From the NCBI GenBank assembly GCA_964573385.1, contig CAZNLA010000001.1, positions 1-51,434 of the forward strand: a stretch of DNA of 51,434 nucleotides. Direction: 5' to 3'. The DNA comes from an uncultured bacterium. Lineage in GTDB: Bacteria > Armatimonadota > Hebobacteria > CAIYQO01. Numbering within the stretch: the first letter of the stretch is position 1; the number at the start of each line of letters is the position of its first letter. Positions 1 through 51,434 of this stretch are shown piece by piece. Position numbers and translations under genes: made by a program. The notes beneath the pieces are model-generated. The model was not told the origin of the DNA. It did not search any database and worked only from the letters and a program-made list of their open reading frames with translations.

Positions 1-50
1 GTTCGGTTACCAGAGCTATTGGTGCATCAATGGTATGGAATTCTCTACTC

Positions 51-130
51 GACTATTTGTAATAAAGCCTTAATTACTTATTTAAAATCAGTGAATTATG
101 GTAATATGATAATAGAGGTTCATATTAATT
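51..130 (+). repeat. CRISPR leader-like element, copy 1 (subtype A; only the distal ~80 nt, upstream flank unique)
   Basis: TATTTGTAATAAAGCCTTAATTACT...AAAATCAGTGAATTATGGTAATATGATAAT...ATATTAATTA recurs at 283-396 and 1719-1832. A diverged form recurs at 559-664 and 2216-2320. An extended -10-like TGGTAATAT lies at 99-107, about 25 nt upstream of the first repeat fragment. Confidence 0.75.
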
Positions 131-282
131 AAATGCCGAAGGCATTGAAACGAACTTTGCAACGAGTATCTATCATTGTATTACGTTCGAACGACTAGGA
201 GAATGCCGAAGGCATTGAAACATTTGAACGATCCCACAGGCACCAACACCAGAGTTCGAACGACTAGAAGAATGCCGAAGGC
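131..282 (+). CRISPR. CRISPR mini-array 1 (2 spacers)
   Basis: 3' repeat fragment 131-151 (AAATGCCGAAGGCATTGAAAC), full 37-nt repeat 185-221, and 5' 29-nt repeat fragment 254-282. Spacers are 152-184 and 222-253. The strand is called from the ATTGAAAC 3' end of the repeat (typical Cas6 8-nt handle), the upstream leaders and the downstream terminators. Confidence 0.9.
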
Positions 283-396
283 TTAAATAATTACAAATTG
301 ATAATTACAAATTACAAATTATTTAAAATAAAGTCTTAATTGCTAATTCAAAATCAGTGAATTATGGTAATATGATAATTAAGGTTGATATTAATT
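283..396 (+). repeat. Leader-like inter-array element, copy 2 (subtype A)
   Basis: It follows the truncated repeat ending ...GCCGAAGGC at 282. It has internal short tandem ATAATTACAAATT units and TGGTAATAT at 365-373. It ends ...ATATTAATTA directly before the 3' repeat fragment. Confidence 0.8.
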
Positions 397-558
397 AAAT
401 GCCGAAGGCATTGAAACAGGGTTGCACGGTTGCGACCGCTGCGTAAACGTACGGTAGTTCGAACGACTATAAGAATGCCGAAGGCATTGAAACGCGATGA
501 AATCAGGTCGGTTCGATCAGGTATCAGAGGTTGCAACGACTAGAAGAATGCCGAAGGC
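397..558 (+). CRISPR. CRISPR mini-array 2 (2 spacers)
   Basis: 3' repeat fragment 397-417, full repeat 457-493 (variant ...GACTATAAG...), and 5' fragment 530-558 (variant GTTGCAAC...). Spacers are 418-456 and 494-529. Confidence 0.9.
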
Positions 559-664
559 ATAAATAATTGCAAATTGATAATTGCAAATTGTAAATTATTT
601 GTAATAAAGCCTTAATTACTAATTCAAAATCAGTGGATTTTGGTATCATATAAATTATGTTTCA
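559..664 (+). repeat. Leader-like inter-array element, copy 3 (subtype B)
   Basis: ATAAATAATTGCAAATTGATAATTGCAAATTGTAAATTATTTGTAATAAAGCC...AATCAGTGGATTTTGGTATCATATAAATTATGTTTCA. It carries the TGGTATCAT extended -10-like box. Confidence 0.8.
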
Positions 665-1718
665 GGCTATAAGAATGCCGAAGGCATTGAAACTCCAAAT
701 CTTGCTTGTTTTCATTTTTTAAGGTTCCGTTCGAACGACTAGAAGAATGCCGAAGGCATTGAAACTTGCCACTGTTTATGTTTACAGTGAACTTAACGTG
801 TGAGTTCGAACGACTAGAAGAATGCCGAAGGCATTGAAACTAATTTAAACTTCAAACGTGTGCGTATGCGTCGACCGGTTCGAATGACTAGAAGAATGCC
901 GAAGGCATTGAAACCATCCAACTTCTGGCATTTCATTTTCTTCTGGAATTGCGGTTCGAACGACTAGAAGAATGCCGAAGGCATTGAAACTTACTCAAGT
1001 CGGTCAAAAGATCACGGTCAGTATCTGGTTCGAACGACTAGAAGAATGCCGAAGGCATTGAAACATAGCGCGTCGCGTTCCTCGACGGTCATGCGATGTT
1101 CGAACGACTAGAAGAATGCCGAAGGCATTGAAACGGATCCATGACATTCATAAGTGGGGCATCGGCGTTATGTTCGAACGACTAGAAGAATGCCGAAGGC
1201 ATTGAAACGATGTTGATAAGTTTCATTTGATTGCTCCTTTTAAGGTTCGAACGACTAGAAGAATGCCGAAGGCATTGAAACTATTTAGTCAAAAAATCGT
1301 TACCTTGCATTTGTTGACCGTTCGAACGACTAGAAGAATGCCGAAGGCATTGAAACGTAGTTGTAATTCCGTTGGTGCCATTAATGCCATGTTCGAACGA
1401 CTAGAAGAATGCCGAAGGCATTGAAACGATCTTTGGTGGATAATTATTCCACACATTGGCCGGGGTTGTTCGAACGACTAGAAGAATGCCGAAGGCATTG
1501 AAACGTGCATTGTCAACACACCAGTGTTTGCCACCCATGAAGTTCGAACGACTAGAAGAATGACGAAGGCATTGAAACGTGGCTGAAAATAGGTATACGA
1601 TCTGTCCAGCTAAGTTCGAACGACTAGAAGAATGCCGAAGGCATTGAAACTTCTTAAGCAAATTAATTATAACTTCAGTAATTGCCCATGTTCGAACGAC
1701 TAGAAGAATGCCGAAGGC
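665..1718 (+). CRISPR. CRISPR mini-array 3 (14 spacers)
   Basis: 3' repeat fragment 665-693 (GGCTATAAGAATGCCGAAGGCATTGAAAC). Thirteen full 37-nt repeats start at 729, 804, 878, 954, 1028, 1098, 1172, 1245, 1320, 1391, 1468, 1542 and 1614. The 5' 29-nt fragment is 1690-1718. Spacers are 33-40 nt and all different. Confidence 0.95.
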
Positions 1719-1832
1719 TTAAATAATTAAAAATTGATAATTACAAATTACAAATTATTTAAAATAAAGTCTAAATTACTAATTCAAAATCAGTGAATTA
1801 TGGTAATATAATAATTAAGGTTCATATTAATT
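1719..1832 (+). repeat. Leader-like inter-array element, copy 4 (subtype A)
   Basis: Near-identical to 283-396 (TTAAATAATTAAAAATTGATAATTACAAATTACAAATTATTTAAAATAAAGTC...GTGAATTATGGTAATATAATAATTAAGGTTCATATTAATTA). Confidence 0.8.
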
Positions 1833-2215
1833 AAATGCCGAAGGCATTGAAACAGAACTGCTCCTGCCACTTTGGTTTTAACAATGTGTTCGAACGACTA
1901 GAAGAATGCCGAAGGCATTGAAACGAAGCATTTTTGCTAACAACTGCTTTGACTGCAGTGATGTTCGAACGACTAGAAGAATGCCGAAGGCATTGAAACT
2001 CTGGGTCAAGAGTATTACCCTTGAGCATCAGTTCTTGTTCGAACGACTAGAAGAATGCCGAAGGCATTGAAACGCCAAAAATGTCGATCACCCCTACGAG
2101 CAGATATGCTGTTCGAACGACTAGAAGAATGCCGAAGGCATTGAAACGGGCGGACATCGATAACTTTTATTGTCCAAGCATCCTTGGTTCGAACGAATAG
2201 AAGAATGCCGAAGGC
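1833..2215 (+). CRISPR. CRISPR mini-array 4 (5 spacers)
   Basis: 3' repeat fragment 1833-1853, full repeats at 1888, 1963, 2037 and 2111, and 5' fragment 2187-2215. Spacers are 34-39 nt. Confidence 0.95.
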
Positions 2216-2320
2216 TTTAATAATTACAAATTAATAATTACAAATTACAAATTATTTTAAATAAAGTCTTAATTACTAATTCAAAATCAGTGGATTTTGG
2301 TATCATGTAAATTGTGGTTC
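2216..2320 (+). repeat. Leader-like inter-array element, copy 5 (subtype B)
   Basis: TTTAATAATTACAAATTAATAATTACAAATTACAAATTATTTTAAATAAAGTC...AATCAGTGGATTTTGGTATCATGTAAATTGTGGTTCA. Confidence 0.8.
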
Positions 2321-2568
2321 AGGCTATAAGAATGCCGAAGGCATTGAAACACGAGTCGGTATTGCATTCCTTCGAGCTCAAATGCCTTGTTGCAACGACT
2401 ATAAGAATGCCGTAGGCATTGAAACGCTCCTGGTTGAATCTGAAAACTACCACGAGTGGCTGAGTTGCAACGACTATAAGAATGCCGAAGGCATTGAAAC
2501 AAATTTTTCATGACTTGCTCCCTTTGAAAAGATGTTATCGTTGCAACGACTAGAAGAATGCCGAAGGC
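2321..2568 (+). CRISPR. CRISPR mini-array 5 (3 spacers; GTTGCAACGACTATAAG repeat variant)
   Basis: 3' repeat fragment 2321-2350, full repeats 2389-2425 and 2464-2500, and 5' fragment 2540-2568. It is followed by only the first ~18 nt of the inter-array element (2569-2586) and then unique sequence. Confidence 0.9.
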
Positions 2569-2622
2569 TTTAATAATTACAAATTGAAAAGGATTGTCCA
2601 AAACTTAATCAACCAGAAGTAT

Positions 2623-2646
2623 TCCGAGCATCCTCCTCGGATTTTT
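2623..2646 (+). terminator. Rho-independent terminator-like hairpin 1 downstream of the CRISPR locus
   Basis: TCCGAG (2623-2628) pairs with CTCGGA (2636-2641) around a 7-nt loop and is followed by TTTTT (2642-2646). Confidence 0.55.
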
Positions 2647-2672
2647 GCGAGCAAGATGCTCGCAATACTTTT
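2645..2672 (+). terminator. Rho-independent terminator-like hairpin 2
   Basis: Perfect 9-bp stem TTGCGAGCA (2645-2653) / TGCTCGCAA (2657-2665) with a 3-nt loop, followed by TACTTTT. Confidence 0.55.
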
Positions 2673-2702
2673 GGTTATTGCAATTGTCTTTAGTAATTAA
2701 AG

Positions 2703-2770
2703 AATCTGTGAATCCTTTAATCATGTGAATAGTGGTTCAGGCTATAAGAATGCCGTATGTTATGAAAGGC
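2703..2770 (+). repeat. Degenerate subtype-B leader plus decayed repeat remnant
   Basis: AATCTGTGAATCCTTTAATCATGTGAATAGTGGTTCAGGCTATAAGAATGCCGTATGTTATGAAAGGC aligns with AATCAGTGGATTTTGGTATCATGTAAATTGTGGTTCAGGCTATAAGAATGCCGAAGGCATTGAAAC (2283-2350). Confidence 0.7.
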
Positions 2771-2789
2771 TATATCTAAGGAGAATATA

Positions 2790-2948
2790 ATGAATAAATT
2801 ACCAGAAGATCACGCTAAAAAGGTTTGTAAGATGTTCCAGGGTGCAGAATCATGTGCTTTTCTTGTACATAATTTTGATGGAGATGAGTTCACCTTTGCT
2901 TGTGCTAAGGGTGACCCTCTTGAGTTTAATATTCTTAAAAAAAATTAG
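2790..2948 (+). CDS. Small hypothetical ORF (52 aa), probably the N-terminal part of a split Cys-rich protein
   Basis: ATG at 2790 is preceded by AAGGAG (2778-2783). It translates to MNKLPEDHAKKVCKMFQGAESCAFLVHNFDGDEFTFACAKGDPLEFNILKKN. The stop comes directly after an A8 tract (2937-2944). This ORF is below the 60-aa cutoff of the supplied track. Confidence 0.4.
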   Translation: MNKLPEDHAKKVCKMFQGAESCAFLVHNFDGDEFTFACAKGDPLEFNILKKN

Positions 2949-2958
2949 CGAAGGCACT

Positions 2959-3201
2959 ATGAAGTCGAAAGGCAATCATTGTAGTGGCTACGGTGCTGAT
3001 ACGGCTAAAGTTTGTACTACTATTTGTAAAAATTCTGGTTCTCTCTGTTCGTTTTGTAATAATTATGATGTTATGTCTTGTCGATATAACGTGAATTCAT
3101 CACTTAAGATTTCATGTATCCCGACATGTGAAAGACCGGGAGGGCCTTGTCCTGAAGGTGAAACATTTTATGAGAAGGCTGGAGCAAAGTTTGAAAAATA
3201 G
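2959..3201 (+). CDS. Cys-rich hypothetical protein (80 aa from ATG 2959; the frame is open from 2842)
   Basis: MKSKGNHCSGYGADTAKVCTTICKNSGSLCSFCNNYDVMSCRYNVNSSLKISCIPTCERPGGPCPEGETF... contains 11 Cys. The frame is +1 relative to ORF 2790-2948 and would fuse to it if the A8 tract lost one A. Confidence 0.35.
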   Translation: MKSKGNHCSGYGADTAKVCTTICKNSGSLCSFCNNYDVMSCRYNVNSSLKISCIPTCERPGGPCPEGETFYEKAGAKFEK

Positions 3202-3211
3202 ATGAATAAAG

Positions 3212-3241
3212 TTGACGGGATTTGAAAGGCAGTGCTACAAT
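3212..3241 (+). promoter_or_regulatory. Sigma70-like promoter candidate for the CARF operon
   Basis: TTGACG (3212-3217), an 18-nt spacer, then TACAAT (3236-3241), about 165 nt upstream of ATG 3406. Confidence 0.4.
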
Positions 3242-3405
3242 AATGACATGATTATAACCGTTTATATCGGTTAGAGAAGTTGGACTTCATTATGCCGCTG
3301 GAAGCCCGATAATATTAAGAAAATGAAATCTCACGACAAACAGTGGTATATAGGTTAAAGTTGTGTCCAAACAATCGGATGTGGCACAGATAAAAGGATA
3401 TATTT

Positions 3406-4701
3406 ATGAAATACTTATTGCTTACAGTGGGTGGATCCTATCAACCGTTAGTGAGAGCTATTACCACATTAGAACCAGATCATGTCGTGTTTTTATGTTC
3501 AAAAGACACAACCGAAGGCAAAGGATCATACACACAAGTTACGGGTGCAGGACTGGTGTGTGGTGGCAGACCCGGGCAACCTGCAGACCAACCATGCATA
3601 CCTGCTCAAACTGGTTTAGCTCCAGACCAATATAACTTATCAATCTATGATATTGACCCCGATGATTTGAGTGATTGTTATAGTAAATGTGCAAATGTTA
3701 TACAACAGATACGCGCAAATGATTCACAGGCAAATATATACGCAGATTATACCGGCAGTACTAAATCAATGTCAGCAGGTTTGGCGTGTGCGGCATTAGA
3801 TGATGGTAAGATAAATATTATGTTGGTGACCGGTTTTCGACCAAACCTGGTTGCAGTACAGGATGGTTGCGAATTTCTTACTCGTGCTAAGGTTGAATCA
3901 GTTATTTTATTACGGATAAAAAAAGAGATAAACAGGTTATTAAAATCTTATGATTACGCATCAGCAGAGAAAGTATTGCGTGTTTACCTGTCTGACACAA
4001 CTAATAACATGGTAAGTGAATGGTTGGCTATTTGTAAGGCTTTTGATGCCTGGGATAGGTTCGACCATAAATCTGCCATAAAATTCCTGAATTCAACTAA
4101 AAAGTATCCCAAACATATAGCATTTCTTGGTAAATTAGAGGATATTATAACTGCTGATGCTGGTAAAGTTGAAGATAAAGATGCGGTAGAACCTAACCCG
4201 AAGATTGGATTTATGCTGGTTACAGATATTTTAGCGAATGCTCGCAGAAGGGCCAGTCAGGGACGATATGATGATGCCATAGGCCGACATTACAGAGCAG
4301 TTGAATTAATAGCGCAAACATTGTTATTGGTTAAGTGTGGGATAAAAACAAGTGAATGTCCTGTTGCTGAAATACCTGCGGAATGGATGTGGAAGATAGA
4401 CGAAGGGCAAACTGAGATTAAATTAGGATTAATGAAATCATGGGAATTAACGGCTTATAAATGTCCAGAAATTGCTGAACAATATAAATTATTTAAATCA
4501 CAATTATTAAGTGCTATTGAACGAAGAAATATGAGCCTTTTTGCACATGGTACAGTTCCAATAAATAAACAAGATTATGAAGATGATGTTAAAAACGGAA
4601 TGGCCGCATTTGCAGATATGATATTAAAAATAATAGCGAAAGATAAGAAAATTACTCCTCCGGATATGTTTTCTCCGGATTTTGTAACAGAATTAGAATG
4701 A
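3406..4701 (+). CDS. CARF-HEPN protein, Cas02710 (TIGR02710)-like type III CRISPR accessory effector
   Basis: 431-aa ORF. The N-terminus has the CARF-type start MKYLLLTVGGSYQP and DYTGSTKSMSAG (DxTGGTK-like). The C-terminus has ANARRRASQGRYDDAIGRHYRAVE and ERRNMSLFAHG (Rx4-6H HEPN-type motif, nt 4522-4551). The family is recalled from memory, not searched. Confidence 0.7.
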   Translation: MKYLLLTVGGSYQPLVRAITTLEPDHVVFLCSKDTTEGKGSYTQVTGAGLVCGGRPGQPADQPCIPAQTGLAPDQYNLSIYDIDPDDLSDCYSKCANVIQQIRANDSQANIYADYTGSTKSMSAGLACAALDDGKINIMLVTGFRPNLVAVQDGCEFLTRAKVESVILLRIKKEINRLLKSYDYASAEKVLRVYLSDTTNNMVSEWLAICKAFDAWDRFDHKSAIKFLNSTKKYPKHIAFLGKLEDIITADAGKVEDKDAVEPNPKIGFMLVTDILANARRRASQGRYDDAIGRHYRAVELIAQTLLLVKCGIKTSECPVAEIPAEWMWKIDEGQTEIKLGLMKSWELTAYKCPEIAEQYKLFKSQLLSAIERRNMSLFAHGTVPINKQDYEDDVKNGMAAFADMILKIIAKDKKITPPDMFSPDFVTELE

Positions 4702-4711
4702 CGGTTTACTT

Positions 4712-6220
4712 ATGACTATTGATAAAAAAACAGCTTTAATATTGTTTGCGTCAGAACAGGTGTGGCCAAATCTGCTAAGTATAGAGTGGTATCACCAAAA
4801 CGCTAATTTAACCAATGTGTATATATACCACACAAATGATGAACAACGATCGGCAATGCCTGCACAGAGAATAAAAAAGTTTTGCGAACTTCAATATCCT
4901 GACCTGCAATGCGTAATGCCCATAGATGGTATGCCAATGACACCGGATAAAGTTGTTGAGCAGGTATCAGCATGGTATGACGGAAATCAAGAGATATCGA
5001 ATTGGGTTATAAATGCTACTGGTGGTACAAAATTAATATTTGCCGGTGCGGTTAATACATTAATAATGCAAAATAGATTAAGAAAATGGGATTTTATTTA
5101 CTGTGAGTTGGGTGGATGGTATGGTTTGTCCCTTGATTTGTTGGGGTTGATAATCGCTGATAAAATGGATGGAAAATTTATCCCCTTTGATACACTAAAT
5201 AATGTGCCACTGCTTAATCTTATTAAAACACAATTTCAAAGTAAAGATGATTTGATATGGTATGCAGGGACAAAAGAGATATTTACATCAATCAGCATGG
5301 ATAATATGAGAACTATGCTGAGTCTGGGTGAATCGGAGAATTGGAATTGGAAAAAGCTATTTCAACAAATTGATGTTAACCCGGAAAATACATCAAGTGG
5401 TTTATTATTTGAACAATTCATTGCGGCTTCAATAATGTTGATAGGATTAGATAAAAGTCAAATCGACATAAATGTTGTTTCTAAAAGTAAAGAACATGGG
5501 AATGTGCAGCAAGAAATTGATGTTATAGTAAATAATAACGGCCGATTGATTATCTTTGATTGTAAATTAAAAGATGTAGATTCGGAAAGTGATGCTTTTA
5601 TAACACATATAAAAGCATCACATGATACCACGCAAATGTTAGGAGGATTAAATGCTCAATGTGTAATGATTCGTCCTAACAGAATTGTAAATGATGAAGA
5701 AAAGTTGATTGCATCCGCTTGGCGAGTGAAAATACTGGGACTAAGTGAGTGTAAAAACTTATTTACGGAAATTGGCAAAATAATTCAGATAAATCCACCG
5801 GAAGATATGCTTGCTGTGGAGCAACTTTATTTAAATGACTATAGCATAAAACCCATATTGGTTCCTATTAAAGAATCGGAACGACTTATGGCAGATGACC
5901 AACATATTCTTAGGATTAATTCTATACAGACTTATTTTCAACGAGTAAATTGTTGGGAAAATATAGGATGGGTATCAATAGAGGTCGGGTCAAATATTTG
6001 GATAATCAGAGATGTTTTCTGTGGGATTAAAGATTTTAACAGAACTGATAAAAGGATAGCTTTGGTAAATATGCTTACACAGATATGTGATAATTATCAA
6101 ATAACAATTAGTAAGACAGGAATTTCATGGTATGCTATTATTTTTATTAATAATGATGATAAAAGAAAAGCATTCAATATCTGGATAGATGACAGTGCAA
6201 CAAATCATAATTTGTTATAA
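4712..6220 (+). CDS. Can2/Card1-like CARF + PD-(D/E)xK nuclease with an extra C-terminal region
   Basis: 502-aa ORF. ALILFASEQVWPNLL and INATGGTKLIFAG are DUF1887/Card1-type CARF motifs. The nuclease motif is QQEIDVIV-x8-LIIFDCKLKD (nt 5513-5575). About 150 C-terminal aa carry no motif I recognise. Confidence 0.7.
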   Translation: MTIDKKTALILFASEQVWPNLLSIEWYHQNANLTNVYIYHTNDEQRSAMPAQRIKKFCELQYPDLQCVMPIDGMPMTPDKVVEQVSAWYDGNQEISNWVINATGGTKLIFAGAVNTLIMQNRLRKWDFIYCELGGWYGLSLDLLGLIIADKMDGKFIPFDTLNNVPLLNLIKTQFQSKDDLIWYAGTKEIFTSISMDNMRTMLSLGESENWNWKKLFQQIDVNPENTSSGLLFEQFIAASIMLIGLDKSQIDINVVSKSKEHGNVQQEIDVIVNNNGRLIIFDCKLKDVDSESDAFITHIKASHDTTQMLGGLNAQCVMIRPNRIVNDEEKLIASAWRVKILGLSECKNLFTEIGKIIQINPPEDMLAVEQLYLNDYSIKPILVPIKESERLMADDQHILRINSIQTYFQRVNCWENIGWVSIEVGSNIWIIRDVFCGIKDFNRTDKRIALVNMLTQICDNYQITISKTGISWYAIIFINNDDKRKAFNIWIDDSATNHNLL

Positions 6221-6255
6221 TTTGTTAAGGAAATTCAAAATAGAAGGAGCAAATA

Positions 6256-6588
6256 ATGTCGGAACCAGTTATAAAAATAACAGATGTAAAAGTGACCGAA
6301 ACGATTATGCCGGTCAAGCAGATTTCTTTTGAGATACCTGGTGGGAACACCACACCACAGGAGTTTGCTACCGCAGTTTCAAAAATGCCTGAGGTAAGTG
6401 GTAGAAATATAATACTTATAGAAGGCAGAGGGCCTATTTGGGGGTATGGTATGATAATGCATAAAGCACATGCTACCACCGCTATTGGCTGTTTTGATCC
6501 GCGCCTTGAAGGCTATGTAGTTGTGCAGTCGCATAATGACAGTATTGTTGTTGGTCAAATGCTAACGCTGATTTTGAAGGGTGAATAA
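6256..6588 (+). CDS. csx3: Csx3 (Crn3) ring nuclease
   Basis: 110-aa ORF with SD AAGGAG. IILIEGRGPIWGYGMIMHKAH...AIGCFDPRLEGYVVVQSH matches the Csx3 core pattern (GRGPiW ... DPRL.gyvVv.SH). Confidence 0.8.
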   Translation: MSEPVIKITDVKVTETIMPVKQISFEIPGGNTTPQEFATAVSKMPEVSGRNIILIEGRGPIWGYGMIMHKAHATTAIGCFDPRLEGYVVVQSHNDSIVVGQMLTLILKGE

Positions 6589-6590
6589 AG

Positions 6591-7538
6591 ATGTTAGATG
6601 TAATAAAAAGTAAATTTGGAAATCTGAAAAGCTTAATGAAGAAAAATAGAGACGCTATTTGCATAGTGTTTCTCGTTTTGGGCAACCTTACAATTGCCGA
6701 TTTTGTAACAGAAGGTTTAAAAAAGATATTTTCATTCCTTTTTGCTGAACAAAAGCCTACAGTATATTTTACTGTAGAAAATTTCTGGTTATATTTTACA
6801 ACAATTGTTTCAATATTCATATTTGTATGGTTCTCTTTTATGATTTATAAACTTAAAGAGAGTTTTACCAGAGTTAGAACATTGGAATTATATGAAAGTA
6901 GAAAACCGCACAAAGGATTAATAATATTATTGTCAACACCCACCATGGGTATTAATGTAACATTTAATACCGGTATTCAGTTGTGGAGTATTAATAATAA
7001 AGGTACATCTGTTGATTTTAATGGTCAAAGTTTAGACGATGATGTTGAAGCACTGGCGTTATCACCAATAGGTTGTAATTGGGAGATGTTAATGCGAGGA
7101 ATAAATGCAAATTTACCTAAATTGGAAAAAGTAATTTTGATTTGCTCTGCTGTTGGGAAGAAACCAAATGGGGACCCATTACCAGGATCGGTATCAAATT
7201 ATGAAGATGCGAAGCAAATAATAGACCATTACACCATGCCCAATGATGAGGTTTCTATTGTCACAAAATTTCCTGATGATATGAACGGGGTTGATTTTGA
7301 GGATTTGGATGCATTGACCCATGTGTTGCAAGATGCTATTGACTATCTTCATCATAAATGTCAAATACCTCACCGGGAAATACTTATTGATGTTACCGGA
7401 GGACAGAAAGTTACCAGTATTGCCGGTGCTTTGATTACTTTAAAGAATGAAGTGAAGATTCAGTATGTTCCAACAGGGAACACAAACACAATTAAGTTGT
7501 ATAACACTGTCATGGAAGACGCACCTGACATGGGATGA
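6591..7538 (+). CDS. Membrane-anchored CARF protein (Cam1-like architecture: 2 TM helices + CARF)
   Basis: 315-aa ORF that starts 3 nt after the csx3 stop. The TM segments are AICIVFLVLGNLTIADFV and FWLYFTTIVSIFIFVWFSFMIY. The CARF-like elements are HKGLIILLSTP, VILICSAVG and LIDVTGGQKVTSIAGAL (nt ~7386-7420). Confidence 0.6.
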   Translation: MLDVIKSKFGNLKSLMKKNRDAICIVFLVLGNLTIADFVTEGLKKIFSFLFAEQKPTVYFTVENFWLYFTTIVSIFIFVWFSFMIYKLKESFTRVRTLELYESRKPHKGLIILLSTPTMGINVTFNTGIQLWSINNKGTSVDFNGQSLDDDVEALALSPIGCNWEMLMRGINANLPKLEKVILICSAVGKKPNGDPLPGSVSNYEDAKQIIDHYTMPNDEVSIVTKFPDDMNGVDFEDLDALTHVLQDAIDYLHHKCQIPHREILIDVTGGQKVTSIAGALITLKNEVKIQYVPTGNTNTIKLYNTVMEDAPDMG

Positions 7539-7697
7539 TAAATTATAAAAAAAGAATATAAATTAGTTCTGAATATTATATTTGGTGCATTATTAGTCGC
7601 ATTTTTCCCTGCGGTATGGGGTGCGTTTTGCTATTATTTAATTGCATTACCATCGCGTGTTTCCATTAGCATACTAATTGTCGGTATTATAATTGGC

Positions 7698-8279
7698 ATG
7701 ATTGCAGATGGCTTGTTGCGACGTTTTATGCCGAGTTTTGAAGTTTGGGAGCATGAGTTGACTCATGCGCTGGTAGGTTTGCTGTTTGGCATAATACCTG
7801 TAAAAATAGTTGTAAAAAAAGGAGAAGGCGGAATAGTAAGGCATAAAATCTACACACCGGATTGTCTTTATCCACTGGCTATAGATTTTGTATCGCTTGC
7901 ACCATATGTCTTACCAACGATAACTTTTCTAATGGTGGTATTTCGTCCAATTATTCATAGAGATACTATATCATGCTACGATTTTTTTATTGGACTATCT
8001 TTTGGATATCATATTCTTAGCACAATTCGGGAGTTTAAAAGTAGTTGGACATTAAAGAAATTCCCGAGTGCAGATACGGGTGAATTAATAAATTCAGATA
8101 TTGCTAAAACAGGAATTATATTCTCTACCATATATATTTGTACTGTAACGTTAGCCATCCATGGTGTTATGCTTGCAATAATGATAAAAGGTTATACAGG
8201 AATTAAAGGATGGGCAATACATGTATGGGAACCGACAATAAAGTTACTTGCGTCTATTGCCTCAACATTAGTGCGGTAA
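7698..8279 (+). CDS. Polytopic membrane protein with an HExxH zincin motif (putative membrane metalloprotease)
   Basis: WEHELTHALVG (HELTH at nt 7752-7766) plus several hydrophobic helices. The frame is open back to 7542 and encodes two more hydrophobic helices, but there is no ATG/GTG/TTG there, so the true start is probably upstream and non-canonical. Confidence 0.6.
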   Translation: MIADGLLRRFMPSFEVWEHELTHALVGLLFGIIPVKIVVKKGEGGIVRHKIYTPDCLYPLAIDFVSLAPYVLPTITFLMVVFRPIIHRDTISCYDFFIGLSFGYHILSTIREFKSSWTLKKFPSADTGELINSDIAKTGIIFSTIYICTVTLAIHGVMLAIMIKGYTGIKGWAIHVWEPTIKLLASIASTLVR

Positions 8280-8590
8280 TCTTAAATCGAATTTATGCTG
8301 ATAATATTAGCACAGAGGTTTCTCGCATAATGGTAATCTGTTGAACTTGTCGAAGCGAGAGTTCTGTAACTTAAAGTATCTCATAATTTTTGATAAAAAA
8401 TTAAATTATTGAAACTAAGAACTGTTTTGTAAAACATTTGAGATATTAAATATATATTTTTTTCTTTATATATTTAAAAAAATATTATGATTCTAAATTA
8501 GTAGACATTTACAGTATTTCTTATGTATAATTCAATAGCGCAAGGATAAGTGTTATTTATATAAACTTTTATATAATATGGGACAAAATA

Positions 8591-11500
8591 ATGTTAAATC
8601 GGCATTGGAGCTTTAATGGTATAATATTTACCATCGTAATATTTTTTACGATGGTGTCTCCTGTTGTTTATGGCGGTGATTTCAAACTTACTGACCCCAA
8701 TCACTATATAATTCTTGTTGATGCCAGTGGTAGCACTGTTCAAAACCAGGTAATTAGATCAGCATATTACAGTGCCGCATCAAAGTTAGTTAAAAATTTA
8801 TTCGAAGATGGGTTTAAACAGGAAGATACTAATATTCCCCGTTTTAAAACAGGCCGTGATTATCTGACGATTTATAATTTTGGTATCGGAAATGGTGGTA
8901 CCAGCAATGCTTATCAACAGATAAAATATTTTTACGATTACTCTTTACAGTATTTACATCCTATTTGCGAGGCAAATAAGAATGTGTCTCAGGATTGGGT
9001 TAAGTCAGTAATTTTCCCGAAGAAAACTTACAACTACTCAATTTATTCATGGGCAAAACCATTAGGACTGGAACATGCGGGTCAAGCAGCACAGAATCTG
9101 CGTATTGCCCATACATACCTTATTGTATTGACAGACGCAAAGCCAAATGGCATTTCTTTAAGTGATGAAGTAATTGAAATTGAACGATTTTCCAATAAAA
9201 AATCACGTGATCAGGAACGTTCAGTGCGTCGTGAAATAGCAAACGGATATTTTTGGGGATTACAATCTGGTGTTGAAGGGCTGGCATATGAGAAGCGAAT
9301 TACAAATAAATTGTCAGGTAGTGCCTGTGACATCTTTATCGAAGGATTTGAGGTTTTTTCCCGTGAACGTCAGCAATATCGATCTTCAGCAAAAGCTTTT
9401 GAACCGTTATCTGCTGCTAATATTCATTGGGTCGAGGACCGTGATGAAGACCCGGTAATAGTTGTTTCTTTGCCAATTTCACCGGAATTTAATAATTGGC
9501 ATGGTAACCTTTCGTCTTTGCAATATTGTCTGCATATCGGATCTGATAATTATGAATGGAACCAGCAAAATGTAAAAAATAACAAGGTTAAAATAACTTT
9601 GAATGGGAAAGCGCCTAAAGGCGGGAGCCTGTTCCTGGACCTATTCTCCAGACGTCTGGAGTCGGATAATATTCTTGGAGAAAGTGCCGTTAATTATCAT
9701 TGGCGTAGTAACATTATACTTCCAGACCGACCCAGTCAAACAATTTGGAATAAGACACAAAGAGCGCTAATAGTTATTGGGTTTATTTTACTCGCTGTTA
9801 TCATAGCATTATTAGTATATTTCGGTGTGTTTTTTCCACATGCATCATTCCTTGTTAATTCATGTGGCAAAGCATTTACTTTGGAATACGGTAATAAATA
9901 TCCAAATTTATCAATATTGGCTCCCAGGCATACCGATGAAATTGTTTTAAAGGTAAAATTAATTCACCCCATTTTACAATGGTTATTTGGGTGGTTACGC
10001 CAGGAGTCTATACAGATAAAATCTACAGATGGTAAAATAATATGGGCCATTCAGGATATGCCTGAAATACTAAAACTGCCATATAATTATAATACTGCAC
10101 ATGCCCAGTGGCAACAATTGCCATCAAAAGAAATTAAAATAGTCATCATCCATAAAGTTTATGGTAAGGAGATAACCCGTATGATTGATGTTACTCGAAA
10201 TGAAGCTATTAATGCGCCGGTAAACAATGGACTACTTGACCATATAATCTCGTTAGACCTTGGTTCAGAATCTATTGCTGCCGCGTATTTCAATACTCAA
10301 CTAGGCGGTGCTCAGGTTATTAATTTACAGGATGTAGCAACAGATTATTATACAGGTAATTTGGTTTATTATTTAAATAACAATTTAAAATCAAATAGGA
10401 TGAAGACCAAGATACAACTAATGGATAATGTAGTACCTGTTAATATCCCGCATTCACATGCAGATATTCTGTTACAGAATATAGCAAATGATTGTTTGTT
10501 TAAATATTTTCAACAGGCAGGATATGGTGGAACAATAAAAAAATGGATGCCAAATCCAAAAGTACTTTTCATGCGAGGTGCCGATAAGAATTTCTTGCCA
10601 TTTGTCAAATCAACGACTCCTGACAGTTATGTGAAAATGCCTCCAGAGACTTTGATTTCACATCTTATAGTACAAATAGTTAATAATTTTGTTATCCCAG
10701 CCCTTTATAATCAGATGTTCAATAATAACAACAATACAATAGCTAATACTGTTTGTTATAATTCAATTCCTAAAGAATCAATCCATCTGGTTATTACAGT
10801 TCCCAATGTTTATAGTTGTATGCATGTTAAAAAAATAATTGATTTTGTTAAAGGCAGATTAGGTTTTGGGGAAGTTACGTCATTATACGAATCTGAAGCA
10901 GTTTCACATTATATTTTGAACTCTAAAACACCAGAGAAAATAGGGACAGGTTTTGGTGACGCAAAAAACCCTTATATCCTTACAATTGATGTCGGTAAAG
11001 GTACGACAGATTTGTCTCTTGGACAACGCAAACTTGCTAGTGATAATAGGCAATATGCTGAATTAGCCAGAACTGGTATCTCTAGCGGTGGTAGCAGGCT
11101 TGATTATATTATTGTTAATCACTTAGAGGAAGTAATTAAATCTGTTTTTAAAAAATATGGTAAAGATTTAGTCGATACAGATACACCGCGGATTAGTTTG
11201 TTACGTGAGTCTGGTGGTACAGAGGTTACTGAAGTAATTACTGTTTTAACAGAAGGTATTCCAAGTAGTGATGGTGGTTTATTACTTGATTTAAAACGTT
11301 CAATGGATGAATATTTTTGTATCAACAGAGATATACTTTCTATAGAGAAACACCGTGAATATGCATTGGAAATTGCTAAAATATATTTAAAGAGTATGGG
11401 ACTCAATAAATTTTTTGGTAGAAATATTTCAGTTGATAAATTTAAAAAAGCATTAGTTTTTCGCGAAATCCTAACACGTTCATTATTATATTGTATAAAC

Positions 11501-12811
11501 GATAAGATTTTATCGTTTGGGAACTTAAAAGATAGGATTGATATATTTAATGAATTTTTACTAAATCTACTAAATAAATCACAGAATGTTAAATTAAATT
11601 ATGATATTAATGATATGAATGTATTCATGTCAAATAACGCAGACTTTGTGAAAGCATGTGAATATTTGAAAAAGAGAGTTAATTTGATTGACAGTTTAAT
11701 AGATTTAGATATAGACAATACAAAAACTCAGATAAATGATGCATATAAAGCAAGTACAGATGAGATAAAGCCTGTAGATGAAATACATATTCAAACTTTC
11801 ATAACATCACTTACAAAATTAAAACAAATTGCACAAAGTTTTTCATGGCAAACAAGCACATACGGTAAATTGATTGATGGAATGCAAAATAACTTTATTT
11901 TTGAAAATATTAATGAATATAAAAAAATGATTTCACAGATAGATGAATTAAATGATGATACTACTTATGCTGTTTTAATAAGAAGAATATTAGACAGTAA
12001 TAAAAAAGTTTTTGAAAATCTAATACCAATATTTAATATATTAATAGCAAAGGATCATCATGTCTATTTTACTAAAACTATCAAATCATTTGATGATATG
12101 ATAATTTTATATGAGAAATTAGCGAAAATGAAGTTTAATTGTGCATTTTCTCCTGAAAGACAGGTGAAAAACAACTTTAAAGACTCATTGAAAAATTATA
12201 TTAATTGTTCTATAAATGATCAGAAAGATAATCTATTTACAATGTTAGAATTATCAACAGGTGGAAAATTTAACAATATGAAAGATAACTTATATGTTGT
12301 AGTAGCTGGTCAGGCTTCTCAATTTAAACCTGTCAGAAAAGCGATTAAAGATATACATGGAGGGGCGTTTTTTCTGGAAGGAGATGAATCTAAAGATGCG
12401 TGTTGTTTAGGAGCAGTTTACCATATTGTTAATATGAACACTCGTCCTAATGCCAATTATCTATTTGGTGAATATGGAGTATATGATACCCAGATTGGTC
12501 CTGGTAGATATAAAAGGATATCTACATTAAGTTTAAACTCTCATCCGCATCAGGCTGAGGTTACCTTTGATAATAGTGCAGGTCGTTCTGTTATATTTTC
12601 AACACGAATTACTCAAGGTGATGAAGCACCTGATATCGAGGATAATATGACAGCAGTCATTATGCCAGTATCAGGGAAAAGTTATAATTTTGAGTATGAT
12701 CCTAAAAATCTAAATATTATTGTAAATGGCAAAGTTTTAGATCCATGTGCGGTAGGAAATGTAGATAAGAAAATTTATGAAAACTTATGGCCAGAGCAAT
12801 TACGCAAATGA
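8591..12811 (+). CDS. Giant vWA - TM - Hsp70/actin-fold ATPase fusion protein
   Basis: 1406 aa. The N-terminal signal/anchor is IIFTIVIFFTMVSPVVYG. The vWA MIDAS-like motif is YIILVDASGST (nt ~8720). The TM segment is ALIVIGFILLAVIIALLVYFGVFF. Hsp70-type motifs are ISLDLGSESIAAAY (phosphate 1, nt ~10254), LVITVPNVYS...YESEAVSHY, LTIDVGKGTTDLS (phosphate 2, nt ~10982), SSGGSRLDYIIVNHL and VVVAGQASQFKPVRKAI (nt ~12298). A long Asn/Lys-rich helical insert is present. Confidence 0.65.
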   Translation: MLNRHWSFNGIIFTIVIFFTMVSPVVYGGDFKLTDPNHYIILVDASGSTVQNQVIRSAYYSAASKLVKNLFEDGFKQEDTNIPRFKTGRDYLTIYNFGIGNGGTSNAYQQIKYFYDYSLQYLHPICEANKNVSQDWVKSVIFPKKTYNYSIYSWAKPLGLEHAGQAAQNLRIAHTYLIVLTDAKPNGISLSDEVIEIERFSNKKSRDQERSVRREIANGYFWGLQSGVEGLAYEKRITNKLSGSACDIFIEGFEVFSRERQQYRSSAKAFEPLSAANIHWVEDRDEDPVIVVSLPISPEFNNWHGNLSSLQYCLHIGSDNYEWNQQNVKNNKVKITLNGKAPKGGSLFLDLFSRRLESDNILGESAVNYHWRSNIILPDRPSQTIWNKTQRALIVIGFILLAVIIALLVYFGVFFPHASFLVNSCGKAFTLEYGNKYPNLSILAPRHTDEIVLKVKLIHPILQWLFGWLRQESIQIKSTDGKIIWAIQDMPEILKLPYNYNTAHAQWQQLPSKEIKIVIIHKVYGKEITRMIDVTRNEAINAPVNNGLLDHIISLDLGSESIAAAYFNTQLGGAQVINLQDVATDYYTGNLVYYLNNNLKSNRMKTKIQLMDNVVPVNIPHSHADILLQNIANDCLFKYFQQAGYGGTIKKWMPNPKVLFMRGADKNFLPFVKSTTPDSYVKMPPETLISHLIVQIVNNFVIPALYNQMFNNNNNTIANTVCYNSIPKESIHLVITVPNVYSCMHVKKIIDFVKGRLGFGEVTSLYESEAVSHYILNSKTPEKIGTGFGDAKNPYILTIDVGKGTTDLSLGQRKLASDNRQYAELARTGISSGGSRLDYIIVNHLEEVIKSVFKKYGKDLVDTDTPRISLLRESGGTEVTEVITVLTEGIPSSDGGLLLDLKRSMDEYFCINRDILSIEKHREYALEIAKIYLKSMGLNKFFGRNISVDKFKKALVFREILTRSLLYCINDKILSFGNLKDRIDIFNEFLLNLLNKSQNVKLNYDINDMNVFMSNNADFVKACEYLKKRVNLIDSLIDLDIDNTKTQINDAYKASTDEIKPVDEIHIQTFITSLTKLKQIAQSFSWQTSTYGKLIDGMQNNFIFENINEYKKMISQIDELNDDTTYAVLIRRILDSNKKVFENLIPIFNILIAKDHHVYFTKTIKSFDDMIILYEKLAKMKFNCAFSPERQVKNNFKDSLKNYINCSINDQKDNLFTMLELSTGGKFNNMKDNLYVVVAGQASQFKPVRKAIKDIHGGAFFLEGDESKDACCLGAVYHIVNMNTRPNANYLFGEYGVYDTQIGPGRYKRISTLSLNSHPHQAEVTFDNSAGRSVIFSTRITQGDEAPDIEDNMTAVIMPVSGKSYNFEYDPKNLNIIVNGKVLDPCAVGNVDKKIYENLWPEQLRK

Positions 12812-12822
12812 GGGATATATAA

Positions 12823-15066
12823 ATGCGAAAATTAATAATTAATTTATTTACTATGAAATATTTTATAATCTGCCTGATTATTCATTGTGTATCTGTAGTA
12901 CTATCAGTTGCAGCAACCCAACCCAGGTTGATATCTGTTGTACCTGGCGTAGGTTCAGATTCGATTCCATATACAATTAATATTTATATTGCTGTTAAGA
13001 AAAGCAATACAGATATTACCAAAAAAAGTAATGTCGAATTATGGTCAAAAAATGATGATAAGAAATTAGAACCTGATAAAAATAATGATAATGGGTATGT
13101 TTACGATTATGCCCCAGAAAAATCTAAGAGTTCAACATCTAAGTTTAAACTGATTATAAATATGTTAGAACCGAATTCCATTGCCGATGTTAATATTAAA
13201 ATAGAACAAAAAGGTGAGTTTACATTATATGTTGATGGCATTCTTATAGACGAGAAAACAAATATTTGGAATATAAAATTTAAACAAGACTATGCTAATA
13301 AAATTGAAAATGAAATCGTAACAAATAATATAGGAACTATAAATACTGATGAATCAACCAAGCTTGACACAATGCCGATTGGATATGCCGTTATTATTTT
13401 AATTATTACTATGATAGTTTTTTTTAGTATAATATTTATACAACAGCAGAAAAATGAAAACCAACATGCTTTTATCAAGAAGATTGGTGAGATGTTATAT
13501 GATGAGATATCTATTTTTGAAAAATATGAAAAGAAAAAAAATAATATTTCTGAAGCAAATTCTTTAACAACATTGAATCTTCGATGCAAATTTAGGCACA
13601 ATAATATATGCAGCAATAACAACGTTGATTTATCATTTCTTTCAAAGATAGTTTCATGCCTAATTAATCCTGTTTCTGATAGTGAAGAAGCAGATTCTAA
13701 TAAAGAAATAAAATTTAATATTTTTAATAGAATTTTAAAAATATTAAATGTAACCAAATGTGATGATACGGAGCAGTTATCGTCATTATTCTTCCAGAAG
13801 CAAGATTCAACTAATAATACCACTACAGATTTTCTTAAATATTTATTAGAAACTGTCAAAAACGAATCCAATCTTTTAGATGAAAGTAATGAAGCCATTA
13901 AGCCTATTACAAATAATGAAGATATTAATCCTATAACTAATAATGAAGTAAAGACTACTGGTACACTTTTTCATAATTTAGATTTTAATAAACAAATTGA
14001 TGAACTTTTAATCATTTTAACAGGGCATCAATTATATAGCAATAGTTCCAAGTTGATATCAATAGGTCATATTACTGAAATATTAAAAAAATTAAAGGAA
14101 TTAACACCTGATTCTCCAAATGATAGAGTTAAACATAAATATGATTATTACCTAGAGAAATTACTTAAAAATAATGATATGCATACTATGATGCATTTTT
14201 TTGTGTTAGATGTAACTAAAAAATATAATTTAAATATTTTTGATAAGGATGAGTTAATACAAAAGATAGAAAAATCAATTCAGATAGAAAATGATTGGAT
14301 ATCATGTAATATTCTAATAAATAAAAATGTAAATTATAAAGATGTCACATCTATCAAAGAATTTTATAAGAAGGTTACGGTTGAAATAAATACATTAACT
14401 GCAAATTCAAAAAGATTTGAAGAAGAAAATGACGAATATAGAAAATTAATTTCAGAAGAAAAGATAAAAATACAATCGTTACAGGATAAGATTAAAGAAA
14501 GTGAAAATAAAACTCAAACTAACGATCAAAGATATGCAAAATTATATCTTACATATGAACAAATTAATGAAATAAATAATGAAAATAAAAAAATAAGTCA
14601 ATTAATTCAACATGCTTTAAATTTTAGTAGTAATATTAATAGTTATTATAAAAATGAATCAGTATTTTTCGCAGTTTATTATTTAATGTTTTTTAACATT
14701 GTAAACTTAAGTAAAATCATAAATGATATTGATTGGCCAAATAACAAATATGCAATGAAAGCAATTCCTGTGTTTAAATTTAATATAATTAAATTGATTG
14801 ATAGAAACTATGATGATAATAATCTTGATGAAATTGTCAAATCTATTTTGAAAACTACCCAATCTATAGGTTCCAGTTATGGTGCTCATACATGGGCTGA
14901 GGATGAGTTACTAGTTCCTCCGGGAACGAACAAAATGCCATATCATGATGACATTTGTAATGCAATGGAAATCATCAACAGTGAGACACGAAGACATCAT
15001 CACCCGTTGTTTCTTAATTTTAATTTAGAAATAGTAGACAACGACATATATATAGCCAATGCTTAA
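12823..15066 (+). CDS. Asn/Lys-rich single-pass membrane protein with a predicted coiled-coil cytoplasmic region
   Basis: 747 aa. Signal-like N-terminus FIICLIIHCVSVVLSVAA and TM segment IGYAVIILIITMIVFFSIIFI. There are heptad-like stretches such as RFEEENDEYRKLISEEKIKIQSLQDKIKESENK. It starts 11 nt after the previous stop. I recognise no family. Confidence 0.5.
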   Translation: MRKLIINLFTMKYFIICLIIHCVSVVLSVAATQPRLISVVPGVGSDSIPYTINIYIAVKKSNTDITKKSNVELWSKNDDKKLEPDKNNDNGYVYDYAPEKSKSSTSKFKLIINMLEPNSIADVNIKIEQKGEFTLYVDGILIDEKTNIWNIKFKQDYANKIENEIVTNNIGTINTDESTKLDTMPIGYAVIILIITMIVFFSIIFIQQQKNENQHAFIKKIGEMLYDEISIFEKYEKKKNNISEANSLTTLNLRCKFRHNNICSNNNVDLSFLSKIVSCLINPVSDSEEADSNKEIKFNIFNRILKILNVTKCDDTEQLSSLFFQKQDSTNNTTTDFLKYLLETVKNESNLLDESNEAIKPITNNEDINPITNNEVKTTGTLFHNLDFNKQIDELLIILTGHQLYSNSSKLISIGHITEILKKLKELTPDSPNDRVKHKYDYYLEKLLKNNDMHTMMHFFVLDVTKKYNLNIFDKDELIQKIEKSIQIENDWISCNILINKNVNYKDVTSIKEFYKKVTVEINTLTANSKRFEEENDEYRKLISEEKIKIQSLQDKIKESENKTQTNDQRYAKLYLTYEQINEINNENKKISQLIQHALNFSSNINSYYKNESVFFAVYYLMFFNIVNLSKIINDIDWPNNKYAMKAIPVFKFNIIKLIDRNYDDNNLDEIVKSILKTTQSIGSSYGAHTWAEDELLVPPGTNKMPYHDDICNAMEIINSETRRHHHPLFLNFNLEIVDNDIYIANA

Positions 15067-15121
15067 GAATCGGGATTAAATACAATTAATACTGGTGATG
15101 AAATGTCACAAGAGGAGCATC

Positions 15122-18100
15122 ATGAATAATTTTCTTTACTTTGTTAAACAATATTACTTACTTATAGTAGTTGTTTTAATTGCAGGAATTTGTATCAAAT
15201 TATTAGTAAGTTCGACAACTTTAGAAATAGTGATTGTTTGCATATTATCAATGATGATGTTAATTTATCTTGTTAAAAACGAGTGTGCTATAGATGTGAA
15301 GATGTTATATGCGTATATATTCTTTGTATTTATAGTTGGGTCATTATTGCTATATAATCATTTAGGTGGCTTTTCTGCTAATTCTCCATTAATTAATGAC
15401 CGTATAGAACAAAGGTTATCATTTTTAGGTTTTTATGCTAAAGACAATACTTTTACGATATCTAATGGAGAATCATCTAAACAAGACGCATTTAATATTA
15501 GTGGTATGCAACAAAAAACATCTGGTTTGTCAGAAATATCGCTTACACCTGATGTTAAAAATGGTGAGACATCATCATGGGATATCAATGCCAAACCTAT
15601 AGATTATTGGAAATATCCGTTACGAATAAATAATAAATGTATAAATATAAATAAAAATAATATTTTAAAGGACAATTCGGTAATATCTTTTCGTTTACCT
15701 GGGCGTAATGATGTTGCAAGGTTAGTATATAAGTCAGATAAGTGGCATGAAGAATTAAAATATTTTGATAACGAGAAATATATTACAACAATTTCATTAA
15801 GAAATATTTTTACACGATTTAAATTAAAAGATGCGATGTCATTGGGTAATTTGTTAAGTAGAGCAGAAAAACAGATGTTTACTGGTACATGGAAGAAAGA
15901 TGGAAAAGTACCATTACTTACACAAGAAGAATATGCACCCATCCTAAAATCTTTAATAGTCAGGATAAATAAAGGTGATGCAAATAGTAATCTAACATTA
16001 TTTCCACCGGATATAAGTGAAACCAATAATGTTCCGGAAATATTTATAGACAAAAAAAGTTATGATATGACAAATAGTTTATCATCATTTTACACTAAAA
16101 ATATTCCGGTATTATCTTCTAATCAGAATATGAAGTTGATATATGGCATAGATCAAAATAAAAGTTTTAGTATGACATTACCGTCTAAACTAGTTCGCAA
16201 CCCACAATATCCTGGTCAAAAGTTTCTTTATTATTTATTTTCTACCCCTATAAAGTATCCTTTACCACCGGATATTATAAATTCCTTTTTCATTTCAAAT
16301 ACAGAAAAAGGATTTGCGGTAGATGGTATTTTACTACCTGCTGAAAATCTGGTTGTTCCTATTTATGCAAGAGGAGATTTTGATAAAGAAAATAACCTGA
16401 TTATTAAAGATGGTCAAACAACTGCCCAATACATATTAAATGATAAGGTACTATTAGGCAAACCAAATCTTGGTTTAGTATTGTCCGCCGGTCGCACTGA
16501 ATTGCCATCTTTTCTTGGCATTTCACCGGGAATCCTGGCTATTATATTATTCGCAATCTCTAGTTTCTTATTTTGTGTTGCTATTTCTTTCCGCAATAAA
16601 ACAACGGACACAAAAACTTTATCAATAATAGTTTTATTATGGGGATTAACAGCAATCATACTTATATTTAGATTGATAATTGGTTACAGGGCAGCATTGC
16701 TTCCTCCATTTGATGCCTATGCATCAGAGCTGGGTCATTTTGAAAAATCATACACTTTAAGTCTGTGGACACTACTTTTTATACCATCTTTATTAGCAAT
16801 AATTACAGTTGTCAAAACTAATTTTATAGAAAAAATCTTAATTTCAATATCCGGATTGAAATTATTTTTACATAAGATTGCTTTTATTGAAAAAATATTA
16901 AAATGTTTTAACAGTATATATAAAGGACAAAACCCAGTTTATTATATGAGAGTACTAATAATTATTATTAGTATTGCTTTCATAGGGATTGTCTCTAAAA
17001 TAAATAACAATGAGTTTCTCTTTCTAGGACAAGCATCATTAATTTTGTATATTGCTATTGTGCTCTCGTTATTCTGGGTGATGGAGTTTATGTTAAATTC
17101 ACCTACTAAAATGCAATGGTTGTGGTTTTTATTAATAATAGTCGAAGTATGTATTTTTTGGGGTATAGTTGACCCCGGTGCGTTAGTAATTTATTCTTTA
17201 TCAATTATACCAGTAATATTTTTTATTATTCTTGCTAATATCAAAATAACTGCGTCTCGAAAAAATCCATACACATCAACTCGTTGGGCAATTGTCGCGG
17301 TAATATTTTTGTTTATTTTATTCGTTTCTTTACCAAAACTAATTGCGAGTTCAAACAATGAAAAATGGTATGGTAATACTGCTGTTTATTACAGATGCTG
17401 GTTGTTAGGTGATAACGTAAATGATTTATTAACATCACCTAAATATCAAGATATGATTACTAAAGAGAAAAATTTTACCATTTTATCACGAAATCGTCAG
17501 CAAATGTGGCAGATGTTATGTTATGCGTCTGCTGGCAGACATTGCGATACCAAATATGGTTCTGCCCCATTAGCCCGTCAGGGAATGGATTATAAAACAA
17601 CACTGGTCGATTCTGTATATTCTACTTTTATATTAAGTGAACATGGAGTATTAATAGGTTGGTGTTTATCGTTTGTCTTTATAGTATTAGCGTCTATTTT
17701 GGTTTATTCTGCATATAAATTATCGTGTGCAAGGAATATTAACATCCGAGCCAGGGCACCAATTTTATTGATGATAGCTGGTTATTTTCTGTTTAATTCT
17801 TTGTATATGGCTAGTGCTAATTTGAATATGGTTGTATTCACAGGTCAAAATATTCCATTTTTAGGTGTACGGTCATTAGGAGATTTGTTTCAGGCAGGAT
17901 TTTTACTGTTGTTATCAGCATTCTTAATTACTTATAAAATGGATAAGATGTTAATAAATCAAAATCAAAATCAATCTTATTATAAAAAAGCATGGAGCGG
18001 GATAGGTATTTTTGGTGTGATAGCATTTTTATGGTATTTGGGTATAGGGGTAGTGTTAATGAAATTACCTGATAATTATACTCAACCAAATAATATTTTT

Positions 18101-26494: not shown

Positions 26495-27496
26495 ATGAGT
26501 TCTCCATTTTGGCCTTCCTGCAAAGTTGATATGCTTTGCGGGGAGGCAGATTTTGATAATATAATAATTCGCACTGATAGTATGACTGATCCTCGGAATG
26601 ATCGTGTTCTTCCGATCATGCAAGAGGAACAGATATTTATGTGTCGTGAAATGCTTTCGGTGTTACGTAAATTACCTGCCAATGCGTTAATTCTTGATGT
26701 TGGCACAGGTAGCGGTATTTTTGCTATTTATGCTGCTAAACAAGGGTTTAGAGTAATAGCTATTGATATTGCTTCCCGGGCTATTTCAATGGCTATAGAA
26801 AATGCAATCACTAATAATATTGTGATCGCTGATTCACCAGGTAATTTGAAACCTGGCTCTATTTGCTTTATTCAAATAAGTGTGGAAGATTTTGCTGATA
26901 TTCAGTCAAATCAACAGGCATTTGATCTCGTTATTCTTGCACCTCCATACAACCCTACAGCACCAGGTATATCTCCAGCTTTACATGCTTATGCTGCTGA
27001 AGATGGGCAACGTGCATTCCGCGAGCAAATACAGATAGCGCCTCATCTGTTGAAACCCGGAGGATATTGTATAGGAAATCAGATGAGTATCTCAGATGCT
27101 ATCGGTAAAGTAATAGCAATTGACGAAATCATTGAATCATTTAACAATCATTGCGAAATTGAATACTCACGTATTCTTCAAAAGTTTCCTAATCACTCCT
27201 GGAAGGAAAATGATTTAGGTGATATATCCATTCGTGATTTTTTAGAAGGTATGTACCAGAACTATTTAACTGGTAATTTACCTGCTAAAAATAATATAAA
27301 TTCTTTAAATATTAAAAAATATATAGATAAGATGAGTATAAATGATAATTACTTTGCTTTGATATATTATCAGATACGAAAAGTTGATTCAAAAATGCCA
27401 AGTGATACAAAATGTTATACATCGCTATTATCTCCTCCTATCAGTTGGGAGCACAGGATTTGGCTTCACCAGTGTATTGTTGATTTTTTTGAATAA
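26495..27496 (+). CDS. Class I SAM-dependent amino-methyltransferase (HemK/PrmC-like, PPY motif)
   Basis: 333 aa, starting 19 nt after the SBP stop. Motif I is ILDVGTGSGIFAIYAAKQG (nt ~26695). Motif IV is FDLVILAPPYNP (nt 26939-26956). The N-terminal DPRNDRVLPIMQEEQIF is paralogous to the next gene. Confidence 0.7.
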   Translation: MSSPFWPSCKVDMLCGEADFDNIIIRTDSMTDPRNDRVLPIMQEEQIFMCREMLSVLRKLPANALILDVGTGSGIFAIYAAKQGFRVIAIDIASRAISMAIENAITNNIVIADSPGNLKPGSICFIQISVEDFADIQSNQQAFDLVILAPPYNPTAPGISPALHAYAAEDGQRAFREQIQIAPHLLKPGGYCIGNQMSISDAIGKVIAIDEIIESFNNHCEIEYSRILQKFPNHSWKENDLGDISIRDFLEGMYQNYLTGNLPAKNNINSLNIKKYIDKMSINDNYFALIYYQIRKVDSKMPSDTKCYTSLLSPPISWEHRIWLHQCIVDFFE

Positions 27497-27622
27497 TTTT
27501 AAATTGTTATTCTTTTCATCCCCAATATTAAACATTTTGAGGATAATAAATAAAAAATATTATATAGTCAGGAGGATTTTTATTTTTCAAGAAGAAAAGT
27601 AATATAGTGTTGTAAGAATAAC

Positions 27623-30600
27623 GTGTCATCGTTGGGAGATAATACTGATATGGCATCAATTGAGAACTTTGAATGGATTCCCTGTTTAGCTGATCGGGAA
27701 CGTGGGATAGCGTTTTTTGACGGTATCACTATTGAGGCTGATCCTGTCACCGATCATAGATGGGATAGAGTTCTCCCTGTTTTAGAGGAAGAGCAAGTCT
27801 TTTCCTGCCGTATGATGTCTCAATATGGAAATTTGCAACCGGGTGAAATAGTACTCGATTTTGGTACAGGTAATGGAGTATATGCAATTTGGGCAGCTAA
27901 AAAAGGTTGTAAAGTTCTTGCAATAGATGTTTCTCCTCGTGCAATTCAATATGCAGCATATAATGCAGAAAAAAATGGTTTGGAGTCATTAATTGCTAAA
28001 AGCATTAATGAGGCCAAAAATAAATTAGCAAATGCCAAAAATGAATCCATTATATTTTGCGAACTTTTTCTTGAAGAAGTAACAGAACATCAAGATTGTT
28101 TGAATGGTGTATTTGATGTAATTATTCTTTCACCACCATATAATCCTACTAAGGAAGGCGTACTTCCTCCAGAACATGCTTTCAGAGCAGGAGCAGATGG
28201 TCAGGAAGCTTTTGAAAAACATATTGCTATAGCTTCAACCTTAATTAAAAAAGGCGGTCGAATCATTGGTAATCAGATGGCATTATCTGATGGGAATGAT
28301 AATATTAGCGCCTTGGAAATAATAGCAGATAAATTCAAGGATAAAGTATTTGCTGTTAACTATTGTAAAATTATTCCTGATGATCTCCCAATACGTGAAT
28401 TTTGTGAAAAGCAGTATAGCCACTTATTAGAGAATGAAAAAGAAAAAGAGAATGAAAAAGATAAAGATAAAGATAAAGATAAAGATAAAGATACAAAGAA
28501 GTTTAATGATTATATCGAATCTATTTTATTAAATAATAGGGATTTAGATAAGTTTTCCATGGTATGGTATATGATACATGTTGATACTAAAAGAAAAATT
28601 ACTAAATTATCTATTCCTATAAAATGGGCACAAAATAAAGAAGATGATATTTGGAATAAACGTATTGATTTACATAAAAATATTGTTATGCGAACATCGA
28701 CGTTAAACAGTATTCCAGCACCGACTTTGTTTGTCAAAAATGGTCTTCCTATGTATAAGGCGATCCTAGGACCATCTGTAATAAAAAGTAAGAACGAGCA
28801 ACTTAATAATATATTAGATGATTCAAGTTTATTAAAAGGGAAGCAAATAGATAAGTTTATTAAAGATTCTGGGATGCTTGATTTTTTTGATATTATTTTT
28901 GTTGATACAGCACCATGGTTTAAACAAGCAGTTAATTTTGAAGATATTTTTGAAGAAGCAAGAGTTTGGATAAATGCAGATATTGAAAATGATAATGAGA
29001 ACGTATTAAATGCTACCCGATTGCTTATTAATTGGCAAATAAATACCTGGGCATTGCAAAATTCAAAATGTGGTATTTATCAACACCCTCATTTTACTGG
29101 TGCAAATGCACCAGGTGAATGGCGTGGTATTAATTATTCAACGATATCATCAAACGAGAAAATAGAATCAATATTATCACGCATACGTACAGTTACTGGT
29201 GAACCAAAAGAGACTGAAGCGACAAAAAAACAGTTTTGTGATATGTTGAAAAAAGTAAAGATGAGTTTTAAAACTTATAATAGTATAGAAAAAGATATTT
29301 CAGCATTAAAACCTATTAATAAAGAATGGGATGATAATGACGTTTTCCAACTGGACCCATCAACAAAAAGAATAAAAAAAATAGATAAAAATATTGATGA
29401 AGATGTTGATAATGTAATTGTTTATCCAAAACGTTCGTTTTCTTGTACTTTATCACTTGAGGATTTAGTAGATGCAGAACAACAAAGTAAAAAAGATCCT
29501 TACGATGAATATAGGGAGGCATTAGATGAAAGAATAAATCAATTATTCGAAAATGTAAATAAAACAAAATATAATAAAGAAAATGCAATTGCTAAAGATT
29601 TAGATTTATGTCATCTTGTCATGCATAAAATGGTTGATGAAGAATTTAGTAAAATTGTAAATGGTGATATTAATAACCAGTTTAGAACATCTTCTTTAAT
29701 TAGTATCCCTCTTACGTTATCTGAGAATTCTGACAATAAAGATGATAGTAAAATTCCAGATACATATCGTGGCAGTGCATGGATTTATGCGAAATACAAA
29801 AAAGGCGATTCATGGACCCCAAAGCATGAAGAAAAATTACTGGAACTTGTACGTGCATTATGGATGATTCATGATAGTAAATATAATACAGAGTCGACAG
29901 AACGTTATGCTAAAGCCACAAAGGAAATGGCTCTAAGTTCTTATGCGCGTGGTGCTGCTCATGGATTTAAAAATGCAATGCTATTGCCTCCGTTATTTCT
30001 TGAAAATACCGGTCGTTCAATGAGAAAATATAACAATTTAGGTGGAAAGTTAAAAGTTACGATTGGCTTGTTAACTGATATTGCTGAAGTTGAAGATAAT
30101 ATTCATATTACTAATTGCCTGTTACAACTGCTTCAATCACAAGCGCAACTGTTTTTTTGGGTAATGGCGCCAGATCGTTTTGAAGATGAGAAAAAAGATA
30201 ATCGTCAAGTACAACGTTGGCCACTGATGTCATGTGGTATTCTTACGGTATACACTGCTTTGTTGGGTTTAGCTATAATTTTTACAACAACAGATGTATC
30301 AGATTCTCGCGAGAGAATGTTAGTAGATGATAGTGAAACAAATTGGAGAAAAGCAAAAGCAAAATCTGTATCACGTGACGCTATACAAATTAATATGGGT
30401 GGAACAGTATATGATGATAATATGATTAATTTATCTCTGGCAAATGTTAATCTTCCTAATTTCTCTATATCCGCCTCATTTACTCCATCTGCAAATCAAA
30501 CTAGCAAGGTAAGTGGTGTTTTCCGAGGTGCATTAGAAGGTATACTTATTGAATTATTTCAAAATGCAATACGTGCTGCACTTGATTGTCCTTGTGATGA

Positions 30601-30913
30601 ACAATCATTTGTTAAATTCAGTGTTAAATCTGATGAATTACTCACTATTATTACAATTATTAATACAGCGCGAGCAGAGAAAGCAAAGCGTTTATGGAAA
30701 CTACTGGATATAGAAAAATCTAAAGATGAAAGTTATAATCCAAGTGGTGGCATTCGAGGTCTTAGGCAAGTACAAACGTTAATTAGTGAGATAGGTGAAG
30801 GATTACCTTTTAAAGAAGTAATCTATCCTTCTCCTGATGATGATTACGATCCCGATACATTTCCTGATGAAAAAATTGTTGAAATCACTTGGATAATTAA
30901 GTTAAATATATAA
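27623..30913 (+). CDS. Methyltransferase paralog fused to a large region ending in a histidine-kinase/GHKL-like module (weak)
   Basis: 1096 aa. The MTase motifs are DHRWDRVLPVLEEEQVF, VLDFGTGNGVYAIWAAKKG and FDVIILSPPYNP. There is a (DK)n linker. A possible H-box is GAAHGFKNAMLL (nt ~29954), a possible N-box is LIELFQNAIRAA (nt ~30551), and a possible G2-like box is SGGIRGLRQV. No DxGxG box is present. Confidence 0.55.
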   Translation: MSSLGDNTDMASIENFEWIPCLADRERGIAFFDGITIEADPVTDHRWDRVLPVLEEEQVFSCRMMSQYGNLQPGEIVLDFGTGNGVYAIWAAKKGCKVLAIDVSPRAIQYAAYNAEKNGLESLIAKSINEAKNKLANAKNESIIFCELFLEEVTEHQDCLNGVFDVIILSPPYNPTKEGVLPPEHAFRAGADGQEAFEKHIAIASTLIKKGGRIIGNQMALSDGNDNISALEIIADKFKDKVFAVNYCKIIPDDLPIREFCEKQYSHLLENEKEKENEKDKDKDKDKDKDTKKFNDYIESILLNNRDLDKFSMVWYMIHVDTKRKITKLSIPIKWAQNKEDDIWNKRIDLHKNIVMRTSTLNSIPAPTLFVKNGLPMYKAILGPSVIKSKNEQLNNILDDSSLLKGKQIDKFIKDSGMLDFFDIIFVDTAPWFKQAVNFEDIFEEARVWINADIENDNENVLNATRLLINWQINTWALQNSKCGIYQHPHFTGANAPGEWRGINYSTISSNEKIESILSRIRTVTGEPKETEATKKQFCDMLKKVKMSFKTYNSIEKDISALKPINKEWDDNDVFQLDPSTKRIKKIDKNIDEDVDNVIVYPKRSFSCTLSLEDLVDAEQQSKKDPYDEYREALDERINQLFENVNKTKYNKENAIAKDLDLCHLVMHKMVDEEFSKIVNGDINNQFRTSSLISIPLTLSENSDNKDDSKIPDTYRGSAWIYAKYKKGDSWTPKHEEKLLELVRALWMIHDSKYNTESTERYAKATKEMALSSYARGAAHGFKNAMLLPPLFLENTGRSMRKYNNLGGKLKVTIGLLTDIAEVEDNIHITNCLLQLLQSQAQLFFWVMAPDRFEDEKKDNRQVQRWPLMSCGILTVYTALLGLAIIFTTTDVSDSRERMLVDDSETNWRKAKAKSVSRDAIQINMGGTVYDDNMINLSLANVNLPNFSISASFTPSANQTSKVSGVFRGALEGILIELFQNAIRAALDCPCDEQSFVKFSVKSDELLTIITIINTARAEKAKRLWKLLDIEKSKDESYNPSGGIRGLRQVQTLISEIGEGLPFKEVIYPSPDDDYDPDTFPDEKIVEITWIIKLNI
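28460..28495 (+). repeat. (GATAAA)5 + GATACA in-frame hexanucleotide microsatellite
   Basis: Five perfect GATAAA units (28460-28489) followed by GATACA. It encodes DKDKDKDKDKDT inside ORF 27623-30913. Confidence 0.95.
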
Positions 30914-30974
30914 TGTTAAGTTAATATAAATTAATTTGTAAATTAATAACGTTCTTACACTAAAAGGAGAAAAA

Positions 30975-32894
30975 ATGCGACAAAATAATAGTTTATATAC
31001 AGTTTGGATAGCAGATGACCAAATTGGAAAAAGCGTGAAAGACCAATTAAGAGAAATATATACTGATGATTGTTTAATTATAAAGGGCTTTGATACCGCT
31101 TTCTCAGTACAAGAAGAAATTAATAGAGCTAAAAAACATAATGATATTTCTATCCTGCCAGACATTGCGGTTTTTGATGTAAATTTTAATGAGAATTTAG
31201 AACCTGGTGATGTTAAAGGTAATAATAAAGAAGGTATTCGTATTGCAGGTAATTTGCAAAAATTAGCCACAGAACTAGGCGTTTATGATAATATGAAACT
31301 TAAAGTATATACTGCTGATCCCAATATAGAAGAATATATAGAAAATTTTATAAAGGATTGTGGTGAAGCTTTAAAGTTTGAAGTTAATATAAAGCAAAAT
31401 TCGACTAGATTGAACTCTATTATTTTAGATGTAGAGGATATGTTATGGAAAATATCAACGGAACGAATTTTAAGCAAAGGATTAATCATATCCCCAAATA
31501 TATATATGTCATTATCGTTGTTTTGTACACCAATTATTCAACGATATAAAGATATGTCTTTAATTGAAGTAATCAATAAAGCAAAACAATATGCCTTAGA
31601 ACTTGCAAAGCAATTATCACAAGCTACGTTACCATTAGGAATGAATTTCCCCATATTAATTTTTTCTAATCCTCGTTCCATAGAACAAATTAAAAATGTT
31701 ATTTTCAATACACAATTAGGGTATGCTGTTAGACAAAATTATTATGATATAAATAGATCTTTAGGTGAAGCATTTGATAAGCTTGTTACTACATTGAGAG
31801 AATTACATAAAATAGAAAAATCTTTAGGACCTACTGATGAGGAAGAAGAAAAATGGGATAGTATACAAATTACAAGATTATATCCAATACGTGATGTAGC
31901 CGGCGATTTCCCTAATGTTGCTCGTTGGTTAAACAAAGATATTAATTTTATCGATGAATTATATATTGATTTATTAAAAGCAATAGACATCATTTCTGAA
32001 TATGATAACCACCTATTATTAGCTAAATCATTAAAAACAATTAATGGAGAACAGTTAACCCCGTTAGCAAAAGCCTGTCATAATGTTGTATGTGAAGATG
32101 ACATTGAAAAATGGGTAAATGAATCTCATCTTAATATAAACGAAATTAATGGTAGAACTATTATTCAAAGAATAGAGGATGCAGGAAATACAATTAAATC
32201 TGTGTATGAAGATCACTGTAGAAAAAAATGTAAAGATTATCACCTACTACCAAATAGAACCATTCCATTCGGATTAGATAGATGTAGTATATGTAAATTA
32301 AATATTGCAGGACCATATACAGCTTTTGGGAAAGATTATGAAAAAGGACAAGGTAGCATTCATAAACCACCTGTAAGAGAAATGTTTGAAGATACATTTA
32401 GGAATAATGTTAATAAAATCATATCTGTAGATGACCAAGAGATATTAAAAGAAGTTGGTAAGTTGGAAATAGAGGGTAAATTAGATACAGTAGTTTTAAC
32501 TGACTGGTCATATTTTTTTGTAAATACTGATGGAGTCTTTAATAAACTTTGTCAAAATGGGCAAAGTAAGATAGATACTTGCGAGGTTACTAAAATAATA
32601 ATTAACGTGACATATAATTCTAATCTTGACACAGTGGATTTTTATTTATATTTTAAACGTAGCCGTCCAATTGACCACACTAATGAATTTCCTGGCGAAA
32701 CAGGTCAATTACTAAAGCAATTATGCGGTTGGGGAGTTTCATATTATCGATATTCTAACGATCGCAACGAAATTGTAAAAAAATCTATATGGCCAACAAG
32801 TAATAAAAGTGATCGTATTCCAAATAATAATAATGAATACTTTCTTGAAGTAGTATGGACTTTTACGAATTATGCTAAAAAAAGGATTATCTAA
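30975..32894 (+). CDS. Hypothetical protein with an N-terminal receiver-like domain
   Basis: 639 aa with SD AAAGGAG. The receiver-like pattern is YTVWIADDQ ... IAVFDVNF ... LKVYTADP. A Cys cluster CRKKCKDY...CSICK is present. The C-terminal part is unassigned. Confidence 0.5.
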   Translation: MRQNNSLYTVWIADDQIGKSVKDQLREIYTDDCLIIKGFDTAFSVQEEINRAKKHNDISILPDIAVFDVNFNENLEPGDVKGNNKEGIRIAGNLQKLATELGVYDNMKLKVYTADPNIEEYIENFIKDCGEALKFEVNIKQNSTRLNSIILDVEDMLWKISTERILSKGLIISPNIYMSLSLFCTPIIQRYKDMSLIEVINKAKQYALELAKQLSQATLPLGMNFPILIFSNPRSIEQIKNVIFNTQLGYAVRQNYYDINRSLGEAFDKLVTTLRELHKIEKSLGPTDEEEEKWDSIQITRLYPIRDVAGDFPNVARWLNKDINFIDELYIDLLKAIDIISEYDNHLLLAKSLKTINGEQLTPLAKACHNVVCEDDIEKWVNESHLNINEINGRTIIQRIEDAGNTIKSVYEDHCRKKCKDYHLLPNRTIPFGLDRCSICKLNIAGPYTAFGKDYEKGQGSIHKPPVREMFEDTFRNNVNKIISVDDQEILKEVGKLEIEGKLDTVVLTDWSYFFVNTDGVFNKLCQNGQSKIDTCEVTKIIINVTYNSNLDTVDFYLYFKRSRPIDHTNEFPGETGQLLKQLCGWGVSYYRYSNDRNEIVKKSIWPTSNKSDRIPNNNNEYFLEVVWTFTNYAKKRII

Positions 32895-33646
32895 TGTCTG
32901 ATATTTCAATTGATAATAATCAAATACCTTTATATGAAGATATTCATAAGAATCAAGATGATGTTTTTCTTTTTATAGATAGTGAATTAGAAAAACATAA
33001 ACTTGATTATATAGTGAAAGAACATTCCAAATATTGTAAAAAAGGTTTTGACATAGCATGTCTGGATTTGTTTATTACTGATCCAGTGGTGAAAGTTGTA
33101 TTATTACATGTAAAGGATGAAAACAATTATAGTAAAAGTTATGCGAAGATTGCGATTAATGCATACAAGCCATTAATTATATTCTCTGGTGAGAAGTCGT
33201 TAGCTTCTGAGATGACTTCTAATTTAAAAGAAGAATTTATTCATGCAAAAATAGATGGTTATAATTCTGATGAATGTTCACGTAGATTACATCGAGCCTT
33301 AAGAACAAAGCCACCGAGTATTGATCCTTTATTTGGACACGATGAATTAGAAATTGTTCTTGAAGTTTTAACTATAATTTGGGGATTATCATTAAAACTG
33401 GAAATGAATAATGAGTTTAACTTAATTGGAAGTTTTAAAGAAAATGAAATGCTTCGGGAAGGATTATTTAATATTTGCAGTTCATACATTTGTCCGGATA
33501 ACCCTTGGGGAGAAGGTCAGTTAACTATTAAAGGTATAGATGATGAAATAGACAAATGCGAAAATAATACTCAAATTTTTAATTCTGTAATAGTAAAACT
33601 ACGAGATAGTTTACTTGAGTGGGCAGATAAATGTGATAAGATTTAA
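32894..33646 (+). CDS. Hypothetical protein (possible degenerate receiver fold)
   Basis: 250 aa. Its start overlaps the previous stop (ATCTAATG). The pattern VFLFIDS ... IACLDLFI ... PLIIFSGE is weak. Confidence 0.45.
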   Translation: MSDISIDNNQIPLYEDIHKNQDDVFLFIDSELEKHKLDYIVKEHSKYCKKGFDIACLDLFITDPVVKVVLLHVKDENNYSKSYAKIAINAYKPLIIFSGEKSLASEMTSNLKEEFIHAKIDGYNSDECSRRLHRALRTKPPSIDPLFGHDELEIVLEVLTIIWGLSLKLEMNNEFNLIGSFKENEMLREGLFNICSSYICPDNPWGEGQLTIKGIDDEIDKCENNTQIFNSVIVKLRDSLLEWADKCDKI

Positions 33647-33702
33647 CTGATGTTATGTATGTTTGATATTGTCTAAATGCTTATATTGAAAAAAGGTAAC
33701 AG

Positions 33703-34644
33703 ATGAAGATACATTATGAACACACTGCAATTAAGGCAATATTTGAAGCATATAAATTACCTGATAATCTTAATTATTTACCAGTAGTATTAGCCTGGTC
33801 ATCTTACGAGTCATTATGTTTGTATCCTGAATATTCATTTTTACCAGTAGGTGTAGCTACGTATCTTCAACTACCACAATCTATATCTGAAATAAATAAT
33901 GTTATTTTTAAACACAAAGAACAAAAGATTTCAAATCGTTATATTGAATTGCAATACCCTATATATCAATTAGAACAGAGTTTAATATTTGTTGAAAATG
34001 ATTTAAAATCTAATGATTATATTCAAGCAAGAAATCGTATTAGTCATATTAAGCGATTCTGTAATAGATATTGGTCTTTTTTATTAGATCCTTATTTATG
34101 CTTATTGAATGATTCAACATATATTGATAGTAATGACTCATTATTTGCATGTCAGAAATTTTTCGATGTTTTACAATTTTTATCATGGATGTCATGCAAA
34201 AAGATATTTTACGCAAATGATAAAAATCAATGTTCCGTTATACAGGATGGTTTTGTTTCTCTGGAAACAATAGTTTTAAATGCGTCTCTTTTTCAGTCAT
34301 CTTTACCGCAAATGCTGCAAAACGCATTACAAAATATAGACGGCCAGCAATGGTGGATAATTCTGCAGGAAGAGATAATACTCGCGCGGACAGAGATAGA
34401 AAAATGGGGTGGACATTTGTTTTCCCCAGTAATATATCAACAAATATGTGAGATGGTAGACGTTACCAATCGGGTGTCTAATATATTAAATCATTGGACA
34501 AAATTGCATCTAACTGATGAGATGATAAAATCACAAATCTCTGAATTGCACCAGGGATTAATAGATATCCGTAATGGATTCGATGCAATTCAAACCGGAT
34601 ACGAGGAAATGACTGGCGCTTTATTAAAACTCGCAAAAGGGTAA
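33703..34644 (+). CDS. Hypothetical protein, paralog of ORF 37291-38205 (pseudo-receiver + helical module)
   Basis: 313 aa. MKIHYEHTAIKAIFEAY...LPVVLAWSSYESL...YLQLPQSISEINNVI...YQLEQSLIFVEND aligns with MTILYEHKSIQLIFQSF...DFFIGWSARNKL...YLHLPCSTEEIRKFI...WQLAESMRLLENN. Confidence 0.55.
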   Translation: MKIHYEHTAIKAIFEAYKLPDNLNYLPVVLAWSSYESLCLYPEYSFLPVGVATYLQLPQSISEINNVIFKHKEQKISNRYIELQYPIYQLEQSLIFVENDLKSNDYIQARNRISHIKRFCNRYWSFLLDPYLCLLNDSTYIDSNDSLFACQKFFDVLQFLSWMSCKKIFYANDKNQCSVIQDGFVSLETIVLNASLFQSSLPQMLQNALQNIDGQQWWIILQEEIILARTEIEKWGGHLFSPVIYQQICEMVDVTNRVSNILNHWTKLHLTDEMIKSQISELHQGLIDIRNGFDAIQTGYEEMTGALLKLAKG

Positions 34645-34652
34645 TAATTCGA

Positions 34653-37286
34653 TTGCAAAATAATTTGGAAAAACGCAATATAGCAATTATAGGGTTTCGT
34701 GACCCACTGCGCGAAGTAATTAATAATGCATTAAATCAGCATTTCATCATCGATACAGTTACGGATGACTTGTCATTGATAGCGTCTCTGGCACACGATA
34801 CTGTTCTTGTTTGCCATGCCGACTGGTTTAAATCTTTATCCATTGATTCTATAAGTGTCATACGAAAGCGATTCTTTATTTGGAATCCAATTATTGTTAT
34901 AGAACGTTCCCCCAATAACGTGGATGAAGATACCATGTGGAACGTTTGCCGACTTACTCCACCTTTAAATGTATCTCTGCTGGTAAAACATATTACGCAG
35001 GCAATATCATTTCCGGATAACCGTCAGGTTGAGGTTTTAACATCCGCATTGTATCAACTGCGTGAAGATTTGTTGTACCTGCATCAGTTAGAAAATGGCA
35101 ACACCCATATTGACGACAATAAAGTGCGCAAAGATGTGGCAGAAACATTAACATTGTTGAAAAACGTTGGTAAAGTTGCCAATAATAAGGAGTTTACCGA
35201 TTTAAGTGAAACAGCAAACGACCTGTTAGCGTTGCCAACATTGGATGAAGCAGCATTGCAGGTGATATTGCCGTTGGTTGTAAATGCCGATTCTAAAGCC
35301 CGGGAGATAGATTTGCCGGCGTTATTGCGCAGTAAAATGCACCAGTTAAGCAATACAGTTCGTTTGGCGTTATACCATGCTAACGATTCATCATCTACAA
35401 GAATTGGTGATTTGTACGACTTGCTGTCTGTATTGCCGATTCAGCAAATTGATACATTTTCACATGATTTGGTTGAACCGTTAATCAGTTTACGAAATAA
35501 GTTTTTTGAAATAGTACATGACAAAACCGATATTACAGAAAATTTTAATGCGACACAACTGGACGAGTTACCATTTCAATGCGCAACCTTGATAAGTAAG
35601 TTATTAATGCCATCAGTGCCATTATCGGCGTCAGTAATAAAGCGGATAGTGGTAATAGAAGATGACCCGGGTTGGCAAACTCAGATTTTATCTGTATTGG
35701 CTACCATTGGATTAACTATTCCAATTCAATCTGCCAGCACTATAGAGGAAGGCGAACGGTTATTAAAAGAAAGCGAAAATGGCACGCTGGCACTGGTTGA
35801 TCTGGGATTGCCGTTAAATGAAAAAGACGCGAAAAAAGGATTAACAGACCTTGATGGTGGCCTGAAATTATTGAAGATATGCGCAAAAAATCCGAATTTG
35901 GGAATACGCGCTATAGTATTGACCGCCGCAGAGAACTTTGCCGATGCGGTGCGCGACGCCCTGGCAAGTGGGGTAGACGCAGCCGATTATATCCAAAAAG
36001 ACCCGCGAAATTGGGAAGAACAATTGCGTTCGCGCGTACAACTTGCCGTGCAGTCACCCACACCGACCCACCTTCCCGTGGTGGATGTGCTGCAATGCAC
36101 CGCCAGGCTAATCCGGGTTGATGGGGTAGAAATTGCTTTGGAAAGAAGGCCATATATTTTATTTGAATATTTGGCAAAATATGCGCGTATCCCCAGAAAA
36201 ATAACATATATTCGCCAAGCTCTGACAACGCCAGGCGACCGTGACATAACACCAGCAATGTCTAAGGAACAGCAGAAATCATTGCTTGCTGGCGATGATA
36301 TAAGCCCGTATGATTTGCTGACCCCAAAACATCTGCAGGATTACCTGTATGACCTGCGCAAACAGATTGAAAACGGTTTGGATGGTTTGGGGATAACCCA
36401 TGATTATAGCAATCTAATCACTTATCATCCTGATTCAGAAGCGTATTGTTTAAATGCTGATATTCGCATGGTTGAGCAATTTGAACAGTTATCAAAAACT
36501 GCAGAATTGCGGAAGGTATTGATAATAGAGGACCACCCACAATGGTATGAAACCTTATCAAATCATCTGAAAAGTTTAGGTTTTGATGTTAAGGCAGTAA
36601 AAACACTGGATGACGCAAAACAGGCGATAGATGAATGGGCCCCGCATAATGTAACATTAGACCTGCAGATACCGCGAAATAATGATGAATTGCAGGCAGG
36701 TATACAACCACATGAAGAAAATGGAATAGCGGTGATGAGATATTTAAAAGAGCACCTTCCAGACACCGGTATTATAGTGATTTCTTCAATTGATTGGAAA
36801 GATTCAGTAATGCTGGAGATGTTGCGAGCAGGAATAGCGCCCCACGATTACATATCAAAACAATGGGATGATGCATTAAACCGGGTTGCGCAATCGATAT
36901 GGAGATTAACAATTCGGCGTGAAAACGGTTCTCAAATTAATCCGGGCATGTCACCAGGCACAATTGCGTATATTAATATTGATGAAGTAGCAGATACGAT
37001 AGAAATAGCCGGTTGCCAGGTTAAACTATATCCTGACGGGAAAAAGATATTAAAGATGCTGGCAAAAAGTCCGAATATGCCAGTGCAACGGGATACAATA
37101 GTTGATATGTTATGGCCAAACCCGGATTTGATTCCTGATGATTTTGATGGTTTAATAAACACCATCATATCAAGACTGCGTAAATCTATCAGTGACAGCA
37201 CACAAGGTAAAGTAGAAGGCAAGCAATTGATTCGTAATGCTGACGGTGTATATTGGTTGCAAGGAATTATCAGTTATAAAGAATGA
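34653..37286 (+). CDS. Giant response regulator: pseudo-receiver + helical region + (REC - OmpR/PhoB-type winged helix) x2
   Basis: 877 aa with a TTG start 8 nt after the previous stop. REC1 is IVVIEDDPGW...LALVDLGLP...AIVLTAAE...DYIQKD, followed by wHTH IRVDGVEIALERRPYILFEYLAKY. REC2 is VLIIEDHPQW...VTLDLQIP...IIVISSID...DYISKQ, followed by wHTH IEIAGCQVKLYPDGKKILKML...LINTIISRLRKSI. Confidence 0.7.
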   Translation: MQNNLEKRNIAIIGFRDPLREVINNALNQHFIIDTVTDDLSLIASLAHDTVLVCHADWFKSLSIDSISVIRKRFFIWNPIIVIERSPNNVDEDTMWNVCRLTPPLNVSLLVKHITQAISFPDNRQVEVLTSALYQLREDLLYLHQLENGNTHIDDNKVRKDVAETLTLLKNVGKVANNKEFTDLSETANDLLALPTLDEAALQVILPLVVNADSKAREIDLPALLRSKMHQLSNTVRLALYHANDSSSTRIGDLYDLLSVLPIQQIDTFSHDLVEPLISLRNKFFEIVHDKTDITENFNATQLDELPFQCATLISKLLMPSVPLSASVIKRIVVIEDDPGWQTQILSVLATIGLTIPIQSASTIEEGERLLKESENGTLALVDLGLPLNEKDAKKGLTDLDGGLKLLKICAKNPNLGIRAIVLTAAENFADAVRDALASGVDAADYIQKDPRNWEEQLRSRVQLAVQSPTPTHLPVVDVLQCTARLIRVDGVEIALERRPYILFEYLAKYARIPRKITYIRQALTTPGDRDITPAMSKEQQKSLLAGDDISPYDLLTPKHLQDYLYDLRKQIENGLDGLGITHDYSNLITYHPDSEAYCLNADIRMVEQFEQLSKTAELRKVLIIEDHPQWYETLSNHLKSLGFDVKAVKTLDDAKQAIDEWAPHNVTLDLQIPRNNDELQAGIQPHEENGIAVMRYLKEHLPDTGIIVISSIDWKDSVMLEMLRAGIAPHDYISKQWDDALNRVAQSIWRLTIRRENGSQINPGMSPGTIAYINIDEVADTIEIAGCQVKLYPDGKKILKMLAKSPNMPVQRDTIVDMLWPNPDLIPDDFDGLINTIISRLRKSISDSTQGKVEGKQLIRNADGVYWLQGIISYKE

Positions 37287-37290
37287 AGTT

Positions 37291-38205
37291 ATGACTATTT
37301 TATATGAACATAAATCAATACAGTTAATATTCCAATCTTTCTTTCCGGAGATAGATGAGAAAAATTGTGATTTTTTCATAGGGTGGTCAGCACGAAATAA
37401 ATTAGCTTTATCACCGCAGTTTTGTATATTAACGCAACCGGAAATACCTTATCTACATTTGCCGTGTTCAACTGAAGAAATTCGTAAATTTATTCGCAGA
37501 GTTCCAACAGAATTATCTGGTGATAAATTTATAAGTTCTTCTTTTCCATATTGGCAATTGGCCGAAAGTATGCGACTTCTTGAAAATAACCAGCAATCTT
37601 TTACCAGATTACAAATGCTTGATGCTTTTTGCAACCATGAATGGCCGGGATGGTATGACGATTTATTTACTAAATTATATAAAGTTATTAATAACAATAA
37701 AAAGGATATATCATTTATAACTCGAATAGTTATCAAAAATGATGGTAAGTTTGCAGCACAGGTAGATTTCGTCAGATCTTTTTCAACATTATTCCACAGT
37801 GCTAAAAACGATGCTGTTAATCGTTGGTTCGGGCCATTAAGAACCATGTTGTGTGGATATGCTCCGGATGAACCGGGAGGGTATCGTTTGTCAGATATAT
37901 TATTGTTGTTGGATAAAGGTGAGAAGTGGTGGGTAACATTGCCATCGATGCTGAATACAACCTGTGACTATCTGGTAAAACGCGGTATATCCGATAAATT
38001 ACCTTTTGAATATAAATTGGCAAAAATAATGGCAGCACAGGCAACAGATTTATCGAATACTATTGTTAGATGGCTTGCAGTTATGGATGAAAAAACTTTT
38101 CTTAAACAACATGTAAAGAGTTTAAAACAAATTGATAGAATGATAGATGGTATTCAACGAATAGAGCATAATGCCGCAAAATTACGAAAAAGGTTGGTGG
38201 ATTAG
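37291..38205 (+). CDS. Hypothetical protein, paralog of ORF 33703-34644
   Basis: The track ORF starts at 37237 but overlaps the previous gene. ATG 37291 (MTILYEH...) lies 4 nt after the previous stop and aligns with the start of the paralog. Confidence 0.55.
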   Translation: MTILYEHKSIQLIFQSFFPEIDEKNCDFFIGWSARNKLALSPQFCILTQPEIPYLHLPCSTEEIRKFIRRVPTELSGDKFISSSFPYWQLAESMRLLENNQQSFTRLQMLDAFCNHEWPGWYDDLFTKLYKVINNNKKDISFITRIVIKNDGKFAAQVDFVRSFSTLFHSAKNDAVNRWFGPLRTMLCGYAPDEPGGYRLSDILLLLDKGEKWWVTLPSMLNTTCDYLVKRGISDKLPFEYKLAKIMAAQATDLSNTIVRWLAVMDEKTFLKQHVKSLKQIDRMIDGIQRIEHNAAKLRKRLVD

Positions 38206-38206
38206 A

Positions 38207-41032
38207 ATGCGAAAAGTTTTATTGATTGATGACGATGGACAACATTGGGCAGAAGTACTAAATCGGCCATTTAATGCTGATAATTGGCATATTGTTGTAG
38301 CAAAAACTGCTGAGAGTGGTATTTACCGTTTGCAGCAACGAGATATTGGTGTGATTCTTCTTGACTTACAATTTGCTCATTCACAGATGCAAGGTACTGA
38401 CGCATTAACTGTTTTAAAAAGTAATTATCCGGATATCCCGGTAATTATTATTACCAGCTCCGGTAAAGCGACTGATATCCGGACTGCTATAGAATGTGTC
38501 AAAAATGGTGCATGGGATTATTTTACTAAATCTAAACTTGACGCGAATCGATTATTACAGGAATGTAATAAAGCAGTTGAATCGGCATTAACTCATGAAC
38601 GTTTAAATCGTCTGGTAGATTCTTTCCATCGAACAGTAAGTGATAGTCCATTTATCTTATCCACCACAGAAGATGACGGCAGTTCACTTGCTATTTTTGC
38701 AATTAAAATTATTTATGTAACACAATTTGATAAAGAGAATCAGGATATATTATCATATCAGAGATGGTTTGAAGATCAAATGCATTGGCATGAGAACTTA
38801 GTGTCTGGTTTGTTGAGTCGCTTACCGGGAAGAACTGTAGAATTGCGATATATTAATACAGTAACAGAAGATGGTGATGATAGTCTTGGAATTTTTGTAG
38901 TAGGAAGAATTAAAGCATCGAATTTAGATATTGCACGCCAGGGAGCACATGAATTATGGATTGATTTACAGTCATTACTTCATGTTAATGATAAGTTAAT
39001 CGGTTTTACTTCTGTATCTAATGAGAATGATTTGCGGATAATTTTAAAACCATTTCATGTTAAAGAAATCACGGAATTTCGTCGTGAAGGTGTATCTGTT
39101 CCTGTTGAGGATGATATTACACACATAGGATTTGGTGAAAAAACAGACATCGTTAAATCAAAGGATATTTTGATTCCAAGACCCTTGCCACAAACAGATT
39201 CACTGATGAAAGTTTTCTGCGAAACTTTATCACATAATAAATATCCTGTTTTAGTTTCTATTAAGTTAGATTGTGATAGTGTTGTTCTGCCTGATATAAA
39301 AAATGGTTTTATTCCGCAGGATCTATTGCTTTCTCAGGATCAATCAGGTGTTTTATGGAGAAAGTTTGAAAGTTTATATAATTGTGAAACAACAATATGT
39401 AATTTACGTATTTGTGTAGCTTCCGAAAAGAAGTTACCGTCATCATTGTTGAATATGATAGGAACAGAATTAATATCTACAGAACCATCACTTTGGAAAA
39501 CATATAATTTGTCGACAAAAAATGTTGAGAAAGCTGTTACTGATTATGCAATTAAACTTGATAATATTGAAGTTATGGAAACTTTAACGACAGTATATAC
39601 CATCAGTGAAGCCACACACGCATTTAGATTGCCTATTGTAATAGGTGCCGGGTACATTGGTCTTTCAACCAATAAACCACAATATACATATATTCCCAAA
39701 CGGTTACCTAAAAAAGGCGCTTTGCTTGGGGTAAAGCATACATCAAAAGGTGATATTAATATTCGCATACCGGATGAAGACCGTACAAAGCATGTATATG
39801 TCCTTGGCCAAACAGGAACAGGTAAATCAACATTAATGACCAGTATGATATTATCAGATATTGAAGCTGGTAAAGGTGTATGTGTCTTAGATCCACATGG
39901 TGATTTGATTGATTATTTATTACCACGAATACCGGAAAAACGTGCTGATGACTTAATTCATCTTGACCCGGGGTGCAATGTAGATACACCATTCGGGTTG
40001 AATCTATTTGAGGCAAGAACGGATTATGAAAAAGATTTCGTTGTTCAGGAATCAATTAATATTTTTTATAAATTATTCGATCCAAATAGAACAGGTATGG
40101 TAGGACCACAATTTGAACATTGGATGAGAAATGGTGCTCTGACATTGATGTCATCTCCTGAAGGGGGAACATTAATAGATATTTCAGTTTTATTTACTGA
40201 TTTATTTGAATTTCGTAAAAAAGGTGGTGAGGGAGGTGAGTTTATGAAAGCGAAACGTTCCTTTGTCACAAATCCGGCAGTGAAAGATTTTTGGCGACAA
40301 ATAGATGGTGCTACAGATTTTCACATTTCAGAGATGATGAATTATTTTATTAGTAAATTTAGCAGATTTTCCGGAAATAGAACTATACGAAATATAATGG
40401 GACAAACAAAAAGCACTATCAACTTACGGGATGCAATGGATACCAGTAAAATATTATTAATTAATTTATCTAAAGGTATGCTGGGTGATATGAATAGTAA
40501 TTTATTGGGATCAATATTTTTATCCAGAATATATATGGCTGCTATGAGCAGGCAGGAACTTGCTATTAACGATCGTCGTCCATTCTATATTTATCTTGAC
40601 GAGTTTCAGAACTTTGCGACTGAATCTATGGAGTCGATGTTAAGTGAAATTCGTAAATACGGTGTAGCTTTGGTTTTGGCACATCAAAATCAAGCGCAAT
40701 TACCGACTAGATTACTTGAGGCAGTATTGGGTAATGTGAATTCCACGATATTCTTTCGTCCGGGAGCACCTGATGCAAATCGGGTAAATTTATATTTACA
40801 AAATAGATTTACAGAAGCCGAATTAGTAAACTTTCCTAATTGGCACGTTATCGCACGTATACTCATTGATAATGTACCATCTATTCCATTTGTTTTTAAT
40901 ACCGTTATTAATGATTTACAACCTAATAATGAAATAGCAAGTTATTATCGTGAGATGAGCAAGAGAAAATACGGTAGACCTTCTGAAATAGTAGAACGTG
41001 AGATAAATAAAAGATTAATGATAGATAGGTGA
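38207..41032 (+). CDS. REC-domain protein fused to an FtsK/HerA/VirD4 (T4CP-like) P-loop ATPase
   Basis: The track ORF starts at 38171. ATG 38207 (MRKVLLIDDD) lies 1 nt after the previous stop. REC is VLLIDDDGQ...VILLDLQF...VIIITSS...DYFTKS. Walker A is VLGQTGTGKST (nt ~39806-39832), with VLDPHGDLIDYL, Walker B FYIYLDEFQNF, and LVLAHQNQAQL. Confidence 0.65.
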   Translation: MRKVLLIDDDGQHWAEVLNRPFNADNWHIVVAKTAESGIYRLQQRDIGVILLDLQFAHSQMQGTDALTVLKSNYPDIPVIIITSSGKATDIRTAIECVKNGAWDYFTKSKLDANRLLQECNKAVESALTHERLNRLVDSFHRTVSDSPFILSTTEDDGSSLAIFAIKIIYVTQFDKENQDILSYQRWFEDQMHWHENLVSGLLSRLPGRTVELRYINTVTEDGDDSLGIFVVGRIKASNLDIARQGAHELWIDLQSLLHVNDKLIGFTSVSNENDLRIILKPFHVKEITEFRREGVSVPVEDDITHIGFGEKTDIVKSKDILIPRPLPQTDSLMKVFCETLSHNKYPVLVSIKLDCDSVVLPDIKNGFIPQDLLLSQDQSGVLWRKFESLYNCETTICNLRICVASEKKLPSSLLNMIGTELISTEPSLWKTYNLSTKNVEKAVTDYAIKLDNIEVMETLTTVYTISEATHAFRLPIVIGAGYIGLSTNKPQYTYIPKRLPKKGALLGVKHTSKGDINIRIPDEDRTKHVYVLGQTGTGKSTLMTSMILSDIEAGKGVCVLDPHGDLIDYLLPRIPEKRADDLIHLDPGCNVDTPFGLNLFEARTDYEKDFVVQESINIFYKLFDPNRTGMVGPQFEHWMRNGALTLMSSPEGGTLIDISVLFTDLFEFRKKGGEGGEFMKAKRSFVTNPAVKDFWRQIDGATDFHISEMMNYFISKFSRFSGNRTIRNIMGQTKSTINLRDAMDTSKILLINLSKGMLGDMNSNLLGSIFLSRIYMAAMSRQELAINDRRPFYIYLDEFQNFATESMESMLSEIRKYGVALVLAHQNQAQLPTRLLEAVLGNVNSTIFFRPGAPDANRVNLYLQNRFTEAELVNFPNWHVIARILIDNVPSIPFVFNTVINDLQPNNEIASYYREMSKRKYGRPSEIVEREINKRLMIDR

Positions 41033-41096
41033 AATTTCTATTCATACCGTTTAATTTTATGATTTGTAAATCAGATATTGATAAATTGGAGAAAAA

Positions 41097-43145
41097 ATGC
41101 CGAAAAAAATAATATGCACCGTTGAACCTGCAATTGAGAAATTACTTGAAAGTTTTTTTGTTAAATGGGATGTTCAAGCAATAATGATTCCTTGTTCGAA
41201 CTCTATGGGAAACTTAAAACAATTATTACCAGAACAAGAGAAGTTTGTTGAGTGTTGGGCGAATGCTGTTATTGAACATATTGAAGATGATTCTGCGCTA
41301 TTAGTTCAGGTTGATTTAATCCCAGGTAAACGTGCAAAAGGATATGGTTTATTACTGGCAGAACGAATACGTGCTGAACGTATAATACCTACAATTATTA
41401 TGACTCTTGATACTAATATTGCAACGCGCAATTCGACACGTCGGGCCAGGTTAGCAAATGGAAAAACACGATTTCCTGTTGTGCCTATTATTACAGGAGA
41501 TGATATACAAAATAAATTTGCATCTCGTATACCTTTTGTTGTGTGGGACCCTCTGTCAGGTAAAAATAGTTTTAATAAATCATATAATGCGGCTCAAAAA
41601 ACTATTTTTGGAATAAGACCACAGCAGGAAATAGTGGTAAAAAGTGAATTAGTTGAGGCACTTCAGGACGAAGAAGCCGCAGCACTGCGTCATCGAATTA
41701 AAAATATGTTAGCGAGTTTAAGAATATTAGACGGTGCGTATAGGAATGGGTGGTTAACATATGATGAAGTAACAAAATCGTTAACAACTTTACAAATGCG
41801 TGCTGTCGATGAAAATCAGAAGAAAGCATTGGAAAGTTTGGCTAATACATTGTATAATATTCTTCAAAGTTCATTATTACAAGAAGCAAGTCCTCGCGAC
41901 ATGACACTGGTTGTATGTGATGACTTATGGGAGACAGCTGGATGGGATCAGGTTATTCCACCCATGGTAAGTCATCTTTTTGGTATGGACACCCATGGGG
42001 TTGTATCACTAAATGAACTTGCGCTATATTTAGAAAAAGCAAGTGAAGAATTAATTCCACCCCGCACATTGCTACTGGACGTTCATGTCGGAACAGAAAA
42101 TGTTGATGCTGATTATTTAGAATATTTACACAAAGATTTCCCGGATCTGGATATAATTTTATTTACTACAGATTTGAATGATGGTGTATTAGTCCGTAAA
42201 GTTTATGAATTGGGGTATCGAATATTTTTTAAAGAACTTGATGAATCGGCAAGAAATACTCGTCAATATGCTACTCACCTACGGCAAATGCTGGAACAAT
42301 CTATCAGGTCATATCCCATTATGCATTTATTACAATTTGCTGAAAAAGCAGATAGTTCTGTAATGGTGGCCGAACCGGCAGCAGTTATTAAAACGATGCA
42401 ATCAGTAATGAGATTGTGGAGAGACACAGGTGAAACGTCCAGTGTATTAGGATTGACCGCTTTGCATGAAAGGCTGACAAAGTGTGTTCACGCTATGGCA
42501 AACCATAGGGAATCTCGATTCCCTACCAAAGTAAATAGTAGTAGTGTTGATTGGGGTTTAGTATTGTCGAGAATCTGTAATTATTTAAATGTTAATGTCA
42601 ATGATTGTGGTTTACCATTTACACAATTATTTCAAAACACATTTTATTTAGCTAAATATTCACGTAACCAGATGGCGCATAATGCAGATATGATACTTGA
42701 AGCAGACACTAATATGCCTGCGTTAGGCATTGCACTAACGCAAATAATCGCAAGTATAACGTTATCGGGTGTAGCATATCCGATAGCTATACAAAATTCG
42801 AATGAAATATTAGATGATGAGTACCTTAGTCTTAGTTTGTTGGAGTTCGCAAAATCAATATATTATTCAACAGAATCTATGAAGCCTCGGACGCGTTCCC
42901 GTTTCAAATCTCTGGTGGAAGATGGGGCATTTTGTGAAGCACCAAAATTACTTCAATTATTAAATGATTTATCTCATCAGGCAGATCCTATTTTTATGGG
43001 TAAAACAGGGATGCCGGTTTATACACCGACAAAATTTTTACACAATGAGATTGTAAATCTTAACAATAATCTTGATAAAATACAGGAAATGAACTCCTAT
43101 CAGTGGGTACTTGTTTTGTATTGCATATTAGTGTTAGACCGGTAA
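41097..43145 (+). CDS. Pseudo-receiver + REC + C-terminal HEPN-like domain protein
   Basis: 682 aa. REC is LVVCDDLWE...LLLDVHVG...IILFTTD...IFFKE. The HEPN-type motif is YSRNQMAHN (R at nt 42663, H at 42678). Confidence 0.55.
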   Translation: MPKKIICTVEPAIEKLLESFFVKWDVQAIMIPCSNSMGNLKQLLPEQEKFVECWANAVIEHIEDDSALLVQVDLIPGKRAKGYGLLLAERIRAERIIPTIIMTLDTNIATRNSTRRARLANGKTRFPVVPIITGDDIQNKFASRIPFVVWDPLSGKNSFNKSYNAAQKTIFGIRPQQEIVVKSELVEALQDEEAAALRHRIKNMLASLRILDGAYRNGWLTYDEVTKSLTTLQMRAVDENQKKALESLANTLYNILQSSLLQEASPRDMTLVVCDDLWETAGWDQVIPPMVSHLFGMDTHGVVSLNELALYLEKASEELIPPRTLLLDVHVGTENVDADYLEYLHKDFPDLDIILFTTDLNDGVLVRKVYELGYRIFFKELDESARNTRQYATHLRQMLEQSIRSYPIMHLLQFAEKADSSVMVAEPAAVIKTMQSVMRLWRDTGETSSVLGLTALHERLTKCVHAMANHRESRFPTKVNSSSVDWGLVLSRICNYLNVNVNDCGLPFTQLFQNTFYLAKYSRNQMAHNADMILEADTNMPALGIALTQIIASITLSGVAYPIAIQNSNEILDDEYLSLSLLEFAKSIYYSTESMKPRTRSRFKSLVEDGAFCEAPKLLQLLNDLSHQADPIFMGKTGMPVYTPTKFLHNEIVNLNNNLDKIQEMNSYQWVLVLYCILVLDR

Positions 43146-43177
43146 TATTATGAAAATATATAATTTGAAGAAATAAA

Positions 43178-44047
43178 ATGTTAAAAAACATCTATCTAAT
43201 TGAAGAAAAAAATTATACTGTTCAGGAACTTGATTTATTGTTTCCGGGGCAAGCAATTGTTGCAGTAGACTTTGCTGTTTCTGGTATTGAAAGATCATTT
43301 ATTAAAAATGGTTTGCATACAGTTGGATTAGTTTCAAATTGTGACCATCACATACCAGTGTCTCAATTTGAAAAAGTAGTATCAAGCACAAATTTAGCTA
43401 TATGCTATGTTAACCAATATGGCAAATTACCCGAGAAAACTGTTGTTGTGATAAATCATGTAGATTGTGACAGTGTTTTAGCTAGTTTGATTCTGAAAGG
43501 ATTTTTACCTACTGATGATAAATTTGGAAATGCAGCTATTGCTGCCGACCATACAGGTGAAGAAAATGATATTGCTGATTTGTTAAATTCTTTACAAAAG
43601 TTTAAAAGTTTAAATTATTCAGTAAACAATTTAATGTTATTTTTAGGGGAAGATCAAATTCCTAAGAAGGTATTAGACCTGATTGAAATACGTCGGGATG
43701 ATCGAAAAAGAGCATGGGAATTAGTGGAAAATGCCGGATTAGAGTTTCTTGATGGTGTATATTATGGTACTTTGAATAGAAAAATTGATGGTGCATTTCT
43801 GCCGGCGCTTTTGCCAGATGCGAAGATTATATTAATATTTACTCCGCTTAATGGTGATGCTAGTCGTTTAGAGGTAAAAGTTCGTTTGGGCTTTAACGCA
43901 CCTGAAGGGAAACATTTAAATAATATTGGAATAAAAGAGTTTGACCCAGCATATGGTGGACGTTGGAATGCAGGGTCAAATAAACGCGGTGGTGGAACAA
44001 GCTTAAAGCCGTTAGATTATGTAAAAGAGATTCTAAAAAGAATTTAA
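43178..44047 (+). CDS. Hypothetical protein, possibly a DHH/DHHA1-like phosphoesterase (weak)
   Basis: 289 aa. VVVINHVDCDSVLASLIL resembles the H-x-x-D-x-D-x-x-x-S DHH motif. NCDHH and AADHTGEEN are also present. The C-terminal YGGRWNAGSNKRGGG resembles the DHHA1 GGGH..AAG motif. The motif order is not canonical. Confidence 0.3.
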   Translation: MLKNIYLIEEKNYTVQELDLLFPGQAIVAVDFAVSGIERSFIKNGLHTVGLVSNCDHHIPVSQFEKVVSSTNLAICYVNQYGKLPEKTVVVINHVDCDSVLASLILKGFLPTDDKFGNAAIAADHTGEENDIADLLNSLQKFKSLNYSVNNLMLFLGEDQIPKKVLDLIEIRRDDRKRAWELVENAGLEFLDGVYYGTLNRKIDGAFLPALLPDAKIILIFTPLNGDASRLEVKVRLGFNAPEGKHLNNIGIKEFDPAYGGRWNAGSNKRGGGTSLKPLDYVKEILKRI

Positions 44048-44127
44048 TAAATATGACACAGGTAAAAGTTTTAAATATCAGATATCAGAAATAAGAATAA
44101 TTTTCAAGTCTATAAGAGGTGAATATT

Positions 44128-46782
44128 ATGAGCGCAAAATTAATAAAGTTGGATGAAGAGAAAATTTTATTTGCAGACGTTGATATTGCAGCTGTATTTT
44201 TGGGTCAAGATATCACTAATATTGAATCTTTAAAATTTGAAAATGTTAAAACTTGTAAGCTGTTGTATGTTTATGCACATTCATATACTAAGTACTGTAA
44301 TAAAAGATCTGATTTTGCTGGATTGCAGAAATTAGAGCAAGCAATAATAGAATTAGATAACCATGATATTAAAATTATTGTATTTGGTTTTCTTACTAAA
44401 AATGAGTATGGTGTATTTTCGTATCTGACTAATAACCCTACAATAATTTATAAACAACTTCCATTATGTCATGATCAATTGTTTTCAGAAGATGATGCCT
44501 TAAGTACTGTAGATGTTAGAGAGCGACAATTACTAAGGCTTAAAGCATCAGAGCGGCAATTAGAACTTACATTTGCAACAGAACGTCATAAGTTTATAGG
44601 ATTAGCAGCAGCAGTTAGAATATATTTAGGAAAGGTAGCAATACATTATAAATGTTTTAAACAAGATTATGATGAAATTAAAGAAGAATTAAAAAATTTT
44701 ATAGAAAGAGCGAATAAGTATAAAATACCAATTGATATTGATATCGATAATTTGATAATAAAAATAAAAAAACATCATGAGATTCTAAAAAGAATTAATA
44801 TAGACCTACCGGTTAGTTATTCTATAAAAATTCCGAAATGTAAAGTATGGATGTTAGACGATAATGCTGAGAATCATATGTGGGATATAGTGTTAAAAGC
44901 TATATTTGGCGATACGAATGTGAAATATGTAAAATCATGGAATGAATTTAAAGAATGGGATGTGTTTAAGAGAAGTATTATAGATAATACTGTTGACAAT
45001 TTTCTTATTGTTGATTGTAATTTGGGAGAAAACAATGAAATTGGCATAGAACTTCTTCCTGCAATCAGATCTGTATTACCTGAAATTAACATTATAATGA
45101 TGAGTGCTTTTGATGATGCAGAGACGGCATTATTAGCATTAAGAGCTGGTGCAAACTCTTATTTTGTTAAAGAAATTGGCGATTACAATGATCGTTCTTC
45201 AATAAATTATTATTGTAGTTTTATAAAGAGATTTAAAATTGATTCGAAATATAGGAATATAATAAAATTATGGCATCAATATTTAAAATCGACCCATAAT
45301 TGTAGCGAACTTTACGTAACTCAAATACTTATTTCGTTTTATTTTATGTTTTATTTTTTTGACATGAAAAGATGGGGGTATTTAGGATTATCAATTCCAG
45401 AAGAAAGAAAAAATGCTTACCTAATATCAGTCGTTAATCTTTGTCAAATTGGGGAAGGAATGTTTTTTAAAGACGAACAAATAGCTATAAAGGTTAGGCA
45501 TGGTTACCCAATAACATATAAAGATGCATATGATTTCTTTGAAAAAATAATTAATGCCAATTTTCGTGATAATAAGAAACCTATTGAAATAAAATTACAT
45601 ACAATACAACCATATCTTCCTCGATATAGTCCGTATACTATAGATGACTTAAGAGCAGATGGTACATTTCCTGGTGTGCAACGTAAAGAGATGCGTATTA
45701 CGCACGATGATGCAACAATACGAGCAACGGATGAATTATTAAGGGGTATAAATTGTATTAACAAAGAAGATTTTAACGATGATACTTTATTGGCATGTAA
45801 TATAGAAATTAATGAAACATTTATAAAAAAAGACCATGATATACTACTAATGGATTATGAGATTAATAATTGGATTCTCACTTTGAAATCAATTTATCCA
45901 AACGCGGAATATTATAGTTTTCAAAAGGAAGGATTAAAAGGAATATCGATTAATCATCTGAAGAAATATTCAGTAATTATTATGGATTTAAAAATGCCTA
46001 CTATAAAAGATGGATTATGGTTATTACAACAACTACGAGATATAGATCCTTCAATACCCATAATTGTTATTTCTGCTTCAACTGACTATTTAGTTGCTGA
46101 ACGATGCCTTCAGTATGGTGCAATGGATTATATTTGTAAAGCATTACCATATTCTCGGGATTTTAAGCAAAGTCAGTTTTTTTTGAATCGTATACTAAAA
46201 AGTATCGATAAAGCATCTAAATACGGAAAGGGTAAGATTAGAAATTATAACAGTTTTATTGACAAACTTACATCTTTAAAATGTTTGCAAAATACAAGTC
46301 GTGAAGAATTTAGAATTATAAAAGGATGTACATTTAATAGTGATTATTTGCCTGAAGGTAATTGGGTTGATTATTTAAAGGCTGATTTATATTTATTACG
46401 TTTATTATTATATTATTATATAATTAATGTTGATGATGAAATACTATTACCAATTGATGTATGGAGAAAAGATATATATAAATTGAATAAAAGCGAAATG
46501 ATATTTAATTTGATTATATTAACAGCAGCAAGAATAATCGAAAATATAACCGAATGGGAATATAGCTTGAGAACTGAACCATCAAAAAGAATAAAAAGAA
46601 AGGATAATAAAGATTTGCCTTATTTAGCGAAAAATTATTGGAATAGAAATGCTGGTACAATTTTAAGTAAACGTAATGCATTGATACATGGTTTAAAAAA
46701 TAATGATAGTATTTGTATATTAGATGTTTTTGATACTATAATGACAATGATTAGAAAATTCTCTAAATTAACCAATATTTAA
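44128..46782 (+). CDS. Pseudo-receiver + two REC domains + C-terminal HEPN-like domain protein
   Basis: The track ORF starts at GTG 44119. ATG 44128 lies 8 nt after AAGAGG. REC1 is VWMLDDNAE...FLIVDCNLG...IIMMSAF...SYFVKE. REC2 is ILLMDYE...VIIMDLKMP...IIVISAS...DYICKALP. The HEPN-type motif is SKRNALIHG (nt 46672-46689). Confidence 0.6.
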   Translation: MSAKLIKLDEEKILFADVDIAAVFLGQDITNIESLKFENVKTCKLLYVYAHSYTKYCNKRSDFAGLQKLEQAIIELDNHDIKIIVFGFLTKNEYGVFSYLTNNPTIIYKQLPLCHDQLFSEDDALSTVDVRERQLLRLKASERQLELTFATERHKFIGLAAAVRIYLGKVAIHYKCFKQDYDEIKEELKNFIERANKYKIPIDIDIDNLIIKIKKHHEILKRINIDLPVSYSIKIPKCKVWMLDDNAENHMWDIVLKAIFGDTNVKYVKSWNEFKEWDVFKRSIIDNTVDNFLIVDCNLGENNEIGIELLPAIRSVLPEINIIMMSAFDDAETALLALRAGANSYFVKEIGDYNDRSSINYYCSFIKRFKIDSKYRNIIKLWHQYLKSTHNCSELYVTQILISFYFMFYFFDMKRWGYLGLSIPEERKNAYLISVVNLCQIGEGMFFKDEQIAIKVRHGYPITYKDAYDFFEKIINANFRDNKKPIEIKLHTIQPYLPRYSPYTIDDLRADGTFPGVQRKEMRITHDDATIRATDELLRGINCINKEDFNDDTLLACNIEINETFIKKDHDILLMDYEINNWILTLKSIYPNAEYYSFQKEGLKGISINHLKKYSVIIMDLKMPTIKDGLWLLQQLRDIDPSIPIIVISASTDYLVAERCLQYGAMDYICKALPYSRDFKQSQFFLNRILKSIDKASKYGKGKIRNYNSFIDKLTSLKCLQNTSREEFRIIKGCTFNSDYLPEGNWVDYLKADLYLLRLLLYYYIINVDDEILLPIDVWRKDIYKLNKSEMIFNLIILTAARIIENITEWEYSLRTEPSKRIKRKDNKDLPYLAKNYWNRNAGTILSKRNALIHGLKNNDSICILDVFDTIMTMIRKFSKLTNI

Positions 46783-46803
46783 TAATTTTAAAGGTGACCC
46801 ATT

Positions 46804-49800
46804 TTGTCAACACTACTTTATATCGATGGTTATGAATCGAGTATACCTAACTGTGATGCTGAAAATCAGGTATTTTATATAACTGATGATGTTGCAACTT
46901 TGTATGCGTCAGAAGCTAATCAGAATATTAAACAAATATCGACGATTGAAGAGATAAATGGTATTACAAATATTCTTATACATTTAAATTCTGGGAGTAC
47001 TGTGCGTTCTCAGCGGAAAGGTATTCAATGGTTAAAACGTTTTCGCGTTTCAATGTACCAAATTAATAGAGTTGATTTAGCATCTTTACCAGCCTTGTTA
47101 TATTCTTTTGAGGATGAGTATTTGTTACAGGATACTTTTCCGATTCTCACACAACCGGGTCATACATTCTGTCAGTTGCCGACTTCATTATTAGAACTAA
47201 AAGAGAAATTAGTGAATATTTCAAAAGTTCCTGATTCAATCCTATCAGATCTATTGTGTTTTCACTGTCTTGATGATGTATGGGGACGATTAGAACATGA
47301 TTTAACCAATACTTTGAGTGATCCTAAATATTTTAATGTTGCTAAAAAAATATTGAAAGAGTGGGGTAGATTAATTGTATCTATTTGTCCAAATATAACC
47401 AGTGTTTTTAAAGAACTAACAGATGCATTTAATGGTTTAGGACATACTTATAATTCAAATAAAGTACAACATGCATTTTTTATGATAGATAAAATATCTG
47501 GTATATTGCGCGGTGAGTCTGAAGATGAATTGTTGGTGGATGCACCTTATGAATACCCACCACTAGACTGGGAAAGAATTTTAGTGGCTGATGATCGTGG
47601 TTATGAGATTTCTACAATACAACGTTTAACAAGAAAAGGATATAGAATTGAAGTAAAAACTAATATTGATGATTCTGTTGAATATTTACGCAATAATAAA
47701 TGTGATGTAATCTTATGTGATTTACATTTCCCTACCCGCAGTGATGGGGAATTCATGATTAAAATTGCTAAAGAAAAGTGCAAGGTAGTTATTGTTATAT
47801 CACGTGCTCCATTACCAAGTGATTTAAGATTACCGGCTAATGTTCTTAATGCTTGTGGCTCATTACGTTTTCAGGACTCAGAAAGAATACATCAATTAAT
47901 TTGGTCATCAGCAAAATTAAAAGGTATAATATCACCTGCTTTTGTTAGTAATCGTTTAAAGCAAAATATGCTTTATGACTCGACTCTTTTACTTAAATAT
48001 GAAATATTTTCTCGTGTTAAACATTGGGAATCGTTGCCGAAAGCAATTGTCGACGCTGTAAGTTCTATGAGTGATTTAGTATCTTCTGGTGTATTATCAA
48101 CTGAAGATACTAAGATTGTTAATGGATTTATAGATGAAATGAAGAGAAATTATATTTGTACTGAATTAACCTTTGCGCATATAAATGGGTTAGTCAAATA
48201 CTTATCTAAAAGTAATATAAAAACTCAAAACCGGCAAATTAACGATATTTTACATAATACAATCAAACAGCATATTGGTATAGCTAATGCTGGCATCAAA
48301 GATTTGTATAATAGATTGACCTTATTAAAGTTGCAATTAAAAGACGTTATACTTAAAAAGAAATATGAAAAACTTGACGTCGCGATTAGAGCATGTAAAA
48401 ATACCCGGATAAGTTATAAGGGAATACATAACTTATATGAAATTATTAGTGAAATAATAGATTTTTTACCAGTTGAAATCAATGCATCTGAATTTATAAA
48501 CAATACCAGTAAAACCAGAAATTATGGAAAAAAGATAGTTATTGCTTCTATAGAAGATAATCTGTTGTGGCATGAACAAATTGCGAATGCTATAAATATA
48601 ATTGGGAAACGTATTGGTTTACCGTATTTAATAAGTTTAAAATTATATAAAGATGTTGAATCTGCTTTAAACGATGCCACTGGAATTCCTTCATTATTAA
48701 AAGATAACATATTTGTCATTTTTATTTTAGATATGAATATACCGTTATATCAGGGTCAGAAGATATCAGATATAAATAATGAAGCAGGATTTGGATTACT
48801 TAAATGGGCAAAAGATATAAAGCGCAATCTGCCGGTAATTGTATTATCACAGCCATCATATATAATAGATGACCAGATTCGTGCATTAAATTGTGGTATT
48901 GATTATTTTATTTATAAAGTTCCTGGCAATTTGTTTAATTTAGTCAAAGCGATTGAAAATATAATTTATCAATCTTCGTTTGGTAGAATATCCTTTTTAG
49001 CGAATAATAATAAAGAGATATTGGCAGATGATGTTTTAATTAAATTAACGAAAAAAGAATATGATGTAATATATACTTTGTGTTGGATTACAAATGAAAA
49101 ACGAACAGTAGAAGAATTGAGTGGTAATAGACCAAACAAGCCATTTAAGATTCATGCTACGGATTTTAATTTGATGCCATATTCTGATATTGATGTTAAC
49201 ATACAAAATATTAGAGTTAAGATATTTAATACTTTTAAGAAAATCGGTAAATCTGTTAATCCGGATGACTTTTTATTTAAAGAAAATAATTTATATATTG
49301 TAAAGGCTGAAAGTATATTCCCGGAAGATAGAGAGATTATTCCTGAAACATATTTAGATTCAAACAATAATCGCATGAAAAAGATATCATCTAAATATAA
49401 AATATTAGTTGTAGAAAATGATCCGGTTTATTTAGATTATATTGAAGAGTTATTGAAAAGATTGTATCTTGTTGTTTATACTGCAACAAACAAGTCTGAT
49501 GCTGTTACAATACTTGAAAATAATAAAATTGATATAATATCACTTGATTTGCATATTCCTGCTAATCAGAATGAATATTTGTCTAATCATTCTGCTGGAA
49601 ATATTCAAAATGGTATCGATGTCCTGAATATTGCACGTGGATTACATCCAACAATTCGTGCAATAATACCGACTACAGTGTCGGAAACTAAAATATTACA
49701 GGAAGAATCTATAAGGCTACATGTAAGGTTAGAGGATATTGTTCCTAAAGGATACACTCTAAATGCAATTCCCTGGATAGCTCATTATTTAAATACCATA

Positions 49801-50238
49801 TCGCGTTTTATGTGTGAATTACAGAATGGTATGATGTTATATGCTGATACACGGAAAAACAGTCTGCTAATAGAAGTATTGCAAGGAAGTGAAATTGGAT
49901 CAGGAAAATTATATTTATATGTTAATGATCGTGATTCGAAATGGCAAAGAAATAAGAAAAGTCAGATAATGTATTTACTTTTAAATAATGCAAAATATAA
50001 CCCGGGAGGGATTTTAACATTAGGTGTTGTTAAATTAAAAATATGGTCAGGTGGTGTAACAGATGGAGCAATTCAATCACAAATCAGTGATATTAGAAAA
50101 ACAATTGGATCAACCTGGAATCTTTCAGGTGTTTCTCCAGAAAATGTTGTTGAATCTATACATGATAATACCCCGAGTCGTAAACTATTAGGAATTAAAT
50201 TGAATGCCGTTATTCTAGATCCAGATAATCTCATATAA
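46804..50238 (+). CDS. Giant response regulator: pseudo-receiver + REC + (REC - winged helix) x2
   Basis: 1144 aa with a TTG start. REC a is ILVADDRGYE...VILCDLHFP...VIVISRA. REC b is IASIEDN...FILDMNIP...VIVLSQP...YFIYK, followed by LIKLTKKEYDVIYTLCW. REC c is ILVVENDP...IISLDLHIP...AIIPTTV, followed by a C-terminal wHTH-like region (...IMYLLLNN...QISDIRKTI). Confidence 0.65.
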   Translation: MSTLLYIDGYESSIPNCDAENQVFYITDDVATLYASEANQNIKQISTIEEINGITNILIHLNSGSTVRSQRKGIQWLKRFRVSMYQINRVDLASLPALLYSFEDEYLLQDTFPILTQPGHTFCQLPTSLLELKEKLVNISKVPDSILSDLLCFHCLDDVWGRLEHDLTNTLSDPKYFNVAKKILKEWGRLIVSICPNITSVFKELTDAFNGLGHTYNSNKVQHAFFMIDKISGILRGESEDELLVDAPYEYPPLDWERILVADDRGYEISTIQRLTRKGYRIEVKTNIDDSVEYLRNNKCDVILCDLHFPTRSDGEFMIKIAKEKCKVVIVISRAPLPSDLRLPANVLNACGSLRFQDSERIHQLIWSSAKLKGIISPAFVSNRLKQNMLYDSTLLLKYEIFSRVKHWESLPKAIVDAVSSMSDLVSSGVLSTEDTKIVNGFIDEMKRNYICTELTFAHINGLVKYLSKSNIKTQNRQINDILHNTIKQHIGIANAGIKDLYNRLTLLKLQLKDVILKKKYEKLDVAIRACKNTRISYKGIHNLYEIISEIIDFLPVEINASEFINNTSKTRNYGKKIVIASIEDNLLWHEQIANAINIIGKRIGLPYLISLKLYKDVESALNDATGIPSLLKDNIFVIFILDMNIPLYQGQKISDINNEAGFGLLKWAKDIKRNLPVIVLSQPSYIIDDQIRALNCGIDYFIYKVPGNLFNLVKAIENIIYQSSFGRISFLANNNKEILADDVLIKLTKKEYDVIYTLCWITNEKRTVEELSGNRPNKPFKIHATDFNLMPYSDIDVNIQNIRVKIFNTFKKIGKSVNPDDFLFKENNLYIVKAESIFPEDREIIPETYLDSNNNRMKKISSKYKILVVENDPVYLDYIEELLKRLYLVVYTATNKSDAVTILENNKIDIISLDLHIPANQNEYLSNHSAGNIQNGIDVLNIARGLHPTIRAIIPTTVSETKILQEESIRLHVRLEDIVPKGYTLNAIPWIAHYLNTISRFMCELQNGMMLYADTRKNSLLIEVLQGSEIGSGKLYLYVNDRDSKWQRNKKSQIMYLLLNNAKYNPGGILTLGVVKLKIWSGGVTDGAIQSQISDIRKTIGSTWNLSGVSPENVVESIHDNTPSRKLLGIKLNAVILDPDNLI

Positions 50239-50319
50239 TGAATATAATTATCGTTTAATTTTTTTAACAGATAGACATCTGGTAAAAAAAATATTTAACA
50301 CATAAAATATCTCATTTAA

Positions 50320-50350
50320 CTCTTCGCATTTAAAATGCGGAGAGTTTTTT
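50320..50350 (+). terminator. Strong rho-independent terminator closing the REC cluster
   Basis: CTCTTCGCAT (50320-50329) pairs with ATGCGGAGAG (50335-50344), giving a 10-bp stem with one G-U. The loop is TTAAA and TTTTTT follows (50345-50350). Confidence 0.75.
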
Positions 50351-50352
50351 AT

Positions 50353-50383
50353 TTGACAGAGCGCCTTTATCCCCATGTAGTAT
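50353..50383 (+). promoter_or_regulatory. Promoter-like box TTGACAGAGCG-N14-TAGTAT upstream of the DUF4258-like ORF
   Basis: TTGACA (50353-50358), a 19-nt spacer, then TAGTAT (50378-50383). About 70 percent identical boxes with the same 19-nt spacing head each tandem repeat unit (50807, 51049, 51310). Confidence 0.4.
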
Positions 50384-50422
50384 ATTATGTTTGTAAACGA
50401 AACATCTTGTTGGAGGATTATT

Positions 50423-50764
50423 ATGGTACATTTTTTACTTTGTTATCACATTAGCGATCACACTCTGGCCCGTTGTCAGCAACGCGGTATTGGGGAAGAC
50501 GACCTGTTCGCCGTATTCTATTTCGGTATGGTTGAACGCACCCATGGTTGCCTGCGTTATATATTAACCGACCGTTCTCTTGCCAATACGCCGTTAGCTA
50601 AAGATGCCCACCGCTTACGTGGTCTGACACTGGTCGTTAATCCTGTTAGTAATGAAGTGGTGACCGTTAAGCATCAATATGACATTGCCGGTCGTCCCGG
50701 CATATTAAGAAAGAGTCAATTGCTTGAACGTGCGAAGAAGCGAGACCGTGATGTAGCCGCATGA
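50423..50764 (+). CDS. Small DUF4258-like (toxin-like) protein
   Basis: The track ORF starts at 50387. ATG 50423 lies 6 nt after GGAGG (50412-50416). MVHFLLCYHISDHTLARCQQRGIGEDDLFAVFYFG resembles the DUF4258 pattern (..s.HA..RmqeRgI..edi..v). It is visibly GC-richer than the rest of the window. Confidence 0.4.
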   Translation: MVHFLLCYHISDHTLARCQQRGIGEDDLFAVFYFGMVERTHGCLRYILTDRSLANTPLAKDAHRLRGLTLVVNPVSNEVVTVKHQYDIAGRPGILRKSQLLERAKKRDRDVAA

Positions 50765-50798
50765 CTTAGTATTAAATTTTTCGATATGATAAAGGAGT

Positions 50799-51434
50799 AA
50801 CAATAGATGACAGAGCGTCTTTTCTACCACATAGTATTATATAAATGTCAGGAAGACCAGGCCATGGACGGCCTGCCAGGACGGTTAACAGTATTGTATC
50901 TGCCATGGATGGTATTCTTTTTATAGATTAGTTTTTGTTAATATTTCCATTGGATAGTTGATCCCCGGTGCCGGACCGGGTAACCAACCGGCGCTAACGT
51001 GTTTAAATTAATATTAATGATAAGATGTGAATACATATATAACAATAGATGACAGAGCGTCTTTTGCATCACATAGTATTATATATAAAGTCATGAAGAC
51101 CGGGCCATGGATGGCCTGTCAGGACGGTTTATTTACCAATGATGGTTGACTGTATAGATTCTGCCATAAACAGCAGAATATTAAAGAAGGAATCGACTGT
51201 GCAATGGATGGCAGGCTACCACCTCCCGGTGCCGGACCGGGTAACCAACCGGCACTAACATGTTTTAAATAATATTATTGATAAGATGTAAATACGTATA
51301 TAACAATAGATGACAGAGCGTCTTTTGCATCACATAGTATTATATAAATGTCAGGAAGACCGGGCCATGGACGGCCTGCCAGGACGGTTTATTTACCAAT
51401 GATGGTTGACTGTATAGATTCTGCCATAAACAGC
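50799..51434 (+). repeat. Tandem ~242/261-bp repeat units (2 complete, third cut by the window end)
   Basis: Units start with AACAATAGATGACAGAGCGTCTTTT at 50799, 51041 and 51302. Each has the promoter-like box, then GAAGACC(A/G)GGCCATGGA(C/T)GGCCTG(C/T)CAGGACGG, then a variable middle. The two complete units then have the hairpin GTGCCGG-N13-CCGGC(G/A)C (50968-50994, 51229-51255). Confidence 0.85.

Follow-up and report, generated by a model that had tools for sequence, protein, structure and literature searches.

Anatomy of the locus and its flanks

The window (the whole stretch of DNA analysed, 51,434 nt) opens with a CRISPR locus in which five mini-arrays lie head-to-tail between positions 54 and 2568, holding 2, 2, 14, 5 and 3 spacers, respectively. 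The repeat is 37 nt long (GTTCGAACGACTAGAAGAATGCCGAAGGCATTGAAAC) and is present in 21 full and 5 truncated copies, and no two of the 26 spacers (32–40 nt) are alike when all five mini-arrays are compared, in keeping with the constant repeats and unique spacers of a CRISPR array. Each array is closed by the 29-nt head of a repeat, with small variants (GTTGCAAC in two copies and GAATAG in one; the copy at 530 matches the repeat over 31 nt), and begins with the 3' part of a repeat directly behind an AT-rich element of approximately 108–115 nt. Two subtypes of this element follow one another along the locus in the order A A B A B. Arrays behind subtype A start with the last 20 nt of the repeat and those behind subtype B with the last 27 nt (CTATAAGAATGCC...). 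Repeat sequence of 12 nt (A) or 19 nt (B) is thus found on both flanks of the element, the 12 nt flanking all copies being AATGCCGAAGGC.

Without its repeat parts, the element measures 115 nt in subtype A and 108 nt in subtype B (Table 1). Calculated over 115 aligned columns, from the 29-nt repeat head to the 20-nt repeat tail, pairwise identity is 77–83% between A and B copies and higher within each subtype (Table 1), far beyond chance. The boxes TGGTAATAT and TGGTATCAT and the ATAATTACAAATT units are present, and the best-conserved block of the leader is AAAATCAGTGRATTWTGGTA. A sixth, decayed copy of subtype B, with a decayed first repeat, lies at approximately 2675–2770. The 5' 10–17 nt are missing from the leader-proximal repeat at six of six copies. 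The five mini-arrays, 3'-part starts, 29-nt ends, 12- and 19-nt duplications, boxes, tandem units and 26 different spacers that the earlier note had described are all present in the sequence.

The left third of the element consists of (AATTACR)n heptads, a microsatellite that recurs at 41 other loci in the genome, versus none in shuffled sequence. Between 51 and 56 matches to the heptad pattern occur in each of two congeners, both of which lack this CRISPR repeat; the heptad part is therefore a generic, genus-wide microsatellite.

Element copy 1 is cut short because the first 53 nt of the window belong to a group II intron, of which they form the 3' end. Positions 1–55 are the reverse complement of positions 1–55 of another contig of the same genome, C454, which harbours an intron of 1,975 nt that includes an RT/maturase open reading frame (462 aa, RT motif ...YADDFVI...). 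This intron scores 110.7 bits with RF02005 and 55.2 bits with RF00029, the latter match ending at C454 position 3, which corresponds to window position 53. Window 1–53 together with C454 comprises domains I–IV, the structure of domains V–VI and the intron-encoded RT of a group II intron. At the other end of the locus, copy 6 is split from its own heptad stub by an insert with a dispersed double hairpin, whose two hairpins have 32 and 10 matches genome-wide, co-occurring at the same 21-nt offset. Since the upstream flank is an intron and the downstream break a hairpin insert, both ends of the locus are interrupted element copies. The locus sits at the start of its contig, and the genome is fragmented (822 contigs).

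Table 1. Features of the CRISPR locus and adjoining sequence, in window coordinates.
Feature	Position	Strand	Remarks
Group II intron (multi-copy), 3' end with domains V–VI; insertion point in the heptads of copy 1	1–53	+	
Leader copy 1 (subtype A), left heptad part removed by the intron	54–131	+	Homology to other copies begins exactly at 54
Mini-array 1: 20-nt first-repeat remnant, 2 spacers, 1 full repeat, 29-nt terminal repeat (254–282)	132–282	+	
Element copy 2 (A): heptad tract and leader with TGGTAATAT box	283–397	+	95.7% identity to copy 4
Mini-array 2: first-repeat remnant, 2 spacers, GTTGCAAC-type 29-nt terminal repeat (530–558)	398–558	+	
Element copy 3 (B), TGGTATCAT box	559–666	+	88.7% identity to copy 5
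Mini-array 3: 27-nt CTATAAG first remnant, 14 spacers, 29-nt terminal repeat (1690–1718)	667–1718	+	
Element copy 4 (A)	1719–1833	+	Best sigma-70-like match, TTCAAA-18-TATAAT
Mini-array 4: first-repeat remnant, 5 spacers, 29-nt terminal repeat (2187–2215)	1834–2215	+	From 1924 on, seen in a third assembly
Element copy 5 (B)	2216–2323	+	Identical in assembly L048
Mini-array 5: 27-nt remnant, 3 spacers, older GTTGCAAC/CTATAAG repeats, 29-nt terminal repeat (2540–2568)	2324–2568	+	
Heptad stub of element copy 6	2569–2587	+	Aligns with the first 19 nt of other copies
Insert with dispersed double hairpin (2623–2641, 2645–2665), terminator-like on the + strand	2588–2674	+	
Decayed leader copy 6 (B', 72%) and spacerless first-repeat remnant (2742–2768)	2675–2770	+	Hairpin lost in fold
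SD/ATG of small ORF after decayed copy 6	ORF at 2790		
Type III accessory genes (Csm6 HEPN, Card1-like, Csx3), directly downstream of the arrays	3406–6588	+	Pfam

Leader features, repeat processing and cas genes

The element is AT-rich and non-coding, lies directly 5' of the first repeat on the crRNA strand and is conserved among arrays with the same repeat, as is typical of a leader; together with its promoter-like boxes, this bears out its earlier description as leader-like. None of the six leaders adjoins a complete first repeat as integration site; in the relative genome G004, the first repeats are complete. In the region, only 14 promoter boxes were found versus 9.3 expected, and they are matches to a consensus that may not be that of the host. 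With the same reservation as to consensus, the A copies carry sigma-70-like sites (TTCAAA-18-TATAAT or TATGAT) in addition to TG-extended boxes. A check of the phylum by the hallmark families T9SS-tail and SusD, relevant to promoter type, gave a single match to each.

Orientation was read from the + strand, which carries the repeat end ATTGAAAC, the promoter-like sites of the leaders and the terminator-like hairpins after array 5. Spacers are T-rich on this strand (306 T versus 242 A), and the reverse complement of a ribosome-binding site plus ATG is found in two spacers, the forward form in none.

The repeat folds into a 3' hairpin (AAUGCC-GAA-GGCAUU, −6.1 kcal/mol) and then ends in the 8-nt handle ATTGAAAC, at which we take Cas6 to cut, as in other Cas6 systems; the 8-nt AUUGAAAC is the predicted 5' handle of mature crRNAs. 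Type A first repeats fold as the full 6-bp hairpin plus handle, and of the hairpin at least the GCC-GAA-GGC core survives in terminal repeats. The type B remnant has this hairpin sequence too, but in its minimum-free-energy fold the sequence is paired otherwise. Terminal repeats of independent arrays (G004 and L056) also lack just the last 6–8 nt, and the G004 repeat likewise starts with GTTGCAAC.

The position of the Csm6, Card1-like and Csx3 genes directly downstream ties the arrays to a type III system. A separate contig, C267, encodes the cognate Cas6, which shares 46% identity (E = 8e-83) with the Cas6 beside the G004 array, itself of the same repeat family; C267 also encodes a type III RAMP protein (TIGR03986, 293 bits). 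Linked cas genes and a cognate Cas6 are thus both present, the accessory genes on the contig of the arrays and Cas6 and the RAMP protein on C267. Just two cas1 genes were found in the genome, one of type I-C (449 bits) and one of type II (258 bits); none linked to the type III genes was found in this 87% complete genome, from whose assembly such a gene could be missing. Among 401 genomes of the phylum, the repeat family occurs only in G000 and G004. Other single repeat matches in the phylum were set aside as chance, one example being a match on G004 contig C679 that falls in coding DNA. The nearest homologue of the adjacent Csm6 is only 48% identical, and its locus, as well as two other loci, contains ordinary arrays of other repeat families. 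No spacer targets were found in this genome or in phage records.

Origin of the reiterated junction

The locus is probably a composite, in which a founder junction was copied by repeat–repeat recombination and whose units are expression modules with largely frozen spacers. The founder junction would have comprised a last repeat decayed in its final 8 nt, an AT-rich leader made up of a heptad tract and a promoter-like core, and a first repeat without its 5' part. Recombination between CRISPR repeats would have copied it along the locus five times or more, either through unequal exchange or through gene conversion or template switching with the repeat parts as homology arms. Each unit would then be a restart module whose leader supplies the promoter. 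The first-repeat remnant retains the hairpin and the ATTGAAAC handle, which Cas6 would require to give the first crRNA its 5' end. The terminal remnant stops at the predicted Cas6 cut site, which follows GGC at a distance of 8 nt from the end of the repeat and would set the 3' terminus of the last crRNA. At the leader junction, the ends of the repeat on which a Cas1–Cas2 integrase would depend are gone. The units would accordingly serve the type III system as expression modules and not as five active acquisition sites.

Several features of the repeats fit this scenario. The apparent target-site duplication of 12–19 nt arises because the last repeat keeps positions 1–29 and the first keeps 18–37 (A) or 11–37 (B), which overlap on the hairpin. 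The fixed recombination junction suggested in the earlier note stands, in that the same junction is found in every copy, as expected if it was inherited by copying. The two subtypes and the graded identity of the six copies fit successive copying and not one burst. Moreover, the repeats vary at two sites (GTTCGAAC or GTTGCAAC, and CTAGAAG or CTATAAG), and all four combinations occur, which we count as recombination among repeats. As a case of CRISPR locus evolution, the locus is genuine but fairly ordinary.

The spacers constrain the route. Unequal crossing-over should duplicate flanking spacers, so that the uniqueness of all 26, even of those beside copies 2 and 4, counts against simple crossing-over and calls for either later spacer turnover or a patch-type insertion (gene conversion or template switch) with arms of only 29 and 20 nt. 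In addition, a working integrase must once have produced the 26 spacers as well as the full repeats of arrays 3 and 4, 19 in number and identical, and 'frozen' may therefore describe the present only. A speculative extension, to which we assign a low probability, is that the junction cassette (29-nt head, leader and 20–27-nt tail) propagates itself into existing arrays as a 'self-spreading promoter cassette', the hairpin of the repeat being the site of copy-choice or gene conversion and the two repeat fragments acting as short homology arms. Such spread would explain the unique spacers, the identical repeats of arrays 3 and 4 around a young cassette copy and the position of the junction on the hairpin. 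If true, long arrays could be subdivided into separately promoted units without spacer duplication.

Similarly unlikely is that each leader copy is an active, independent acquisition site, so that five arrays adapt in parallel, with new spacers entering either at the decayed repeat next to the leader or at the first one of full length. The 26 unique spacers, including the different ones beside the near-identical copies 2 and 4, are in line with such activity, the leader block AAAATCAGTGRATTWTGGTA could be a promoter but equally a site for an integrase or host factor, and the type I-C adaptation module of the genome might act in trans. Insertion away from the leader end has also been documented, in S. 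solfataricus locus E (PMC4390879). However, integration duplicates the first repeat, yet the 5'-decayed form is found in no downstream repeat, all of these being full length and hence not copied from it. In array 3, the first remnant carries CTATAAG and the 14 full-length repeats carry CTAGAAG, which shows that the remnant was not their template. Neither of the two cas1 genes found is linked to the type III genes, both belonging to other CRISPR types; spacer content is the same in three assemblies, which come from at least two other samples; and none of the five leader-proximal spacers is exactly matched in the viral collection (IMG/VR). The several independent acquisition sites envisaged in the earlier note are thus doubtful.

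A small non-autonomous, MITE-like element that inserts in the CRISPR repeat hairpin with a 12-nt target duplication, as the earlier note had also considered, is very improbable and largely refuted. It is suggested by the identical 12 nt beside every copy, by the junction at one fixed point of the repeat and by the abundance of mobile DNA in the genome (group II introns and the double-hairpin element). However, the duplicated segment is 19 nt and not 12 in subtype B, no terminal inverted repeats were seen in the element sequence, and copies at other sites are lacking: the genome has no full copy away from the locus and no 29-nt repeat head on any other contig, and searches of genome and metagenome collections with the conserved leader core returned only isolated AT-rich chance matches without a repeat. 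Inverted ends, a target duplication of fixed length and copies elsewhere, the marks of a MITE, are thus all wanting, and only the heptads of the left third, present even in congeners without this CRISPR, have look-alikes elsewhere; the right two thirds carry leader features in the correct orientation. The graded divergence of the copies (77–96% identity) and a co-inherited variant of the 29-nt left arm, identical in junctions J2-3 and J5-6, fit copying of the whole junction and not repeated insertion.

No 55-mer recurs within positions 1–2800, the longest stretch common to two element copies being 42 nt, so that only one order of the units is possible at k = 55. This order is borne out by two ENA assemblies of other samples: ERZ4201038 reproduces the whole of window 1–7093 with one SNP in 7,093 nt, and ERZ4223250 contains window 1924–4804 at 100%. 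An assembly artefact, such as strain variants of one leader-plus-array chained in a metagenome bin, is accordingly a most unlikely source of the multi-leader order, despite the location at the very start of a contig beside an assembly-breaking repeat and the low coverage in the ENA assemblies (3–4x, going by contig name), since each junction k-mer must exist in reads in a single-path graph, the same sequence recurs in different samples and copies that are 4–23% apart from each other are distinct loci.

Two further origins were considered and rejected. An element composed of a true trailer plus a true leader, as the unique flanks at unit 1 and array 5 might indicate, falls because these flanks are the group II intron and the dispersed hairpin insert. 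The coincidence of the left junction with the predicted Cas6 cut brought up an origin at the RNA level, in which Cas6-cut pre-crRNA is joined to a leader transcript and reverse transcribed; the left end of the element lies approximately 85–90 nt upstream of the promoter-like box and cannot be the 5' end of a transcript.

Relation to known loci and implications

The DR locus of Mycobacterium tuberculosis is split by IS6110. In S. avermitilis, CRISPR II is split by transposase genes (PMC4762764). Here, too, one array is in parts and mobile DNA has struck (the intron in copy 1, the hairpin insert in copy 6), but unlike at those loci the divider itself is neither an IS nor a MITE: it is non-coding, has leader features and is without inverted ends or copies elsewhere.

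The E. coli CRISPR-II locus (type I-E), reportedly described by Diez-Villasenor and colleagues in 2010, is said to contain the neighbouring arrays CRISPR2.2 and CRISPR2.3. The likeness lies in adjacent arrays of one repeat type and orientation, a short leader-derived separator and one array that is a frozen remnant; that locus, however, comprises two type I-E arrays, whereas the present one is type III-associated, with five to six units and a uniformly truncated first repeat. In Methanocaldococcus jannaschii, according to what Bult and colleagues are said to have reported in 1996, units of a 'long repeat plus short repeats' form many arrays, each behind one conserved leader. One leader is likewise reiterated before many small arrays of the same repeat, but the M. 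jannaschii units are dispersed round the chromosome, in contrast to the strictly tandem units with a fixed end-of-array/leader junction seen here.

Repeat-mediated duplication and inter-locus recombination of CRISPR segments have been documented (PMC4390879), and the formation of multiple arrays by duplication or splitting, as well as more even expression from several arrays, has been discussed (PMC12814883). The composite loci of Sulfolobales (PMC4390879) and same-repeat multi-arrays (PMC12814883) share with the present locus repeat-mediated rearrangement, a repeat and leader common to several arrays, a single cas set and constant spacers in leader-less or impaired arrays. Unlike there, the terminal repeat here touches the next leader with no DNA between, six leaders fall within 2.8 kb, and the first and last repeats of every unit are cut to their crRNA-processing parts. 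In the literature on internal, duplicated or multiple leaders, we found no paper with this exact architecture.

If copied by repeat-mediated recombination, the locus is a clean natural example of CRISPR remodelling by its own repeats. It also amounts to a natural dissection of the repeat, whose edges would keep the parts that make crRNA (at the start the hairpin and handle, at the end all sequence ahead of the predicted Cas6 cut) while the integrase parts have decayed. Should the internal leaders be active, they would even out crRNA supply along the 26-spacer memory of a type III system seemingly without adaptation genes of its own. Array finders would call five short arrays here or misplace boundaries or orientation, and metagenomic analyses of spacer order, if built on the premise of a single leader per locus, would get the relative ages of the spacers wrong.

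Architecture and integrity of the locus

The CRISPR locus is split into five head-to-tail mini-arrays of 2, 2, 14, 5 and 3 spacers, with spacer lengths of 32-40 nt. When the repeat, mini-array and element anatomy was re-derived from the sequence, the description in the earlier note proved correct on every point, including its statement that all 26 spacers differ (26 of 26 distinct). Each mini-array ends with the first 29 nt of the repeat (...GAATGCCGAAGGC), followed by TTAAATAA, ATAAATAA or TTTAATAA, and begins with the last 20 nt of the repeat (subtype A) or the last 27 nt (subtype B). Over the 115 aligned columns from repeat head to repeat tail, the AT-rich elements between mini-arrays are 95.7% identical for A/A, 88.7% for B/B and 77-83% for A/B.

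Features of the multi-leader CRISPR locus (window coordinates)
Feature	Position	Strand	Remarks
CRISPR locus	54-2568	+	37-nt repeat GTTCGAACGACTAGAAGAATGCCGAAGGCATTGAAAC
Element copy 1, shortened A	54-131		upstream of first array
Subtype A elements, AT-rich, 115 nt	283-397, 1719-1833		between mini-arrays
Subtype B elements, AT-rich, 108 nt	559-666, 2216-2323		between mini-arrays
Element copy 6, heptad stub, 19 nt	2569-2587		
Insert with two hairpins	2623-2665 (hairpins)		breaks copy 6
Element copy 6, decayed B	~2675-2770		with decayed first-repeat remnant, without spacers

Because the window begins at base 1 of its contig in a fragmented genome (822 contigs, 87% complete), a test for an assembly artefact was needed. 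No 55-mer is repeated within positions 1-2800, the longest stretch identical between two element copies being 42 nt; a k=55 graph therefore has a single path, and every junction k-mer must derive from real reads. ERZ4201038 (ENA, 7,093 nt), from another sample, equals window positions 1-7093 bar one SNP, in a spacer, and shares the window's start base, while a third assembly (ERZ4223250) matches positions 1924-4804 at 100%. These three results speak against an assembly artefact. We consider the multi-leader locus real and well explained. It belongs to a known kind, the composite CRISPR loci formed from duplicated leader-array modules, and is distinguished by its abutting units, its six leader copies in 2.8 kb and the shortening of both edge repeats, features that our literature search did not find described.

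Window positions 1-55 match many contig ends, among them that of C454 at 100% over exactly 55 nt, and C454 contains a 1,975-nt group II intron with an RT/maturase ORF. Rfam searches of the intron matched RF02005 (110.7 bits) and RF00029 (55.2 bits), the latter ending at the base equivalent to window position 53. The boundary 53/54 corresponds exactly to ...ACAAAT/TATTT of the internal elements, which makes copy 1 an element that the intron hit in its heptad part. The 29-nt repeat head is absent from all other contigs of the genome. Other intron copies lie directly after AT-rich heptads (...AATTACGAAT, ...AAAATGTAAAAT), and since its 5' exons typically end in such heptads, the intron appears to home into heptad microsatellites. 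This multi-copy intron breaks the assembly at many places (C454, C159, C595, C147, C115, C139 and about 15 contig heads), and a second intron family, ~82% identical, terminates many other contigs.

At its downstream end, too, the locus closes with an interrupted element, copy 6; beyond the insert in it, homology to the B leader restarts at ~2675. The two hairpins co-occur at the same 21-nt offset at at least 10 other places in the genome. This double hairpin (CCGAGCATCCTCCTCGG, 4 nt, TTGCGAGCAAGATGCTCGCAA) is a dispersed, REP/MITE-like element, found for instance at C2:19309, C37:6379, C134:391, C229:3960 and 4181, C281:3488 and the tail of C606; the second hairpin has 32 matches genome-wide. 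In the window it also resembles a terminator pair after the last mini-array.

Orientation, processing and associated cas genes

The 3' end of the repeat is ATTGAAAC, the 8-nt handle common to crRNAs from type I/III arrays that Cas6 processes, and the repeat folds into an AAUGCC-GAA-GGCAUU hairpin. On the + strand, promoter-like sites lie in the leaders and terminator-like hairpins downstream of the last array. Type III targeting requires crRNAs antisense to mRNAs. Spacers on the + strand are T-rich (306 T vs 242 A), and two of them (1209-1244 and 2501-2539) carry, in reverse complement, a ribosome-binding site with its start codon (AAGGAGCAATCAAATG, GGAGCAAGTCATG), a combination that no spacer has in forward sense; their crRNAs would pair with the translation-initiation regions of target mRNAs. 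Taken together, the T-richness and the reversed initiation signals weakly suggest that crRNAs are antisense to mRNAs.

Directly downstream of the arrays are Csm6, a Card1-like nuclease and Csx3. Elsewhere, the genome carries a type III RAMP module that includes Cas6 (contig C267), Csm3/Csm4 (C537), type I-C genes including Cas1c (C36), and Cas9 together with a type II Cas1 (C16); its CRISPR types comprise I-C, II (Cas9), III-A-like and a TIGR03986-type III module. The C267 Cas6 is likely the processing enzyme for the locus, as it is 46% identical (E 8e-83) to the Cas6 beside an array of the same repeat family in the relative G004. No cas1 linked to type III genes is present in the assembled genome (87% complete), where the multi-leader locus is the sole array, none for the I-C or type II system having been assembled. 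Both cas1-bearing contigs, C36 and C16, end at or just after cas1.

The most conserved block of the subtype A leaders contains AATCAGTGAATTA (86-98, 352-364, 1788-1800), which fits the IHF consensus WATCARNNNNTTR at every position, while subtype B deviates from it by one mismatch; a match of this kind could be chance in AT-rich DNA. A palindromic unit, GTAGAGACGCAAnnnnTTGCGTCTCTAC, forms long tandem arrays with near-identical 'spacers' (C71:6968-7440, C96:13129-13577, C118:3830-4350, C301, C543) that are CRISPR-like in spacing but not CRISPR. The last ~60 nt of C537 are untrimmed Illumina TruSeq adapter (AGATCGGAAGAGCACACGTCTGAACTCCAGTCAC...).

Edge repeats, origin and function

The terminal repeat retains all that precedes the Cas6 cut predicted to follow GGC (positions 1-29), and only the 8-nt handle is gone. 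In the first repeat the hairpin sequence and the handle survive, but 10-17 nt are missing from the 5' side, the 8-nt palindrome GTTCGAAC/GTTGCAAC among them. What remains is what crRNA biogenesis requires for the first and last spacer; what has gone is the portion on which an integrase would depend where leader meets repeat. As all copies descend from one junction, this pattern amounts to one observation, not six. In unrelated arrays (G004; locus L056), the terminal repeat likewise lacks just its last 6-8 nt, and in a solitary unit downstream of cas6 in G004 (L009/L011, C677:8580-8720) exactly 8 nt are missing from the start of the first repeat. That unit consists of the shortened first repeat, one spacer and a strongly decayed repeat; its variant GGCATTGAAAC agrees with the window repeat, not with the G004 main array. 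The two perfect palindromes differ by a double, palindrome-preserving change that separates the window repeats at 457, 530, 2389, 2464 and 2540 from all others, G004 having GTTGCAAC; the palindrome is exactly the part absent from the first-repeat remnants.

The two variable repeat sites (the palindrome and CTAGAAG/CTATAAG) occur in all four possible combinations, indicating exchange among repeats. The first remnant of array 3 reads CTATAAG and its 14 repeats CTAGAAG, showing that the decayed first repeat was not the template for the full-length internal repeats. The most economical account of the locus is that the whole junction was copied by recombination between repeats. The 29-nt left arm, identical at two array-end/element/array-start junctions (J2-3 and J5-6), would have travelled with the cassette of repeat head, leader and repeat tail. 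The element copies are of graded ages. Duplication, deletion and recombination between loci, mediated by repeats, are on record for CRISPR loci (PMC4390879), and duplication and splitting are among the sources of multiple arrays (PMC12814883). Simple unequal crossing-over fits poorly, because it would duplicate neighbouring spacers, yet every spacer is unique, even those flanking copies 2 and 4 with their 95.7% identity. Spacers may have turned over after duplication; alternatively, the cassette could have entered repeats already in place, as a patch made by gene conversion or template switching through the 29- and 20-nt repeat arms, a route we regard as rather unlikely.

The small mobile element targeting the repeat hairpin that the earlier note had raised as one possibility is rejected, since the element has no full copy elsewhere in this genome and no terminal inverted repeats, the repeat segment on its two sides measures 12 nt in A vs 19 nt in B, and its heptads are generic. 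Searches with the conserved leader core in genome and metagenome collections gave chance matches only, without the repeat. The element's left third consists of (AATTACR)n heptads, a microsatellite that is commonplace between genes in this genome (41 other loci vs 0 in shuffled sequence). A 21-nt heptad pattern has 54 matches in the genome and 51-56 in each of two congeners (G010, G011), where the window's CRISPR repeat family is wholly absent; matches are few in a neighbouring genus and none occur in the family's other genera, and a reversed control pattern gave 0. The heptads are a feature of the lineage. Intergenic (AATTACG)n and (AATTACA)n tracts lie, for example, at C17:25658-25706, C761:7-62 and C132:4443-4477, and also occur in both congeners.

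Our best guess is that each unit serves as an expression restart, every leader having a predicted promoter and the edge repeats being cut down to the minimum that can still be processed. Such units would spread crRNA production more evenly over a set of spacers that is mostly static, an expression benefit that has been discussed for multiple arrays (PMC12814883). Spacer content is identical across the three assemblies, the samples of which may be closely related, and this fits a static locus.

What the first reader, a model, noticed from the sequence alone, without database searches (positions are those of the whole stretch)
3212..8279. Dense cOA-signalling accessory operon (three different CARF effectors + Csx3 + membrane zincin) with no Cas10 complex in 51 kb
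Five tightly packed genes (gaps of 2-35 nt for the first four) follow the arrays. They encode a CARF-HEPN protein (Cas02710-like), a CARF-PD-ExK nuclease (Can2/Card1-like), Csx3 (a known cA4 ring nuclease), a TM-CARF protein (Cam1-like) and an HExxH membrane protein. The CARF motif DxTGGxK occurs three times (DYTGSTK, NATGGTK, DVTGGQK). One second-messenger input would thus feed an RNase, a DNase/RNase and a membrane output, with a built-in off switch. The cyclase (Cas10) and crRNA-processing genes are absent from the window, so they must lie upstream of position 1 or in trans.
Basis: partly seen in the sequence, partly recalled or inferred. Interest (0 to 1): 0.65.

Follow-up and report, generated by a model that had tools for sequence, protein, structure and literature searches.

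The report
Type III CRISPR accessory effector operon
Just after a set of CRISPR arrays sits a tight operon with three different alarm-molecule-activated defence proteins (an RNase, a DNase and a membrane protein) plus the enzyme that destroys the alarm molecule; this gene combination is rare but already described, so the finding is correct and fairly ordinary.

Summary
Five abutting + strand genes follow the CRISPR arrays.
- ORF1 (3406-4701) is a TIGR02710/Csm6-like CARF-HEPN RNase.
- ORF2 (4712-6220) is a Card1/Can2-type CARF-PD-(D/E)xK nuclease with an extra, unassigned C-terminal domain of about 140 aa.
- ORF3 (6256-6588) is Csx3/Crn3 and keeps all catalytic residues.
- ORF4 (6591-7538) is a CARF protein with two transmembrane (TM) helices.
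- ORF5 is a Peptidase_M50B-like HExxH membrane protein.

I re-annotated ORF5. It starts at about 7542 with a non-ATG codon, directly after ORF4's stop, so all five genes abut.

No Cas10, Cmr or Cas6 gene lies anywhere in the 51 kb. Position 1 of the window coincides with an assembly break inside the array region. In relatives the same accessory genes sit next to type III-B cmr modules, and Csx3 is often adjacent to the TM-CARF gene (27 of 80 loci). One relative has a related repeat and the order cmr, Can2-like, csx3, cas1/2, arrays.

The most likely mechanism is cA4 made by a Cmr complex encoded upstream or in trans. The cA4 would switch on the RNase, the nuclease and a membrane effector, and Csx3 would reset the signal.

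ORF5 relatives are never found in cas contexts, so its link to signalling is unsupported.

The combination Csx1 + Can1-2 + Cam1 was already reported in 3 of 1113 type III loci. Verdict: a new member of a known kind, of modest interest.

The parts
54..2576 (+). CRISPR region: five tandem leader+array modules carrying 26 spacers. The 37-nt repeat is GTTCGAACGACTAGAAGAATGCCGAAGGCATTGAAAC, which forms a hairpin and ends in the ATTGAAAC tag.
2623..2665 (+). Two terminator-like hairpins after the last array.
   Evidence: consensus scan only
2703..2777 (+). A sixth leader-like remnant with no array behind it, directly upstream of two small ORFs.
2790..3201 (+). Two small ORFs of unknown function: 2790-2948 (52 aa) and 2959-3201 (80 aa, Cys-rich). 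It is uncertain whether they belong to the module.
   Evidence: Both are called as genes on ENA contigs L001 and L002. There are no family hits.
3212..3241 (+). Promoter-like site (TTGACG, 18 nt, TG-TACAAT) upstream of ORF1.
   Evidence: consensus match only; the number of such sites in the region is not above chance
3406..4701 (+). ORF1: CARF-6H-HEPN ribonuclease of the TIGR02710 / Cas_Cas02710 (Csm6/Csx1-type) family. The CARF motif is DYTGSTK and the HEPN motif is R374-NMSLFA-H381.
4712..6220 (+). ORF2: Card1/Can2-type CARF + PD-(D/E)xK nuclease. The CARF motif is NATGGTK; the nuclease residues are E268, D270, D283, K285. It carries an unassigned C-terminal domain of about 140 aa (residues about 365-502).
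6256..6588 (+). ORF3: Csx3/Crn3 ring nuclease. The equivalents of AfCsx3 G45, R46, I49, H57, H60, D69, R71 and H80 are all present.
6591..7538 (+). ORF4: membrane CARF effector with two N-terminal TM helices (about residues 20-50 and 62-92) and a C-terminal CARF domain (WxW...H and DVTGGQKVTSIAGA motifs).
7542..8279 (+). ORF5, re-annotated as 245 aa with a probable ATT/ATA start: a Peptidase_M50B-like polytopic membrane protein with conserved HELTH, PY..P, H157 and D186. It abuts ORF4. Its functional link to cOA signalling is unproven.

Best explanation
This is the ancillary (signalling) operon of a type III CRISPR-Cas system, most likely subtype III-B (Cmr). Its interference genes lie outside the window, probably just upstream of the arrays.

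Proposed mechanism:
1. crRNAs processed from the upstream arrays guide a Cas10 complex to invader transcripts (inferred).
2. Cas10 makes cyclic tetra-adenylate, cA4 (inferred).
3. cA4 binds the CARF domains of three effectors: ORF1, a HEPN RNase that would cleave RNA non-specifically; ORF2, a Card1/Can2-type PD-(D/E)xK nuclease acting on DNA and/or ssRNA; and ORF4, a two-TM CARF protein that would perturb or depolarise the membrane by analogy with Cam1 and Cap1.
4. ORF3 (Csx3/Crn3) cleaves cA4 and switches all three effectors off.

What is shown here: the family and fold assignments, intact catalytic and ligand-binding motifs, the operon-like packing, and the recurrence of the same genes next to cmr modules in relatives.

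What is inferred: the identity of the messenger, the activities, and the location of Cas10.

ORF5 (M50B-like) is co-oriented and abuts ORF4. It is most likely a neighbouring membrane-protein gene with no demonstrated role in signalling.
For: Family assignments:
- ORF1: TIGR02710, 200 bits; PADLOC CARF_HEPN 4e-116; HEPN motif RNxSxxAH; the best solved relative is T. thermophilus Csm6 5FSH, matched over residues 86-406.
- ORF2: a family profile hits Card1 at 1.4e-12 and Can2 at 2.4e-6. The AF2 model has Card1, Can2, VC1899 and Cdn1 (several solved with cA4 bound) as top Foldseek hits at about 1e-14 to 1e-11. The nuclease residues are invariant in the family.
- ORF3: Csx3 is above the Pfam and NCBIfam cut-offs and matches AfCsx3 at 3e-10, with every catalytic residue described in PMC7371418 conserved.
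- ORF4: PADLOC 'TM+CARF' 4.8e-32. The AF2 model has pLDDT 81, two long N-terminal helices and an alpha/beta domain. Its best PDB fold match is the cA4-bound Cam1 CARF domain, prob 1.0, TM-score on the target 0.62.

Context in relatives:
- TM-CARF homologues lie in cmr loci and are directly followed by csx3 (L009, L010, L011).
- Among 80 metagenome loci, 27 have an adjacent Csx3, and 26 of the 36 loci of at least 8 kb carry cmr/cas10.
- A homologue attributed by its source to Tepidimonas taiwanensis is the last gene of a cmr-cas6 operon (L097).
- ORF2's only full-length homologue (44% identity) follows cmr6 and is itself followed by a csx3 that is 53% identical to ORF3, then RT-cas1 and cas2, then arrays whose repeat shares the 3' half GAATGCCGA.AGGCATTGAAAC with the window's repeat.

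Literature:
- cA4 effectors commonly co-occur.
- Csx1 + Can1-2 + Cam1 was seen in 3 of 1113 loci (PMC11229360).
- Can1-2 and Cam1 loci carry ring nucleases in 66% and 81% of cases (PMC12409355).
Against: - No Cas10, Cmr, Csm or Cas6 gene lies in the 51 kb, and the DNA upstream of position 1 could not be recovered.
- No activity or ligand specificity was measured. The specificity of ORF1 (cA4 or cA6) rests on a weak match to TtCsm6 and on co-occurrence rules.
- ORF4 is not a sequence-level relative of any characterised membrane effector.
- Some TM-CARF loci show no cas10 within 10 kb, for example L028 and L018. My HMMs were built from III-B genes only, so they may miss other subtypes.
Confidence: 0.8

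Rival explanations
1. Orphan or in-trans island. The arrays and CARF genes are not attached to a local Cas10 module. They either serve a type III locus elsewhere in the genome or are a remnant left after the interference genes were lost.
For: - No Cas10, Cmr or Cas6 in 51 kb.
- 10 of the 36 TM-CARF loci of at least 8 kb had no cmr/cas10 hit. L028 carries TM-CARF + Can2-like next to a resolvase and an R-M methylase, with no array and no cas10 within 10 kb.
- PMC11229360 notes that effectors and cyclases can be encoded in separate loci.
Against: - The arrays are intact: most repeats are identical and there are 26 distinct spacers. They lie directly upstream on the same strand.
- Window position 1 is an assembly break inside the repeat region, so absence upstream is not evidence.
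- The closest relative has cmr genes within 13 kb on the far side of its arrays.
Confidence: 0.15
2. Mixed-messenger module. The three CARF proteins do not share one ligand. For example, ORF1 could be a cA6-type Csm6 while ORF2 and ORF4 respond to cA4, so the operon would integrate two signals.
For: - ORF1 also gives a very weak hit to the III-A Csm6 model TIGR02672 (E 8e-4, far below its cut-off).
- CARF ligand specificity cannot be read from sequence.
Against: - ORF1's best solved relative is T. thermophilus Csm6; that this enzyme is cA4-activated is from my own knowledge, not a tool result.
Confidence: 0.1
3. ORF5 is a functional output. The M50B-like intramembrane metalloprotease works with the TM-CARF protein ORF4, for example through cA4-gated regulated intramembrane proteolysis of ORF4 or of a membrane-bound regulator.
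For: - ORF5 starts 0-3 nt after ORF4's stop, which is compatible with translational coupling.
- HExxH and a conserved Asp and His are retained.
- 34 of 43 family members match Peptidase_M50B.
- A proteolytic cA4 output has a precedent in CalpL, cited in PMC11229360.
Against: - No M50B-like gene occurs in any of 80 TM-CARF loci.
- ORF5 relatives P0002, P0032 and P0033 lie in non-CRISPR contexts.
- The family is large (1786 representative clusters), as expected for a general membrane protein.
- ORF5 itself scores below the Pfam cut-off (18.8 against 26 bits) and lacks a canonical start codon.
Confidence: 0.06

Closest known systems
Type III CRISPR loci with the triple effector set Csx1 + Can1-2 + Cam1 (Hoikkala et al., NAR 2024, PMC11229360)
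   Same: The same three effector classes occur in one locus: a CARF-HEPN RNase, a CARF-PD-(D/E)xK nuclease and a TM-CARF protein. All are presumed to be cA4-activated.
   Different: - Here the set is packed as one operon around a single Csx3, downstream of the arrays rather than beside cas10.
- The Can2-type protein has an extra C-terminal domain.
- The TM-CARF protein has two TM helices.
Card1 (Treponema succinifaciens, PDB 6WXW/6XL1) and Can2 (PDB 7BDV, 8BAO, 8Q3Y)
   Same: - The CARF + PD-(D/E)xK architecture.
- Profile E 1.4e-12 to Card1.
- Top Foldseek hits.
- Conserved nuclease residues.
   Different: - ORF2 is 502 aa, against 341-437 residues in the matched chains.
- Residues about 365-502 form an extra domain, modelled at low confidence as beta-beta-beta-alpha-beta-beta-alpha. 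The word-index search found only one other full-length protein that carries it, P0028.
- Sequence identity to solved structures is 11-15%.
Csx3/Crn3 of Archaeoglobus fulgidus (AF_1864; PDB 3WZI, 6YUD)
   Same: - The Csx3 fold family.
- H57, H60, D69, R71, H80, G45, R46 and I49 equivalents are all conserved.
- Expected to be a Mn-dependent cA4 ring nuclease.
   Different: - The equivalent of S44 is Glu.
- There is a one-residue insertion before the equivalent of H80.
- Activity was not tested.
Cam1 (Nitrosococcus halophilus; PDB 8T64-8T66) and Cap1 (bioRxiv 10.1101/2025.11.13.688252)
   Same: - An N-terminal membrane anchor plus a cytosolic cOA sensor.
- Found in type III loci together with ring nucleases.
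- ORF4's CARF domain is structurally closest to the Cam1 CARF domain.
- Like Cap1, ORF4 has two TM segments and a Csx3 neighbour.
   Different: - Cam1 is 206 aa with one TM helix, and ORF4's family shows no significant sequence similarity to it (E 1.2).
- Cap1 has a divergent 'CARF-like' domain plus DUF4579. ORF4 has a canonical CARF motif and no Pfam match to DUF4579.
- ORF4's family is listed in PADLOC as 'TM+CARF' and 'CARF8--CARF_TM'. None of the membrane CARF effector papers I read (Cam1, Cap1, Chp1) describes a protein with its architecture.
Thermus thermophilus Csm6 (PDB 5FSH) / TIGR02710 family
   Same: - The CARF-6H-HEPN layout.
- The HEPN R-x6-H motif.
- The NCBIfam equivalog score is well above its cut-off.
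   Different: The match to the solved protein is only remote (profile E 1.7e-4), and the ligand was not tested.

Membership tests
TIGR02710 / Cas_Cas02710 CARF-HEPN (Csm6/Csx1-type RNase) - ORF1 | Whole-protein score above the curated family cut-off | tested here: met
   NCBIfam TIGR02710: 200.2 bits against a cut-off of 83.9. Pfam PF09670: 90.2 bits against 27.
TIGR02710 / Cas_Cas02710 CARF-HEPN - ORF1 | HEPN catalytic R-x4-6-H motif | tested here: met
   R374-NMSLFA-H381. R374, N375, S377 and H381 are also conserved in the L010 homologue.
TIGR02710 / Cas_Cas02710 CARF-HEPN - ORF1 | N-terminal CARF domain with a Gly/Thr-rich ligand loop | tested here: met
   DYTGSTKSMSAG motif. PADLOC CARF1--CARF_HEPN covers residues 2-415 at E 4e-116.
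TIGR02710 / Cas_Cas02710 CARF-HEPN - ORF1 | cOA-activated RNase activity | not testable with these tools
   Needs biochemistry.
Card1/Can2 (CARF + PD-(D/E)xK nuclease) - ORF2 | CARF_Card1 and Card1_endonuc domains above Pfam gathering scores | tested here: met
   27.3 bits against 24.6 and 29.2 bits against 26.4. The family profile hits Card1 at 1.4e-12 and Can2 at 2.4e-6.
Card1/Can2 - ORF2 | Intact PD-(D/E)xK catalytic residues | tested here: met
   E268 and D270 are invariant. The D283-C284-K285 motif is kept, with D or E at position 283 across the 5-member family alignment.
Card1/Can2 - ORF2 | Overall fold matches solved Card1/Can2 structures | tested here: met
   Foldseek E 2.7e-14 to 1e-11, TM-score on the target 0.5-0.64, for residues about 1-365.
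Card1/Can2 - ORF2 | Two-domain architecture only (about 340-440 aa) | tested here: not met
   There is an extra C-terminal region of about 140 aa with no Pfam hit, modelled at low pLDDT and shared only with P0028. ORF2 is a variant architecture within the family.
Csx3/Crn3 ring nuclease - ORF3 | Family score above curated cut-offs | tested here: met
   Pfam: 77.4 bits against 21. NCBIfam TIGR02579: 63.9 bits against 55.4.
Csx3/Crn3 ring nuclease - ORF3 | Catalytic and cA4-binding residues H57, H60, D69, R71, H80 (AfCsx3 numbering) | tested here: met
   They map to H69, H72, D81, R83 and H93 of ORF3 in the HMMER alignment to 3WZI. The residue roles are from PMC7371418.
Csx3/Crn3 ring nuclease - ORF3 | Mn-dependent cleavage of cA4 | not testable with these tools
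   Needs biochemistry.
Cam1 (CRISPR-associated membrane effector 1) - ORF4 | Single N-terminal TM helix with a conserved pore-lining Asp, in a protein of about 200 aa | tested here: not met
   ORF4 is 315 aa. It has two hydrophobic segments (residues 21-41 and 65-89) and two long helices in the AF2 model. The Cam1 description is from PMC10808066.
Cam1 - ORF4 | Sequence homology to Cam1 | tested here: not met
   The ORF4-family profile against the PDB gives Cam1 8T64 at E 1.2. The best hit is the Crn1 (Sso2081) CARF domain at 0.004.
Cam1 - ORF4 | C-terminal CARF domain of Cam1-like fold | tested here: met
   The best Foldseek PDB hit is cA4-bound Cam1 8T65_B: E 5e-3, prob 1.0, TM-score on the target 0.62. 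The DVTGGQKxxSIAGA motif is invariant in the family.
TM-CARF families of PADLOC ('TM+CARF' PDLC01053; CARF8--CARF_TM) - ORF4 | Profile match over TM region + CARF domain, and residence in type III loci | tested here: met
   E 4.8e-32 and 6.8e-29 over residues about 28-308. Relatives lie in cmr loci.
Peptidase_M50B-like membrane metalloprotease - ORF5 | Pfam PF13398 score above the gathering threshold | tested here: not met
   ORF5 scores 18.8 bits against 26. However, 34 of 43 sampled members of its HMMER family match PF13398, the best at 1.4e-9. ORF5 is therefore a related but divergent family.
Peptidase_M50B-like - ORF5 | HExxH in a TM helix plus a downstream acidic metal ligand | tested here: inconclusive
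   H71-E72-x-x-H75 is nearly invariant, and D186 and H157 are conserved. Which residue would be the third ligand is not established, and no structure was modelled.
Type III CRISPR-Cas locus (the whole system) | Cas10 with a cyclase domain plus Csm/Cmr subunits in the locus | tested here: not met
   None is present in the 51-kb window. The DNA upstream of the arrays is unavailable.
Type III CRISPR-Cas locus (the whole system) | CRISPR array whose repeat ends in the 8-nt tag ATTGAAAC after a hairpin | tested here: met
   The 37-nt repeat forms the hairpin AAUGCC-GAA-GGCAUU and ends in GAAAC. A related repeat lies beside cmr genes in L012.

The most novel reading that the evidence does not exclude
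The two-TM CARF protein (ORF4) and the abutting M50B-like intramembrane metalloprotease (ORF5) might form a cA4-gated regulated-intramembrane-proteolysis output. This would be a membrane counterpart of the CalpL protease pathway and would add a fourth kind of response to the RNase, the nuclease and the ring nuclease. The unique C-terminal domain of the Can2-type nuclease (ORF2) might also confer a new specificity.
Probability: 0.05. Interest if true: 0.7.

Novelty: new member of a known kind. Interest (0 to 1): 0.3.

Why it matters
The locus is a clean natural example of one second messenger, probably cA4, wired to three different effector chemistries (RNA, DNA, membrane) with a single dedicated off-switch. 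That combination was seen in only 3 of 1113 surveyed type III loci.

It offers compact material for testing whether multiple effectors act synergistically. It also contains two uncharacterised variants: a Can2-type nuclease with an extra C-terminal domain, and a two-TM CARF family that is recurrently paired with Csx3 in III-B loci.

It does not change current understanding of type III signalling.

Tried and rejected
1. **Recovering the DNA upstream of position 1.**
   - Exact-protein look-ups returned only short ENA contigs. One of them (L001) matches the window over 7093 nt with 1 mismatch and ends exactly at position 1.
   - ORF5 and the last ORF of the window are not on record.
2. **Scanning collections for the repeat.** The genome collection gave two single chance hits, in an Armatimonadota MAG and an Acidobacteriaceae MAG. 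The metagenome collection gave none.
3. **Looking for protospacers.** Three spacers found no match in the viral contigs. No spacer has a self-match in the window.
4. **A terminator and promoter between ORF4 and ORF5.** The terminator-like site at 7607 and the promoter-like site at 7666 suggested that ORF5 is a separate unit. I rejected this because both lie inside the extended ORF5 coding region.
5. **Synteny with the neighbours of P0002.** I suspected that the genes beside P0002 in L003 (685 aa, 273 aa, DHH) matched the window genes at 41-44 kb. BLAST found no similarity.
6. **Synteny with L028.** I suspected synteny through the Liv-type ABC transporter. Identity is only 23-44%, so I treat it as coincidence.
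7. **The 80-aa ORFs.** The Cys-rich 80-aa ORF upstream of ORF1 is not homologous to the 80-aa ORF beside Cas02710 in L010.
8. **Phage origin.** PHROGs gave no hits for ten ORFs that had no confident family assignment.
9. **Known RNA families.** Rfam gave no match in the window.
10. **ORF2's C-terminal domain and ORF6.** The C-terminal domain has no Pfam hit, a low-confidence model, and no other copy among 97 loci. ORF6 has no informative PDB match; the only hit is a designed repeat protein at E 0.037.

Full report
**Observation.** The region 3212-8279 holds five co-oriented + strand ORFs: ORF1 3406-4701 (431 aa), ORF2 4712-6220 (502 aa), ORF3 6256-6588 (110 aa), ORF4 6591-7538 (315 aa) and ORF5 (listed as 7698-8279, 193 aa). 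The gaps between the first four are 10, 35 and 2 nt. Upstream, between 54 and 2576, lie 26 copies of the 37-nt repeat GTTCGAACGACTAGAAGAATGCCGAAGGCATTGAAAC. The repeat folds into a short hairpin and ends in the ATTGAAAC tag. The arrays are therefore read on the + strand, like the genes.

**ORF1.** ORF1 scores 200 bits on NCBIfam TIGR02710 (cut-off 83.9), 90 bits on Pfam Cas_Cas02710 ('Csm6 HEPN domain') and E 4e-116 on PADLOC CARF1--CARF_HEPN. It carries the HEPN motif R374-NMSLFA-H381. A two-sequence profile finds Thermus thermophilus Csm6 (5FSH) over residues 86-406 at E 1.7e-4.

**ORF2.** ORF2 matches CARF_Card1 and Card1_endonuc just above the Pfam gathering scores. A five-member family profile hits Card1 at 1.4e-12 and Can2 at 2.4e-6. 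Its AlphaFold model (pLDDT 76.8) has Card1, Can2, VC1899 and Cdn1 as top PDB fold matches, at 2.7e-14 to 1e-11. The nuclease residues E268, D270, D/E283 and K285 are conserved. Residues about 365-502 form an extra region with no Pfam hit. The model there has low confidence. The region is shared only with P0028, the one other full-length homologue found.

**ORF3.** ORF3 is Csx3/Crn3, above the cut-offs of both Pfam and NCBIfam. It aligns to A. fulgidus Csx3 at 3e-10. Mapping the residues described in PMC7371418 onto that alignment, the equivalents of G45, R46, I49, H57, H60, D69, R71 and H80 are all present, so an active cA4 ring nuclease is expected.

**ORF4.** ORF4 matches the PADLOC models 'TM+CARF' (4.8e-32) and 'CARF8--CARF_TM' (6.8e-29). 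It has two hydrophobic segments. In a 23-member family alignment it keeps the invariant W..W...H and D-x-TGG-x-K-xx-SIAGA motifs. Its model (pLDDT 80.9) shows two long N-terminal helices and an alpha/beta domain. The best PDB fold match of the model is the cA4-bound Cam1 CARF domain: E 5e-3, prob 1.0, TM-score on the target 0.62. At the sequence level the family is not detectably related to Cam1 (E 1.2). It also differs in architecture from Cam1, which has one TM helix and 206 aa (PMC10808066), and from Cap1, which has two TM helices, a divergent CARF-like domain and DUF4579 (bioRxiv 2025.11.13.688252).

**ORF5, re-annotated.** The mechanical ORF list starts ORF5 at ATG 7698. The 52 in-frame codons from 7542 contain no stop. 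They align with the N-termini of homologues P0002 (47% identity overall) and P0003, the latter from its first residue. The gene therefore most likely begins at ATT 7542 or ATA 7545, directly after ORF4's TGA TAA. It then encodes a 245-aa polytopic membrane protein. The terminator-like and promoter-like hits at 7607 and 7666 fall inside this coding sequence and are discounted.

A word-index search found only four relatives. An exhaustive HMMER search with the family profile found 1786 representative clusters, 820 of them at E 1e-10 or better. Of 43 sampled members, 34 match Pfam Peptidase_M50B, the best at 1.4e-9. ORF5 itself is below the cut-off at 18.8 bits against 26. H71, E72, H75, H157 and D186 are conserved. 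'Membrane zincin' is therefore a fair description.

Nothing ties the family to CRISPR. P0002, P0032 and P0033 all sit in unrelated contexts. None of the 80 TM-CARF loci carries an M50B-like gene.

**No Cas10 in the window, and why that is not surprising.**
- Pfam and PADLOC scans of the other large ORFs found transporters, methyltransferases, response-regulator fusions and many unassigned proteins, but no cas genes.
- HMMs built from the Cas10 and Cmr1/3/4/5/6 genes of related loci found nothing in any six-frame ORF of the window.
- An independent ENA contig (L001) matches window 1-7093 with one mismatch and ends exactly at position 1. The window therefore starts at an assembly break in the repeat region, and what lies upstream is simply unknown.
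- Scans for the repeat in the genome and metagenome collections did not recover the organism.

**Relatives.** The TM-CARF homologues P0012 and P0008 lie in type III-B cmr loci, and each is immediately followed by csx3. One of these loci also has a Cas02710 CARF-HEPN gene. A homologue attributed by its source to Tepidimonas taiwanensis is the last gene of a cmr1-cas10-cmr3-4-5-6-cas6 operon that also encodes a DUF1874-type ring nuclease and a CARF protein.

ORF2's only full-length homologue (P0028, 44% identity) directly follows cmr6. It is followed in turn by a csx3 that is 53% identical to ORF3, then a small TM protein with a weak SAVED match, an FHA/reverse-transcriptase protein, an AEP-like protein, cas1 and cas2. 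Long arrays come next, whose repeat GTTAGAATGGTTAGCGAATGCCGACAGGCATTGAAAC shares its 3' half with the window's repeat. Further accessory genes follow the arrays.

In 80 metagenome loci encoding ORF4 relatives, a local HMM scan gave these counts:

| Feature | Count |
|---|---|
| Csx3 adjacent to the TM-CARF gene | 27 of 80 |
| Same, among loci with at least 350 nt on both sides | 21 of 53 |
| cmr/cas10 present, among loci of at least 8 kb | 26 of 36 |
| Can2-like gene | 5 of 80 |
| M50B-like gene | 0 of 80 |

The window's order Can2-like, Csx3, TM-CARF thus merges two recurrent pairs (Can2-like + Csx3 and TM-CARF + Csx3) around one ring nuclease.

**Mechanism.** The best-supported reading is a cA4 signalling operon.
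1. A Cmr-type complex, encoded upstream of the arrays or in trans, senses target RNA, and Cas10 makes cA4.
2. cA4 activates the HEPN RNase (ORF1), the Card1/Can2-type nuclease (ORF2) and the membrane CARF effector (ORF4).
3. Csx3 (ORF3) degrades cA4 to end the response.

The family, fold and motif assignments and the genomic associations are shown here. The ligand, the activities and the location of the cyclase are inferred. cA4 is favoured for four reasons:
- Csx3 and all other characterised ring nucleases preferentially degrade cA4.
- Card1, Can2 and Cam1 were solved with cA4 bound.
- Can1-2 and Cam1 loci carry ring nucleases in 66% and 81% of cases (PMC11229360, PMC12409355).

**Comparison with what is known, and novelty.** Hoikkala et al. 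(PMC11229360) state that three co-occurring effectors are rare, but that Csx1 + Can1-2 + Cam1 was found in 3 of 1113 loci. The present operon is another instance of that known, rare configuration. The variant features are:
- the C-terminal extension of the Can2-type protein;
- a two-TM CARF family that is catalogued in PADLOC but that none of the membrane CARF effector papers I read describes;
- the abutting M50B-like gene;
- placement downstream of an unusually segmented array region.

I classify it as a new member of a known kind, with interest 0.3. The most novel reading not excluded is that ORF4 and ORF5 form a cA4-gated intramembrane proteolysis module. Comparative genomics argues against it, and I put its probability at about 5%.

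**Dead ends.** Spacer searches in viral contigs, Rfam, PHROGs, a PDB sequence search with ORF6 and the apparent synteny leads from L003 and L028 gave nothing useful.

Noticed in passing
window 54-2777: The CRISPR region is not one array. It consists of five tandem leader+array modules with 2, 2, 14, 5 and 3 spacers, plus a sixth leader remnant that has no array. Each AT-rich unit of about 115 nt is flanked on its left by a terminal repeat that keeps only its 5' 29 nt. On its right it is flanked by only the 3' 20 nt of a repeat (the hairpin plus the ATTGAAAC tag). As a result, the 12 nt AATGCCGAAGGC occur on both sides of the unit. This could be repeated leader duplication, or an element inserted inside repeats with a 12-nt duplication. 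The unit occurs nowhere else in the window.
   Followed up: partly
window 7542-7697: ORF5 appears to start at a non-canonical codon (ATT 7542 or ATA 7545) right after ORF4's double stop TGA TAA. No ATG, GTG or TTG occurs before 7698, yet the 52 upstream codons are conserved with homologues. Alternatively, the gene may have lost its start codon.
   Followed up: partly
window 5804-6217 (ORF2 residues about 365-502): The Can2/Card1-type nuclease has an extra C-terminal region with no family match and a low-confidence beta-beta-beta-alpha-beta-beta-alpha model. Only one other protein carrying it was found: P0028, which sits in a cmr locus.
   Followed up: partly
window 2790-3201: Two small ORFs (52 aa, and 80 aa with 10 Cys) lie between the last leader remnant and ORF1. 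Both are also called as genes on the independent ENA contigs. They match nothing in Pfam, PADLOC or PHROGs.
   Followed up: partly
window 8591-20545: Three very large membrane-anchored ORFs (1406, 747 and 1816 aa) lie directly downstream of the operon. They have no significant Pfam or PADLOC match, and ORF6 and ORF7 also have no PHROGs match. ORF6 has a DASGST (DxSxS, vWA-like) motif near its N-terminus and DLGSE / DVGKGTTD motifs reminiscent of actin/Hsp70-type ATPases. These are motif-level observations only. ORF8 has at least 12 hydrophobic segments.
   Followed up: partly
window 34653-50238: This is a cluster of large proteins that carry response-regulator receiver domains: 877, 953, 887 and 1144 aa. 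One of them (38171-41032) fuses a receiver domain to a HerA/DUF87 domain and a TrwB/TraG-type coupling-protein ATPase. Several unassigned ORFs lie between them.
   Followed up: no
window, whole: Every ORF of more than about 250 aa across the 51 kb is on the + strand, and GC skew is positive throughout. GC content is low, 26-39%.
   Followed up: no
L012 7906-12435: The related III-B locus carries several genes between csx3 and cas2: a small TM protein with a weak SAVED match, an FHA + reverse-transcriptase protein, an AEP (primase-polymerase-like) protein and cas1. It contains two repeat variants within one array region and duplicated spacers.
   Followed up: no
L028 9980-12492: A TM-CARF gene directly followed by a 541-aa Can2-like gene sits next to a resolvase and an Eco57I-type R-M methylase. 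No array and no cas10 lie within 10 kb. This could be an example of CARF effectors detached from a Cas10 module.
   Followed up: partly
L009 10797-12769: One cmr locus with a TM-CARF gene carries two csx3 genes plus HepT-like and TumE-like genes and an AF_1859_N-domain gene downstream.
   Followed up: no

Follow-up and report, generated by a model that had tools for sequence, protein, structure and literature searches.

How does a gene for a membrane protein begin when its reading frame opens directly behind two stop codons and offers no canonical start for its first two helices? This question is raised by a contig from an uncultured bacterium of the Armatimonadota (CAZNLA010000001.1, assembly GCA_964573385.1), of which positions 1–51,434 are called the window here. 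A membrane-bound CARF gene (TM-CARF) is followed in the window by an ORF for a HExxH membrane protein, referred to below as the zincin. A second question is whether the two proteins belong together.

The CARF–Zincin Junction

Direct reading of the DNA bears out what a first-pass annotation had described: the two genes share one frame, only TGA and TAA separate them, and the frame beyond is open over a long stretch. The last in-frame codons of TM-CARF are ATG GGA TGA. After TAA, the same frame continues with ATT (7542), ATA (7545), AAA, AAA, and GAA, and it reaches ATG 7698 after 52 codons that contain no stop and no ATG, GTG, or TTG; it ends at TAA 8277–8279. That such a leader exceeds chance expectation, as had also been claimed, holds for this genome: it contains 3081 stop-to-stop ORFs that span 200 codons or more, and only 32 of them (1.0%) have a start-less leader of at least 52 codons. 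The current gene call (P0001, 193 aa) begins at ATG 7698. Coordinates of the features discussed below are collected in Table 1.

Table 1. Features at and around the CARF–zincin junction, with the basis of each assignment
Feature	Position	Strand	Basis
Csx3 gene, 110 aa, immediately 5′ of the TM-CARF gene	6256–6588	+	Pfam Cas_csx3 7.8e-22; PADLOC Csx3 1.4e-22
Cam1-like TM-CARF effector (315 aa) with a pair of N-terminal membrane helices and a C-terminal CARF domain	6591–7538	+	PADLOC, AF2, Foldseek
SD-like GGGA in the final CARF codons	7532–7535	+	Sequence reading; function inferred
ATG in another frame that shares ATGA with the CARF stop; possible start if a frameshift operates	7535–7537	+	Sequence
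End of TM-CARF, tandem stops TGA TAA	7536–7541	+	Direct sequence reading
ATT and ATA, opening codons of the frame, favored near-cognate starts	7542–7547	+	Sequence; alignment to P0015
Full-length HExxH membrane protein ORF, Peptidase_M50B-like, 245 codons and stop	7542–8279	+	Homologues, weak PF13398, AF2
100% identity (781/781) to independent ENA contig L109, starting exactly at 7545	7545–8325	+	Sequence comparison
A7 homopolymer run	7547–7553	+	Sequence; also in L109
ATG of Met53, the earliest canonical start, midway through predicted helix 2 (residues 42–62)	7698–7700	+	ORF listing, P0001, AF2
HExxH motif H71 E72 L73 T74 H75 (long-form numbering)	7752–7766	+	Sequence; invariant in 45 family members

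The Leader Is Part of the Zincin

The 52 leader codons are real coding sequence. They share homology with the N-termini of related proteins, which is more decisive than the ORF-length statistic. Alignments with homologues begin at residues 4–20 of the zincin and at the homologues' own residues 2–15, and P23, G15, L18, G48, and G52 of the leader are conserved in these N-termini. The homologues, 226 representative proteins or clusters that are mostly standalone and about 210–255 aa long, begin at an ATG that stands in frame just ahead of helix 1. All of them contain the two helices, and none starts at the equivalent of Met53 in the alignments. AF2 models the full-length zincin with a pLDDT of 96.1 and a pTM of 0.90, and the leader forms two helices of the fold (residues 2–39 and 42–62; pLDDT 88–98), so that the earlier reading of these upstream helices as genuine was right. 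A product from ATG 7698 would be missing the first helix and half of the second. The current call of 193 aa is almost certainly incorrect. The family needs the 52 upstream codons, so that annotation pipelines that insist on ATG, GTG, or TTG truncate this zincin.

The ORF at 7542–8279 is intact and of full length, and it belongs to a widespread family whose members are polytopic HExxH proteins of the membrane that stand alone. Its 245 codons contain no internal stop or frameshift, and it keeps every family-invariant residue (E70, H71, E72, T74, H75, P121, Y122, P125, D186, and G191). The HExxH motif lies inside a predicted helix (residues 64–81), and D186 and E164, candidates for a third zinc ligand, show complete or almost complete conservation across 45 family sequences. 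HExxH in a membrane helix, a second conserved acidic motif (D186...G191), and an APYxLPT motif are points of resemblance to PF13398 (Peptidase_M50B-like) and to intramembrane metalloproteases of the S2P type. However, the window protein scores 18.8 bits against PF13398 (E 0.0014), under the curated cutoff of 26, which is reached by its relatives P0002–P0007, P0019, and P0078. Solved structures, including those of the S2P/RseP type, gave no sequence or fold match: a Foldseek search of the model against the PDB returned no E below 0.36, no TM above 0.29, and not a single protease, and hmmsearch of the family profile against the PDB returned none. No orthologue closer than 48% identity was found, and a literature search yielded no relevant paper on a characterized member. 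The family of 226 representative clusters has a very confident predicted fold without a solved relative.

TM-CARF and Its Operon

The upstream gene encodes a recognizable CARF effector. PADLOC assigns it to "TM+CARF" (4.8e-32) and to CARF8 CARF_TM (6.8e-29), and it also matches a "CARF, 2 TMs" model. Its CARF region is about 90 residues longer than in the TM+CARF profile. In the AF2 model, long hydrophobic helices (residues 20–50 and 62–92) precede an alpha/beta domain. The best PDB match by Foldseek is Cam1 with cA4 (8t65_B; prob 1.00, TMt 0.62), and Cam1, Csx1, Cami1, and Csa3 are the top matches. The motif IDVTGGQKxxSIAGA, conserved in TM-CARF relatives, is present in the window protein.

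TM-CARF belongs to a cyclic-oligoadenylate (cOA) accessory operon that also encodes a Csx1/Csm6 protein, a Card1/Can2-like protein, and Csx3, with the zincin as its last gene. The window holds these effectors and no Cas10; a candidate Cas10 palm match lies on a separate 2.3-kb contig. Homologues of TM-CARF occur in type III Cmr loci, in two of which (L105 and L107) Csx3 is the direct neighbor. Cam1 (PDB 8t65/8t66; PMC10808066) and Cap1 (bioRxiv 10.1101/2025.11.13.688252) similarly combine N-terminal membrane helices with a cytoplasmic CARF domain beside CRISPR or type III accessory genes, and the window protein resembles the two-TM architecture of Cap1. Sequence similarity to them is not detectable, however, as phmmer of TM-CARF against the PDB gave zero matches. 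Both characterized effectors act autonomously, without a partner, and TM-CARF is likewise expected to work on its own, as a membrane effector gated by cOA.

Do TM-CARF and the Zincin Form a Unit?

The arrangement of the two genes invites a functional reading in which the zincin is the dedicated partner of TM-CARF, a cOA-controlled membrane protease derived from a fused ancestor or produced as a readthrough fusion. The genes have zero spacing, share strand and frame, and place the zincin at the end of a cOA operon, and both proteins, as modeled by AF2, are membrane-embedded. Comparative genomics points the other way. No CARF domain was found in the best 150 of 226 zincin relatives, and all 22 TM-CARF relatives have the same C-terminal end as the window protein, which speaks against the proposal that an ancestral fusion was split. 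Four long zincin relatives (P0019, P0078, P0090, and P0110) were considered as possible CARF fusions and rejected, as their N-termini are YdjM-like or other and have no PADLOC CARF match. The idea of a conserved functional pair fares no better: around zincin homologues, no CARF gene was found at 55 loci from genomes, at 38 from metagenomes, or on 6 further contigs (about 100 loci), and no zincin stands beside TM-CARF homologues, whose neighbors are Csx3 and Cmr genes. Readthrough is very unlikely given two tandem stops, and the membrane CARF effectors that have been characterized do not depend on a second protein (PMC10808066; 10.1101/2025.11.13.688252). We therefore consider such a module or split fusion most improbable. 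The absence of fusions and of co-occurrence in these sets indicates that the adjacency is specific to this contig; the pair is not a split fusion, nor is it conserved as a module.

On this contig, the zincin might still have become a genuine partner of TM-CARF by recruitment. It would then be an intramembrane metalloprotease, made in trace amounts by stop-coupled AUU initiation, that processes or removes the cOA-gated effector for activation or reset, and it would correspond, at the protein level, to the Csx3 ring nuclease, whose gene precedes that of TM-CARF. Comparative genomics gives no backing to a cOA-controlled membrane protease, so expectations are low, and we regard recruitment as a long shot. 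In the cOA-regulated proteases CalpL Lon-SAVED and SAVED-CHAT, sensor and protease are fused or are conserved partners (PMC9704534). The first-pass annotation had drawn an analogy to CARF-regulated proteases, with second-messenger sensing tied to proteolysis; the window CARF and zincin differ in being separate genes whose pairing is not conserved.

The surroundings of zincin homologues elsewhere are heterogeneous and mostly housekeeping, and their large neighbors are unrelated (NACHT-TPR, CWB2, histidine kinase). A conserved link to the giant cell-wall-type operon downstream (8591–20545) or to another large neighbor was rejected, as tblastn of its three giant proteins against all zincin loci gave zero matches.

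Where Translation of the Zincin Begins

Our tentatively favored reading is that the full-length zincin starts at a near-cognate codon, ATT 7542 or ATA 7545, by way of the SD-like GGGA, re-initiation, or both. The choice of start codon and any coupling to the CARF gene are inferred. In this mechanism, AUU 7542 (or AUA 7545) would initiate the full-length protein at a low level, aided by GGGA 6 nt upstream of ATT and 9 nt upstream of ATA, and ribosomes may also re-initiate 3 nt past CARF termination at UGA. As a weak, sequence-level indication, ATT 7542 and ATA 7545 align with Met1-Ile2 of homologue P0015 (MIDAIRR...), whose N-terminal length equals that of a zincin starting at ATT. The earlier list of candidates, ATT, ATA, CTG, or coupled re-initiation, can be narrowed. 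Genuine helices and the lack of a canonical start keep ATT/ATA and re-initiation in favor, while CTG 7569 is unlikely because it would drop a Lys-rich N-terminal tail that matches Arg/Lys in the homologues. Against near-cognate initiation, bacteria rarely start genes at AUU or AUA, infC and pcnB of E. coli being examples of AUU-initiated genes. GGGA is a weak SD, a start at ATG 7535 combined with A7 is equally simple, and no close orthologue of the junction was found. Only the MAG contig spans the junction; the other assembly breaks at 7544/7545.

ATG 7535–7537 and the A7 run, both absent from the first-pass annotation, define a different route. The frame from this ATG reads ATG ATA AAT TAT AAA AAA AGA ATA TAA; with one A removed, or with a +1 slip in A7, translation would pass into the zincin frame and give MINYKKEYKLV.... 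The correction could be a +1 ribosomal slip of tRNA-Lys or RNA polymerase slippage that omits one A; alternatively, an A6-to-A7 insertion may recently have inactivated the gene or rendered it phase-variable. All the required elements are present, namely the ATG, a +2 frame that stays open as far as the run, and A7 itself. Coupled genes typically overlap by ATGA, mutations are frequent at homopolymers, and we count in favor the chance of coincidence, which we estimate from base composition at about 0.25. On the other hand, A7 is short for efficient slippage, the predicted N-terminus is 2 residues longer than that of the best length match, P0015, and the identical run in the second assembly reveals no polymorphism. 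Frame breaks at homopolymers are also not in excess genome-wide, occurring at 0.4–0.6 per 1000 runs of at least 7, equal to runs of 4–6. A nearby A8 (2937–2944) resembles a boundary between two ordinary genes that have no homologues. We judge a frameshift at A7 unlikely. The same can be said of the view that the zincin recently lost its start, through an ATG-to-ATT change or a rearrangement of the CARF cassette, and now yields no full-length protein or only the 193-aa product. A canonical start for the full length is missing, gene callers picked ATG 7698, and the unconserved CARF linkage suggests recent juxtaposition; a promoter-like site lies at 7666–7693 (10/12 matches), yet such sites are not enriched versus shuffles. 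Against a remnant stand the 245 codons free of stops and frameshifts, the complete set of intact invariant residues, a Met53 that falls within a helix placed by AF2 in the core, and the absence of homologues starting at that position.

The assembly itself could also mislead if the MAG contig were mis-joined at 7544/7545 and the true 5′ end of the zincin, with a normal start, lay elsewhere. L109 (assembly ERZ4201038, coverage 2.4), the sole other assembly of the zincin gene, is identical from exactly 7545 and has unrelated DNA to the left, and the CRISPR-side contig of ERZ4201038 (L113) ends at 7093. Genomes of the same genus lack the zincin and its 1406-aa neighbor, and the GC content of the contig is 34% versus 40% for the MAG. 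However, the left 539 nt of L109 hold an XRN gene (XRN_M 4.5e-17), share 93% nucleotide identity with a GVMAG, and truncate a viral Nei-like gene; giant-virus DNA that cuts a viral gene makes L109 the more likely chimera. No zincin relative was found in IMG/VR, a compositional break at 7545 was not found, and the N-terminus of the ORF has a family-typical length. A mis-join is therefore very unlikely. For the same reason, the left part of L109 was ruled out as the native zincin 5′ end (TTG start, MTSLFINIHFSI...), and the XRN fragment is absent from the same-genus genomes, as are the zincin and the 1406-aa protein.

The identity of A7 and the coding sequence in this independent assembly leaves no obvious assembly or homopolymer error. 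Homopolymer sequencing error was rejected on these grounds, together with A8 at 2937–2944, which is identical in three assemblies, and the lack of enrichment of frame breaks at long runs. The Cys-rich ORFs split at A8 were rejected as a second frameshift, since they have no homologues and a separate GAAGG SD and ATG 2959 serve the second of them.

Near-cognate initiation at ATT or ATA would place the zincin beside infC and pcnB, with which it shares a near-cognate codon where relatives have AUG and an SD-like element upstream; by this analogy, low expression of an AUU-initiated zincin is expected. The locus is a clean natural test of whether a near-cognate start 3 nt past a stop, or a slip at a short A-run, can express a polytopic membrane protein. 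The upstream element has a parallel in the window, where TGGGA also stands 7 nt 5′ of ATG 8591, and AAGGAG or AGGA lies 5–9 nt before the starts of other window genes.

Coding Status of the Zincin Leader

The coordinates of the junction between TM-CARF, a membrane CARF protein, and the HExxH membrane protein (zincin) are collected in the table. The first-pass annotation described the two genes as sharing a frame, with TGA-TAA and 52 start-less codons between them, and the frame as we read it agrees: the 52 codons at 7542-7697 (the leader) contain no stop and no ATG, GTG, or TTG until ATG 7698.

Features of the cOA operon and the TM-CARF/zincin junction
Feature	Coordinates	Strand	Remarks
Csx1/Csm6 (CARF-HEPN)	3406-4701		Pfam + PADLOC
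Card1/Can2-like (CARF-PD-DExK)	4712-6220		Pfam + PADLOC
Csx3	6256-6588		Pfam + PADLOC
Membrane CARF protein (TM-CARF)	6591-7538	+	PADLOC 'TM+CARF' 4.8e-32; 315 codons, ending ATG GGA TGA
ATG overlapping TM-CARF stop (ATGA)	7535-7537	+	frame other than zincin's
Second stop TAA	7539-7541	+	directly after TM-CARF TGA
Zincin open frame	7542-8279	+	opens ATT ATA AAA AAA GAA TAT AAA; TAA stop 8277-8279
A7 run	7547-7553	+	read from sequence
HExxH motif of zincin	7752-7766	+	H71-H75, long-form numbering

The leader is coding sequence, and the earlier proposal that it encodes genuine helices rather than a chance open frame holds. A word-indexed search returned 11 zincin relatives (208-274 aa), and HMMER, run exhaustively over 1.84 billion representatives, returned 226, 14 with E below 1e-30 and almost all 200-255 aa long. 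Alignments open at query residues 4-20 and at the relatives' own residues 2-15; the relatives therefore include both upstream helices, their own starts falling shortly before helix 1. In 60 genomic loci, an in-frame ATG immediately precedes helix 1 (e.g., MRFLLGLIALFIIPG). The family alignment places conserved positions P23, G15, L18, G48, and G52 within the leader, and the AF2 model (45-sequence alignment; pLDDT 96.1, pTM 0.90) contains helices at 2-39 and 42-62 with pLDDT 88-98. Because Met53, encoded by ATG 7698, sits in the middle of helix 2, the 193-aa gene call truncates the fold. Only 1.0% of the genome's long ORFs open with a start-less leader of at least 52 codons, the most extreme case being on contig C101 (+ strand, opening at ~8215), where 372 codons of a 577-codon stop-to-stop frame precede the first ATG, GTG, or TTG.

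Pfam gives a weak Peptidase_M50B match (18.8 bits; cut-off 26), and the zincin belongs to an uncharacterised PF13398-like family. Neither the profile nor the confident AF2 model matches a PDB entry (best Foldseek E 0.36). This HExxH membrane family of 226 representative clusters has a confidently predicted fold that is structurally unrepresented, and no characterised member.

Initiation of the Full-Length Zincin

Three single-step scenarios are compatible with the sequence: near-cognate initiation, a frameshift, and a lost start. We tentatively favor near-cognate initiation at ATT 7542 or ATA 7545, the first two codons past the stops. ATT 7542, 3 nt past the TM-CARF UGA, would provide ideal geometry for termination-reinitiation, and GGGA at 7532-7535 lies 6 nt before ATT 7542 and 9 nt before ATA 7545. 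TGGGA also lies 7 nt before ATG 8591, and a Shine-Dalgarno (SD) sequence of AGGA type precedes most genes in the window. A start at ATT 7542 would give an N-terminus exactly as long as that of the relative P0015 (MIDAIRR...). Non-AUG starts and slips on A runs are known phenomena; the particular combination seen here is unusual but not conserved.

Translation could instead begin at ATG 7535 (ATG ATA AAT TAT AAA AAA A|GA) and, through +1 slippage or removal of a single A, yield MINYKKEYK..., a route we consider unlikely; by our estimate, an ATG with an open frame arises here by chance in about 1 in 4 cases. Sequencing error at the A7 run was rejected, as the independent contig L109 has the same A7 and frame breaks at homopolymer runs of at least 7 are not commoner than at runs of 4-6. 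A recent loss of the start, leaving the gene silent or its product N-terminally truncated, is likewise improbable, since frame and alignment reveal no internal defects and ten of ten family-invariant residues are intact.

L109 (1-1321; ENA ERZ4201038 NODE_192694; coverage 2.4) is identical to window 7545-8325 at 781/781 positions, the identity opening exactly at 7545, 3 nt inside the zincin ORF. The 539 nt of L109 to the left of this point derive from a giant virus: they contain an XRN helical domain (96% aa and 93% nt identity to IMG/VR GVMAG contigs) and consist of the 3'-terminal part of an XRN-like gene and a spacer, 93% nt identical to GVMAG-M-3300023184-29. Because viral homology extends to the junction, interrupting a viral Nei-like gene, and zincin relatives were not found in IMG/VR, the simplest reading of L109 is a chimera, either technical in origin or produced by very recent recombination between virus and bacterium. 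The TTG 'start' it offers lies in giant-viral DNA and was rejected as fortuitous. That the break falls so close to the first zincin codon, no more than 3 nt away, is a coincidence, which we estimate at ~3% given how the contig was found. The CRISPR-side contig of the same assembly ends at 7093, so the MAG contig alone supports the CARF-zincin junction. For these two reasons we retain, at very low probability, a mis-join of the window at 7544/7545.

The MAG comprises 822 contigs (87% complete, 40% GC). The window contig has 34% GC, and its zincin, 1406-aa neighbor, and 953-aa protein have no orthologues in two same-genus genomes; it may be accessory DNA, such as an island, or mis-binned. The 311-nt gap downstream of the zincin holds a strong promoter-like site (8502-8531, TAGACA-18-TATAAT, 11/12 matches), which suggests that the giant three-gene operon from 8591 is transcribed apart from the cOA operon. 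Elsewhere in the window (2790-3201), an A8 run (2937-2944), identical in three assemblies (window, L113, and L114), separates Cys-rich ORFs of 52 and 80 aa; one A fewer would fuse them. The second has its own GAAGG SD and ATG 2959, and neither has homologues among 5.8 billion proteins.

Relationship of the Zincin to TM-CARF

Pfam and PADLOC matches mark the genes at 3406-7538 as an accessory operon for cyclic oligoadenylate (cOA) signaling. In the AF2 model of TM-CARF, two long N-terminal helices precede an alpha/beta domain, and the model's top PDB fold match is Cam1 with bound cA4 (8t65_B; prob 1.00, TMt 0.62). TM-CARF is a new, divergent addition to the Cam1/Cap1 group of membrane CARF effectors, in which Cam1 (PMC10808066) and Cap1 (bioRxiv 10.1101/2025.11.13.688252) are cOA-gated pores working without a partner.

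An ancestral CARF-zincin fusion and a conserved functional pair had both been proposed, and the comparative evidence argues against each. Among the best 150 of the 226 zincin relatives, no CARF was found; four are longer (307-396 aa), with N-termini that are YdjM-like or unassigned and without a PADLOC CARF match. In all 22 TM-CARF relatives (249-390 aa), the C-terminus lies no more than a few residues from that of the window's protein. Across the zincin neighborhoods covered (6 contigs, 55 genome loci, and 38 metagenome loci), the window's four cOA proteins had no tblastn match at genome or metagenome loci. The 76 neighboring proteins examined with Pfam and PADLOC include metallo-beta-lactamase-fold proteins, ABC transporters, chorismate synthase, and others, with no CARF among them. 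Neighbors are conserved within lineages only, and the large ones show no relationship among themselves or with the window's downstream giant operon. Conversely, the TM-CARF relatives' loci examined are of the Cmr (type III-B) kind; in them Csx3 is the immediate neighbor of the TM-CARF gene, and the zincin is absent. TM-CARF and Csx3 therefore look like the conserved effector/ring-nuclease pair. In L105 (5001-6112) and L107 (5001-6036), the TM-CARF homologue is followed 4-6 nt on by a 79-aa Csx3 gene, whereas in the window Csx3 precedes TM-CARF with a 2-nt gap. The TM-CARF/zincin adjacency is thus particular to this contig, and recruitment of the zincin as an intramembrane protease acting on TM-CARF is highly doubtful.

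One zincin homologue (P0006; L005 2394-8825) adjoins ZorA/ZorB-like (MotA/MotB) genes and a DUF350 protein, possibly a defence-island context; this neighborhood does not recur at other zincin loci. The best Cas10-Cmr2 palm-domain match in the MAG (C698:1585-2022, L115; E 1.2e-10) lies in a 459-aa open frame on a 2.3-kb contig and is possibly the missing Cas10 of the window's cOA operon.

Follow-up and report, generated by a model that had tools for sequence, protein, structure and literature searches.

A membrane protein pairing a vWA domain with a divergent Hsp70-like ATPase, co-encoded with a giant SEDS-class B PBP fusion

A three-gene operon and the domains of its first product

The window (the whole stretch of DNA analysed, 51,434 nt from an uncultured member of the Armatimonadota) carries on its forward strand an operon of three genes, the first of which is open for 1406 codons from an ATG and encodes the protein called P0001 here. 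The first and second genes are followed by intergenic gaps of 11 and 28 nt, and a 312-nt AT-rich gap upstream of the first holds a candidate promoter, although sigma-70-like sites in the region are not more numerous than the shuffled expectation. On one side of the operon lies a type III CRISPR accessory operon with CARF effectors, and on the other an operon that is rich in receivers and possibly defensive. Its features are as follows.

8502 to 8531, + strand: best sigma-70-like promoter match (TAGACA-18-TATAAT, 11/12 matches), a candidate by position only
8591 to 12811, + strand: P0001 gene, vWA-TM-Hsp70-like ATPase, operon gene 1 of 3
8612 to 8674, + strand: N-terminal hydrophobic segment, residues 8-28, Sec-type signal peptide or signal anchor
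8690 to 9376, + strand: vWA domain, residues ~34-262, putatively periplasmic (hhalign, motif conservation)
9398 to 9745, + strand: beta-rich domain between the vWA domain and the TM helix, residues ~270-385 (strands in the model, pLDDT 60-80)
9767 to 9835, + strand: single central transmembrane (TM) helix, residues 393-415 (Kyte-Doolittle 3.24)
9842 to 10225, + strand: juxtamembrane beta-rich domain, residues ~418-545, putatively cytoplasmic
10238 to 11170, + strand: Hsp70-like ASKHA ATPase, from phosphate-1 to phosphate-2
11171 to 12190, + strand: enlarged helical variable region, residues ~861-1200 (helices in a low-confidence model)
12263 to 12445, + strand: adenosine-motif region, VVAGQASQF with K1268 / CC / G1274-A-V, residues ~1225-1285 (invariant columns)
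12446 to 12808, + strand: C-terminal domain, residues ~1286-1406, ending N-x-W-P-E-x-L (conserved columns)
12823 to 15066, + strand: P0002, 747 aa, bitopic or hairpin membrane protein, operon partner 2
15095 to 20545, + strand: P0003, 1816 aa, SEDS-class B PBP fusion, operon partner 3

The initial annotation had proposed a single 1406-aa polypeptide with an anchor, a vWA domain, a central TM helix, an Hsp70-like ATPase and a C-terminus, and this architecture is borne out overall. The polypeptide is real: the reading frame is open, conservation runs over its full length (two metagenomic proteins match it end to end at 30-32% identity), and it belongs to a rare family with ~135 representatives at 50% identity among 1.8 billion proteins. 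The domain order is a Sec-like N-terminus, vWA, beta-rich domain, TM helix, second beta-rich domain, ATPase with an enlarged helical region, and C-terminal domain. The motifs VDASGST (D44, S46, S48), DLGSES (556-561), DVGKGTTD (800-807) and AGQASQF (1239-1245) all sit where they had been placed, and the motif positions, LTD182 included, are invariant or nearly so in 21 long and 40 short members of the family. Databases and the literature yielded no described family of such an architecture, in agreement with the suggestion that it lies outside characterised families; P0001 is a real and so far undescribed membrane protein.

Two further descriptions stand in part. The "Asn/Lys-rich helical insert" is helical and common to every member, with P0001-specific insertions at 981-1061 and 1119-1177, but it is not notably rich in these residues (N+K 18%, versus 16% across P0001). 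What had been called the "beta-rich C-terminus" is a conserved domain of ~120-150 aa with a W-P-E end, whose strands appear in a low-confidence model only. The structure models, built from shallow alignments, reach pLDDT 56 for the N-terminal part and 33 for the ATPase part, too low for either to serve as a structure. Foldseek's tandem Ig/FN3 matches, with poor TM-scores, weakly suggest that the beta-rich domain at ~270-385 is possibly Ig/FN3-like; the juxtamembrane domain showed no similarity to any template tried.

Fold assignments and membrane orientation

No Pfam or NCBIfam model matches P0001. Both the vWA and the actin-fold ATPase assignments survive the profile searches that had been named in advance as their refuting test. 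For the vWA domain, a profile of the N-terminal region aligned to the VWA_2 alignment with an hhalign probability of 94-95% (E 1.6e-7), with DxSxS, the MIDAS Thr/Ser and the TDG strand co-aligned, while controls scored at most 0.6%. The MIDAS is complete: D44-x-S46-x-S48, S150 (Thr in most homologues) and D182.

For the ATPase, the family profile found only DnaK below E 0.1 in the PDB (best E 7e-4), and 21 of the 27 matches at E up to 1 are DnaK/Hsp70-type chaperones. Alignment to the Hsp70 nucleotide-binding domain (NBD) gave 69% (E 4.4e-5, 227 columns) against a lower 54% for MreB, another profile comparison gave 48% against 32%, and the Pfam HSP70 model is reached by four of the 33 sequences in the family alignment, with a best E of 2.4e-17. 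Controls for the domain assignments again stayed at or below 0.6%. These profile scores, moderate at 69%, support a very divergent Hsp70-type ATPase. Its landmarks run in order from DLGSES through K657, TVPNVYS (736-742), E767 and DVGKGTTD to GG (833-834), and D556, K657, E767, D800, G802, T805 and D807 are all conserved, K657 of the PNPK motif being invariant. K657 and E767, the latter in (Y)ES(D/E)A, would match the catalytic Lys and Glu of Hsp70, as they are arranged in DnaK, in both order and spacing, which speaks against an actin like MreB or FtsA. The adenosine-motif region was not detectable alone by hhalign.

As first proposed, an N-terminal hydrophobic segment and a single central TM helix (by narrower bounds, residues 8-26 and 393-411) are present in P0001, and they recur in all 21 long homologues; homologous N-termini are of the classical n-h-c type and end in AxA-like sites. 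From these Sec-like N-termini, the one central helix, a family-wide excess of Lys and Arg after the helix (45 versus 30 before it) and the need of the ATPase for cytoplasmic ATP, we infer that the vWA domain lies outside and the ATPase inside the cell membrane. The flanks in P0001 itself, with three Lys/Arg before the helix and none after it, oppose this orientation.

Conservation and distribution of the cassette

P0003 is a giant SEDS-class B PBP fusion whose main catalytic residues are retained. Its N-terminal part has a TM hairpin, a ~370-aa domain that is probably periplasmic, and a SEDS-like polytopic core (hhalign 96%, E 4.5e-9, 318-343 columns, nearly full length); its C-terminal part has a pedestal-like linker followed by a class B PBP transpeptidase, which carries S1423-x-x-K1426 and K1733-T-G and matches FtsI, PBP3 and PBP2 in the PDB (E 1e-6). 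Across 16 homologues there is no variation in SxxK, in KTG or in the Asp that aligns with the SEDS "TD.IF" motif. P0002 is predicted to have a periplasmic loop of ~150 aa and a cytoplasmic part of ~540 aa that is helical or coiled-coil; across loci the gene keeps its place but not its sequence.

The order vWA-TM, ATPase, variable coiled-coil gene and ~1750-aa SEDS-class B PBP (bPBP) gene is kept in 30 of 32 informative loci (those with at least ~2.4 kb of downstream DNA), which span at least five phyla and have unrelated flanks. Carriers belong to the Armatimonadota, Acidobacteriota, Aminicenantes, Ignavibacteriota and Bacteroidota. In the window the vWA-TM part is fused to the ATPase; in most loci the two are separate, adjacent genes, and the vWA-TM protein then ends with the juxtamembrane domain. 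Fused and split states are interleaved in the tree of the ATPases, and its well-supported branches force at least three changes; as read from this tree, the fusion arose or split at least three times. Such interleaving provides a Rosetta-stone argument for physical interaction between the two parts.

The source genome also encodes ordinary wall proteins (three SEDS, four PBP transpeptidases over the Pfam cut-off and two MreB), and a search of 40 relatives did not find the module in any of them. The module is therefore accessory and was probably acquired.

Possible role, alternatives and known systems

The near-constant co-occurrence with a giant fused SEDS-bPBP synthase suggests that P0001 is probably its control subunit. 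That P0001 is the membrane-spanning subunit which controls or scaffolds a self-contained accessory peptidoglycan-synthase module is a reading to which we give about an even chance. A Sec-type signal would carry the vWA domain and the beta-rich domain next to it into the periplasm, where the single TM helix would anchor them, and everything beyond the helix (juxtamembrane domain, ATPase and C-terminal domain) would remain cytoplasmic. By binding and hydrolysing ATP, the Hsp70-type domain would shift its conformation or oligomeric state, possibly with the coiled-coil partner taking part, and this state would be relayed through the TM helix to the vWA domain. The MIDAS metal might then bind an acidic residue in the periplasmic domains of the synthase, or a peptidoglycan carboxylate, and such binding would switch on, position or hold the SEDS polymerase and the transpeptidase.

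Somewhat unlikely, but the strongest of the alternatives, is that the conserved core (vWA-TM, Hsp70-like ATPase and coiled-coil protein) is the trans-envelope sensor-switch of a conflict or stress system with an exchangeable output, which is SEDS-bPBP in the window and a TIR domain or Ser/Thr kinase at other loci. Insults to the envelope, such as phage, lytic enzymes or damage to the wall, would be sensed by the vWA domain, and the ATPase would oligomerise to trigger wall repair or thickening, NAD depletion or phosphorylation. Rare loci in which TIR- or kinase-fused ATPase paralogs replace or join the usual members, together with variants without the synthase (L069 and L152, the latter lacking SEDS-bPBP within 7 kb downstream), fit this idea at least as well as the wall-synthase reading. 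The TIR-ATPases P0017 and P0153 are accompanied at their loci by genes for a vWA-TM protein, a plain ATPase and a coiled-coil protein; L065 has a kinase-ATPase paralog 3' of the synthase gene, and L143 and L145 have kinases upstream; SEFIR and HEAT fusions also exist. The TIR and kinase paralogs group as sisters with the plain ATPase found at the same locus, a pattern suggestive of hetero-oligomers. The family's sporadic, seemingly horizontal distribution, the CARF effectors and receiver-rich operon beside the window's cassette, and the known theme of vWA-NTPase "ternary" conflict systems (PMC7159879) point the same way. The synthase, however, is present in 30/32 informative loci with its catalytic residues conserved, which is unusual for a suicide-type effector, and TIR variants are a small minority. 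The 127 genes flanking the cassettes are mostly housekeeping and not enriched for defence (Septu in two genes, no family in more than three), and PADLOC gave no significant model for P0001-P0003, its sole listed match being P0001 to PDC-M61B at E 0.011.

It is improbable that the ATPase is a dedicated chaperone for the folding, insertion or quality control of the giant 1800-aa polytopic synthase, with the vWA-TM part merely tethering it beside the translocon or client. Its nearest detectable relatives are indeed Hsp70 chaperones, vWA domains serve MoxR ATPases as co-chaperone adaptors (PMC7159879), and the candidate client is unusually large and, at 30/32 informative loci, was counted as always co-encoded. 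Yet hhalign detected no Hsp70 substrate-binding domain or lid in P0001, its C-terminal domain included, and DnaJ and GrpE models matched neither P0002 nor P0003, nor any of the five coiled-coil middle genes that were scanned with Pfam from homologous cassettes. The source genome has ordinary DnaK paralogs, synthase-less variants retain the ATPase, and a mere tether needs no periplasmic MIDAS conserved family-wide. Signalling or scaffolding, which the original suggestion preferred to chaperoning, agrees with the conserved operon partners and with the lack of a detectable substrate-binding domain or of a DnaJ/GrpE partner in the window.

We likewise give little credence to a filament-forming bacterial actin like MreB or FtsA, a membrane-attached cytoskeleton guiding the synthase whose Hsp70 resemblance reflects the shared ASKHA fold only: MreB scores just below Hsp70, the operon logic mirrors MreB-RodA-PBP2 and FtsA-FtsWI, and bacterial actin families continue to be discovered (PMC12645912), but PDB matches are dominated by DnaK/Hsp70-type chaperones, the sole actin-family ones being two ARP8 entries (E 0.47-0.49) with no MreB, FtsA or ParM, and P0001 departs from known actins in its 340-aa helical region and extra C-terminal domain.

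Compared with known systems, P0001 shares with the Hsp70/DnaK NBD (PF00012; ASKHA) collinear phosphate-1 DxGxxx, TVP.(Y/V), E-(P/S)-x-A, phosphate-2 DxGxGTxD, GG and adenosine-type motifs. It differs in falling below Pfam and NCBIfam thresholds, in ~100-110 residues of extra lobe I loops, in a ~340-aa helical region in place of subdomain IIB and in being membrane-tethered, with no substrate-binding domain detected and no DnaJ/GrpE among the cassette genes scanned. With the vWA MIDAS domains of integrins (I-domains), of bacterial VWA_2 proteins such as BatA/BatB and of TerY, it shares DxSxS...T/S...D on a beta-alpha-beta core, but it is below Pfam thresholds and has large insertions between beta2 and the Thr loop; the family couples its vWA domain, covalently or genetically, to an Hsp70-like ATPase across the membrane and not to a MoxR AAA+ partner. 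MoxR AAA+, DO-GTPase and GAP1 models matched neither P0002 nor P0003. The vWA-MoxR ternary and DO-GTPase/tubulin/HSP70 systems (PMC7159879) likewise combine a vWA domain, an NTPase switch and a third component with variable effectors (TIR), and some have membrane-bound vWA proteins with beta-rich domains (Kaur, Burroughs, Iyer, and Aravind, 2020). Their HSP70s, unlike the P0001 ATPase, are canonical and accompanied by GrpE and DnaJ, and FtsW, penicillin and transpeptidase are nowhere mentioned in that account.

The elongasome (MreB/RodZ/MreC-RodA-PBP2) and divisome (FtsA/FtsN/FtsQLB-FtsW-FtsI) also co-encode a cytoplasmic actin-fold ATPase, bitopic coiled-coil-type proteins, and SEDS with a class B PBP. 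Here, by contrast, the ATPase is Hsp70-like and tethered via a periplasmic vWA protein, SEDS and bPBP form one chain of 1750-1900 aa with an extra ~370-aa N-terminal domain, and the module is accessory and patchy in a genome that keeps the ordinary copies. FtsEX-EnvC and integrins are functional analogues only, each coupling a cytoplasmic nucleotide- or cytoskeleton-linked module via TM helices to an extracytoplasmic binding domain, which in integrins, as in P0001, is a MIDAS vWA; the ATPase of FtsEX is non-homologous (ABC versus ASKHA), and coupling in P0001 is a proposal. In its logic, then, the P0001 module would appear to resemble FtsA/FtsN-FtsWI, MreB/RodZ/MreC-RodA-PBP2 and FtsEX-EnvC, built from unrelated parts.

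The operon and its surroundings

P0001, the 1406-aa protein with a putative vWA domain, a transmembrane (TM) helix and a predicted Hsp70-like ATPase, is encoded by the first gene of a three-gene operon. It is followed by P0002, a coiled-coil membrane protein, and P0003, a predicted fusion of a SEDS protein with a class B PBP (SEDS-bPBP).

Features of the operon and of the CRISPR accessory genes upstream of it
8591 to 12811, + strand: P0001 gene, an uninterrupted ORF of 1406 codons
12823 to 15066, + strand: P0002 gene, 747 aa, after an 11-nt gap
15095 to 20545, + strand: P0003 gene, 1816 aa, after a 28-nt gap
3406 to 8279: type III CRISPR accessory set, with Csm6-type CARF-HEPN, Card1-like CARF-nuclease and TM-CARF genes

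An AT-rich gap of 312 nt lies 5' of the P0001 gene and contains the best promoter-like match of the region. The upstream side of the operon is occupied by the type III CRISPR accessory operon with its Csm6, Card1-like and TM-CARF genes; a small membrane protein whose M50B-like match is faint is encoded after the CARF genes, within the same 3406 to 8279 interval. On the downstream side lie an 8xMP gene, an ABC transporter and a receiver-rich operon. The 8xMP gene (octameric membrane protein family, PF24838, E = 6.9e-9) is small, spans 20737 to 21135 and begins 191 nt past the operon, a position that is not conserved in the other loci carrying homologous genes.

Domains and topology of P0001

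No model of Pfam, NCBIfam or PADLOC matched P0001 significantly, the sole listed match being PADLOC PDC-M61B (E = 0.011), and single-sequence and three-sequence PDB searches were likewise without a significant match. For the N-terminal region, a profile of residues 30-270 built from 21 sequences was compared with 26 aligned VWA_2 domains from the window's relatives. The two matched at 93.9% in local hhalign mode (E = 1.6e-7) and at 95.3% in global mode (E = 6.6e-9), while reversed or unrelated templates reached at most 0.6%. At a lower alignment threshold, the match spanned beta1 with its DxSxS motif, alpha1, beta2, the MIDAS Thr loop and the "TDG" strand that holds D182. The MIDAS residues of P0001 occur in the right order (D44, S46 and S48; S150; and D182 in "LTD") on the beta1, alpha3-4 loop and beta4 elements, and all of them co-align with the VWA_2 alignment; the position of S150, in the MIDAS Thr loop, is Thr in most of the 21 homologues. 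The vWA domain that the initial annotation had proposed is thus supported by profile similarity, co-aligned MIDAS residues and clean controls. Pfam VWA and VWA_2 do not match P0001 at E ≤ 0.1 or any of 33 family members at E ≤ 0.01, and the single PDB sequence match for the vWA region was VWA2 5a8j (E = 0.71). Structure predictions from three-sequence alignments had a pLDDT of 33 for the ATPase part and a mean of 56 for the N-terminal part; the latter, low-confidence model has alternating strands and helices over residues 37-255, and Foldseek returned for it only Ig/FN3-like matches to the neighboring beta region, with TM-scores of about 0.1-0.3.

The C-terminal part of the protein carries the phosphate-1, connect-1, phosphate-2 and adenosine motifs, with a candidate catalytic Asp, Lys and Glu, in ASKHA order throughout the P0001 family. 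Because D556, G558, K657, E767, D800, G802, G804, T805, D807, G833-G834 and G1240 show no or almost no variation among 33-40 members, the nucleotide site looks intact; from the Hsp70 NBD alignment, we take the candidate catalytic Asp, Lys and Glu to be equivalent to D8, K70 and E171 of DnaK. The motif strings quoted in the initial annotation are where it had put them, and they are kept in two full-length metagenomic homologues of 30-32% identity.

When a 40-sequence ATPase profile was searched against all PDB sequences, 21 of the 27 matches with E up to 1 were DnaK/Hsp70-type chaperones. Every match below E = 0.1 was of this type (best E = 7e-4, the alignment passing through phosphate-2), and the other matches, which comprised NOP5/NOP56, ARP8 and two more, all had E ≥ 0.22; a full-length 21-sequence profile gave weaker PDB matches than the ATPase-only profile. 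The segment from phosphate-1 to past phosphate-2 matched the Hsp70 NBD alignment at 69% in hhalign (E = 4.4e-5, 227 columns), and a reversed template gave 0.2%. No template matched the adenosine-motif region or the C-terminal, juxtamembrane and beta-rich domains in hhalign. P0001 itself reaches no Pfam or NCBIfam HSP70 model; Pfam HSP70 (PF00012) is reached by 4 of the 33 family members scanned, at a best E of 2.4e-17, and the kinase-fused homologue P0029 scores 14-15 bits against it, under the 20.6 cut-off.

Because of these profile matches and the conserved motif residues, we assign the domain as an Hsp70-like ASKHA ATPase, in agreement with the Hsp70/actin fold initially proposed. Judged by its sequence, P0001 is not a canonical Hsp70, because a substrate-binding domain cannot be detected (hhalign 0.1% between the C-terminal domain and full-length Hsp70), because the spacing between phosphate-2 and the adenosine motif is enlarged (about 430 aa in P0001 and about 230-290 aa in other members, against about 140 aa in DnaK), and because the C-terminal domain, which terminates in W-P-E, is specific to the family. 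The insert that interrupts the ATPase had been described as Asn/Lys-rich, a label we do not retain, as the content of Asn and Lys in this region is not unusually high; the portions of the insert private to P0001 are residues 981-1061 and 1119-1177.

P0001 has two hydrophobic segments, 8-26 and 393-411. Across the 21 long members of the family, the N-terminal segments resemble Sec signal peptides (basic n-region, h-region and AxA-like ends), the central TM helix occurs exactly once in each protein, and the Lys and Arg residues within 15 positions of it number 45 after and 30 before. The TM-flanking charges of P0001 itself, three before and none after, give orientation no help. Since an ATPase also requires the cytoplasm, we infer from these family-wide features that the vWA and beta-rich domains are periplasmic and that the juxtamembrane domain and ATPase are cytoplasmic.

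A recurring cassette with a predicted SEDS-bPBP fusion

An exhaustive phmmer search with residues 540-1406 of P0001 against 1.84 billion proteins returned 135 representatives at 50% identity, 64 of them with E < 1e-30. The family falls into two length classes, one of about 670-750 aa with the ATPase alone and one of about 1150-1380 aa with an N-terminal extension containing DxSxS; one NCBI record labels a member "heat shock protein." A GTDB scan with a three-sequence alignment found no relatives, and pattern scans yielded 20 loci in GTDB genomes and a further 21 in JGI metagenomes. Named carriers belong to the Armatimonadota (including Fimbriimonadales and Chthonomonas), Abditibacteriota, Acidobacteriota, Aminicenantes, Ignavibacteriota and Bacteroidota (Rhodothermales and Bacteroidia). 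The gene is absent from all 40 relatives of the window's genome. In that genome's own proteome, the profile of the Hsp70-like ATPase family found the P0001 gene and one weak ORF (G000 C35:15421-17937, - strand, E = 5e-4), and nothing else. The genome also holds at least five Hsp70-family ORFs (contigs C343, C175, C11 and C5), among them long ones of 842 and 1033 aa, a number that exceeds that of most relatives. One T9SS tail was also found, and no photosynthetic reaction center.

In at least 14 loci the vWA-TM part and the ATPase are encoded by two adjacent genes; fusions of the two occur in the window and in ten further genes. In a maximum-likelihood tree of 31 ATPase domains, which left out three rows whose phosphate-1 did not fit the search pattern, the fused state requires at least three changes on well-supported branches, and P0001 clusters with the proteins of loci L004 and L001 (support 100/99). 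That these neighbors have been fused or split repeatedly is good evidence that they would work as one unit.

The conservation extends to the rest of the operon. The two closest homologues are followed by a gene of 594-749 aa without sequence similarity to P0002 and then by a full-length P0003 homologue of about 1780 aa (26% identity, E = 5e-128). The order in the wider set of loci is vWA-TM (about 540 aa), ATPase (about 680-850 aa), a variable helical or coiled-coil membrane protein (450-840 aa) and a P0003-like protein (1650-1900 aa), and the P0003-like gene is present in 30 of the 32 loci for which about 2.4 kb or more of downstream sequence is available. The flanks of this cassette are unrelated and mostly housekeeping; among their 127 genes, defense genes are few and no family accounts for more than 3, and the cassette is therefore self-contained. 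Defense-island enrichment was looked for around 30 cassettes and not found.

P0003 has gone unannotated because the Pfam models FTSW_RODA_SPOVE and Transpeptidase do not match its ORF. Its 16-sequence profile finds FtsI/PBP3/PBP2 in the PDB at E = 1e-6, around the SxxK serine, and both S1423-T-I-K1426 and K1733-T-G are invariant in 16 homologues; we tentatively read the invariant S1492, in "SRD," as the middle transpeptidase motif (SxN). The polytopic core matches an alignment of 25 ordinary SEDS proteins at 96% in hhalign (E = 4.5e-9, 318-343 of 356 columns; reversed control, 0.4%), with the invariant D839 aligned opposite the conserved extracytoplasmic Asp of the SEDS "TD.IF" motif. The extra N-terminal domain of about 370 aa, for which no relatives are detectable, is probably periplasmic, because the loop between the two N-terminal helices is strongly basic and because of the SEDS topology. 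An FHA-like cytoplasmic domain in this place is unlikely, since the loop charges and SEDS topology point to the periplasm. The region (window 15095-16594, residues 1-500) is beta-rich and has a conserved "P-L-P-P" motif. The genome also contains ordinary copies of this machinery, namely, three SEDS proteins, two MreB proteins and four PBP transpeptidases that pass the Pfam cut-off, so that the cassette is an extra.

Some cassettes carry additional or altered members. The homologues P0017 and P0153 have a TIR domain at the N terminus of the Hsp70-like ATPase.

Loci with the TIR variant
L151, 10001 to 16385
L152, 6397 to 14682
L153, 1 to 4807

The P0017 locus (L152) encodes, in this order, TIR-ATPase, vWA-TM, plain ATPase and coiled-coil protein. 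Upstream of these are genes for Tubulin_2 and for an OmpA-domain protein, and no gene for SEDS-bPBP occurs within 7 kb on the downstream side. In the P0153 locus the order is vWA-TM, TIR-ATPase and coiled-coil protein. An Aminicenantes metagenome-assembled genome (MAG) has a Ser/Thr kinase-ATPase paralog (L065:19780-22038) directly after the SEDS-bPBP gene, and the scan of 33 family members also found SEFIR and HEAT fusions. In loci L143 and L145, a 1046-aa kinase-containing protein is encoded 5' of the cassette. In the ATPase tree, the TIR and kinase paralogs are sister to the plain ATPase encoded in the same locus, and because of this placement we suggest that they may join the same oligomer. 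A Chthonomonas calidirosea MAG (L073:3311-18671) combines in one cassette a very divergent fused copy of 1492 aa and an ATPase of 863 aa that has an N-terminal extension of its own, both members preceding the SEDS-bPBP gene. In a Rhodothermales locus (L069:8080-18046), the vWA-TM and ATPase genes are followed by genes of 641, 392, 457 and 332 aa, with no SEDS-bPBP gene detectable within 10 kb.

Possible roles and comparison with known systems

The reading that we favor, and whose chance of being correct we would put at about half, is that P0001 spans the membrane as the control or scaffold subunit of an accessory peptidoglycan synthase. In this view the Hsp70-type ATPase would be a cytoplasmic switch that one helix couples to the MIDAS domain on the periplasmic side, and the latter would engage the synthase or the wall. 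The main rival, which we regard as unlikely while taking it seriously, sees in the vWA/ATPase/coiled-coil triad a general sensor-switch of the envelope whose outputs can be exchanged, and so really a conflict or stress system. What speaks for this rival are the TIR and kinase variants and the CRISPR neighbors in the window; the near-universal presence of the synthase, its apparently intact catalytic residues and the ordinary flanks speak against it. Somewhat more doubtful is a new, modular trans-envelope sensor-switch, formed by the vWA-TM protein, the Hsp70-like ATPase and the coiled-coil protein and working like a prokaryotic "integrin," whose periplasmic MIDAS domain would be wired by one helix to the cytoplasmic actin-fold ATPase, with the giant SEDS-bPBP wall synthase, TIR domains and Ser/Thr kinases as exchangeable outputs. 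The operon in the window would then perform envelope surveillance, answering wall damage or phage attack with inducible, localized peptidoglycan synthesis.

Two further roles seem improbable, each to much the same degree. One would make the Hsp70-like ATPase a dedicated chaperone; DnaJ and GrpE models have no match in P0002, P0003 or five homologous coiled-coil middle genes scanned. The other would make it an actin-like filament; the segment matched to the Hsp70 NBD matches MreB at 54% in hhalign (32-54% across tests), below Hsp70 by a modest margin, and MreB, FtsA and ParM are not among the PDB matches of the ATPase profile.

Full-text literature searches found no description of the architecture or of the cassette, in keeping with the initial annotation, which did not recognize the architecture as a characterized family. 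The new actin family FcmB was considered as a relative and rejected, being ParM-derived and unrelated. The vWA/NTPase conflict systems described by Kaur et al. (2020, PMC7159879) use MoxR or DO-GTPases, and canonical Hsp70 with GrpE and DnaJ, and that paper makes no mention of SEDS proteins or PBPs. Unlike the MoxR-vWA ternary and DO-GTPase systems (PMC7159879), in which the neighbor of the vWA gene encodes a MoxR AAA+ ATPase or there is a DO-GTPase plus GAP1, the present one gave no AAA+ or GTPase match in P0002, P0003 or the five middle genes scanned. What it would offer is a portable, complete module in which a single-chain SEDS-bPBP is paired with an Hsp70-type ATPase tethered to the membrane and with a MIDAS domain in the periplasm. 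The existence of TIR and kinase variants is a hint that bacterial immunity may have reused this switch. SEDS-bPBP synthases are core machines of the cell wall and major antibiotic targets, and, if the favored reading is true, this compact three-gene system could be reconstituted for studying their activation, with an Hsp70-fold ATPase serving as a transmembrane signaling device. All known control of SEDS-bPBP synthases runs, to our knowledge, through the MreB or FtsA cytoskeletons and their adaptors; set beside these, the cassette would represent an independent solution for switching wall synthesis on from the cytoplasm.

Follow-up and report, generated by a model that had tools for sequence, protein, structure and literature searches.

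A HemK/PrmC-like methyltransferase fused to a putative, very diverged histidine kinase module, encoded between an ABC importer and receiver-domain proteins of an uncultured bacterium

We analyzed a stretch of DNA of 51,434 nucleotides from an uncultured bacterium (GCA_964573385.1 CAZNLA010000001.1:1-51434), hereafter called the window, which lies on a 64-kb contig. Two adjoining ORFs and their motifs had been described in an earlier reading made from the sequence alone (the sequence-only reading), and both ORFs and all of the quoted motifs were recovered on the + strand at the positions listed in this report. The cluster is composed of the following genes:

21982-26475, + strand: Liv/Urt-type ABC importer, comprising two BPD_transp_2 permeases, a double ABC ATPase and a Peripla_BP_6 binding protein (Pfam)
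26495-27496, + strand: P0001, free-standing SAM methyltransferase module, HemK/PrmC-like, 333 aa, ATG start (ORF call)
27623-30913, + strand: P0002, here named X, methyltransferase plus uncharacterized middle region plus DHp/CA-like kinase module, 1096 aa
30975-32894, + strand: Y, 639-aa partner protein, the next gene after X
31176-31178, + strand: codon of D68 of Y
32894-50238, + strand: downstream co-directional genes, including those for receiver-domain proteins (Pfam)
34653-37286, + strand: REC+wHTH protein (Pfam)
38171-41032, + strand: REC+HerA/VirD4-like ATPase (Pfam)
44119-46782, + strand: REC protein (Pfam)
46804-50238, + strand: REC protein (Pfam)

The importer genes are located directly upstream of both methyltransferase genes, and the binding protein carries an N-terminal signal or hydrophobic anchor, as read from its sequence. 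Translation of X from a GTG codon gives the 1096-aa product; translation could instead begin at the ATG of codon 10 (27650), which is preceded by GGGAG and agrees with the start of the homolog P0003. Six REC matches were detected on the contig with Pfam, and the downstream REC proteins are presumed to be phospho-acceptors. Type III CRISPR accessory genes are also present upstream, and integrases or relaxases were found near related loci.

The N-terminal part of X contains the following features:

27674-28687, + strand: methyltransferase module, residues ~18-355 (Pfam Methyltransf_31/PrmA, NCBIfam PRK14968/PrmC-like)
27854-27877, + strand: motif I, LDFGTGNG
28130-28147, + strand: motif IV, SPPYNP, residue 170
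28439-28493, + strand: (AAAGAT)x9 hexanucleotide microsatellite, in frame, encoding a (DK)n run (Tandem Repeats Finder)

P0001 and the N-terminus of X may be aligned over ~355 residues with 36% identity (E=8e-55). The two ORFs, previously described as tandem paralogs, are indeed adjoining homologs, but P0001 is closer to the N-termini of other fusion proteins (up to 44% identity) than to P0002, which does not fit a simple tandem duplicate. The microsatellite sits within the P0001-homologous part of X, and thus the (DK)n run is not the interdomain linker it had been taken for. Both proteins carry a characteristic N-terminal motif (DPRNDRVLPIMQEEQIF in P0001, DHRWDRVLPVLEEEQVF in X), a motif I (LDVGTGSG in P0001) and a motif IV (APPYNP at residue 149 of P0001). 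Motifs I and IV are kept in the homologs that have the domain; across the family the first residue of motif IV is S (23), A (13) or N (12), the forms found here being APPY and SPPY, not NPPY.

The best curated models for these modules are of the PrmC, HemK and Mtq2 type, and the best PDB match of P0001 is 4dzr, a release-factor Gln-N5 methyltransferase (E=9.6e-6). The class I SAM fold, GxGxG and an (N/S/A)PP(Y/F) motif IV appear to be common to the modules and to the HemK/PrmC, Mtq2 and PrmA N-methyltransferases. They differ from HemK/PrmC in (i) their scores, since all Pfam and NCBIfam methyltransferase matches of X are below equivalog cut-offs and the two modules reach 47.1 and 43.7 bits against the NCBIfam PrmC model TIGR03534, whose equivalog score is 199 bits, (ii) a motif IV starting with S, A or N, (iii) their own N-terminal DPRWDRVLP..EEEQ motif and a C-terminal extension of ~100 aa, and (iv) the nearly constant fusion to a kinase-like protein. 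With their SAM and (S/A/N)PP(Y/F) motifs intact, P0001 and the N-terminal domain of X are most likely HemK/PrmC-type N-methyltransferases, and probably not restriction-modification DNA methylases. Such an enzyme would probably methylate an amino group, carried by either a protein partner or a small molecule, for regulation or adaptation.

The remainder of X comprises the middle region and the kinase-like part:

28688-29809, + strand: family-specific middle region, ~370 aa (profile matches across the family)
29942-29977, + strand: H-box YARGAAHGFKNA (invariant His; hhalign)
29960-29962, + strand: codon of His780, the putative phospho-acceptor
30140-30166, + strand: QAQLFFWVM, signature motif of the family, located where the second long helix (85-119 in model 2) ends
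30461-30910, + strand: CA-like (GHKL/Bergerat) domain, residues ~947-1096 (model 2, Foldseek, hhalign)
30545-30580, + strand: N-box LIELFQNAIRAA, residues 975-986, including ELFQNA
30656-30670, + strand: G1-equivalent IINTA (N1014)
30743-30772, + strand: G2 box SGGIRGLRQV, residues 1041-1050

The middle region has no Pfam, NCBIfam or PDB match and gave a low-confidence AlphaFold model; its conservation extends to most of the 119 representatives of the family (profile positions 14-417, exhaustive search). These represent about 119 clusters (50% identity) among 1.84 billion representatives, and derive almost solely from metagenomes. Most members are methyltransferase-kinase fusions whose genes directly follow those of an amino-acid-type ABC importer and are followed by genes for receiver-domain proteins, and the fusion, earlier described as unusual, is the norm in the family. 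The gene context is unchanged in those members that lack a methyltransferase.

The C-terminal ~370 aa of X gave no significant match in Pfam, NCBIfam or PADLOC, and full-length X did not match Pfam HisKA or HATPase_c at E<=0.01. For the CA-like part, HATPase_c_5 was found at E=0.0064 (16.8 bits, below the cut-off of 22) and HATPase_c at E=0.21, and a sequence-profile search of the PDB returned nothing significant. Comparison by hhalign with 30 canonical kinases of the same genome yielded a probability of 83.7% (E=8e-6, 230 columns; controls 0.1-0.2%), and 93% (E=3.5e-7) for the wider group. In this alignment, His780 is placed on the His of SHELRTP, N981 on the N-box Asn and G-G-I-x-G (GGIRG in X) on the G2 sequence GTGLGL, with the G1 position also in register, which reproduces the H-, N- and G2-box assignments and the missing DxGxG of the sequence-only reading.

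An AlphaFold2 model of residues 730-1096 (model 2; 8 sequences; pLDDT 66.8, pTM 0.74) displays a DHp-like helical part followed by a GHKL (Bergerat) domain. The block-mean pLDDT of the CA part is mostly 71-86 in the core and lower in two loops; around the His (model residues 26-49), pLDDT is below 50. A Foldseek search with this model retrieved 102 PDB matches at E<=1e-3, and all 50 of those listed are histidine kinases or HK-type domains, or PDK/BCKDK. They include HK853 (TM 0.53), the CA domain of ThkA (TM 0.59), YycG, ZraS, KinB, DivL and phytochromes; 8g3a (BceAB-S) is also among the matches. A first, poorer model gave the same outcome. Conservation, profiles, model and an adjoining receiver together support the prediction that the C-terminal ~370 aa form a DHp + CA module of the histidine-kinase type.

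The conservation of individual residues was inspected in 19 diverse sequences of the closest group (family A). H780 and K783 (within AAHGFKNAMLL, residues 777-787), E977, N981, N1014, G1043, G1046 and Q1049 are invariant in all 19, and N784 in 18; the near- or fully invariant patterns are GA(A/S)H(G/S)(F/L)K(N/T)A, Q.(Q/E)LFFW.M, E-L-x-x-N-A, N-(S/T)-A and G-G-h-x-G-h-x-Q. As the eight aligned family members share just 21-38% identity with X, this invariance shows that the motifs are not due to chance. The conserved His of the sequence-only reading was thereby borne out, at 19/19 in family A and 63/68 in the wider group. The H-x-x-K-N pattern presumably recalls the H-boxes of NtrB and HisKA_2. 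A hydrophobic segment noted earlier is present in X, but is non-hydrophobic in several homologs (P0004, P0005) and helical in the model; it is therefore probably a buried helix and not a membrane span.

The family departs from canonical kinases in its G1 box. DxGxG is present in all 30 canonical kinases compared from the same genome, and the G1 Asp in none of the 19 family A members, in which the position is occupied by Asn (19/19), then S/T (18/19) and Ala (16/19), both G1 glycines being lost. To our knowledge, this Asp contacts adenine in all GHKL enzymes. Its exchange for Asn abolishes ATP binding in Hsp90 and GyrB. With DxGxG swapped family-wide for N-(S/T)-A, the use of ATP by X, and with it the putative kinase activity, is not assured; the family-wide nature of the change suggests altered nucleotide recognition, not decay.

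The top structural and profile matches of X are classical histidine kinases (HisKA/HisKA_2 DHp + HATPase_c; HK853, EnvZ, WalK/YycG, NtrB), which likewise have a helical part with a conserved His, a Bergerat domain whose N-box contains the Asn and whose G2 box supplies a glycine lid, and a receiver-domain partner encoded alongside. Besides its G1 box, X differs from them in (i) falling below all curated thresholds, (ii) an H-box-to-N-box spacing of ~200 residues (~110 in typical kinases), which holds the family-specific QxQLFFWxM motif, and (iii) having no membrane or PAS/GAF/HAMP input, being fused instead to the HemK-like methyltransferase and the ~370-aa region.

The N-terminal ~140 aa of Y constitute a cryptic receiver domain, with an acidic pair (D14-D15), D68, T113 and K140. 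A Pfam search of Y gave no match; hhalign against REC gave 72% (E=3e-5; controls 0.2-0.4%). In every locus examined, the gene after X encodes a protein of about the size of Y (the Y-position protein), and homology to Y was checked for six of these loci; D15, D68, T113 and K140 are invariant in the resulting seven sequences. Of the receiver-type residues, only D68 is kept in the Y-position proteins of the wider group. Receiver-effector proteins are encoded after Y, with equivalent genes in related loci. On the other side of X, an ABC importer precedes the gene in 9 related loci; it is of the amino-acid type, belonging to either of two families, and in the three wider-group loci stop and start codons overlap. 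A genome-wide Pfam search identified no HATPase_c match on the 64-kb contig, and X is thus the only kinase candidate in the cluster, as had been claimed. The genome contains 61 HATPase_c matches elsewhere, which could serve the receivers.

From the sequence comparisons and the model, we consider it fairly probable that X is a sensor kinase, soluble and cytoplasmic, that belongs to an undescribed and very diverged family of histidine kinases. The GHKL fold, the conserved His and the conserved methyltransferase motifs, on whose absence the sequence-only reading would have fallen, were all examined here, and the outcomes favored that reading.

It is rather unlikely that the module is a kinase-fold relic without autophosphorylation, whether a His phosphotransferase like Spo0B, a phosphatase or a scaffold for the shuttling of phosphoryl groups between receivers, with phosphate entering from another kinase or acetyl phosphate. 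Such a role would accord with the lack of DxGxG in 19/19 members, the presence of the non-canonical kinase-like proteins DivL and RetS among the structural matches, the many receiver domains of the cluster, which suit a relay, and the 61 HATPase_c matches elsewhere. However, at 21-38% identity there is no variation in the Mg-binding Asn, the Glu four residues earlier or the glycine-rich G2 lid, which would be unexpected if nucleotide binding had disappeared; the N-(S/T)-A that stands in for DxGxG is conserved, not degenerate, and the loci examined have no other conserved phosphodonor.

The kinase-like part might instead be a PDK/BCKDK-type protein kinase of the GHKL class, or some other GHKL ATPase, and would phosphorylate Ser/Thr of a partner or hydrolyze ATP, the His being only structural or catalytic. 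PDK/BCKDK share the helical bundle plus GHKL domain and an almost identically worded N-box (ELxxNAxRA); PDK2/3/4 and BCKDK rank high among the Foldseek matches, with full-length coverage, and the best, non-significant, PDB sequence match is the BCKDK N-box LDYILPELLKNAMRAT (E=0.07). X also has Glu in E-x-x-x-N, an arrangement typical of hydrolyzing or Ser-kinase GHKL enzymes. PDK/BCKDK differ from X in that they phosphorylate Ser, have kept DxGxG and lack receiver partners. We judge this alternative improbable: the conserved partners of X are receiver domains with an intact Asp, His780 lies exactly on the phospho-acceptor His in the hhalign alignment, the H-box pattern presumably resembles those of NtrB/HisKA_2, and among the Foldseek matches listed histidine kinases mostly reach higher TM-scores (0.36-0.59) than PDK/BCKDK do (0.25-0.33).

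A restriction-like, MADS-like anti-phage system, with both methyltransferases as the modification arm and X chiefly an N6-adenine/N4-cytosine methylase of DNA to which a regulatory tail is attached, is very improbable. It would be in keeping with the best PADLOC matches, which point to the mad2 methylase core (E~1e-18 to 1e-19) and, partially and for the REC-HerA-like protein, to mad8 (E=1e-13), and with the CRISPR accessory genes and the integrases or relaxases mentioned above. However, the mad2 match spans the generic SAM-binding core only (model positions 276-393 of 492), MAD6, MAD7 and other mad proteins were not found with PADLOC (MAD6, MAD7 and MAD8 being mandatory in the published MacSyFinder MADS model), the best curated and PDB matches are protein Gln/Lys methyltransferases, neither a target-recognition domain nor a nuclease partner came to light, and the gene context is shared by members that lack a methyltransferase.

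Transporter-coupled sensing is represented by BceAB-BceS and PstSCAB-PhoR, in which, as in the X loci, the kinase has no extracellular sensor of its own and is encoded alongside an ABC transporter that presumably informs it. X differs in being probably soluble and in its amino-acid-type importer, to which its link is putative. The Detocs system consists of the DtcA kinase, the DtcB receiver and the DtcC receiver-effector (bioRxiv 10.1101/2023.01.24.525353). It resembles the X cluster in its two-component phosphotransfer architecture, receivers fused to non-transcriptional effectors and defence-island-like or mobile contexts, but it has a canonical kinase, no ABC importer and no methyltransferase, and the X cluster is much larger (13 or more genes). 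PADLOC scans (version 2.0.0, which may not include Detocs models) gave no match to any Detocs component.

If X is a sensor kinase, the signal would probably come from the upstream amino-acid-type importer, as imported ligand or transporter activity, with the middle region, together with the N-terminal enzyme domain, serving for input or regulation. X would bind a nucleotide triphosphate via E977/N981 of the N-box and the GGIRG lid, and autophosphorylate on His780. The phosphoryl group could then be passed to Asp68 of the cryptic receiver in the translationally linked Y and, alternatively or additionally, to the receiver domains of the downstream effector proteins. The X family is rare and undescribed, and its kinase module is missed by standard domain databases; since the family sits between importer and receiver proteins, X is probably the missing kinase of this importer-receiver signaling cluster.

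X (P0002) joins a HemK-like methyltransferase, by way of a middle region of ~370 aa, to a DHp + CA module of histidine-kinase type that has diverged strongly and whose G1 box is rebuilt. It is the sole kinase candidate in its cluster, which is conserved, linked to an importer and rich in receiver domains (REC). The sequence-only reading of this DNA, which saw an amino-methyltransferase fused to a kinase-like GHKL module, is supported by motifs, profiles, structure and genetic context. The analysis establishes the fold, the conserved motifs, the receiver partner and the synteny; autophosphorylation, the nucleotide used, the target of methylation and a role for the importer are inferred. The central ORFs are:

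26495-27496, + strand: P0001, stand-alone HemK/PrmC-like methyltransferase, 333 aa
27623-30913, + strand: X (P0002), 1096 aa
30975-32894: Y, encoded directly after X, 639 aa

The first two ORFs lie exactly where they had been placed, and every motif previously quoted for P0001 and X was found in them. Both proteins match generic models of class I SAM methyltransferases. Of the curated models, those for protein N-methyltransferases of the HemK/PrmC/Mtq2 and PrmA kinds match best, all far under the equivalog cut-offs. The best match among PDB sequences is 4dzr, a release-factor glutamine-N5 methyltransferase (E=9.6e-6), with APPYNP aligned on NPPYIP. Family-wide conservation extends to motif I (LD[VI]GTGSG), motif IV ((S/A/N)PP(Y/F)(N/T)P) and an N-terminal motif, DPRWDRVLP, so the methyltransferase motifs are kept among the homologs.

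Residues 18-355 of X share 36% identity with P0001 (E=8e-55, pairwise alignment). The two ORFs are therefore homologous neighbors, as the description "tandem paralogs" implied, but a simple or fresh tandem duplication can be dismissed, since the identity of P0001 to the N-terminal parts of other full-length fusions reaches 44%, more than it shares with X. Because P0001 stops exactly where the X-type middle region starts, it could be what is left of another member of the family that was truncated, or else a separately acquired copy. The (DK)n run of X, whose codons form an in-frame microsatellite, (AAAGAT)x9 at 28439-28493, had been taken for a linker; it sits instead within the methyltransferase-homologous part. 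This microsatellite could differ in length between strains. The true start of X may be the ATG at 27650 instead of the annotated GTG, as this agrees with the N-terminus of the closest homolog.

Motif conservation in the C-terminal part was counted in 19 members of the close group (relatives with X-type motifs), eight of which were aligned at 21-38% identity to X. The following motifs are invariant or nearly so in these members: (i) (Y/F)A.GA(A/S)H(G/S)(F/L)K(N/T)A, (ii) Q.(Q/E)LFFW(V/I)M, (iii) E-L-x-x-N-A, (iv) h-x-N-(S/T)-A and (v) G-G-(I/V/L)-x-G-(L/I/V)-x-Q. The family was compared using hhalign with a reference profile of 30 canonical kinases aligned from the window's own genome, which gave a probability of 83.7% (E=8e-6) over 230 columns; the controls, a reversed kinase alignment and a receiver alignment, gave 0.2% and 0.1%, respectively. 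In this alignment YARGASHGLKNAL falls on FLSSMSHELRTPL, which places His780 on the phospho-acceptor His, ELxQNA falls on NLLSNA (N981 on the Mg-binding Asn), I-N-T-A on V-D-T-G (N1014 on the G1 Asp) and GGIRGL on GTGLGL, the G2 box. The H-box, N-box and G2 assigned earlier from the sequence alone are thus in register with those of canonical kinases. The wider group, a larger and more diverged branch, matched the same 30 kinases with 93% probability (E=3.5e-7), and the His at the phospho-acceptor position is kept in 63 of 68 of its sequences.

An AlphaFold2 model of residues 730-1096, built on an 8-sequence alignment, had a mean pLDDT of 66.8 and a pTM of 0.74, and its block means were mostly 71-86 across the alpha/beta domain core. 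Foldseek comparison of this model with the PDB returned 102 matches at E<=1e-3, the best 50 of which are all histidine kinases, HK-type domains or PDK/BCKDK. The kinase matches include 5c93, HK853 (TM 0.53), an EnvZ chimera, YycG, ZraS, KinB, DivL, RetS and phytochromes, together with the CA domain of ThkA (TM 0.59, rmsd 4.6). A model of residues 330-1096 from four sequences was poor (pLDDT 42.7) and retrieved the same families. A relaxed Pfam scan placed HATPase_c_5 on X with E=0.0064, under the cut-off. The DHp + CA fold of histidine-kinase type, which the kinase-like reading of this region had predicted, is well supported by both the profile and the structural comparison.

The DxGxG box, reported as missing from X, is indeed missing. 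Canonical kinases of the same genome carry D/G/G at the G1 box in 30 of 30 cases; the aligned position in the close family holds N (19/19), S/T (18/19) and A (16/19). In the same 19 members neither the N-box Glu and Asn nor the G2 lid varies. On these alignments, N-(S/T)-A is a conserved replacement and not decay. The G1 Asp binds the N6 of adenine in all GHKL enzymes, and Hsp90 and GyrB no longer bind ATP once it is changed to Asn; the X module would therefore either use nucleotides differently, perhaps with another base, or not autophosphorylate. A PDK-like Ser kinase is a minor rival reading, to which the N-box points: ELFQNAIRAA is nearest to LPELLKNAMRAT of BCKDK, with an E-value (0.07) that is not significant. 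It is reasonably probable that X is a true, active kinase, and it is chiefly the G1 anomaly that keeps our confidence at this level.

Relatives of X are rare: three turned up among 5.8 billion proteins in a word-indexed search, and 119 among 1.84 billion representatives when profiles were searched exhaustively. Pattern scanning of 185,579 species genomes yielded none, that of metagenomes yielded only the locus of P0005 (an X homolog) again, and within the phylum a match was seen in only 2 of 401 genomes. The close group comprises ~25 representatives with the same motifs as X. The wider group consists of proteins of ~900-1000 aa with the methyltransferase and middle region as in X and a more diverged C-terminus. 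Pfam, NCBIfam and PADLOC matches in X are confined to the methyltransferase part; residues ~330-1096 had no match at normal thresholds in these databases or among PDB sequences, and PDB sequence searches with family profiles gave nothing significant.

Y has no Pfam match. Its N-terminus (VWIADDQ ... LPDIAVFDVNF ... VYTAD ... K) aligned with receiver domains (hhalign, 72%, E=3e-5; controls 0.2-0.4%), with the acidic pair, phospho-acceptor Asp and Thr in register, and residues D15, D68, T113 and K140 are invariant in seven divergent sequences. It is a predicted cryptic receiver domain missed by Pfam. On the basis of this alignment, X and Y look like a cognate kinase-receiver pair. The remaining ~480 aa of Y are conserved in related loci and are without a known domain. 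The Y C-terminus (GGGxL..WG) was considered as a second GHKL-like domain and rejected, hhalign giving only 0.4% against kinases and against X.

Gene order was compared in 10 related loci with sufficient flanks, 3 of the wider group and 7 of the closer group (two of the latter being copies of the P0005 contig). The conserved order is ABC importer, variable enzymes, X, Y, small proteins and receivers. The importer comes first in 9 of the 10 loci, the P0005 contig being too short upstream to show one, and is of either the Liv/Urt type (two BPD_transp_2, double ATPase, Peripla_BP_6) or the polar amino-acid type (SBP_bac_3, BPD_transp_1, ABC_tran). These two types are unrelated families (window 21982-26475; relatives' loci L001 and L009-L015). 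In the window, a signal/anchor sequence on the binding protein (25342-26475) marks the importer as genuine. The start codon of X overlaps the stop codon of the preceding binding-protein gene in the three loci of the wider group. The enzymes sometimes found between importer and X are a radical SAM-B12-aminotransferase fusion, CYTH, AAA and a separate methyltransferase. The protein in the Y position (~470-640 aa) is followed by two small proteins, and last in order are a REC + HerA/VirD4-like ATPase, REC + winged helix and other large REC proteins. Several loci carry the radical SAM fusion between importer and X, and in the wider branch a sigma54-type AAA+ activator is the output in place of the REC-HerA/VirD4 and REC-wHTH proteins:

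L010, 5447-8365, and L011, 4240-7200: B12-binding + radical SAM + class V aminotransferase fusion, ~970-986 aa
L013, 13672-15477, L014, 16032-17483, and L001, 45-1229: sigma54-type AAA+ activator

At the P0005 locus (L002, 5427-9355, identical to L005), whose X relative is without the methyltransferase, X, Y and a small protein are followed by HD-CE and CYTH + RelA_SpoT proteins, which suggest nucleotide-signal or effector outputs.

No canonical HATPase_c gene was seen in the 10 loci. HATPase_c matches number 61 and receiver matches 86 in the window's genome; the 64-kb contig of the window has 0 and 6, respectively, which bears out the proposal that X is the only kinase candidate of the cluster. 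Integrase, relaxase or MobC genes lie close by in 3 of the 10 loci. The 13 kb past the window (contig positions 51435-64405) contain ordinary housekeeping genes (GH5-like cellulase, cohesin, peptide deformylase, APH-type kinase, HpcH aldolase) and no integrase, so that the cluster looks chromosomal in this genome.

MADS was considered on account of mad2 and mad8 matches in the window and was ruled out: the mad2 match covers the SAM core only, the mad8 match, to the REC + HerA/VirD4-like ATPase at 38171-41032 (PADLOC, E=1e-13), is partial, and MAD6 and MAD7, mandatory in the published model, are absent. L009 and L012 contain orthologs of this ATPase with an identical domain layout. Fusions of CheR-type methyltransferases with kinases occur in domain databases, but their methyltransferase is of a different class from the HemK-like one of X; the five CheR ORFs of the window's genome, sought for comparison with such fusions and judged by length, encode only 266-592 aa. 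The nearest functional analog is Detocs, a two-component system with effector-fused receivers and a canonical kinase (bioRxiv 10.1101/2023.01.24.525353). Effector-fused receivers are common to both, whereas Detocs has neither importer nor methyltransferase and the X cluster has both, with a diverged kinase. No published description of the X family, of such a fusion or of such a system was found in the literature.

In the fullest scheme that we infer, tentative and as a whole rather unlikely, X would represent a new class of histidine-kinase-type phosphodonor in a mobile, importer-triggered phosphorelay. Its pocket, rebuilt with Asn-Ser/Thr-Ala replacing Asp-x-Gly-x-Gly, would use a donor other than ATP (e.g. 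GTP), and it would be permanently fused to an N-methyltransferase acting on a protein or small molecule. A dedicated amino-acid-type ABC importer would supply the trigger, and receiver-gated effectors (HerA/VirD4-like ATPase, HEPN-like, wHTH, sigma54 activator) the output; the relay might serve in conflicts with phages or mobile elements.

Few bacterial proteins are as well catalogued as histidine kinases, and yet the X family eludes Pfam, NCBIfam and PDB sequence searches. X would provide a conserved, receiver-rich cluster with its missing kinase. The adenine-binding Asp of GHKL proteins, supposedly universal, would be replaceable under selection, which puts nucleotide specificity in question, and an N-methyltransferase within a sensor kinase, genetically tied to a nutrient-type ABC importer, would be a new architecture. 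Should the cluster prove to have a defensive role or a link with mobile elements, two-component immunity of the Detocs kind would come to include a far larger system gated by an importer.

Follow-up and report, generated by a model that had tools for sequence, protein, structure and literature searches.

Twelve intact, co-directional open reading frames on the plus strand (positions 26495-50238), each at least 240 aa long, make up one operon within the window (the whole 51,434-nucleotide stretch of uncultured-bacterium DNA analyzed here), and this operon is the most elaborate one known in a rare family of operons scattered horizontally. With a probability of about one-half, it encodes a self-contained, branched two-component phosphorelay that gates several effectors, probably as a conflict or defense system. 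The first-pass annotation had described 13 co-directional ORFs ending at a terminator; the common direction, the close spacing (from overlaps up to a gap of 126 nt), and the terminator all hold, and the count is 12, the 13th frame being either absent or a 125-aa ORF (50387-50764) that lies downstream of the terminator. The features, with REC for receiver and wHTH for winged-helix domains, are as follows.

O1, 26495..27496, + strand: stand-alone SAM-dependent amino-methyltransferase of 333 aa, motif APPY, HemK/PrmC-like
O2, 27623..30913, + strand: methyltransferase (aa ~63-232, SPPY), long orphan linker, divergent histidine-kinase transmitter
O3 ("X" family), 30975..32894, + strand: N-terminal receiver with DD/D/T/K residues, helical region, C-terminal domain whose fold had no match in a PDB profile search
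O4 ("Y" family), 32894..33646, + strand: 250-aa protein, placed in its family by position and borderline similarity
O5, 33703..34644, + strand: pseudo-receiver (acceptor Asp replaced by W-S) and helical domain, paralogue of O7
O6, 34653..37286, + strand: pseudo-REC, helical region, REC (aa 333-450), wHTH, REC (aa 623-737), wHTH (Trans_reg_C, aa 789-851)
O7, 37237..38205, + strand: pseudo-receiver and helical protein
O8, 38171..41032, + strand (true start probably 38207): REC (aa ~13-136), middle alpha/beta domain (~160-500), TrwB/VirD4/HerA-type P-loop ATPase with all-alpha insert (~510-953)
O9, 41097..43145, + strand: putative HEPN RNase, in which a pseudo-REC and coiled coil precede a REC (aa 272-380) and the C-terminal domain, entirely helical, holds RNQMAH (aa 523-528, nt 42663-42680)
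O10, 43178..44047, + strand: 289-aa protein, earlier considered a DHH candidate
O11, 44119..46782, + strand: paralogue of O9, in which a pseudo-REC and coiled coil are followed by two RECs (aa 244-352 and aa 576-675) on either side of a middle region, with RNALIH (aa 852-857, nt 46672-46689) in the C-terminal domain
O12, 46804..50238, + strand: pseudo-REC, REC (aa 260-350, conserved Lys missing), helical region, REC (aa 583-706), wHTH, REC (aa 868-972), wHTH, distant paralogue of O6
Intrinsic terminator and operon end, 50318..50356, + strand: hairpin (50318-50346) with a 13-bp stem and 3-nt loop, followed by a T-run

Judged by its conserved motifs, the C-terminal tail of O2 is a genuine though divergent histidine kinase, with an H-box His at aa 780 (nt 29960-29962) and a GHKL domain whose N-box ExxxNA lies at aa 977-982 (nt 30551-30568) and whose G2 Gly is aa 1046. 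Pfam matches were sub-threshold (HATPase_c and HATPase_c_5 on O2 and L158_881; HATPase_c_5 on O2 at E 0.0024), and a word-indexed search with O2 aa 341-1096 returned no homologue, which is weak evidence. When O2 aa 760-1096 was aligned with the first genes of related operons (L003_1392, L088_1, L090_2, L002_2, and L158_881; alignment A7), the E, N, and A of the N-box, one further Asn, and the G2 Gly were invariant, and the His was kept in the five sequences spanning the H-box region. Histidine kinases accounted for nearly all matches of the A7 profile against the PDB at E < ~0.1, the best being 8u4x (1.8e-6) and 4i5s (4e-6), with the conserved His aligned to the phospho-His. The segment had been noted as a single weak kinase-like module; the module stands, and this conservation and these matches make it stronger than "weak." Because O2 carries a transmitter and an equivalent kinase gene comes first in related operons wherever the 5' end is visible, the receivers of the cluster are not orphaned.

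Nine of these receivers were recognized by Pfam plus an iterated local HMM (two in O6, one each in O8 and O9, two in O11, and three in O12), and the O3 N terminus adds a tenth by its aligned DD/D/T/K residues and a weak local HMM score, in line with the roughly ten canonical domains first read by motif. At least six further N-terminal domains (O5, O6, O7, O9, O11, and O12) lack the acceptor Asp, where at least five pseudo-receivers had been proposed. Aspartate-less receiver (ALR) or pseudo-receiver domains are reportedly a class already described in the literature, and those of the cluster share the receiver-like N-terminal position and the missing Asp; they differ in occurring in at least six proteins of a single operon and in including a new, ATPase-coupled family, O5/O7. 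The effectors were also said to be wired to phospho-acceptor domains, and ATPase, HEPN-motif domain, and wHTH are indeed all REC-fused with acceptor residues retained.

Whether such receivers need phosphorylation bears directly on the phosphorelay. Only one A7 member keeps the G1-box Asp of the kinase CA domain (elsewhere DxGxG is changed to xN[S/T]), and ATP binding may therefore be weakened or unusual. Together with the abundance of aspartate-less receivers and the kinase-independent receivers proposed in the literature for the VMAP and iSTAND conflict systems, this would fit a degenerate kinase surrounded by REC and pseudo-REC domains that switch in response to a ligand or nucleotide, or that purely build an assembly around the ATPase. 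That reading is unlikely, however: the H-box His, N-box Asn, and G2 Gly are conserved, the A7 profile matches true kinases over both DHp and CA, and alignments of the O8 and O9 families show no change at the acceptor Asp, Thr/Ser, and Lys, which is hard to account for without phosphorylation.

The two amino-methyltransferases reported earlier were upheld by Pfam, with nearest relatives of the HemK/PrmC/PrmA type rather than DNA methyltransferases. O1 matched Methyltransf_23/31 and PrmA in Pfam, PRK14968 and PrmC in NCBIfam (both under cut-off), and, as its best PDB match, PrmC 4dzr (E 1e-5); it is 36% identical to the O2 N terminus, which Pfam methyltransferase families also matched. Since these enzymes are HemK/PrmC-like and absent from all related loci with a visible 5' end, a restriction-modification-style logic, and with it the "MTase + NTPase + nuclease" parts list once cited for defense, is unsupported. 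A MADS-type system, or another based on DNA methylation, could be read from the (A/S)PPY motifs of the two enzymes and from PADLOC matches to mad2 (E 3e-19, O1/O2) and mad8 (E 1e-13, O8). It is very improbable, in that the mad2 match covers the catalytic core only, the mandatory mad6 (Ser/Thr kinase) and mad7 (DptG-like) are unmatched in the cluster, there is no specificity subunit, both enzymes have their closest kin in PrmC and PrmA, which act on protein and RNA, and the related loci with a visible 5' end do without the methyltransferases.

Recognition of O8 as a VirD4/HerA-like P-loop ATPase was confirmed by Pfam (TrwB_AAD_bind, DUF87, and TraG-D_C), by PADLOC HerA models, and by an AF2 model (pLDDT 88) that Foldseek matched to VirB4 (5e-17) and TrwB (TM 0.6-0.65, target-normalized), as well as HerA, Cag-beta, and DotL. 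The Walker A GQTGTGKS and Walker B DEF are invariant in the family alignment, and the REC residues are D20, D65, T95, and K120. The nearest sequence relatives of the ATPase half, 40-49% identical, form an abundant Patescibacteria family without a receiver. O8 shares the FtsK-HerA-superfamily fold, the all-alpha insert, and intact Walker motifs with TrwB/VirD4 coupling proteins and HerA-type defense ATPases (Sir2-HerA, DUF4297-HerA, and DndH/DptH), but differs from them in being soluble, in having a receiver at its N terminus and a middle domain specific to its family, and in its constant pairing with a pseudo-receiver protein; type IV secretion genes are missing, as is a Sir2, DUF4297, or NurA partner. 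In every related locus showing the position, an O7-family gene lies directly upstream of the REC-ATPase gene, and 11 sequences of this family keep E24, W50, S51, P60, Q107, R124, W136, and other residues invariant; no PDB relative was found for O5. The coupling-protein matches (TrwB_AAD_bind, TraG-D_C, TrwB, VirB4, Cag-beta, and DotL) could mean that the cluster is left over from, or regulates, a conjugative or type IV secretion machinery with O8 as its coupling protein, yet this is barely credible for a protein with a receiver in place of a membrane anchor at its N terminus, in a family carried by no PLSDB plasmid and accompanied by no relaxase, VirB, or pilus genes in the window or any related locus.

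The C-terminal domains of O9 and O11 are putative HEPN domains, an assignment drawn from an RNxxxH motif in an all-helical domain. In the O9 family (alignment A5), R523, N524, and H528 are invariant, as are the REC residues (D275, D276, D328, and K379 in O9); the AF2 model of O9 is all-helical (pLDDT 58). An Rx4H motif occurs in O11, whose receivers have Pfam support, and in distant relatives, and jackhmmer linked O9 aa 176-398 to O11 aa 134-371. The two HEPN-like domains first proposed thus hold at the motif level, while Pfam, the PDB profile search, and AF2/Foldseek gave no HEPN support.

Transcriptional output is represented by O6 and O12, in which four OmpR-type winged helices had been predicted. 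One reached Pfam Trans_reg_C; the other three, Pfam-negative and including the internal wHTH of O6, were identified by a joint profile (A10) whose PDB matches, at E 2e-8, were OmpR-family DNA-binding domains. O6 is further supported by Pfam, NCBIfam response-regulator profiles, and the local REC HMM, and has orthologues in L001 (59% identity) and L003 (36%). As in OmpR/PhoB-family response regulators, a REC with its phospho-acceptor residues precedes a winged helix, but O6 (877 aa) and O12 (1144 aa) each carry two tandem REC-wHTH units preceded by a pseudo-receiver and a helical region, and O12 has a third receiver.

The remaining proteins are less easily placed. The X family, to which O3 belongs, shares a C-terminal LxG(Y/W)(G/C) motif spotted by eye; its homologues L003_3718 and L090_960 gave weak, sub-threshold Pfam REC matches, and a PDB profile search was without a match. 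O4 had no Pfam or PADLOC match and reached borderline phmmer similarity (E 0.035-0.075) to the same-position genes of ~230-276 aa in L003 and L090, which match each other significantly. A possible DHH phosphoesterase in O10 was not supported: Pfam DHH reached 17 bits (E 0.007), where the cut-off is 28.1, over motif I only, there was no PDB match, and related loci held no equivalent.

A synteny search answered whether the gene set is conserved as a unit, as it recurs linked in other, unrelated genomes. About 12 related loci, with GC contents of 0.33 to 0.63 and from very different bacteria, share the order kinase, REC-X, Y, [pseudo-REC + REC-ATPase], two REC-wHTH, and REC-HEPN. Kinase, X, Y, O5/7, REC-ATPase, and O6- or O11-like genes occur in L003, L087-L093, L001, and L002; kinase, X, Y, O12-like, and O9-like genes in L158 and L159; and the O12-like/O9-like pair in L160 and L162. 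The O12-like gene is directly 5' of the O9-like gene in these last four loci, and O11-like genes follow the REC-ATPase gene in L001, L088, L089, and L090. O9 relatives numbered 21 among 1.84 billion representatives, and full REC-ATPase loci numbered 7 among 241 million metagenome records. The family was absent from the 72,556 plasmids (PLSDB) and 50,697 phage records searched, which leaves it unconnected to mobile elements. Compared with their L001 counterparts, O6, O8, and O9 of the window show 57-59% identity and O5 and O11 show 28-29%, and similarity of X and Y is undetectable; modules have been duplicated and shuffled between loci.

These rare but recurrent operons across very different bacteria suggest an undescribed, probably defensive, signaling system, and we infer the defense role from their patchy distribution over that range of GC content, their fast-evolving components, and some defense-type neighbors (a type III CRISPR ancillary block in the window, a Pkinase-PP2C-vWA triad at L003, and an NYN protein at L002). 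Other related loci adjoin ordinary genes (TyrRS, PBP, and peptide deformylase). This CRISPR/CARF block, cited earlier as sharing the contig, is indeed present, ~19 kb from the cluster and separated from it by a housekeeping liv-type ABC transporter operon directly upstream. A possible, if doubtful, alternative is a nondefensive multi-output network in which the kinase controls transcription (O6 and O12), a REC-gated translocase, and RNA turnover for a developmental, stress, or DNA-handling program. Four OmpR-type DNA-binding domains fit plain transcriptional regulation equally well, the receivers are canonical and accompanied by a kinase, housekeeping genes flank some loci, including this one, and no known defense model matches. 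A housekeeping regulon would, however, be expected to be lineage-coherent, and the family is extremely rare and patchy, mixes very fast-evolving with conserved components, reshuffles its modules, and has HEPN-motif effectors and HerA/VirD4-type ATPases, both typical of conflict systems.

In the preferred phosphorelay, for which we infer the signal, phosphotransfer, RNase activity, and pseudo-receiver docking, the cytoplasmic sensor kinase O2, fused to its HemK-like methyltransferase, would perceive a signal, autophosphorylate on His780, and pass the phosphoryl group to the ~10 canonical receivers of O3, O6, O8, O9, O11, and O12. Phosphorylation would turn on the soluble, hexameric translocase O8, the presumed RNases O9 and O11, and the tandem DNA binders O6 and O12. 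The aspartate-less N-terminal domains may act as REC-REC docking modules that assemble or restrain the complex, with O5/O7-type proteins as obligate ATPase partners. An invader, once sensed, might then have its RNA and DNA attacked, or the infection might be aborted, in a Detocs-like manner with multiple effectors. Of the original proposal of an undescribed phosphorelay-gated conflict system, the conserved unit, the REC-fused effectors, and the lack of a PADLOC match survive, the methyltransferase logic and the DHH enzyme are unsupported, and HEPN stays at the motif level.

The claim that no named system fits agrees with PADLOC, where no complete-system model was matched by the cluster. MADS (mad1-mad8) likewise encodes a methyltransferase, a kinase, and a HerA/DptH-like ATPase in one large operon, its mad2 and mad8 models match O1/O2 and O8, and it co-occurs with CRISPR-Cas in its host. 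In contrast, its kinase Mad6 is a Ser/Thr rather than a histidine kinase, it has no receiver domains, and the cluster lacks counterparts of Mad7 (DptG-like), Mad5 (specificity subunit), Mad3 (OLD/AbiEii), and Mad4 (DUF4276).

By architecture, the closest working analogue is Detocs, a defensive two-component system of three genes (DtcA kinase, DtcB receiver "buffer," and DtcC receiver-effector) with a single effector, in most cases a PNP ATP nucleosidase, and a precedent for anti-phage activity in an operon that couples a kinase to REC-effectors. The likeness is one of architecture rather than of demonstrated sequence kinship with DtcA, DtcB, or DtcC; it lies in an operon-encoded cytoplasmic histidine kinase, receivers fused straight to effectors and not only to DNA-binding domains, additional receiver-type proteins without enzymatic output, and modular, swappable effectors. 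Unlike Detocs, the cluster has 12 genes, ~10 receivers, at least six pseudo-receivers, and three effector classes (VirD4/HerA-type ATPase, HEPN-motif domain, and wHTH), lacks a stand-alone canonical receiver, and uses a kinase that is fused in O2 to a methyltransferase instead of carrying a TPR sensor.

The cluster (positions 26495 to 50238) consists of 12 intact ORFs on the + strand, numbered O1 to O12 from 5' to 3', which encode proteins of 250 to 1,144 amino acids and are spaced from small overlaps up to 126 nt. The first-pass annotation had proposed 13 co-directional ORFs; the single-strand organization holds, and the number of ORFs in the operon is 12. A 125-amino-acid ORF at 50387 to 50764 sits past the terminator, outside the operon. 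The apparent O6/O7 and O7/O8 overlaps vanish with internal Met starts at ~37291 and ~38207, the second of which falls where P0002, an ortholog of O8, begins. The strong terminator predicted at the cluster end was found as a hairpin, listed here with the annotated features on the 5' side.

Features of the window flanking the 12-ORF operon
~800-1650, CRISPR array with the 37-nt repeat GTTCGAACGACTAGAAGAATGCCGAAGGCATTGAAAC
3406-7538, four consecutive CARF genes: Csx1/Csm6 CARF-HEPN, Card1-like CARF-PD-DExK, Csx3, and a TM-plus-CARF protein
21982-26475, liv-type ABC transporter, upstream of the cluster and outside it
50318-50356, + strand, intrinsic terminator with a 13-bp stem and T-run, ending the operon

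G+C content is mosaic within the operon (0.35 to 0.39 in the O6-to-O10 region versus 0.28 to 0.30 in the flanks), and an Rfam search of the window produced no match. From 50354 to 51434, direct repeats of ~242 to 261 nt are present in at least three copies and continue past the window end. Each repeat carries a promoter-like box (TGACAGAGCG...CATAGTATTATAT), and a fourth copy of this box lies directly upstream of the 125-amino-acid ORF. Farther downstream on the same contig (L085, 9145 to 11586) are genes for a GH5 cellulase/Big_7 protein and a cohesin-domain protein.

Only a weak kinase-like module, at the end of ORF 27623 (O2), had initially been noted, and this module proved to be related to histidine kinases. 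Residues 760 to 1096 of O2 align with the 3' part of the first gene in all related operons with a visible 5' end (loci L003, L088, L090, L002, and L158). His780, within the H-box-like helix GAAHGFKNAM, is conserved in the five members covering this region, while the E, N, and A of an ExxxNA N-box, a further Asn, and the G2 Gly are invariant. When a profile of this alignment was compared with PDB, nearly all matches with an E value below ~0.1 were histidine kinases, including 8u4x (1.8e-6, the best), the VicK-like 4i5s (4.3e-6), ZraS, QseC, and HK853. The match spans the DHp and CA domains and places the family His on the phospho-His. The G1 box DxGxG is replaced by xN(S/T) in this kinase family, with Asp kept in L002 alone (DNT), and Pfam matches are sub-threshold, both for O2 with HATPase_c_5 (E value of 0.0024, 18.2 bits, gathering cut-off of 22) and among the family with HATPase_c. 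The alignment and these PDB matches identify O2 as a methyltransferase-fused histidine kinase, meaning that the receivers of the cluster are not orphans. A word-indexed protein search with the O2 C terminus found no homolog, nor did a search of the same index with a chimera (O7+O4+O10+O9C+O11C+O3C+O13); both results carry little weight because the index also missed sequences known to be in its collection, exact O9 and O10 among them, which makes its negatives unreliable for these AT-rich proteins.

Two amino-methyltransferases had been predicted, and both were recovered. O1 and the N terminus of O2 are paralogs (36% identical, with motifs APPY and SPPY) that match best to models for HemK/MTQ2/PrmC and PrmA and, among structures, to PrmC (4dzr). 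Neither a specificity subunit nor a recognizable target-recognition domain accompanies O1 and O2, so the substrate of these methyltransferases may be DNA, RNA, or protein. A short tandem repeat in O2 (28429 to 28493) encodes a Lys/Asp/Glu/Asn low-complexity tract that separates the methyltransferase domain from the remainder of the protein.

Pfam detects receivers in O6, O8, O11, and O12, and nine are supported by a local receiver HMM built by iteration across the cluster and its related loci: two in O6, one each in O8 and O9, two in O11, and three in O12. Alignment with CheY and PhoB shows that eight of these receivers retain all four features (acidic pocket, acceptor Asp, Thr/Ser, and Lys), the exception being the first receiver of O12, which lacks the conserved Lys. 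The N terminus of O3 contains the DD, D, T, and K residues and scores weakly with the local HMM; its homologs in other loci have Pfam receiver matches, all sub-threshold. N-terminal domains that resemble receivers but lack the acceptor Asp (pseudo-receivers) are present in O5, O6, O7, O9, O11, and O12, and the paralogous helical proteins O5 and O7 have an invariant Trp-Ser at the acceptor position. Nine HMM-backed receivers, the O3 residues, and Asp-less domains in six ORFs thus agree with the original estimate of about 10 receivers and at least five pseudo-receivers. As for the four proposed OmpR-type winged helices, only the O6 C terminus reaches Pfam Trans_reg_C (E value of 1.5e-7), and the other three regions were Pfam-negative when searched singly. 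A joint profile of these three regions and their orthologs matched ArlR (2.4e-8), DrrD (3.9e-8), and CovR (2e-5) in PDB, and all four OmpR-family domains were therefore accepted.

HEPN-type motifs occur in O9 (RNQMAH) and O11 (RNALIH). R523, N524, and H528 are invariant in all six full-length O9-family sequences, and distant O11-like proteins have RSMAEH (L003) or RNRVTH (L002) at the corresponding place in the C terminus. No HEPN similarity came from Pfam or PDB profile searches, and an AF2 model of O9 residues 395 to 682 was all-helical but reached a pLDDT of only 58, with no Foldseek match at an E value below 1. The two HEPN-like domains first proposed thus carry the Rx4-6H catalytic motif, and at the motif level only, it is reasonable to consider both domains putative HEPN.

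Several other candidate assignments were rejected or dropped. A DHH phosphoesterase, suggested for O10, scored 17 bits versus a Pfam cut-off of 28.1, with motif I alone matching and no PDB match. Motif I and the DHT-like motif of DHH phosphoesterases usually lie ~80 amino acids apart; direct reading of O10 places a DHT ~27 amino acids past motif I. Weak phmmer similarity of O10 to the kinase family (E values of 0.26 to 0.47) was judged spurious because the matched region turned out to contain the H box. Motif-like strings in the C terminus of O3 and its family, X, raised the suspicion of a GHKL fold, for which a PDB profile search found nothing.

The VirD4/HerA-like ATPase originally identified by motif is supported by both profile and structural comparisons. 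O8 matches Pfam TrwB_AAD_bind, DUF87/HerA, and TraG-D_C, and its two Walker motifs, GQTGTGKS (A) and DEF (B), are invariant across the family. With 41 sequences as input, AF2 gave a model (pLDDT of 88) that matched PDB structures of VirB4/TrwK (Foldseek E value of 5e-17) and TrwB (TM score of 0.6 to 0.65, normalized to target), as well as HerA, Cag-beta, DotL, and defense HerA proteins. The protein begins with its receiver, followed by a family-specific alpha/beta middle domain and then the motor, and no membrane anchor was found. O8 resembles type IV secretion coupling proteins (VirD4/TrwB) in having a nucleotide-binding domain and an all-alpha domain, but differs in lacking the anchor and in the absence of relaxase or secretion genes from the window and related loci. 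The ATPase half also shares 40 to 49% identity with proteins of ~820 amino acids (PF26449 plus a TrwB-like domain) that form a very common family in Patescibacteria (CPR), with more than 590 matches among GTDB species representatives and two tandem copies in L005. When contigs were scanned with the alignment of the O8 family, these Patescibacteria proteins dominated the matches, and no locus with a receiver-ATPase emerged.

Full-length homologs of the receiver-ATPase are few, with seven loci among 241 million metagenome records scanned with the family-specific N-terminal half. O9 relatives numbered only 21 proteins at an E value of ≤1e-3 among 1.84 billion representatives in an exhaustive HMMER search. 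A check for syntenic clusters, called for by the first-pass annotation, found gene order recurring in L001, L002, L003, L087 to L093, L158 to L160, and L162. An O5/O7-family gene lies directly upstream of the receiver-ATPase gene in L001, L003, and L087 to L092; in L002 and L093, this position holds a relative that is more divergent and contains a complete receiver. Farther upstream in receiver-ATPase loci are the kinase gene, a receiver-containing X of ~500 amino acids, and a Y (the family of O4) of ~250 amino acids, while O11-like or O6-like genes lie downstream. The order O5-O6-O7-O8-O9-O11 is reproduced in L001. A compact variant without the ATPase, in L158 and L159, encodes a kinase (1,114 amino acids), X (548), Y (224), an O12-like protein (1,141), and an O9-like protein (686), and the O12-like/O9-like pair is also present in L160 and L162.

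From these gene orders, the core of the operon family is kinase, X, Y, tandem receiver-winged-helix, and receiver-HEPN (HEPN being putative), with the pseudo-receiver protein and receiver-ATPase as an insertable module. The window encodes the largest version, in which O5/O7, O6/O12, and O9/O11 are duplicate pairs and two methyltransferase domains have been added. In L002, four genes (prephenate dehydratase, pyridoxal-dependent [tyrosine] decarboxylase, a 182-amino-acid ORF, and TyrRS; 3500 to 9014) are inserted between kinase-X-Y and the pseudo-receiver, receiver-ATPase, and O11-like genes. Read by eye, the gene preceding the O5/O7-like gene in L092 (1 to 966) combines a leucine-rich-repeat-like sequence with a receiver-like stretch after it, which suggests that the upstream "sensor" position is variable.

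We place the probability that the cluster represents a self-contained kinase-to-multi-receiver operon family at roughly 80%; when a defense role is made part of that statement, the odds are about even. The cluster can be placed among two-component-type effector or defense systems and is made from largely unannotated protein families. Support for its description as undescribed and phosphorelay-gated is good, the dedicated kinase adding to it, and the first-pass observation was, as a whole, largely right.

A conflict system is the most likely role. Related loci range in GC content from 0.33 to 0.63, and L001, the nearest relative of the window, has 0.51 versus ~0.33 in the window. Identity between the two is 57 to 59% for O6, O8, and O9 and 28 to 29% for O5 and O11, with no detectable similarity at the X and Y positions. 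Defense-type neighbors include an NYN protein (L002), a Pkinase-PP2C-vWA triad (L003), and, in the window, the CRISPR array and four CARF genes, confirming the CRISPR/CARF block reported on this contig. The triad lies directly after the L003 operon on the opposite strand (16015 to 19808). Counting against a conflict role, several loci are also flanked by ordinary genes. Also on this side, searches of PLSDB plasmids, GenBank phages, and IMG/VR found no relatives besides generic receivers or ATPase-only matches. The four CARF genes make up an ancillary block of type III CRISPR, unaccompanied in the window by any visible genes for an effector complex. Positions 54 to 693 hold a separate repeat structure, its period being 276 nt. 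Three very large AT-rich ORFs (1,406, 747, and 1,816 amino acids; 8591 to 20545; GC content of 0.26 to 0.33), with no Pfam or PADLOC match, follow the CARF block and precede an 8xMP membrane protein gene.

A bolder and rather doubtful proposal is a new class of immune system, in which one kinase phosphorelay would fire several effectors of a pseudo-receiver-scaffolded complex against an invader. A single intracellular sensor histidine kinase, whose fused SAM-binding methyltransferase domain might report SAM or methylation status, would distribute phosphoryl groups to a pre-assembled complex of a VirD4/HerA-type DNA translocase, HEPN RNases, and tandem DNA-binding receivers, scaffolded by pseudo-receivers. 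If the cluster does serve in defense, His-Asp signaling would be expandable into a multi-effector defense machine, adding several unannotated protein families: receiver-VirD4-like ATPases, their pseudo-receiver partner, receiver-HEPN proteins, X, Y, and a divergent kinase clade in which the G1-box Asp is missing. If the cluster is instead regulatory, the architecture is still unusual, its 12 genes encoding ~16 receiver-type domains and tandem receiver-winged-helix units, and would offer a tractable system in which to study the partitioning of phosphate from one kinase to many receivers and the role of aspartate-less receivers.

Consistent with the expectation that no named system would be found, PADLOC called none on the cluster. 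Single-model matches were limited to mad2, mad8, HerA and DndH ATPase models, and the receiver-containing candidates PDC-M60B/C and SduA. The MacSyFinder model of the MADS authors makes Mad6 (a Ser/Thr protein kinase), Mad7 (DndG/DptG-like), and Mad8 (a HerA/DptH-like ATPase) mandatory. O8 matches PADLOC mad8 (E value of 1.1e-13, profile positions 26 to 261 of 314), and the mad2 match is confined to the catalytic core (positions 276 to 393 of 492). Neither mad6 (E values up to 0.01 in one search and up to 10 in another) nor mad7 matched any of the 12 ORFs in PADLOC. MADS also pairs the N6-DNA methyltransferase Mad2 with a specificity subunit, Mad5, whereas the cluster has no such subunit. With two of three mandatory genes absent and only the methyltransferase core and ATPase matching, membership in MADS was rejected.

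Receivers have been noted in the predicted conflict systems VMAP, iSTAND, and CoCoNuT type I-B, where they are sometimes proposed to be kinase independent. In the searchable literature, no description was found of receiver-VirD4-like proteins, receiver-HEPN proteins, or this operon. Among two-component phosphorelays, only Detocs was found to have experimental support for direct use in immunity, and it relies on a single effector; its kinase phosphorylates a receiver-effector while a spare receiver buffers leakage. No PADLOC match on the cluster was named Detocs, the presence of Detocs models in PADLOC-DB 2.0.0 being unconfirmed. Like Detocs, the cluster encodes a histidine kinase within the operon (O2). 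Detocs fuses a receiver to a cell-killing effector; the candidates for such a part in the cluster are a confirmed receiver-ATPase and, by motif only, receiver-HEPN proteins. While Detocs comprises three genes, including the stand-alone receiver "buffer" DtcB, the cluster has 12 and no stand-alone canonical receiver. By this comparison, Detocs is the closest working analog, sharing the same logic and differing in gene families, size, and effector number.
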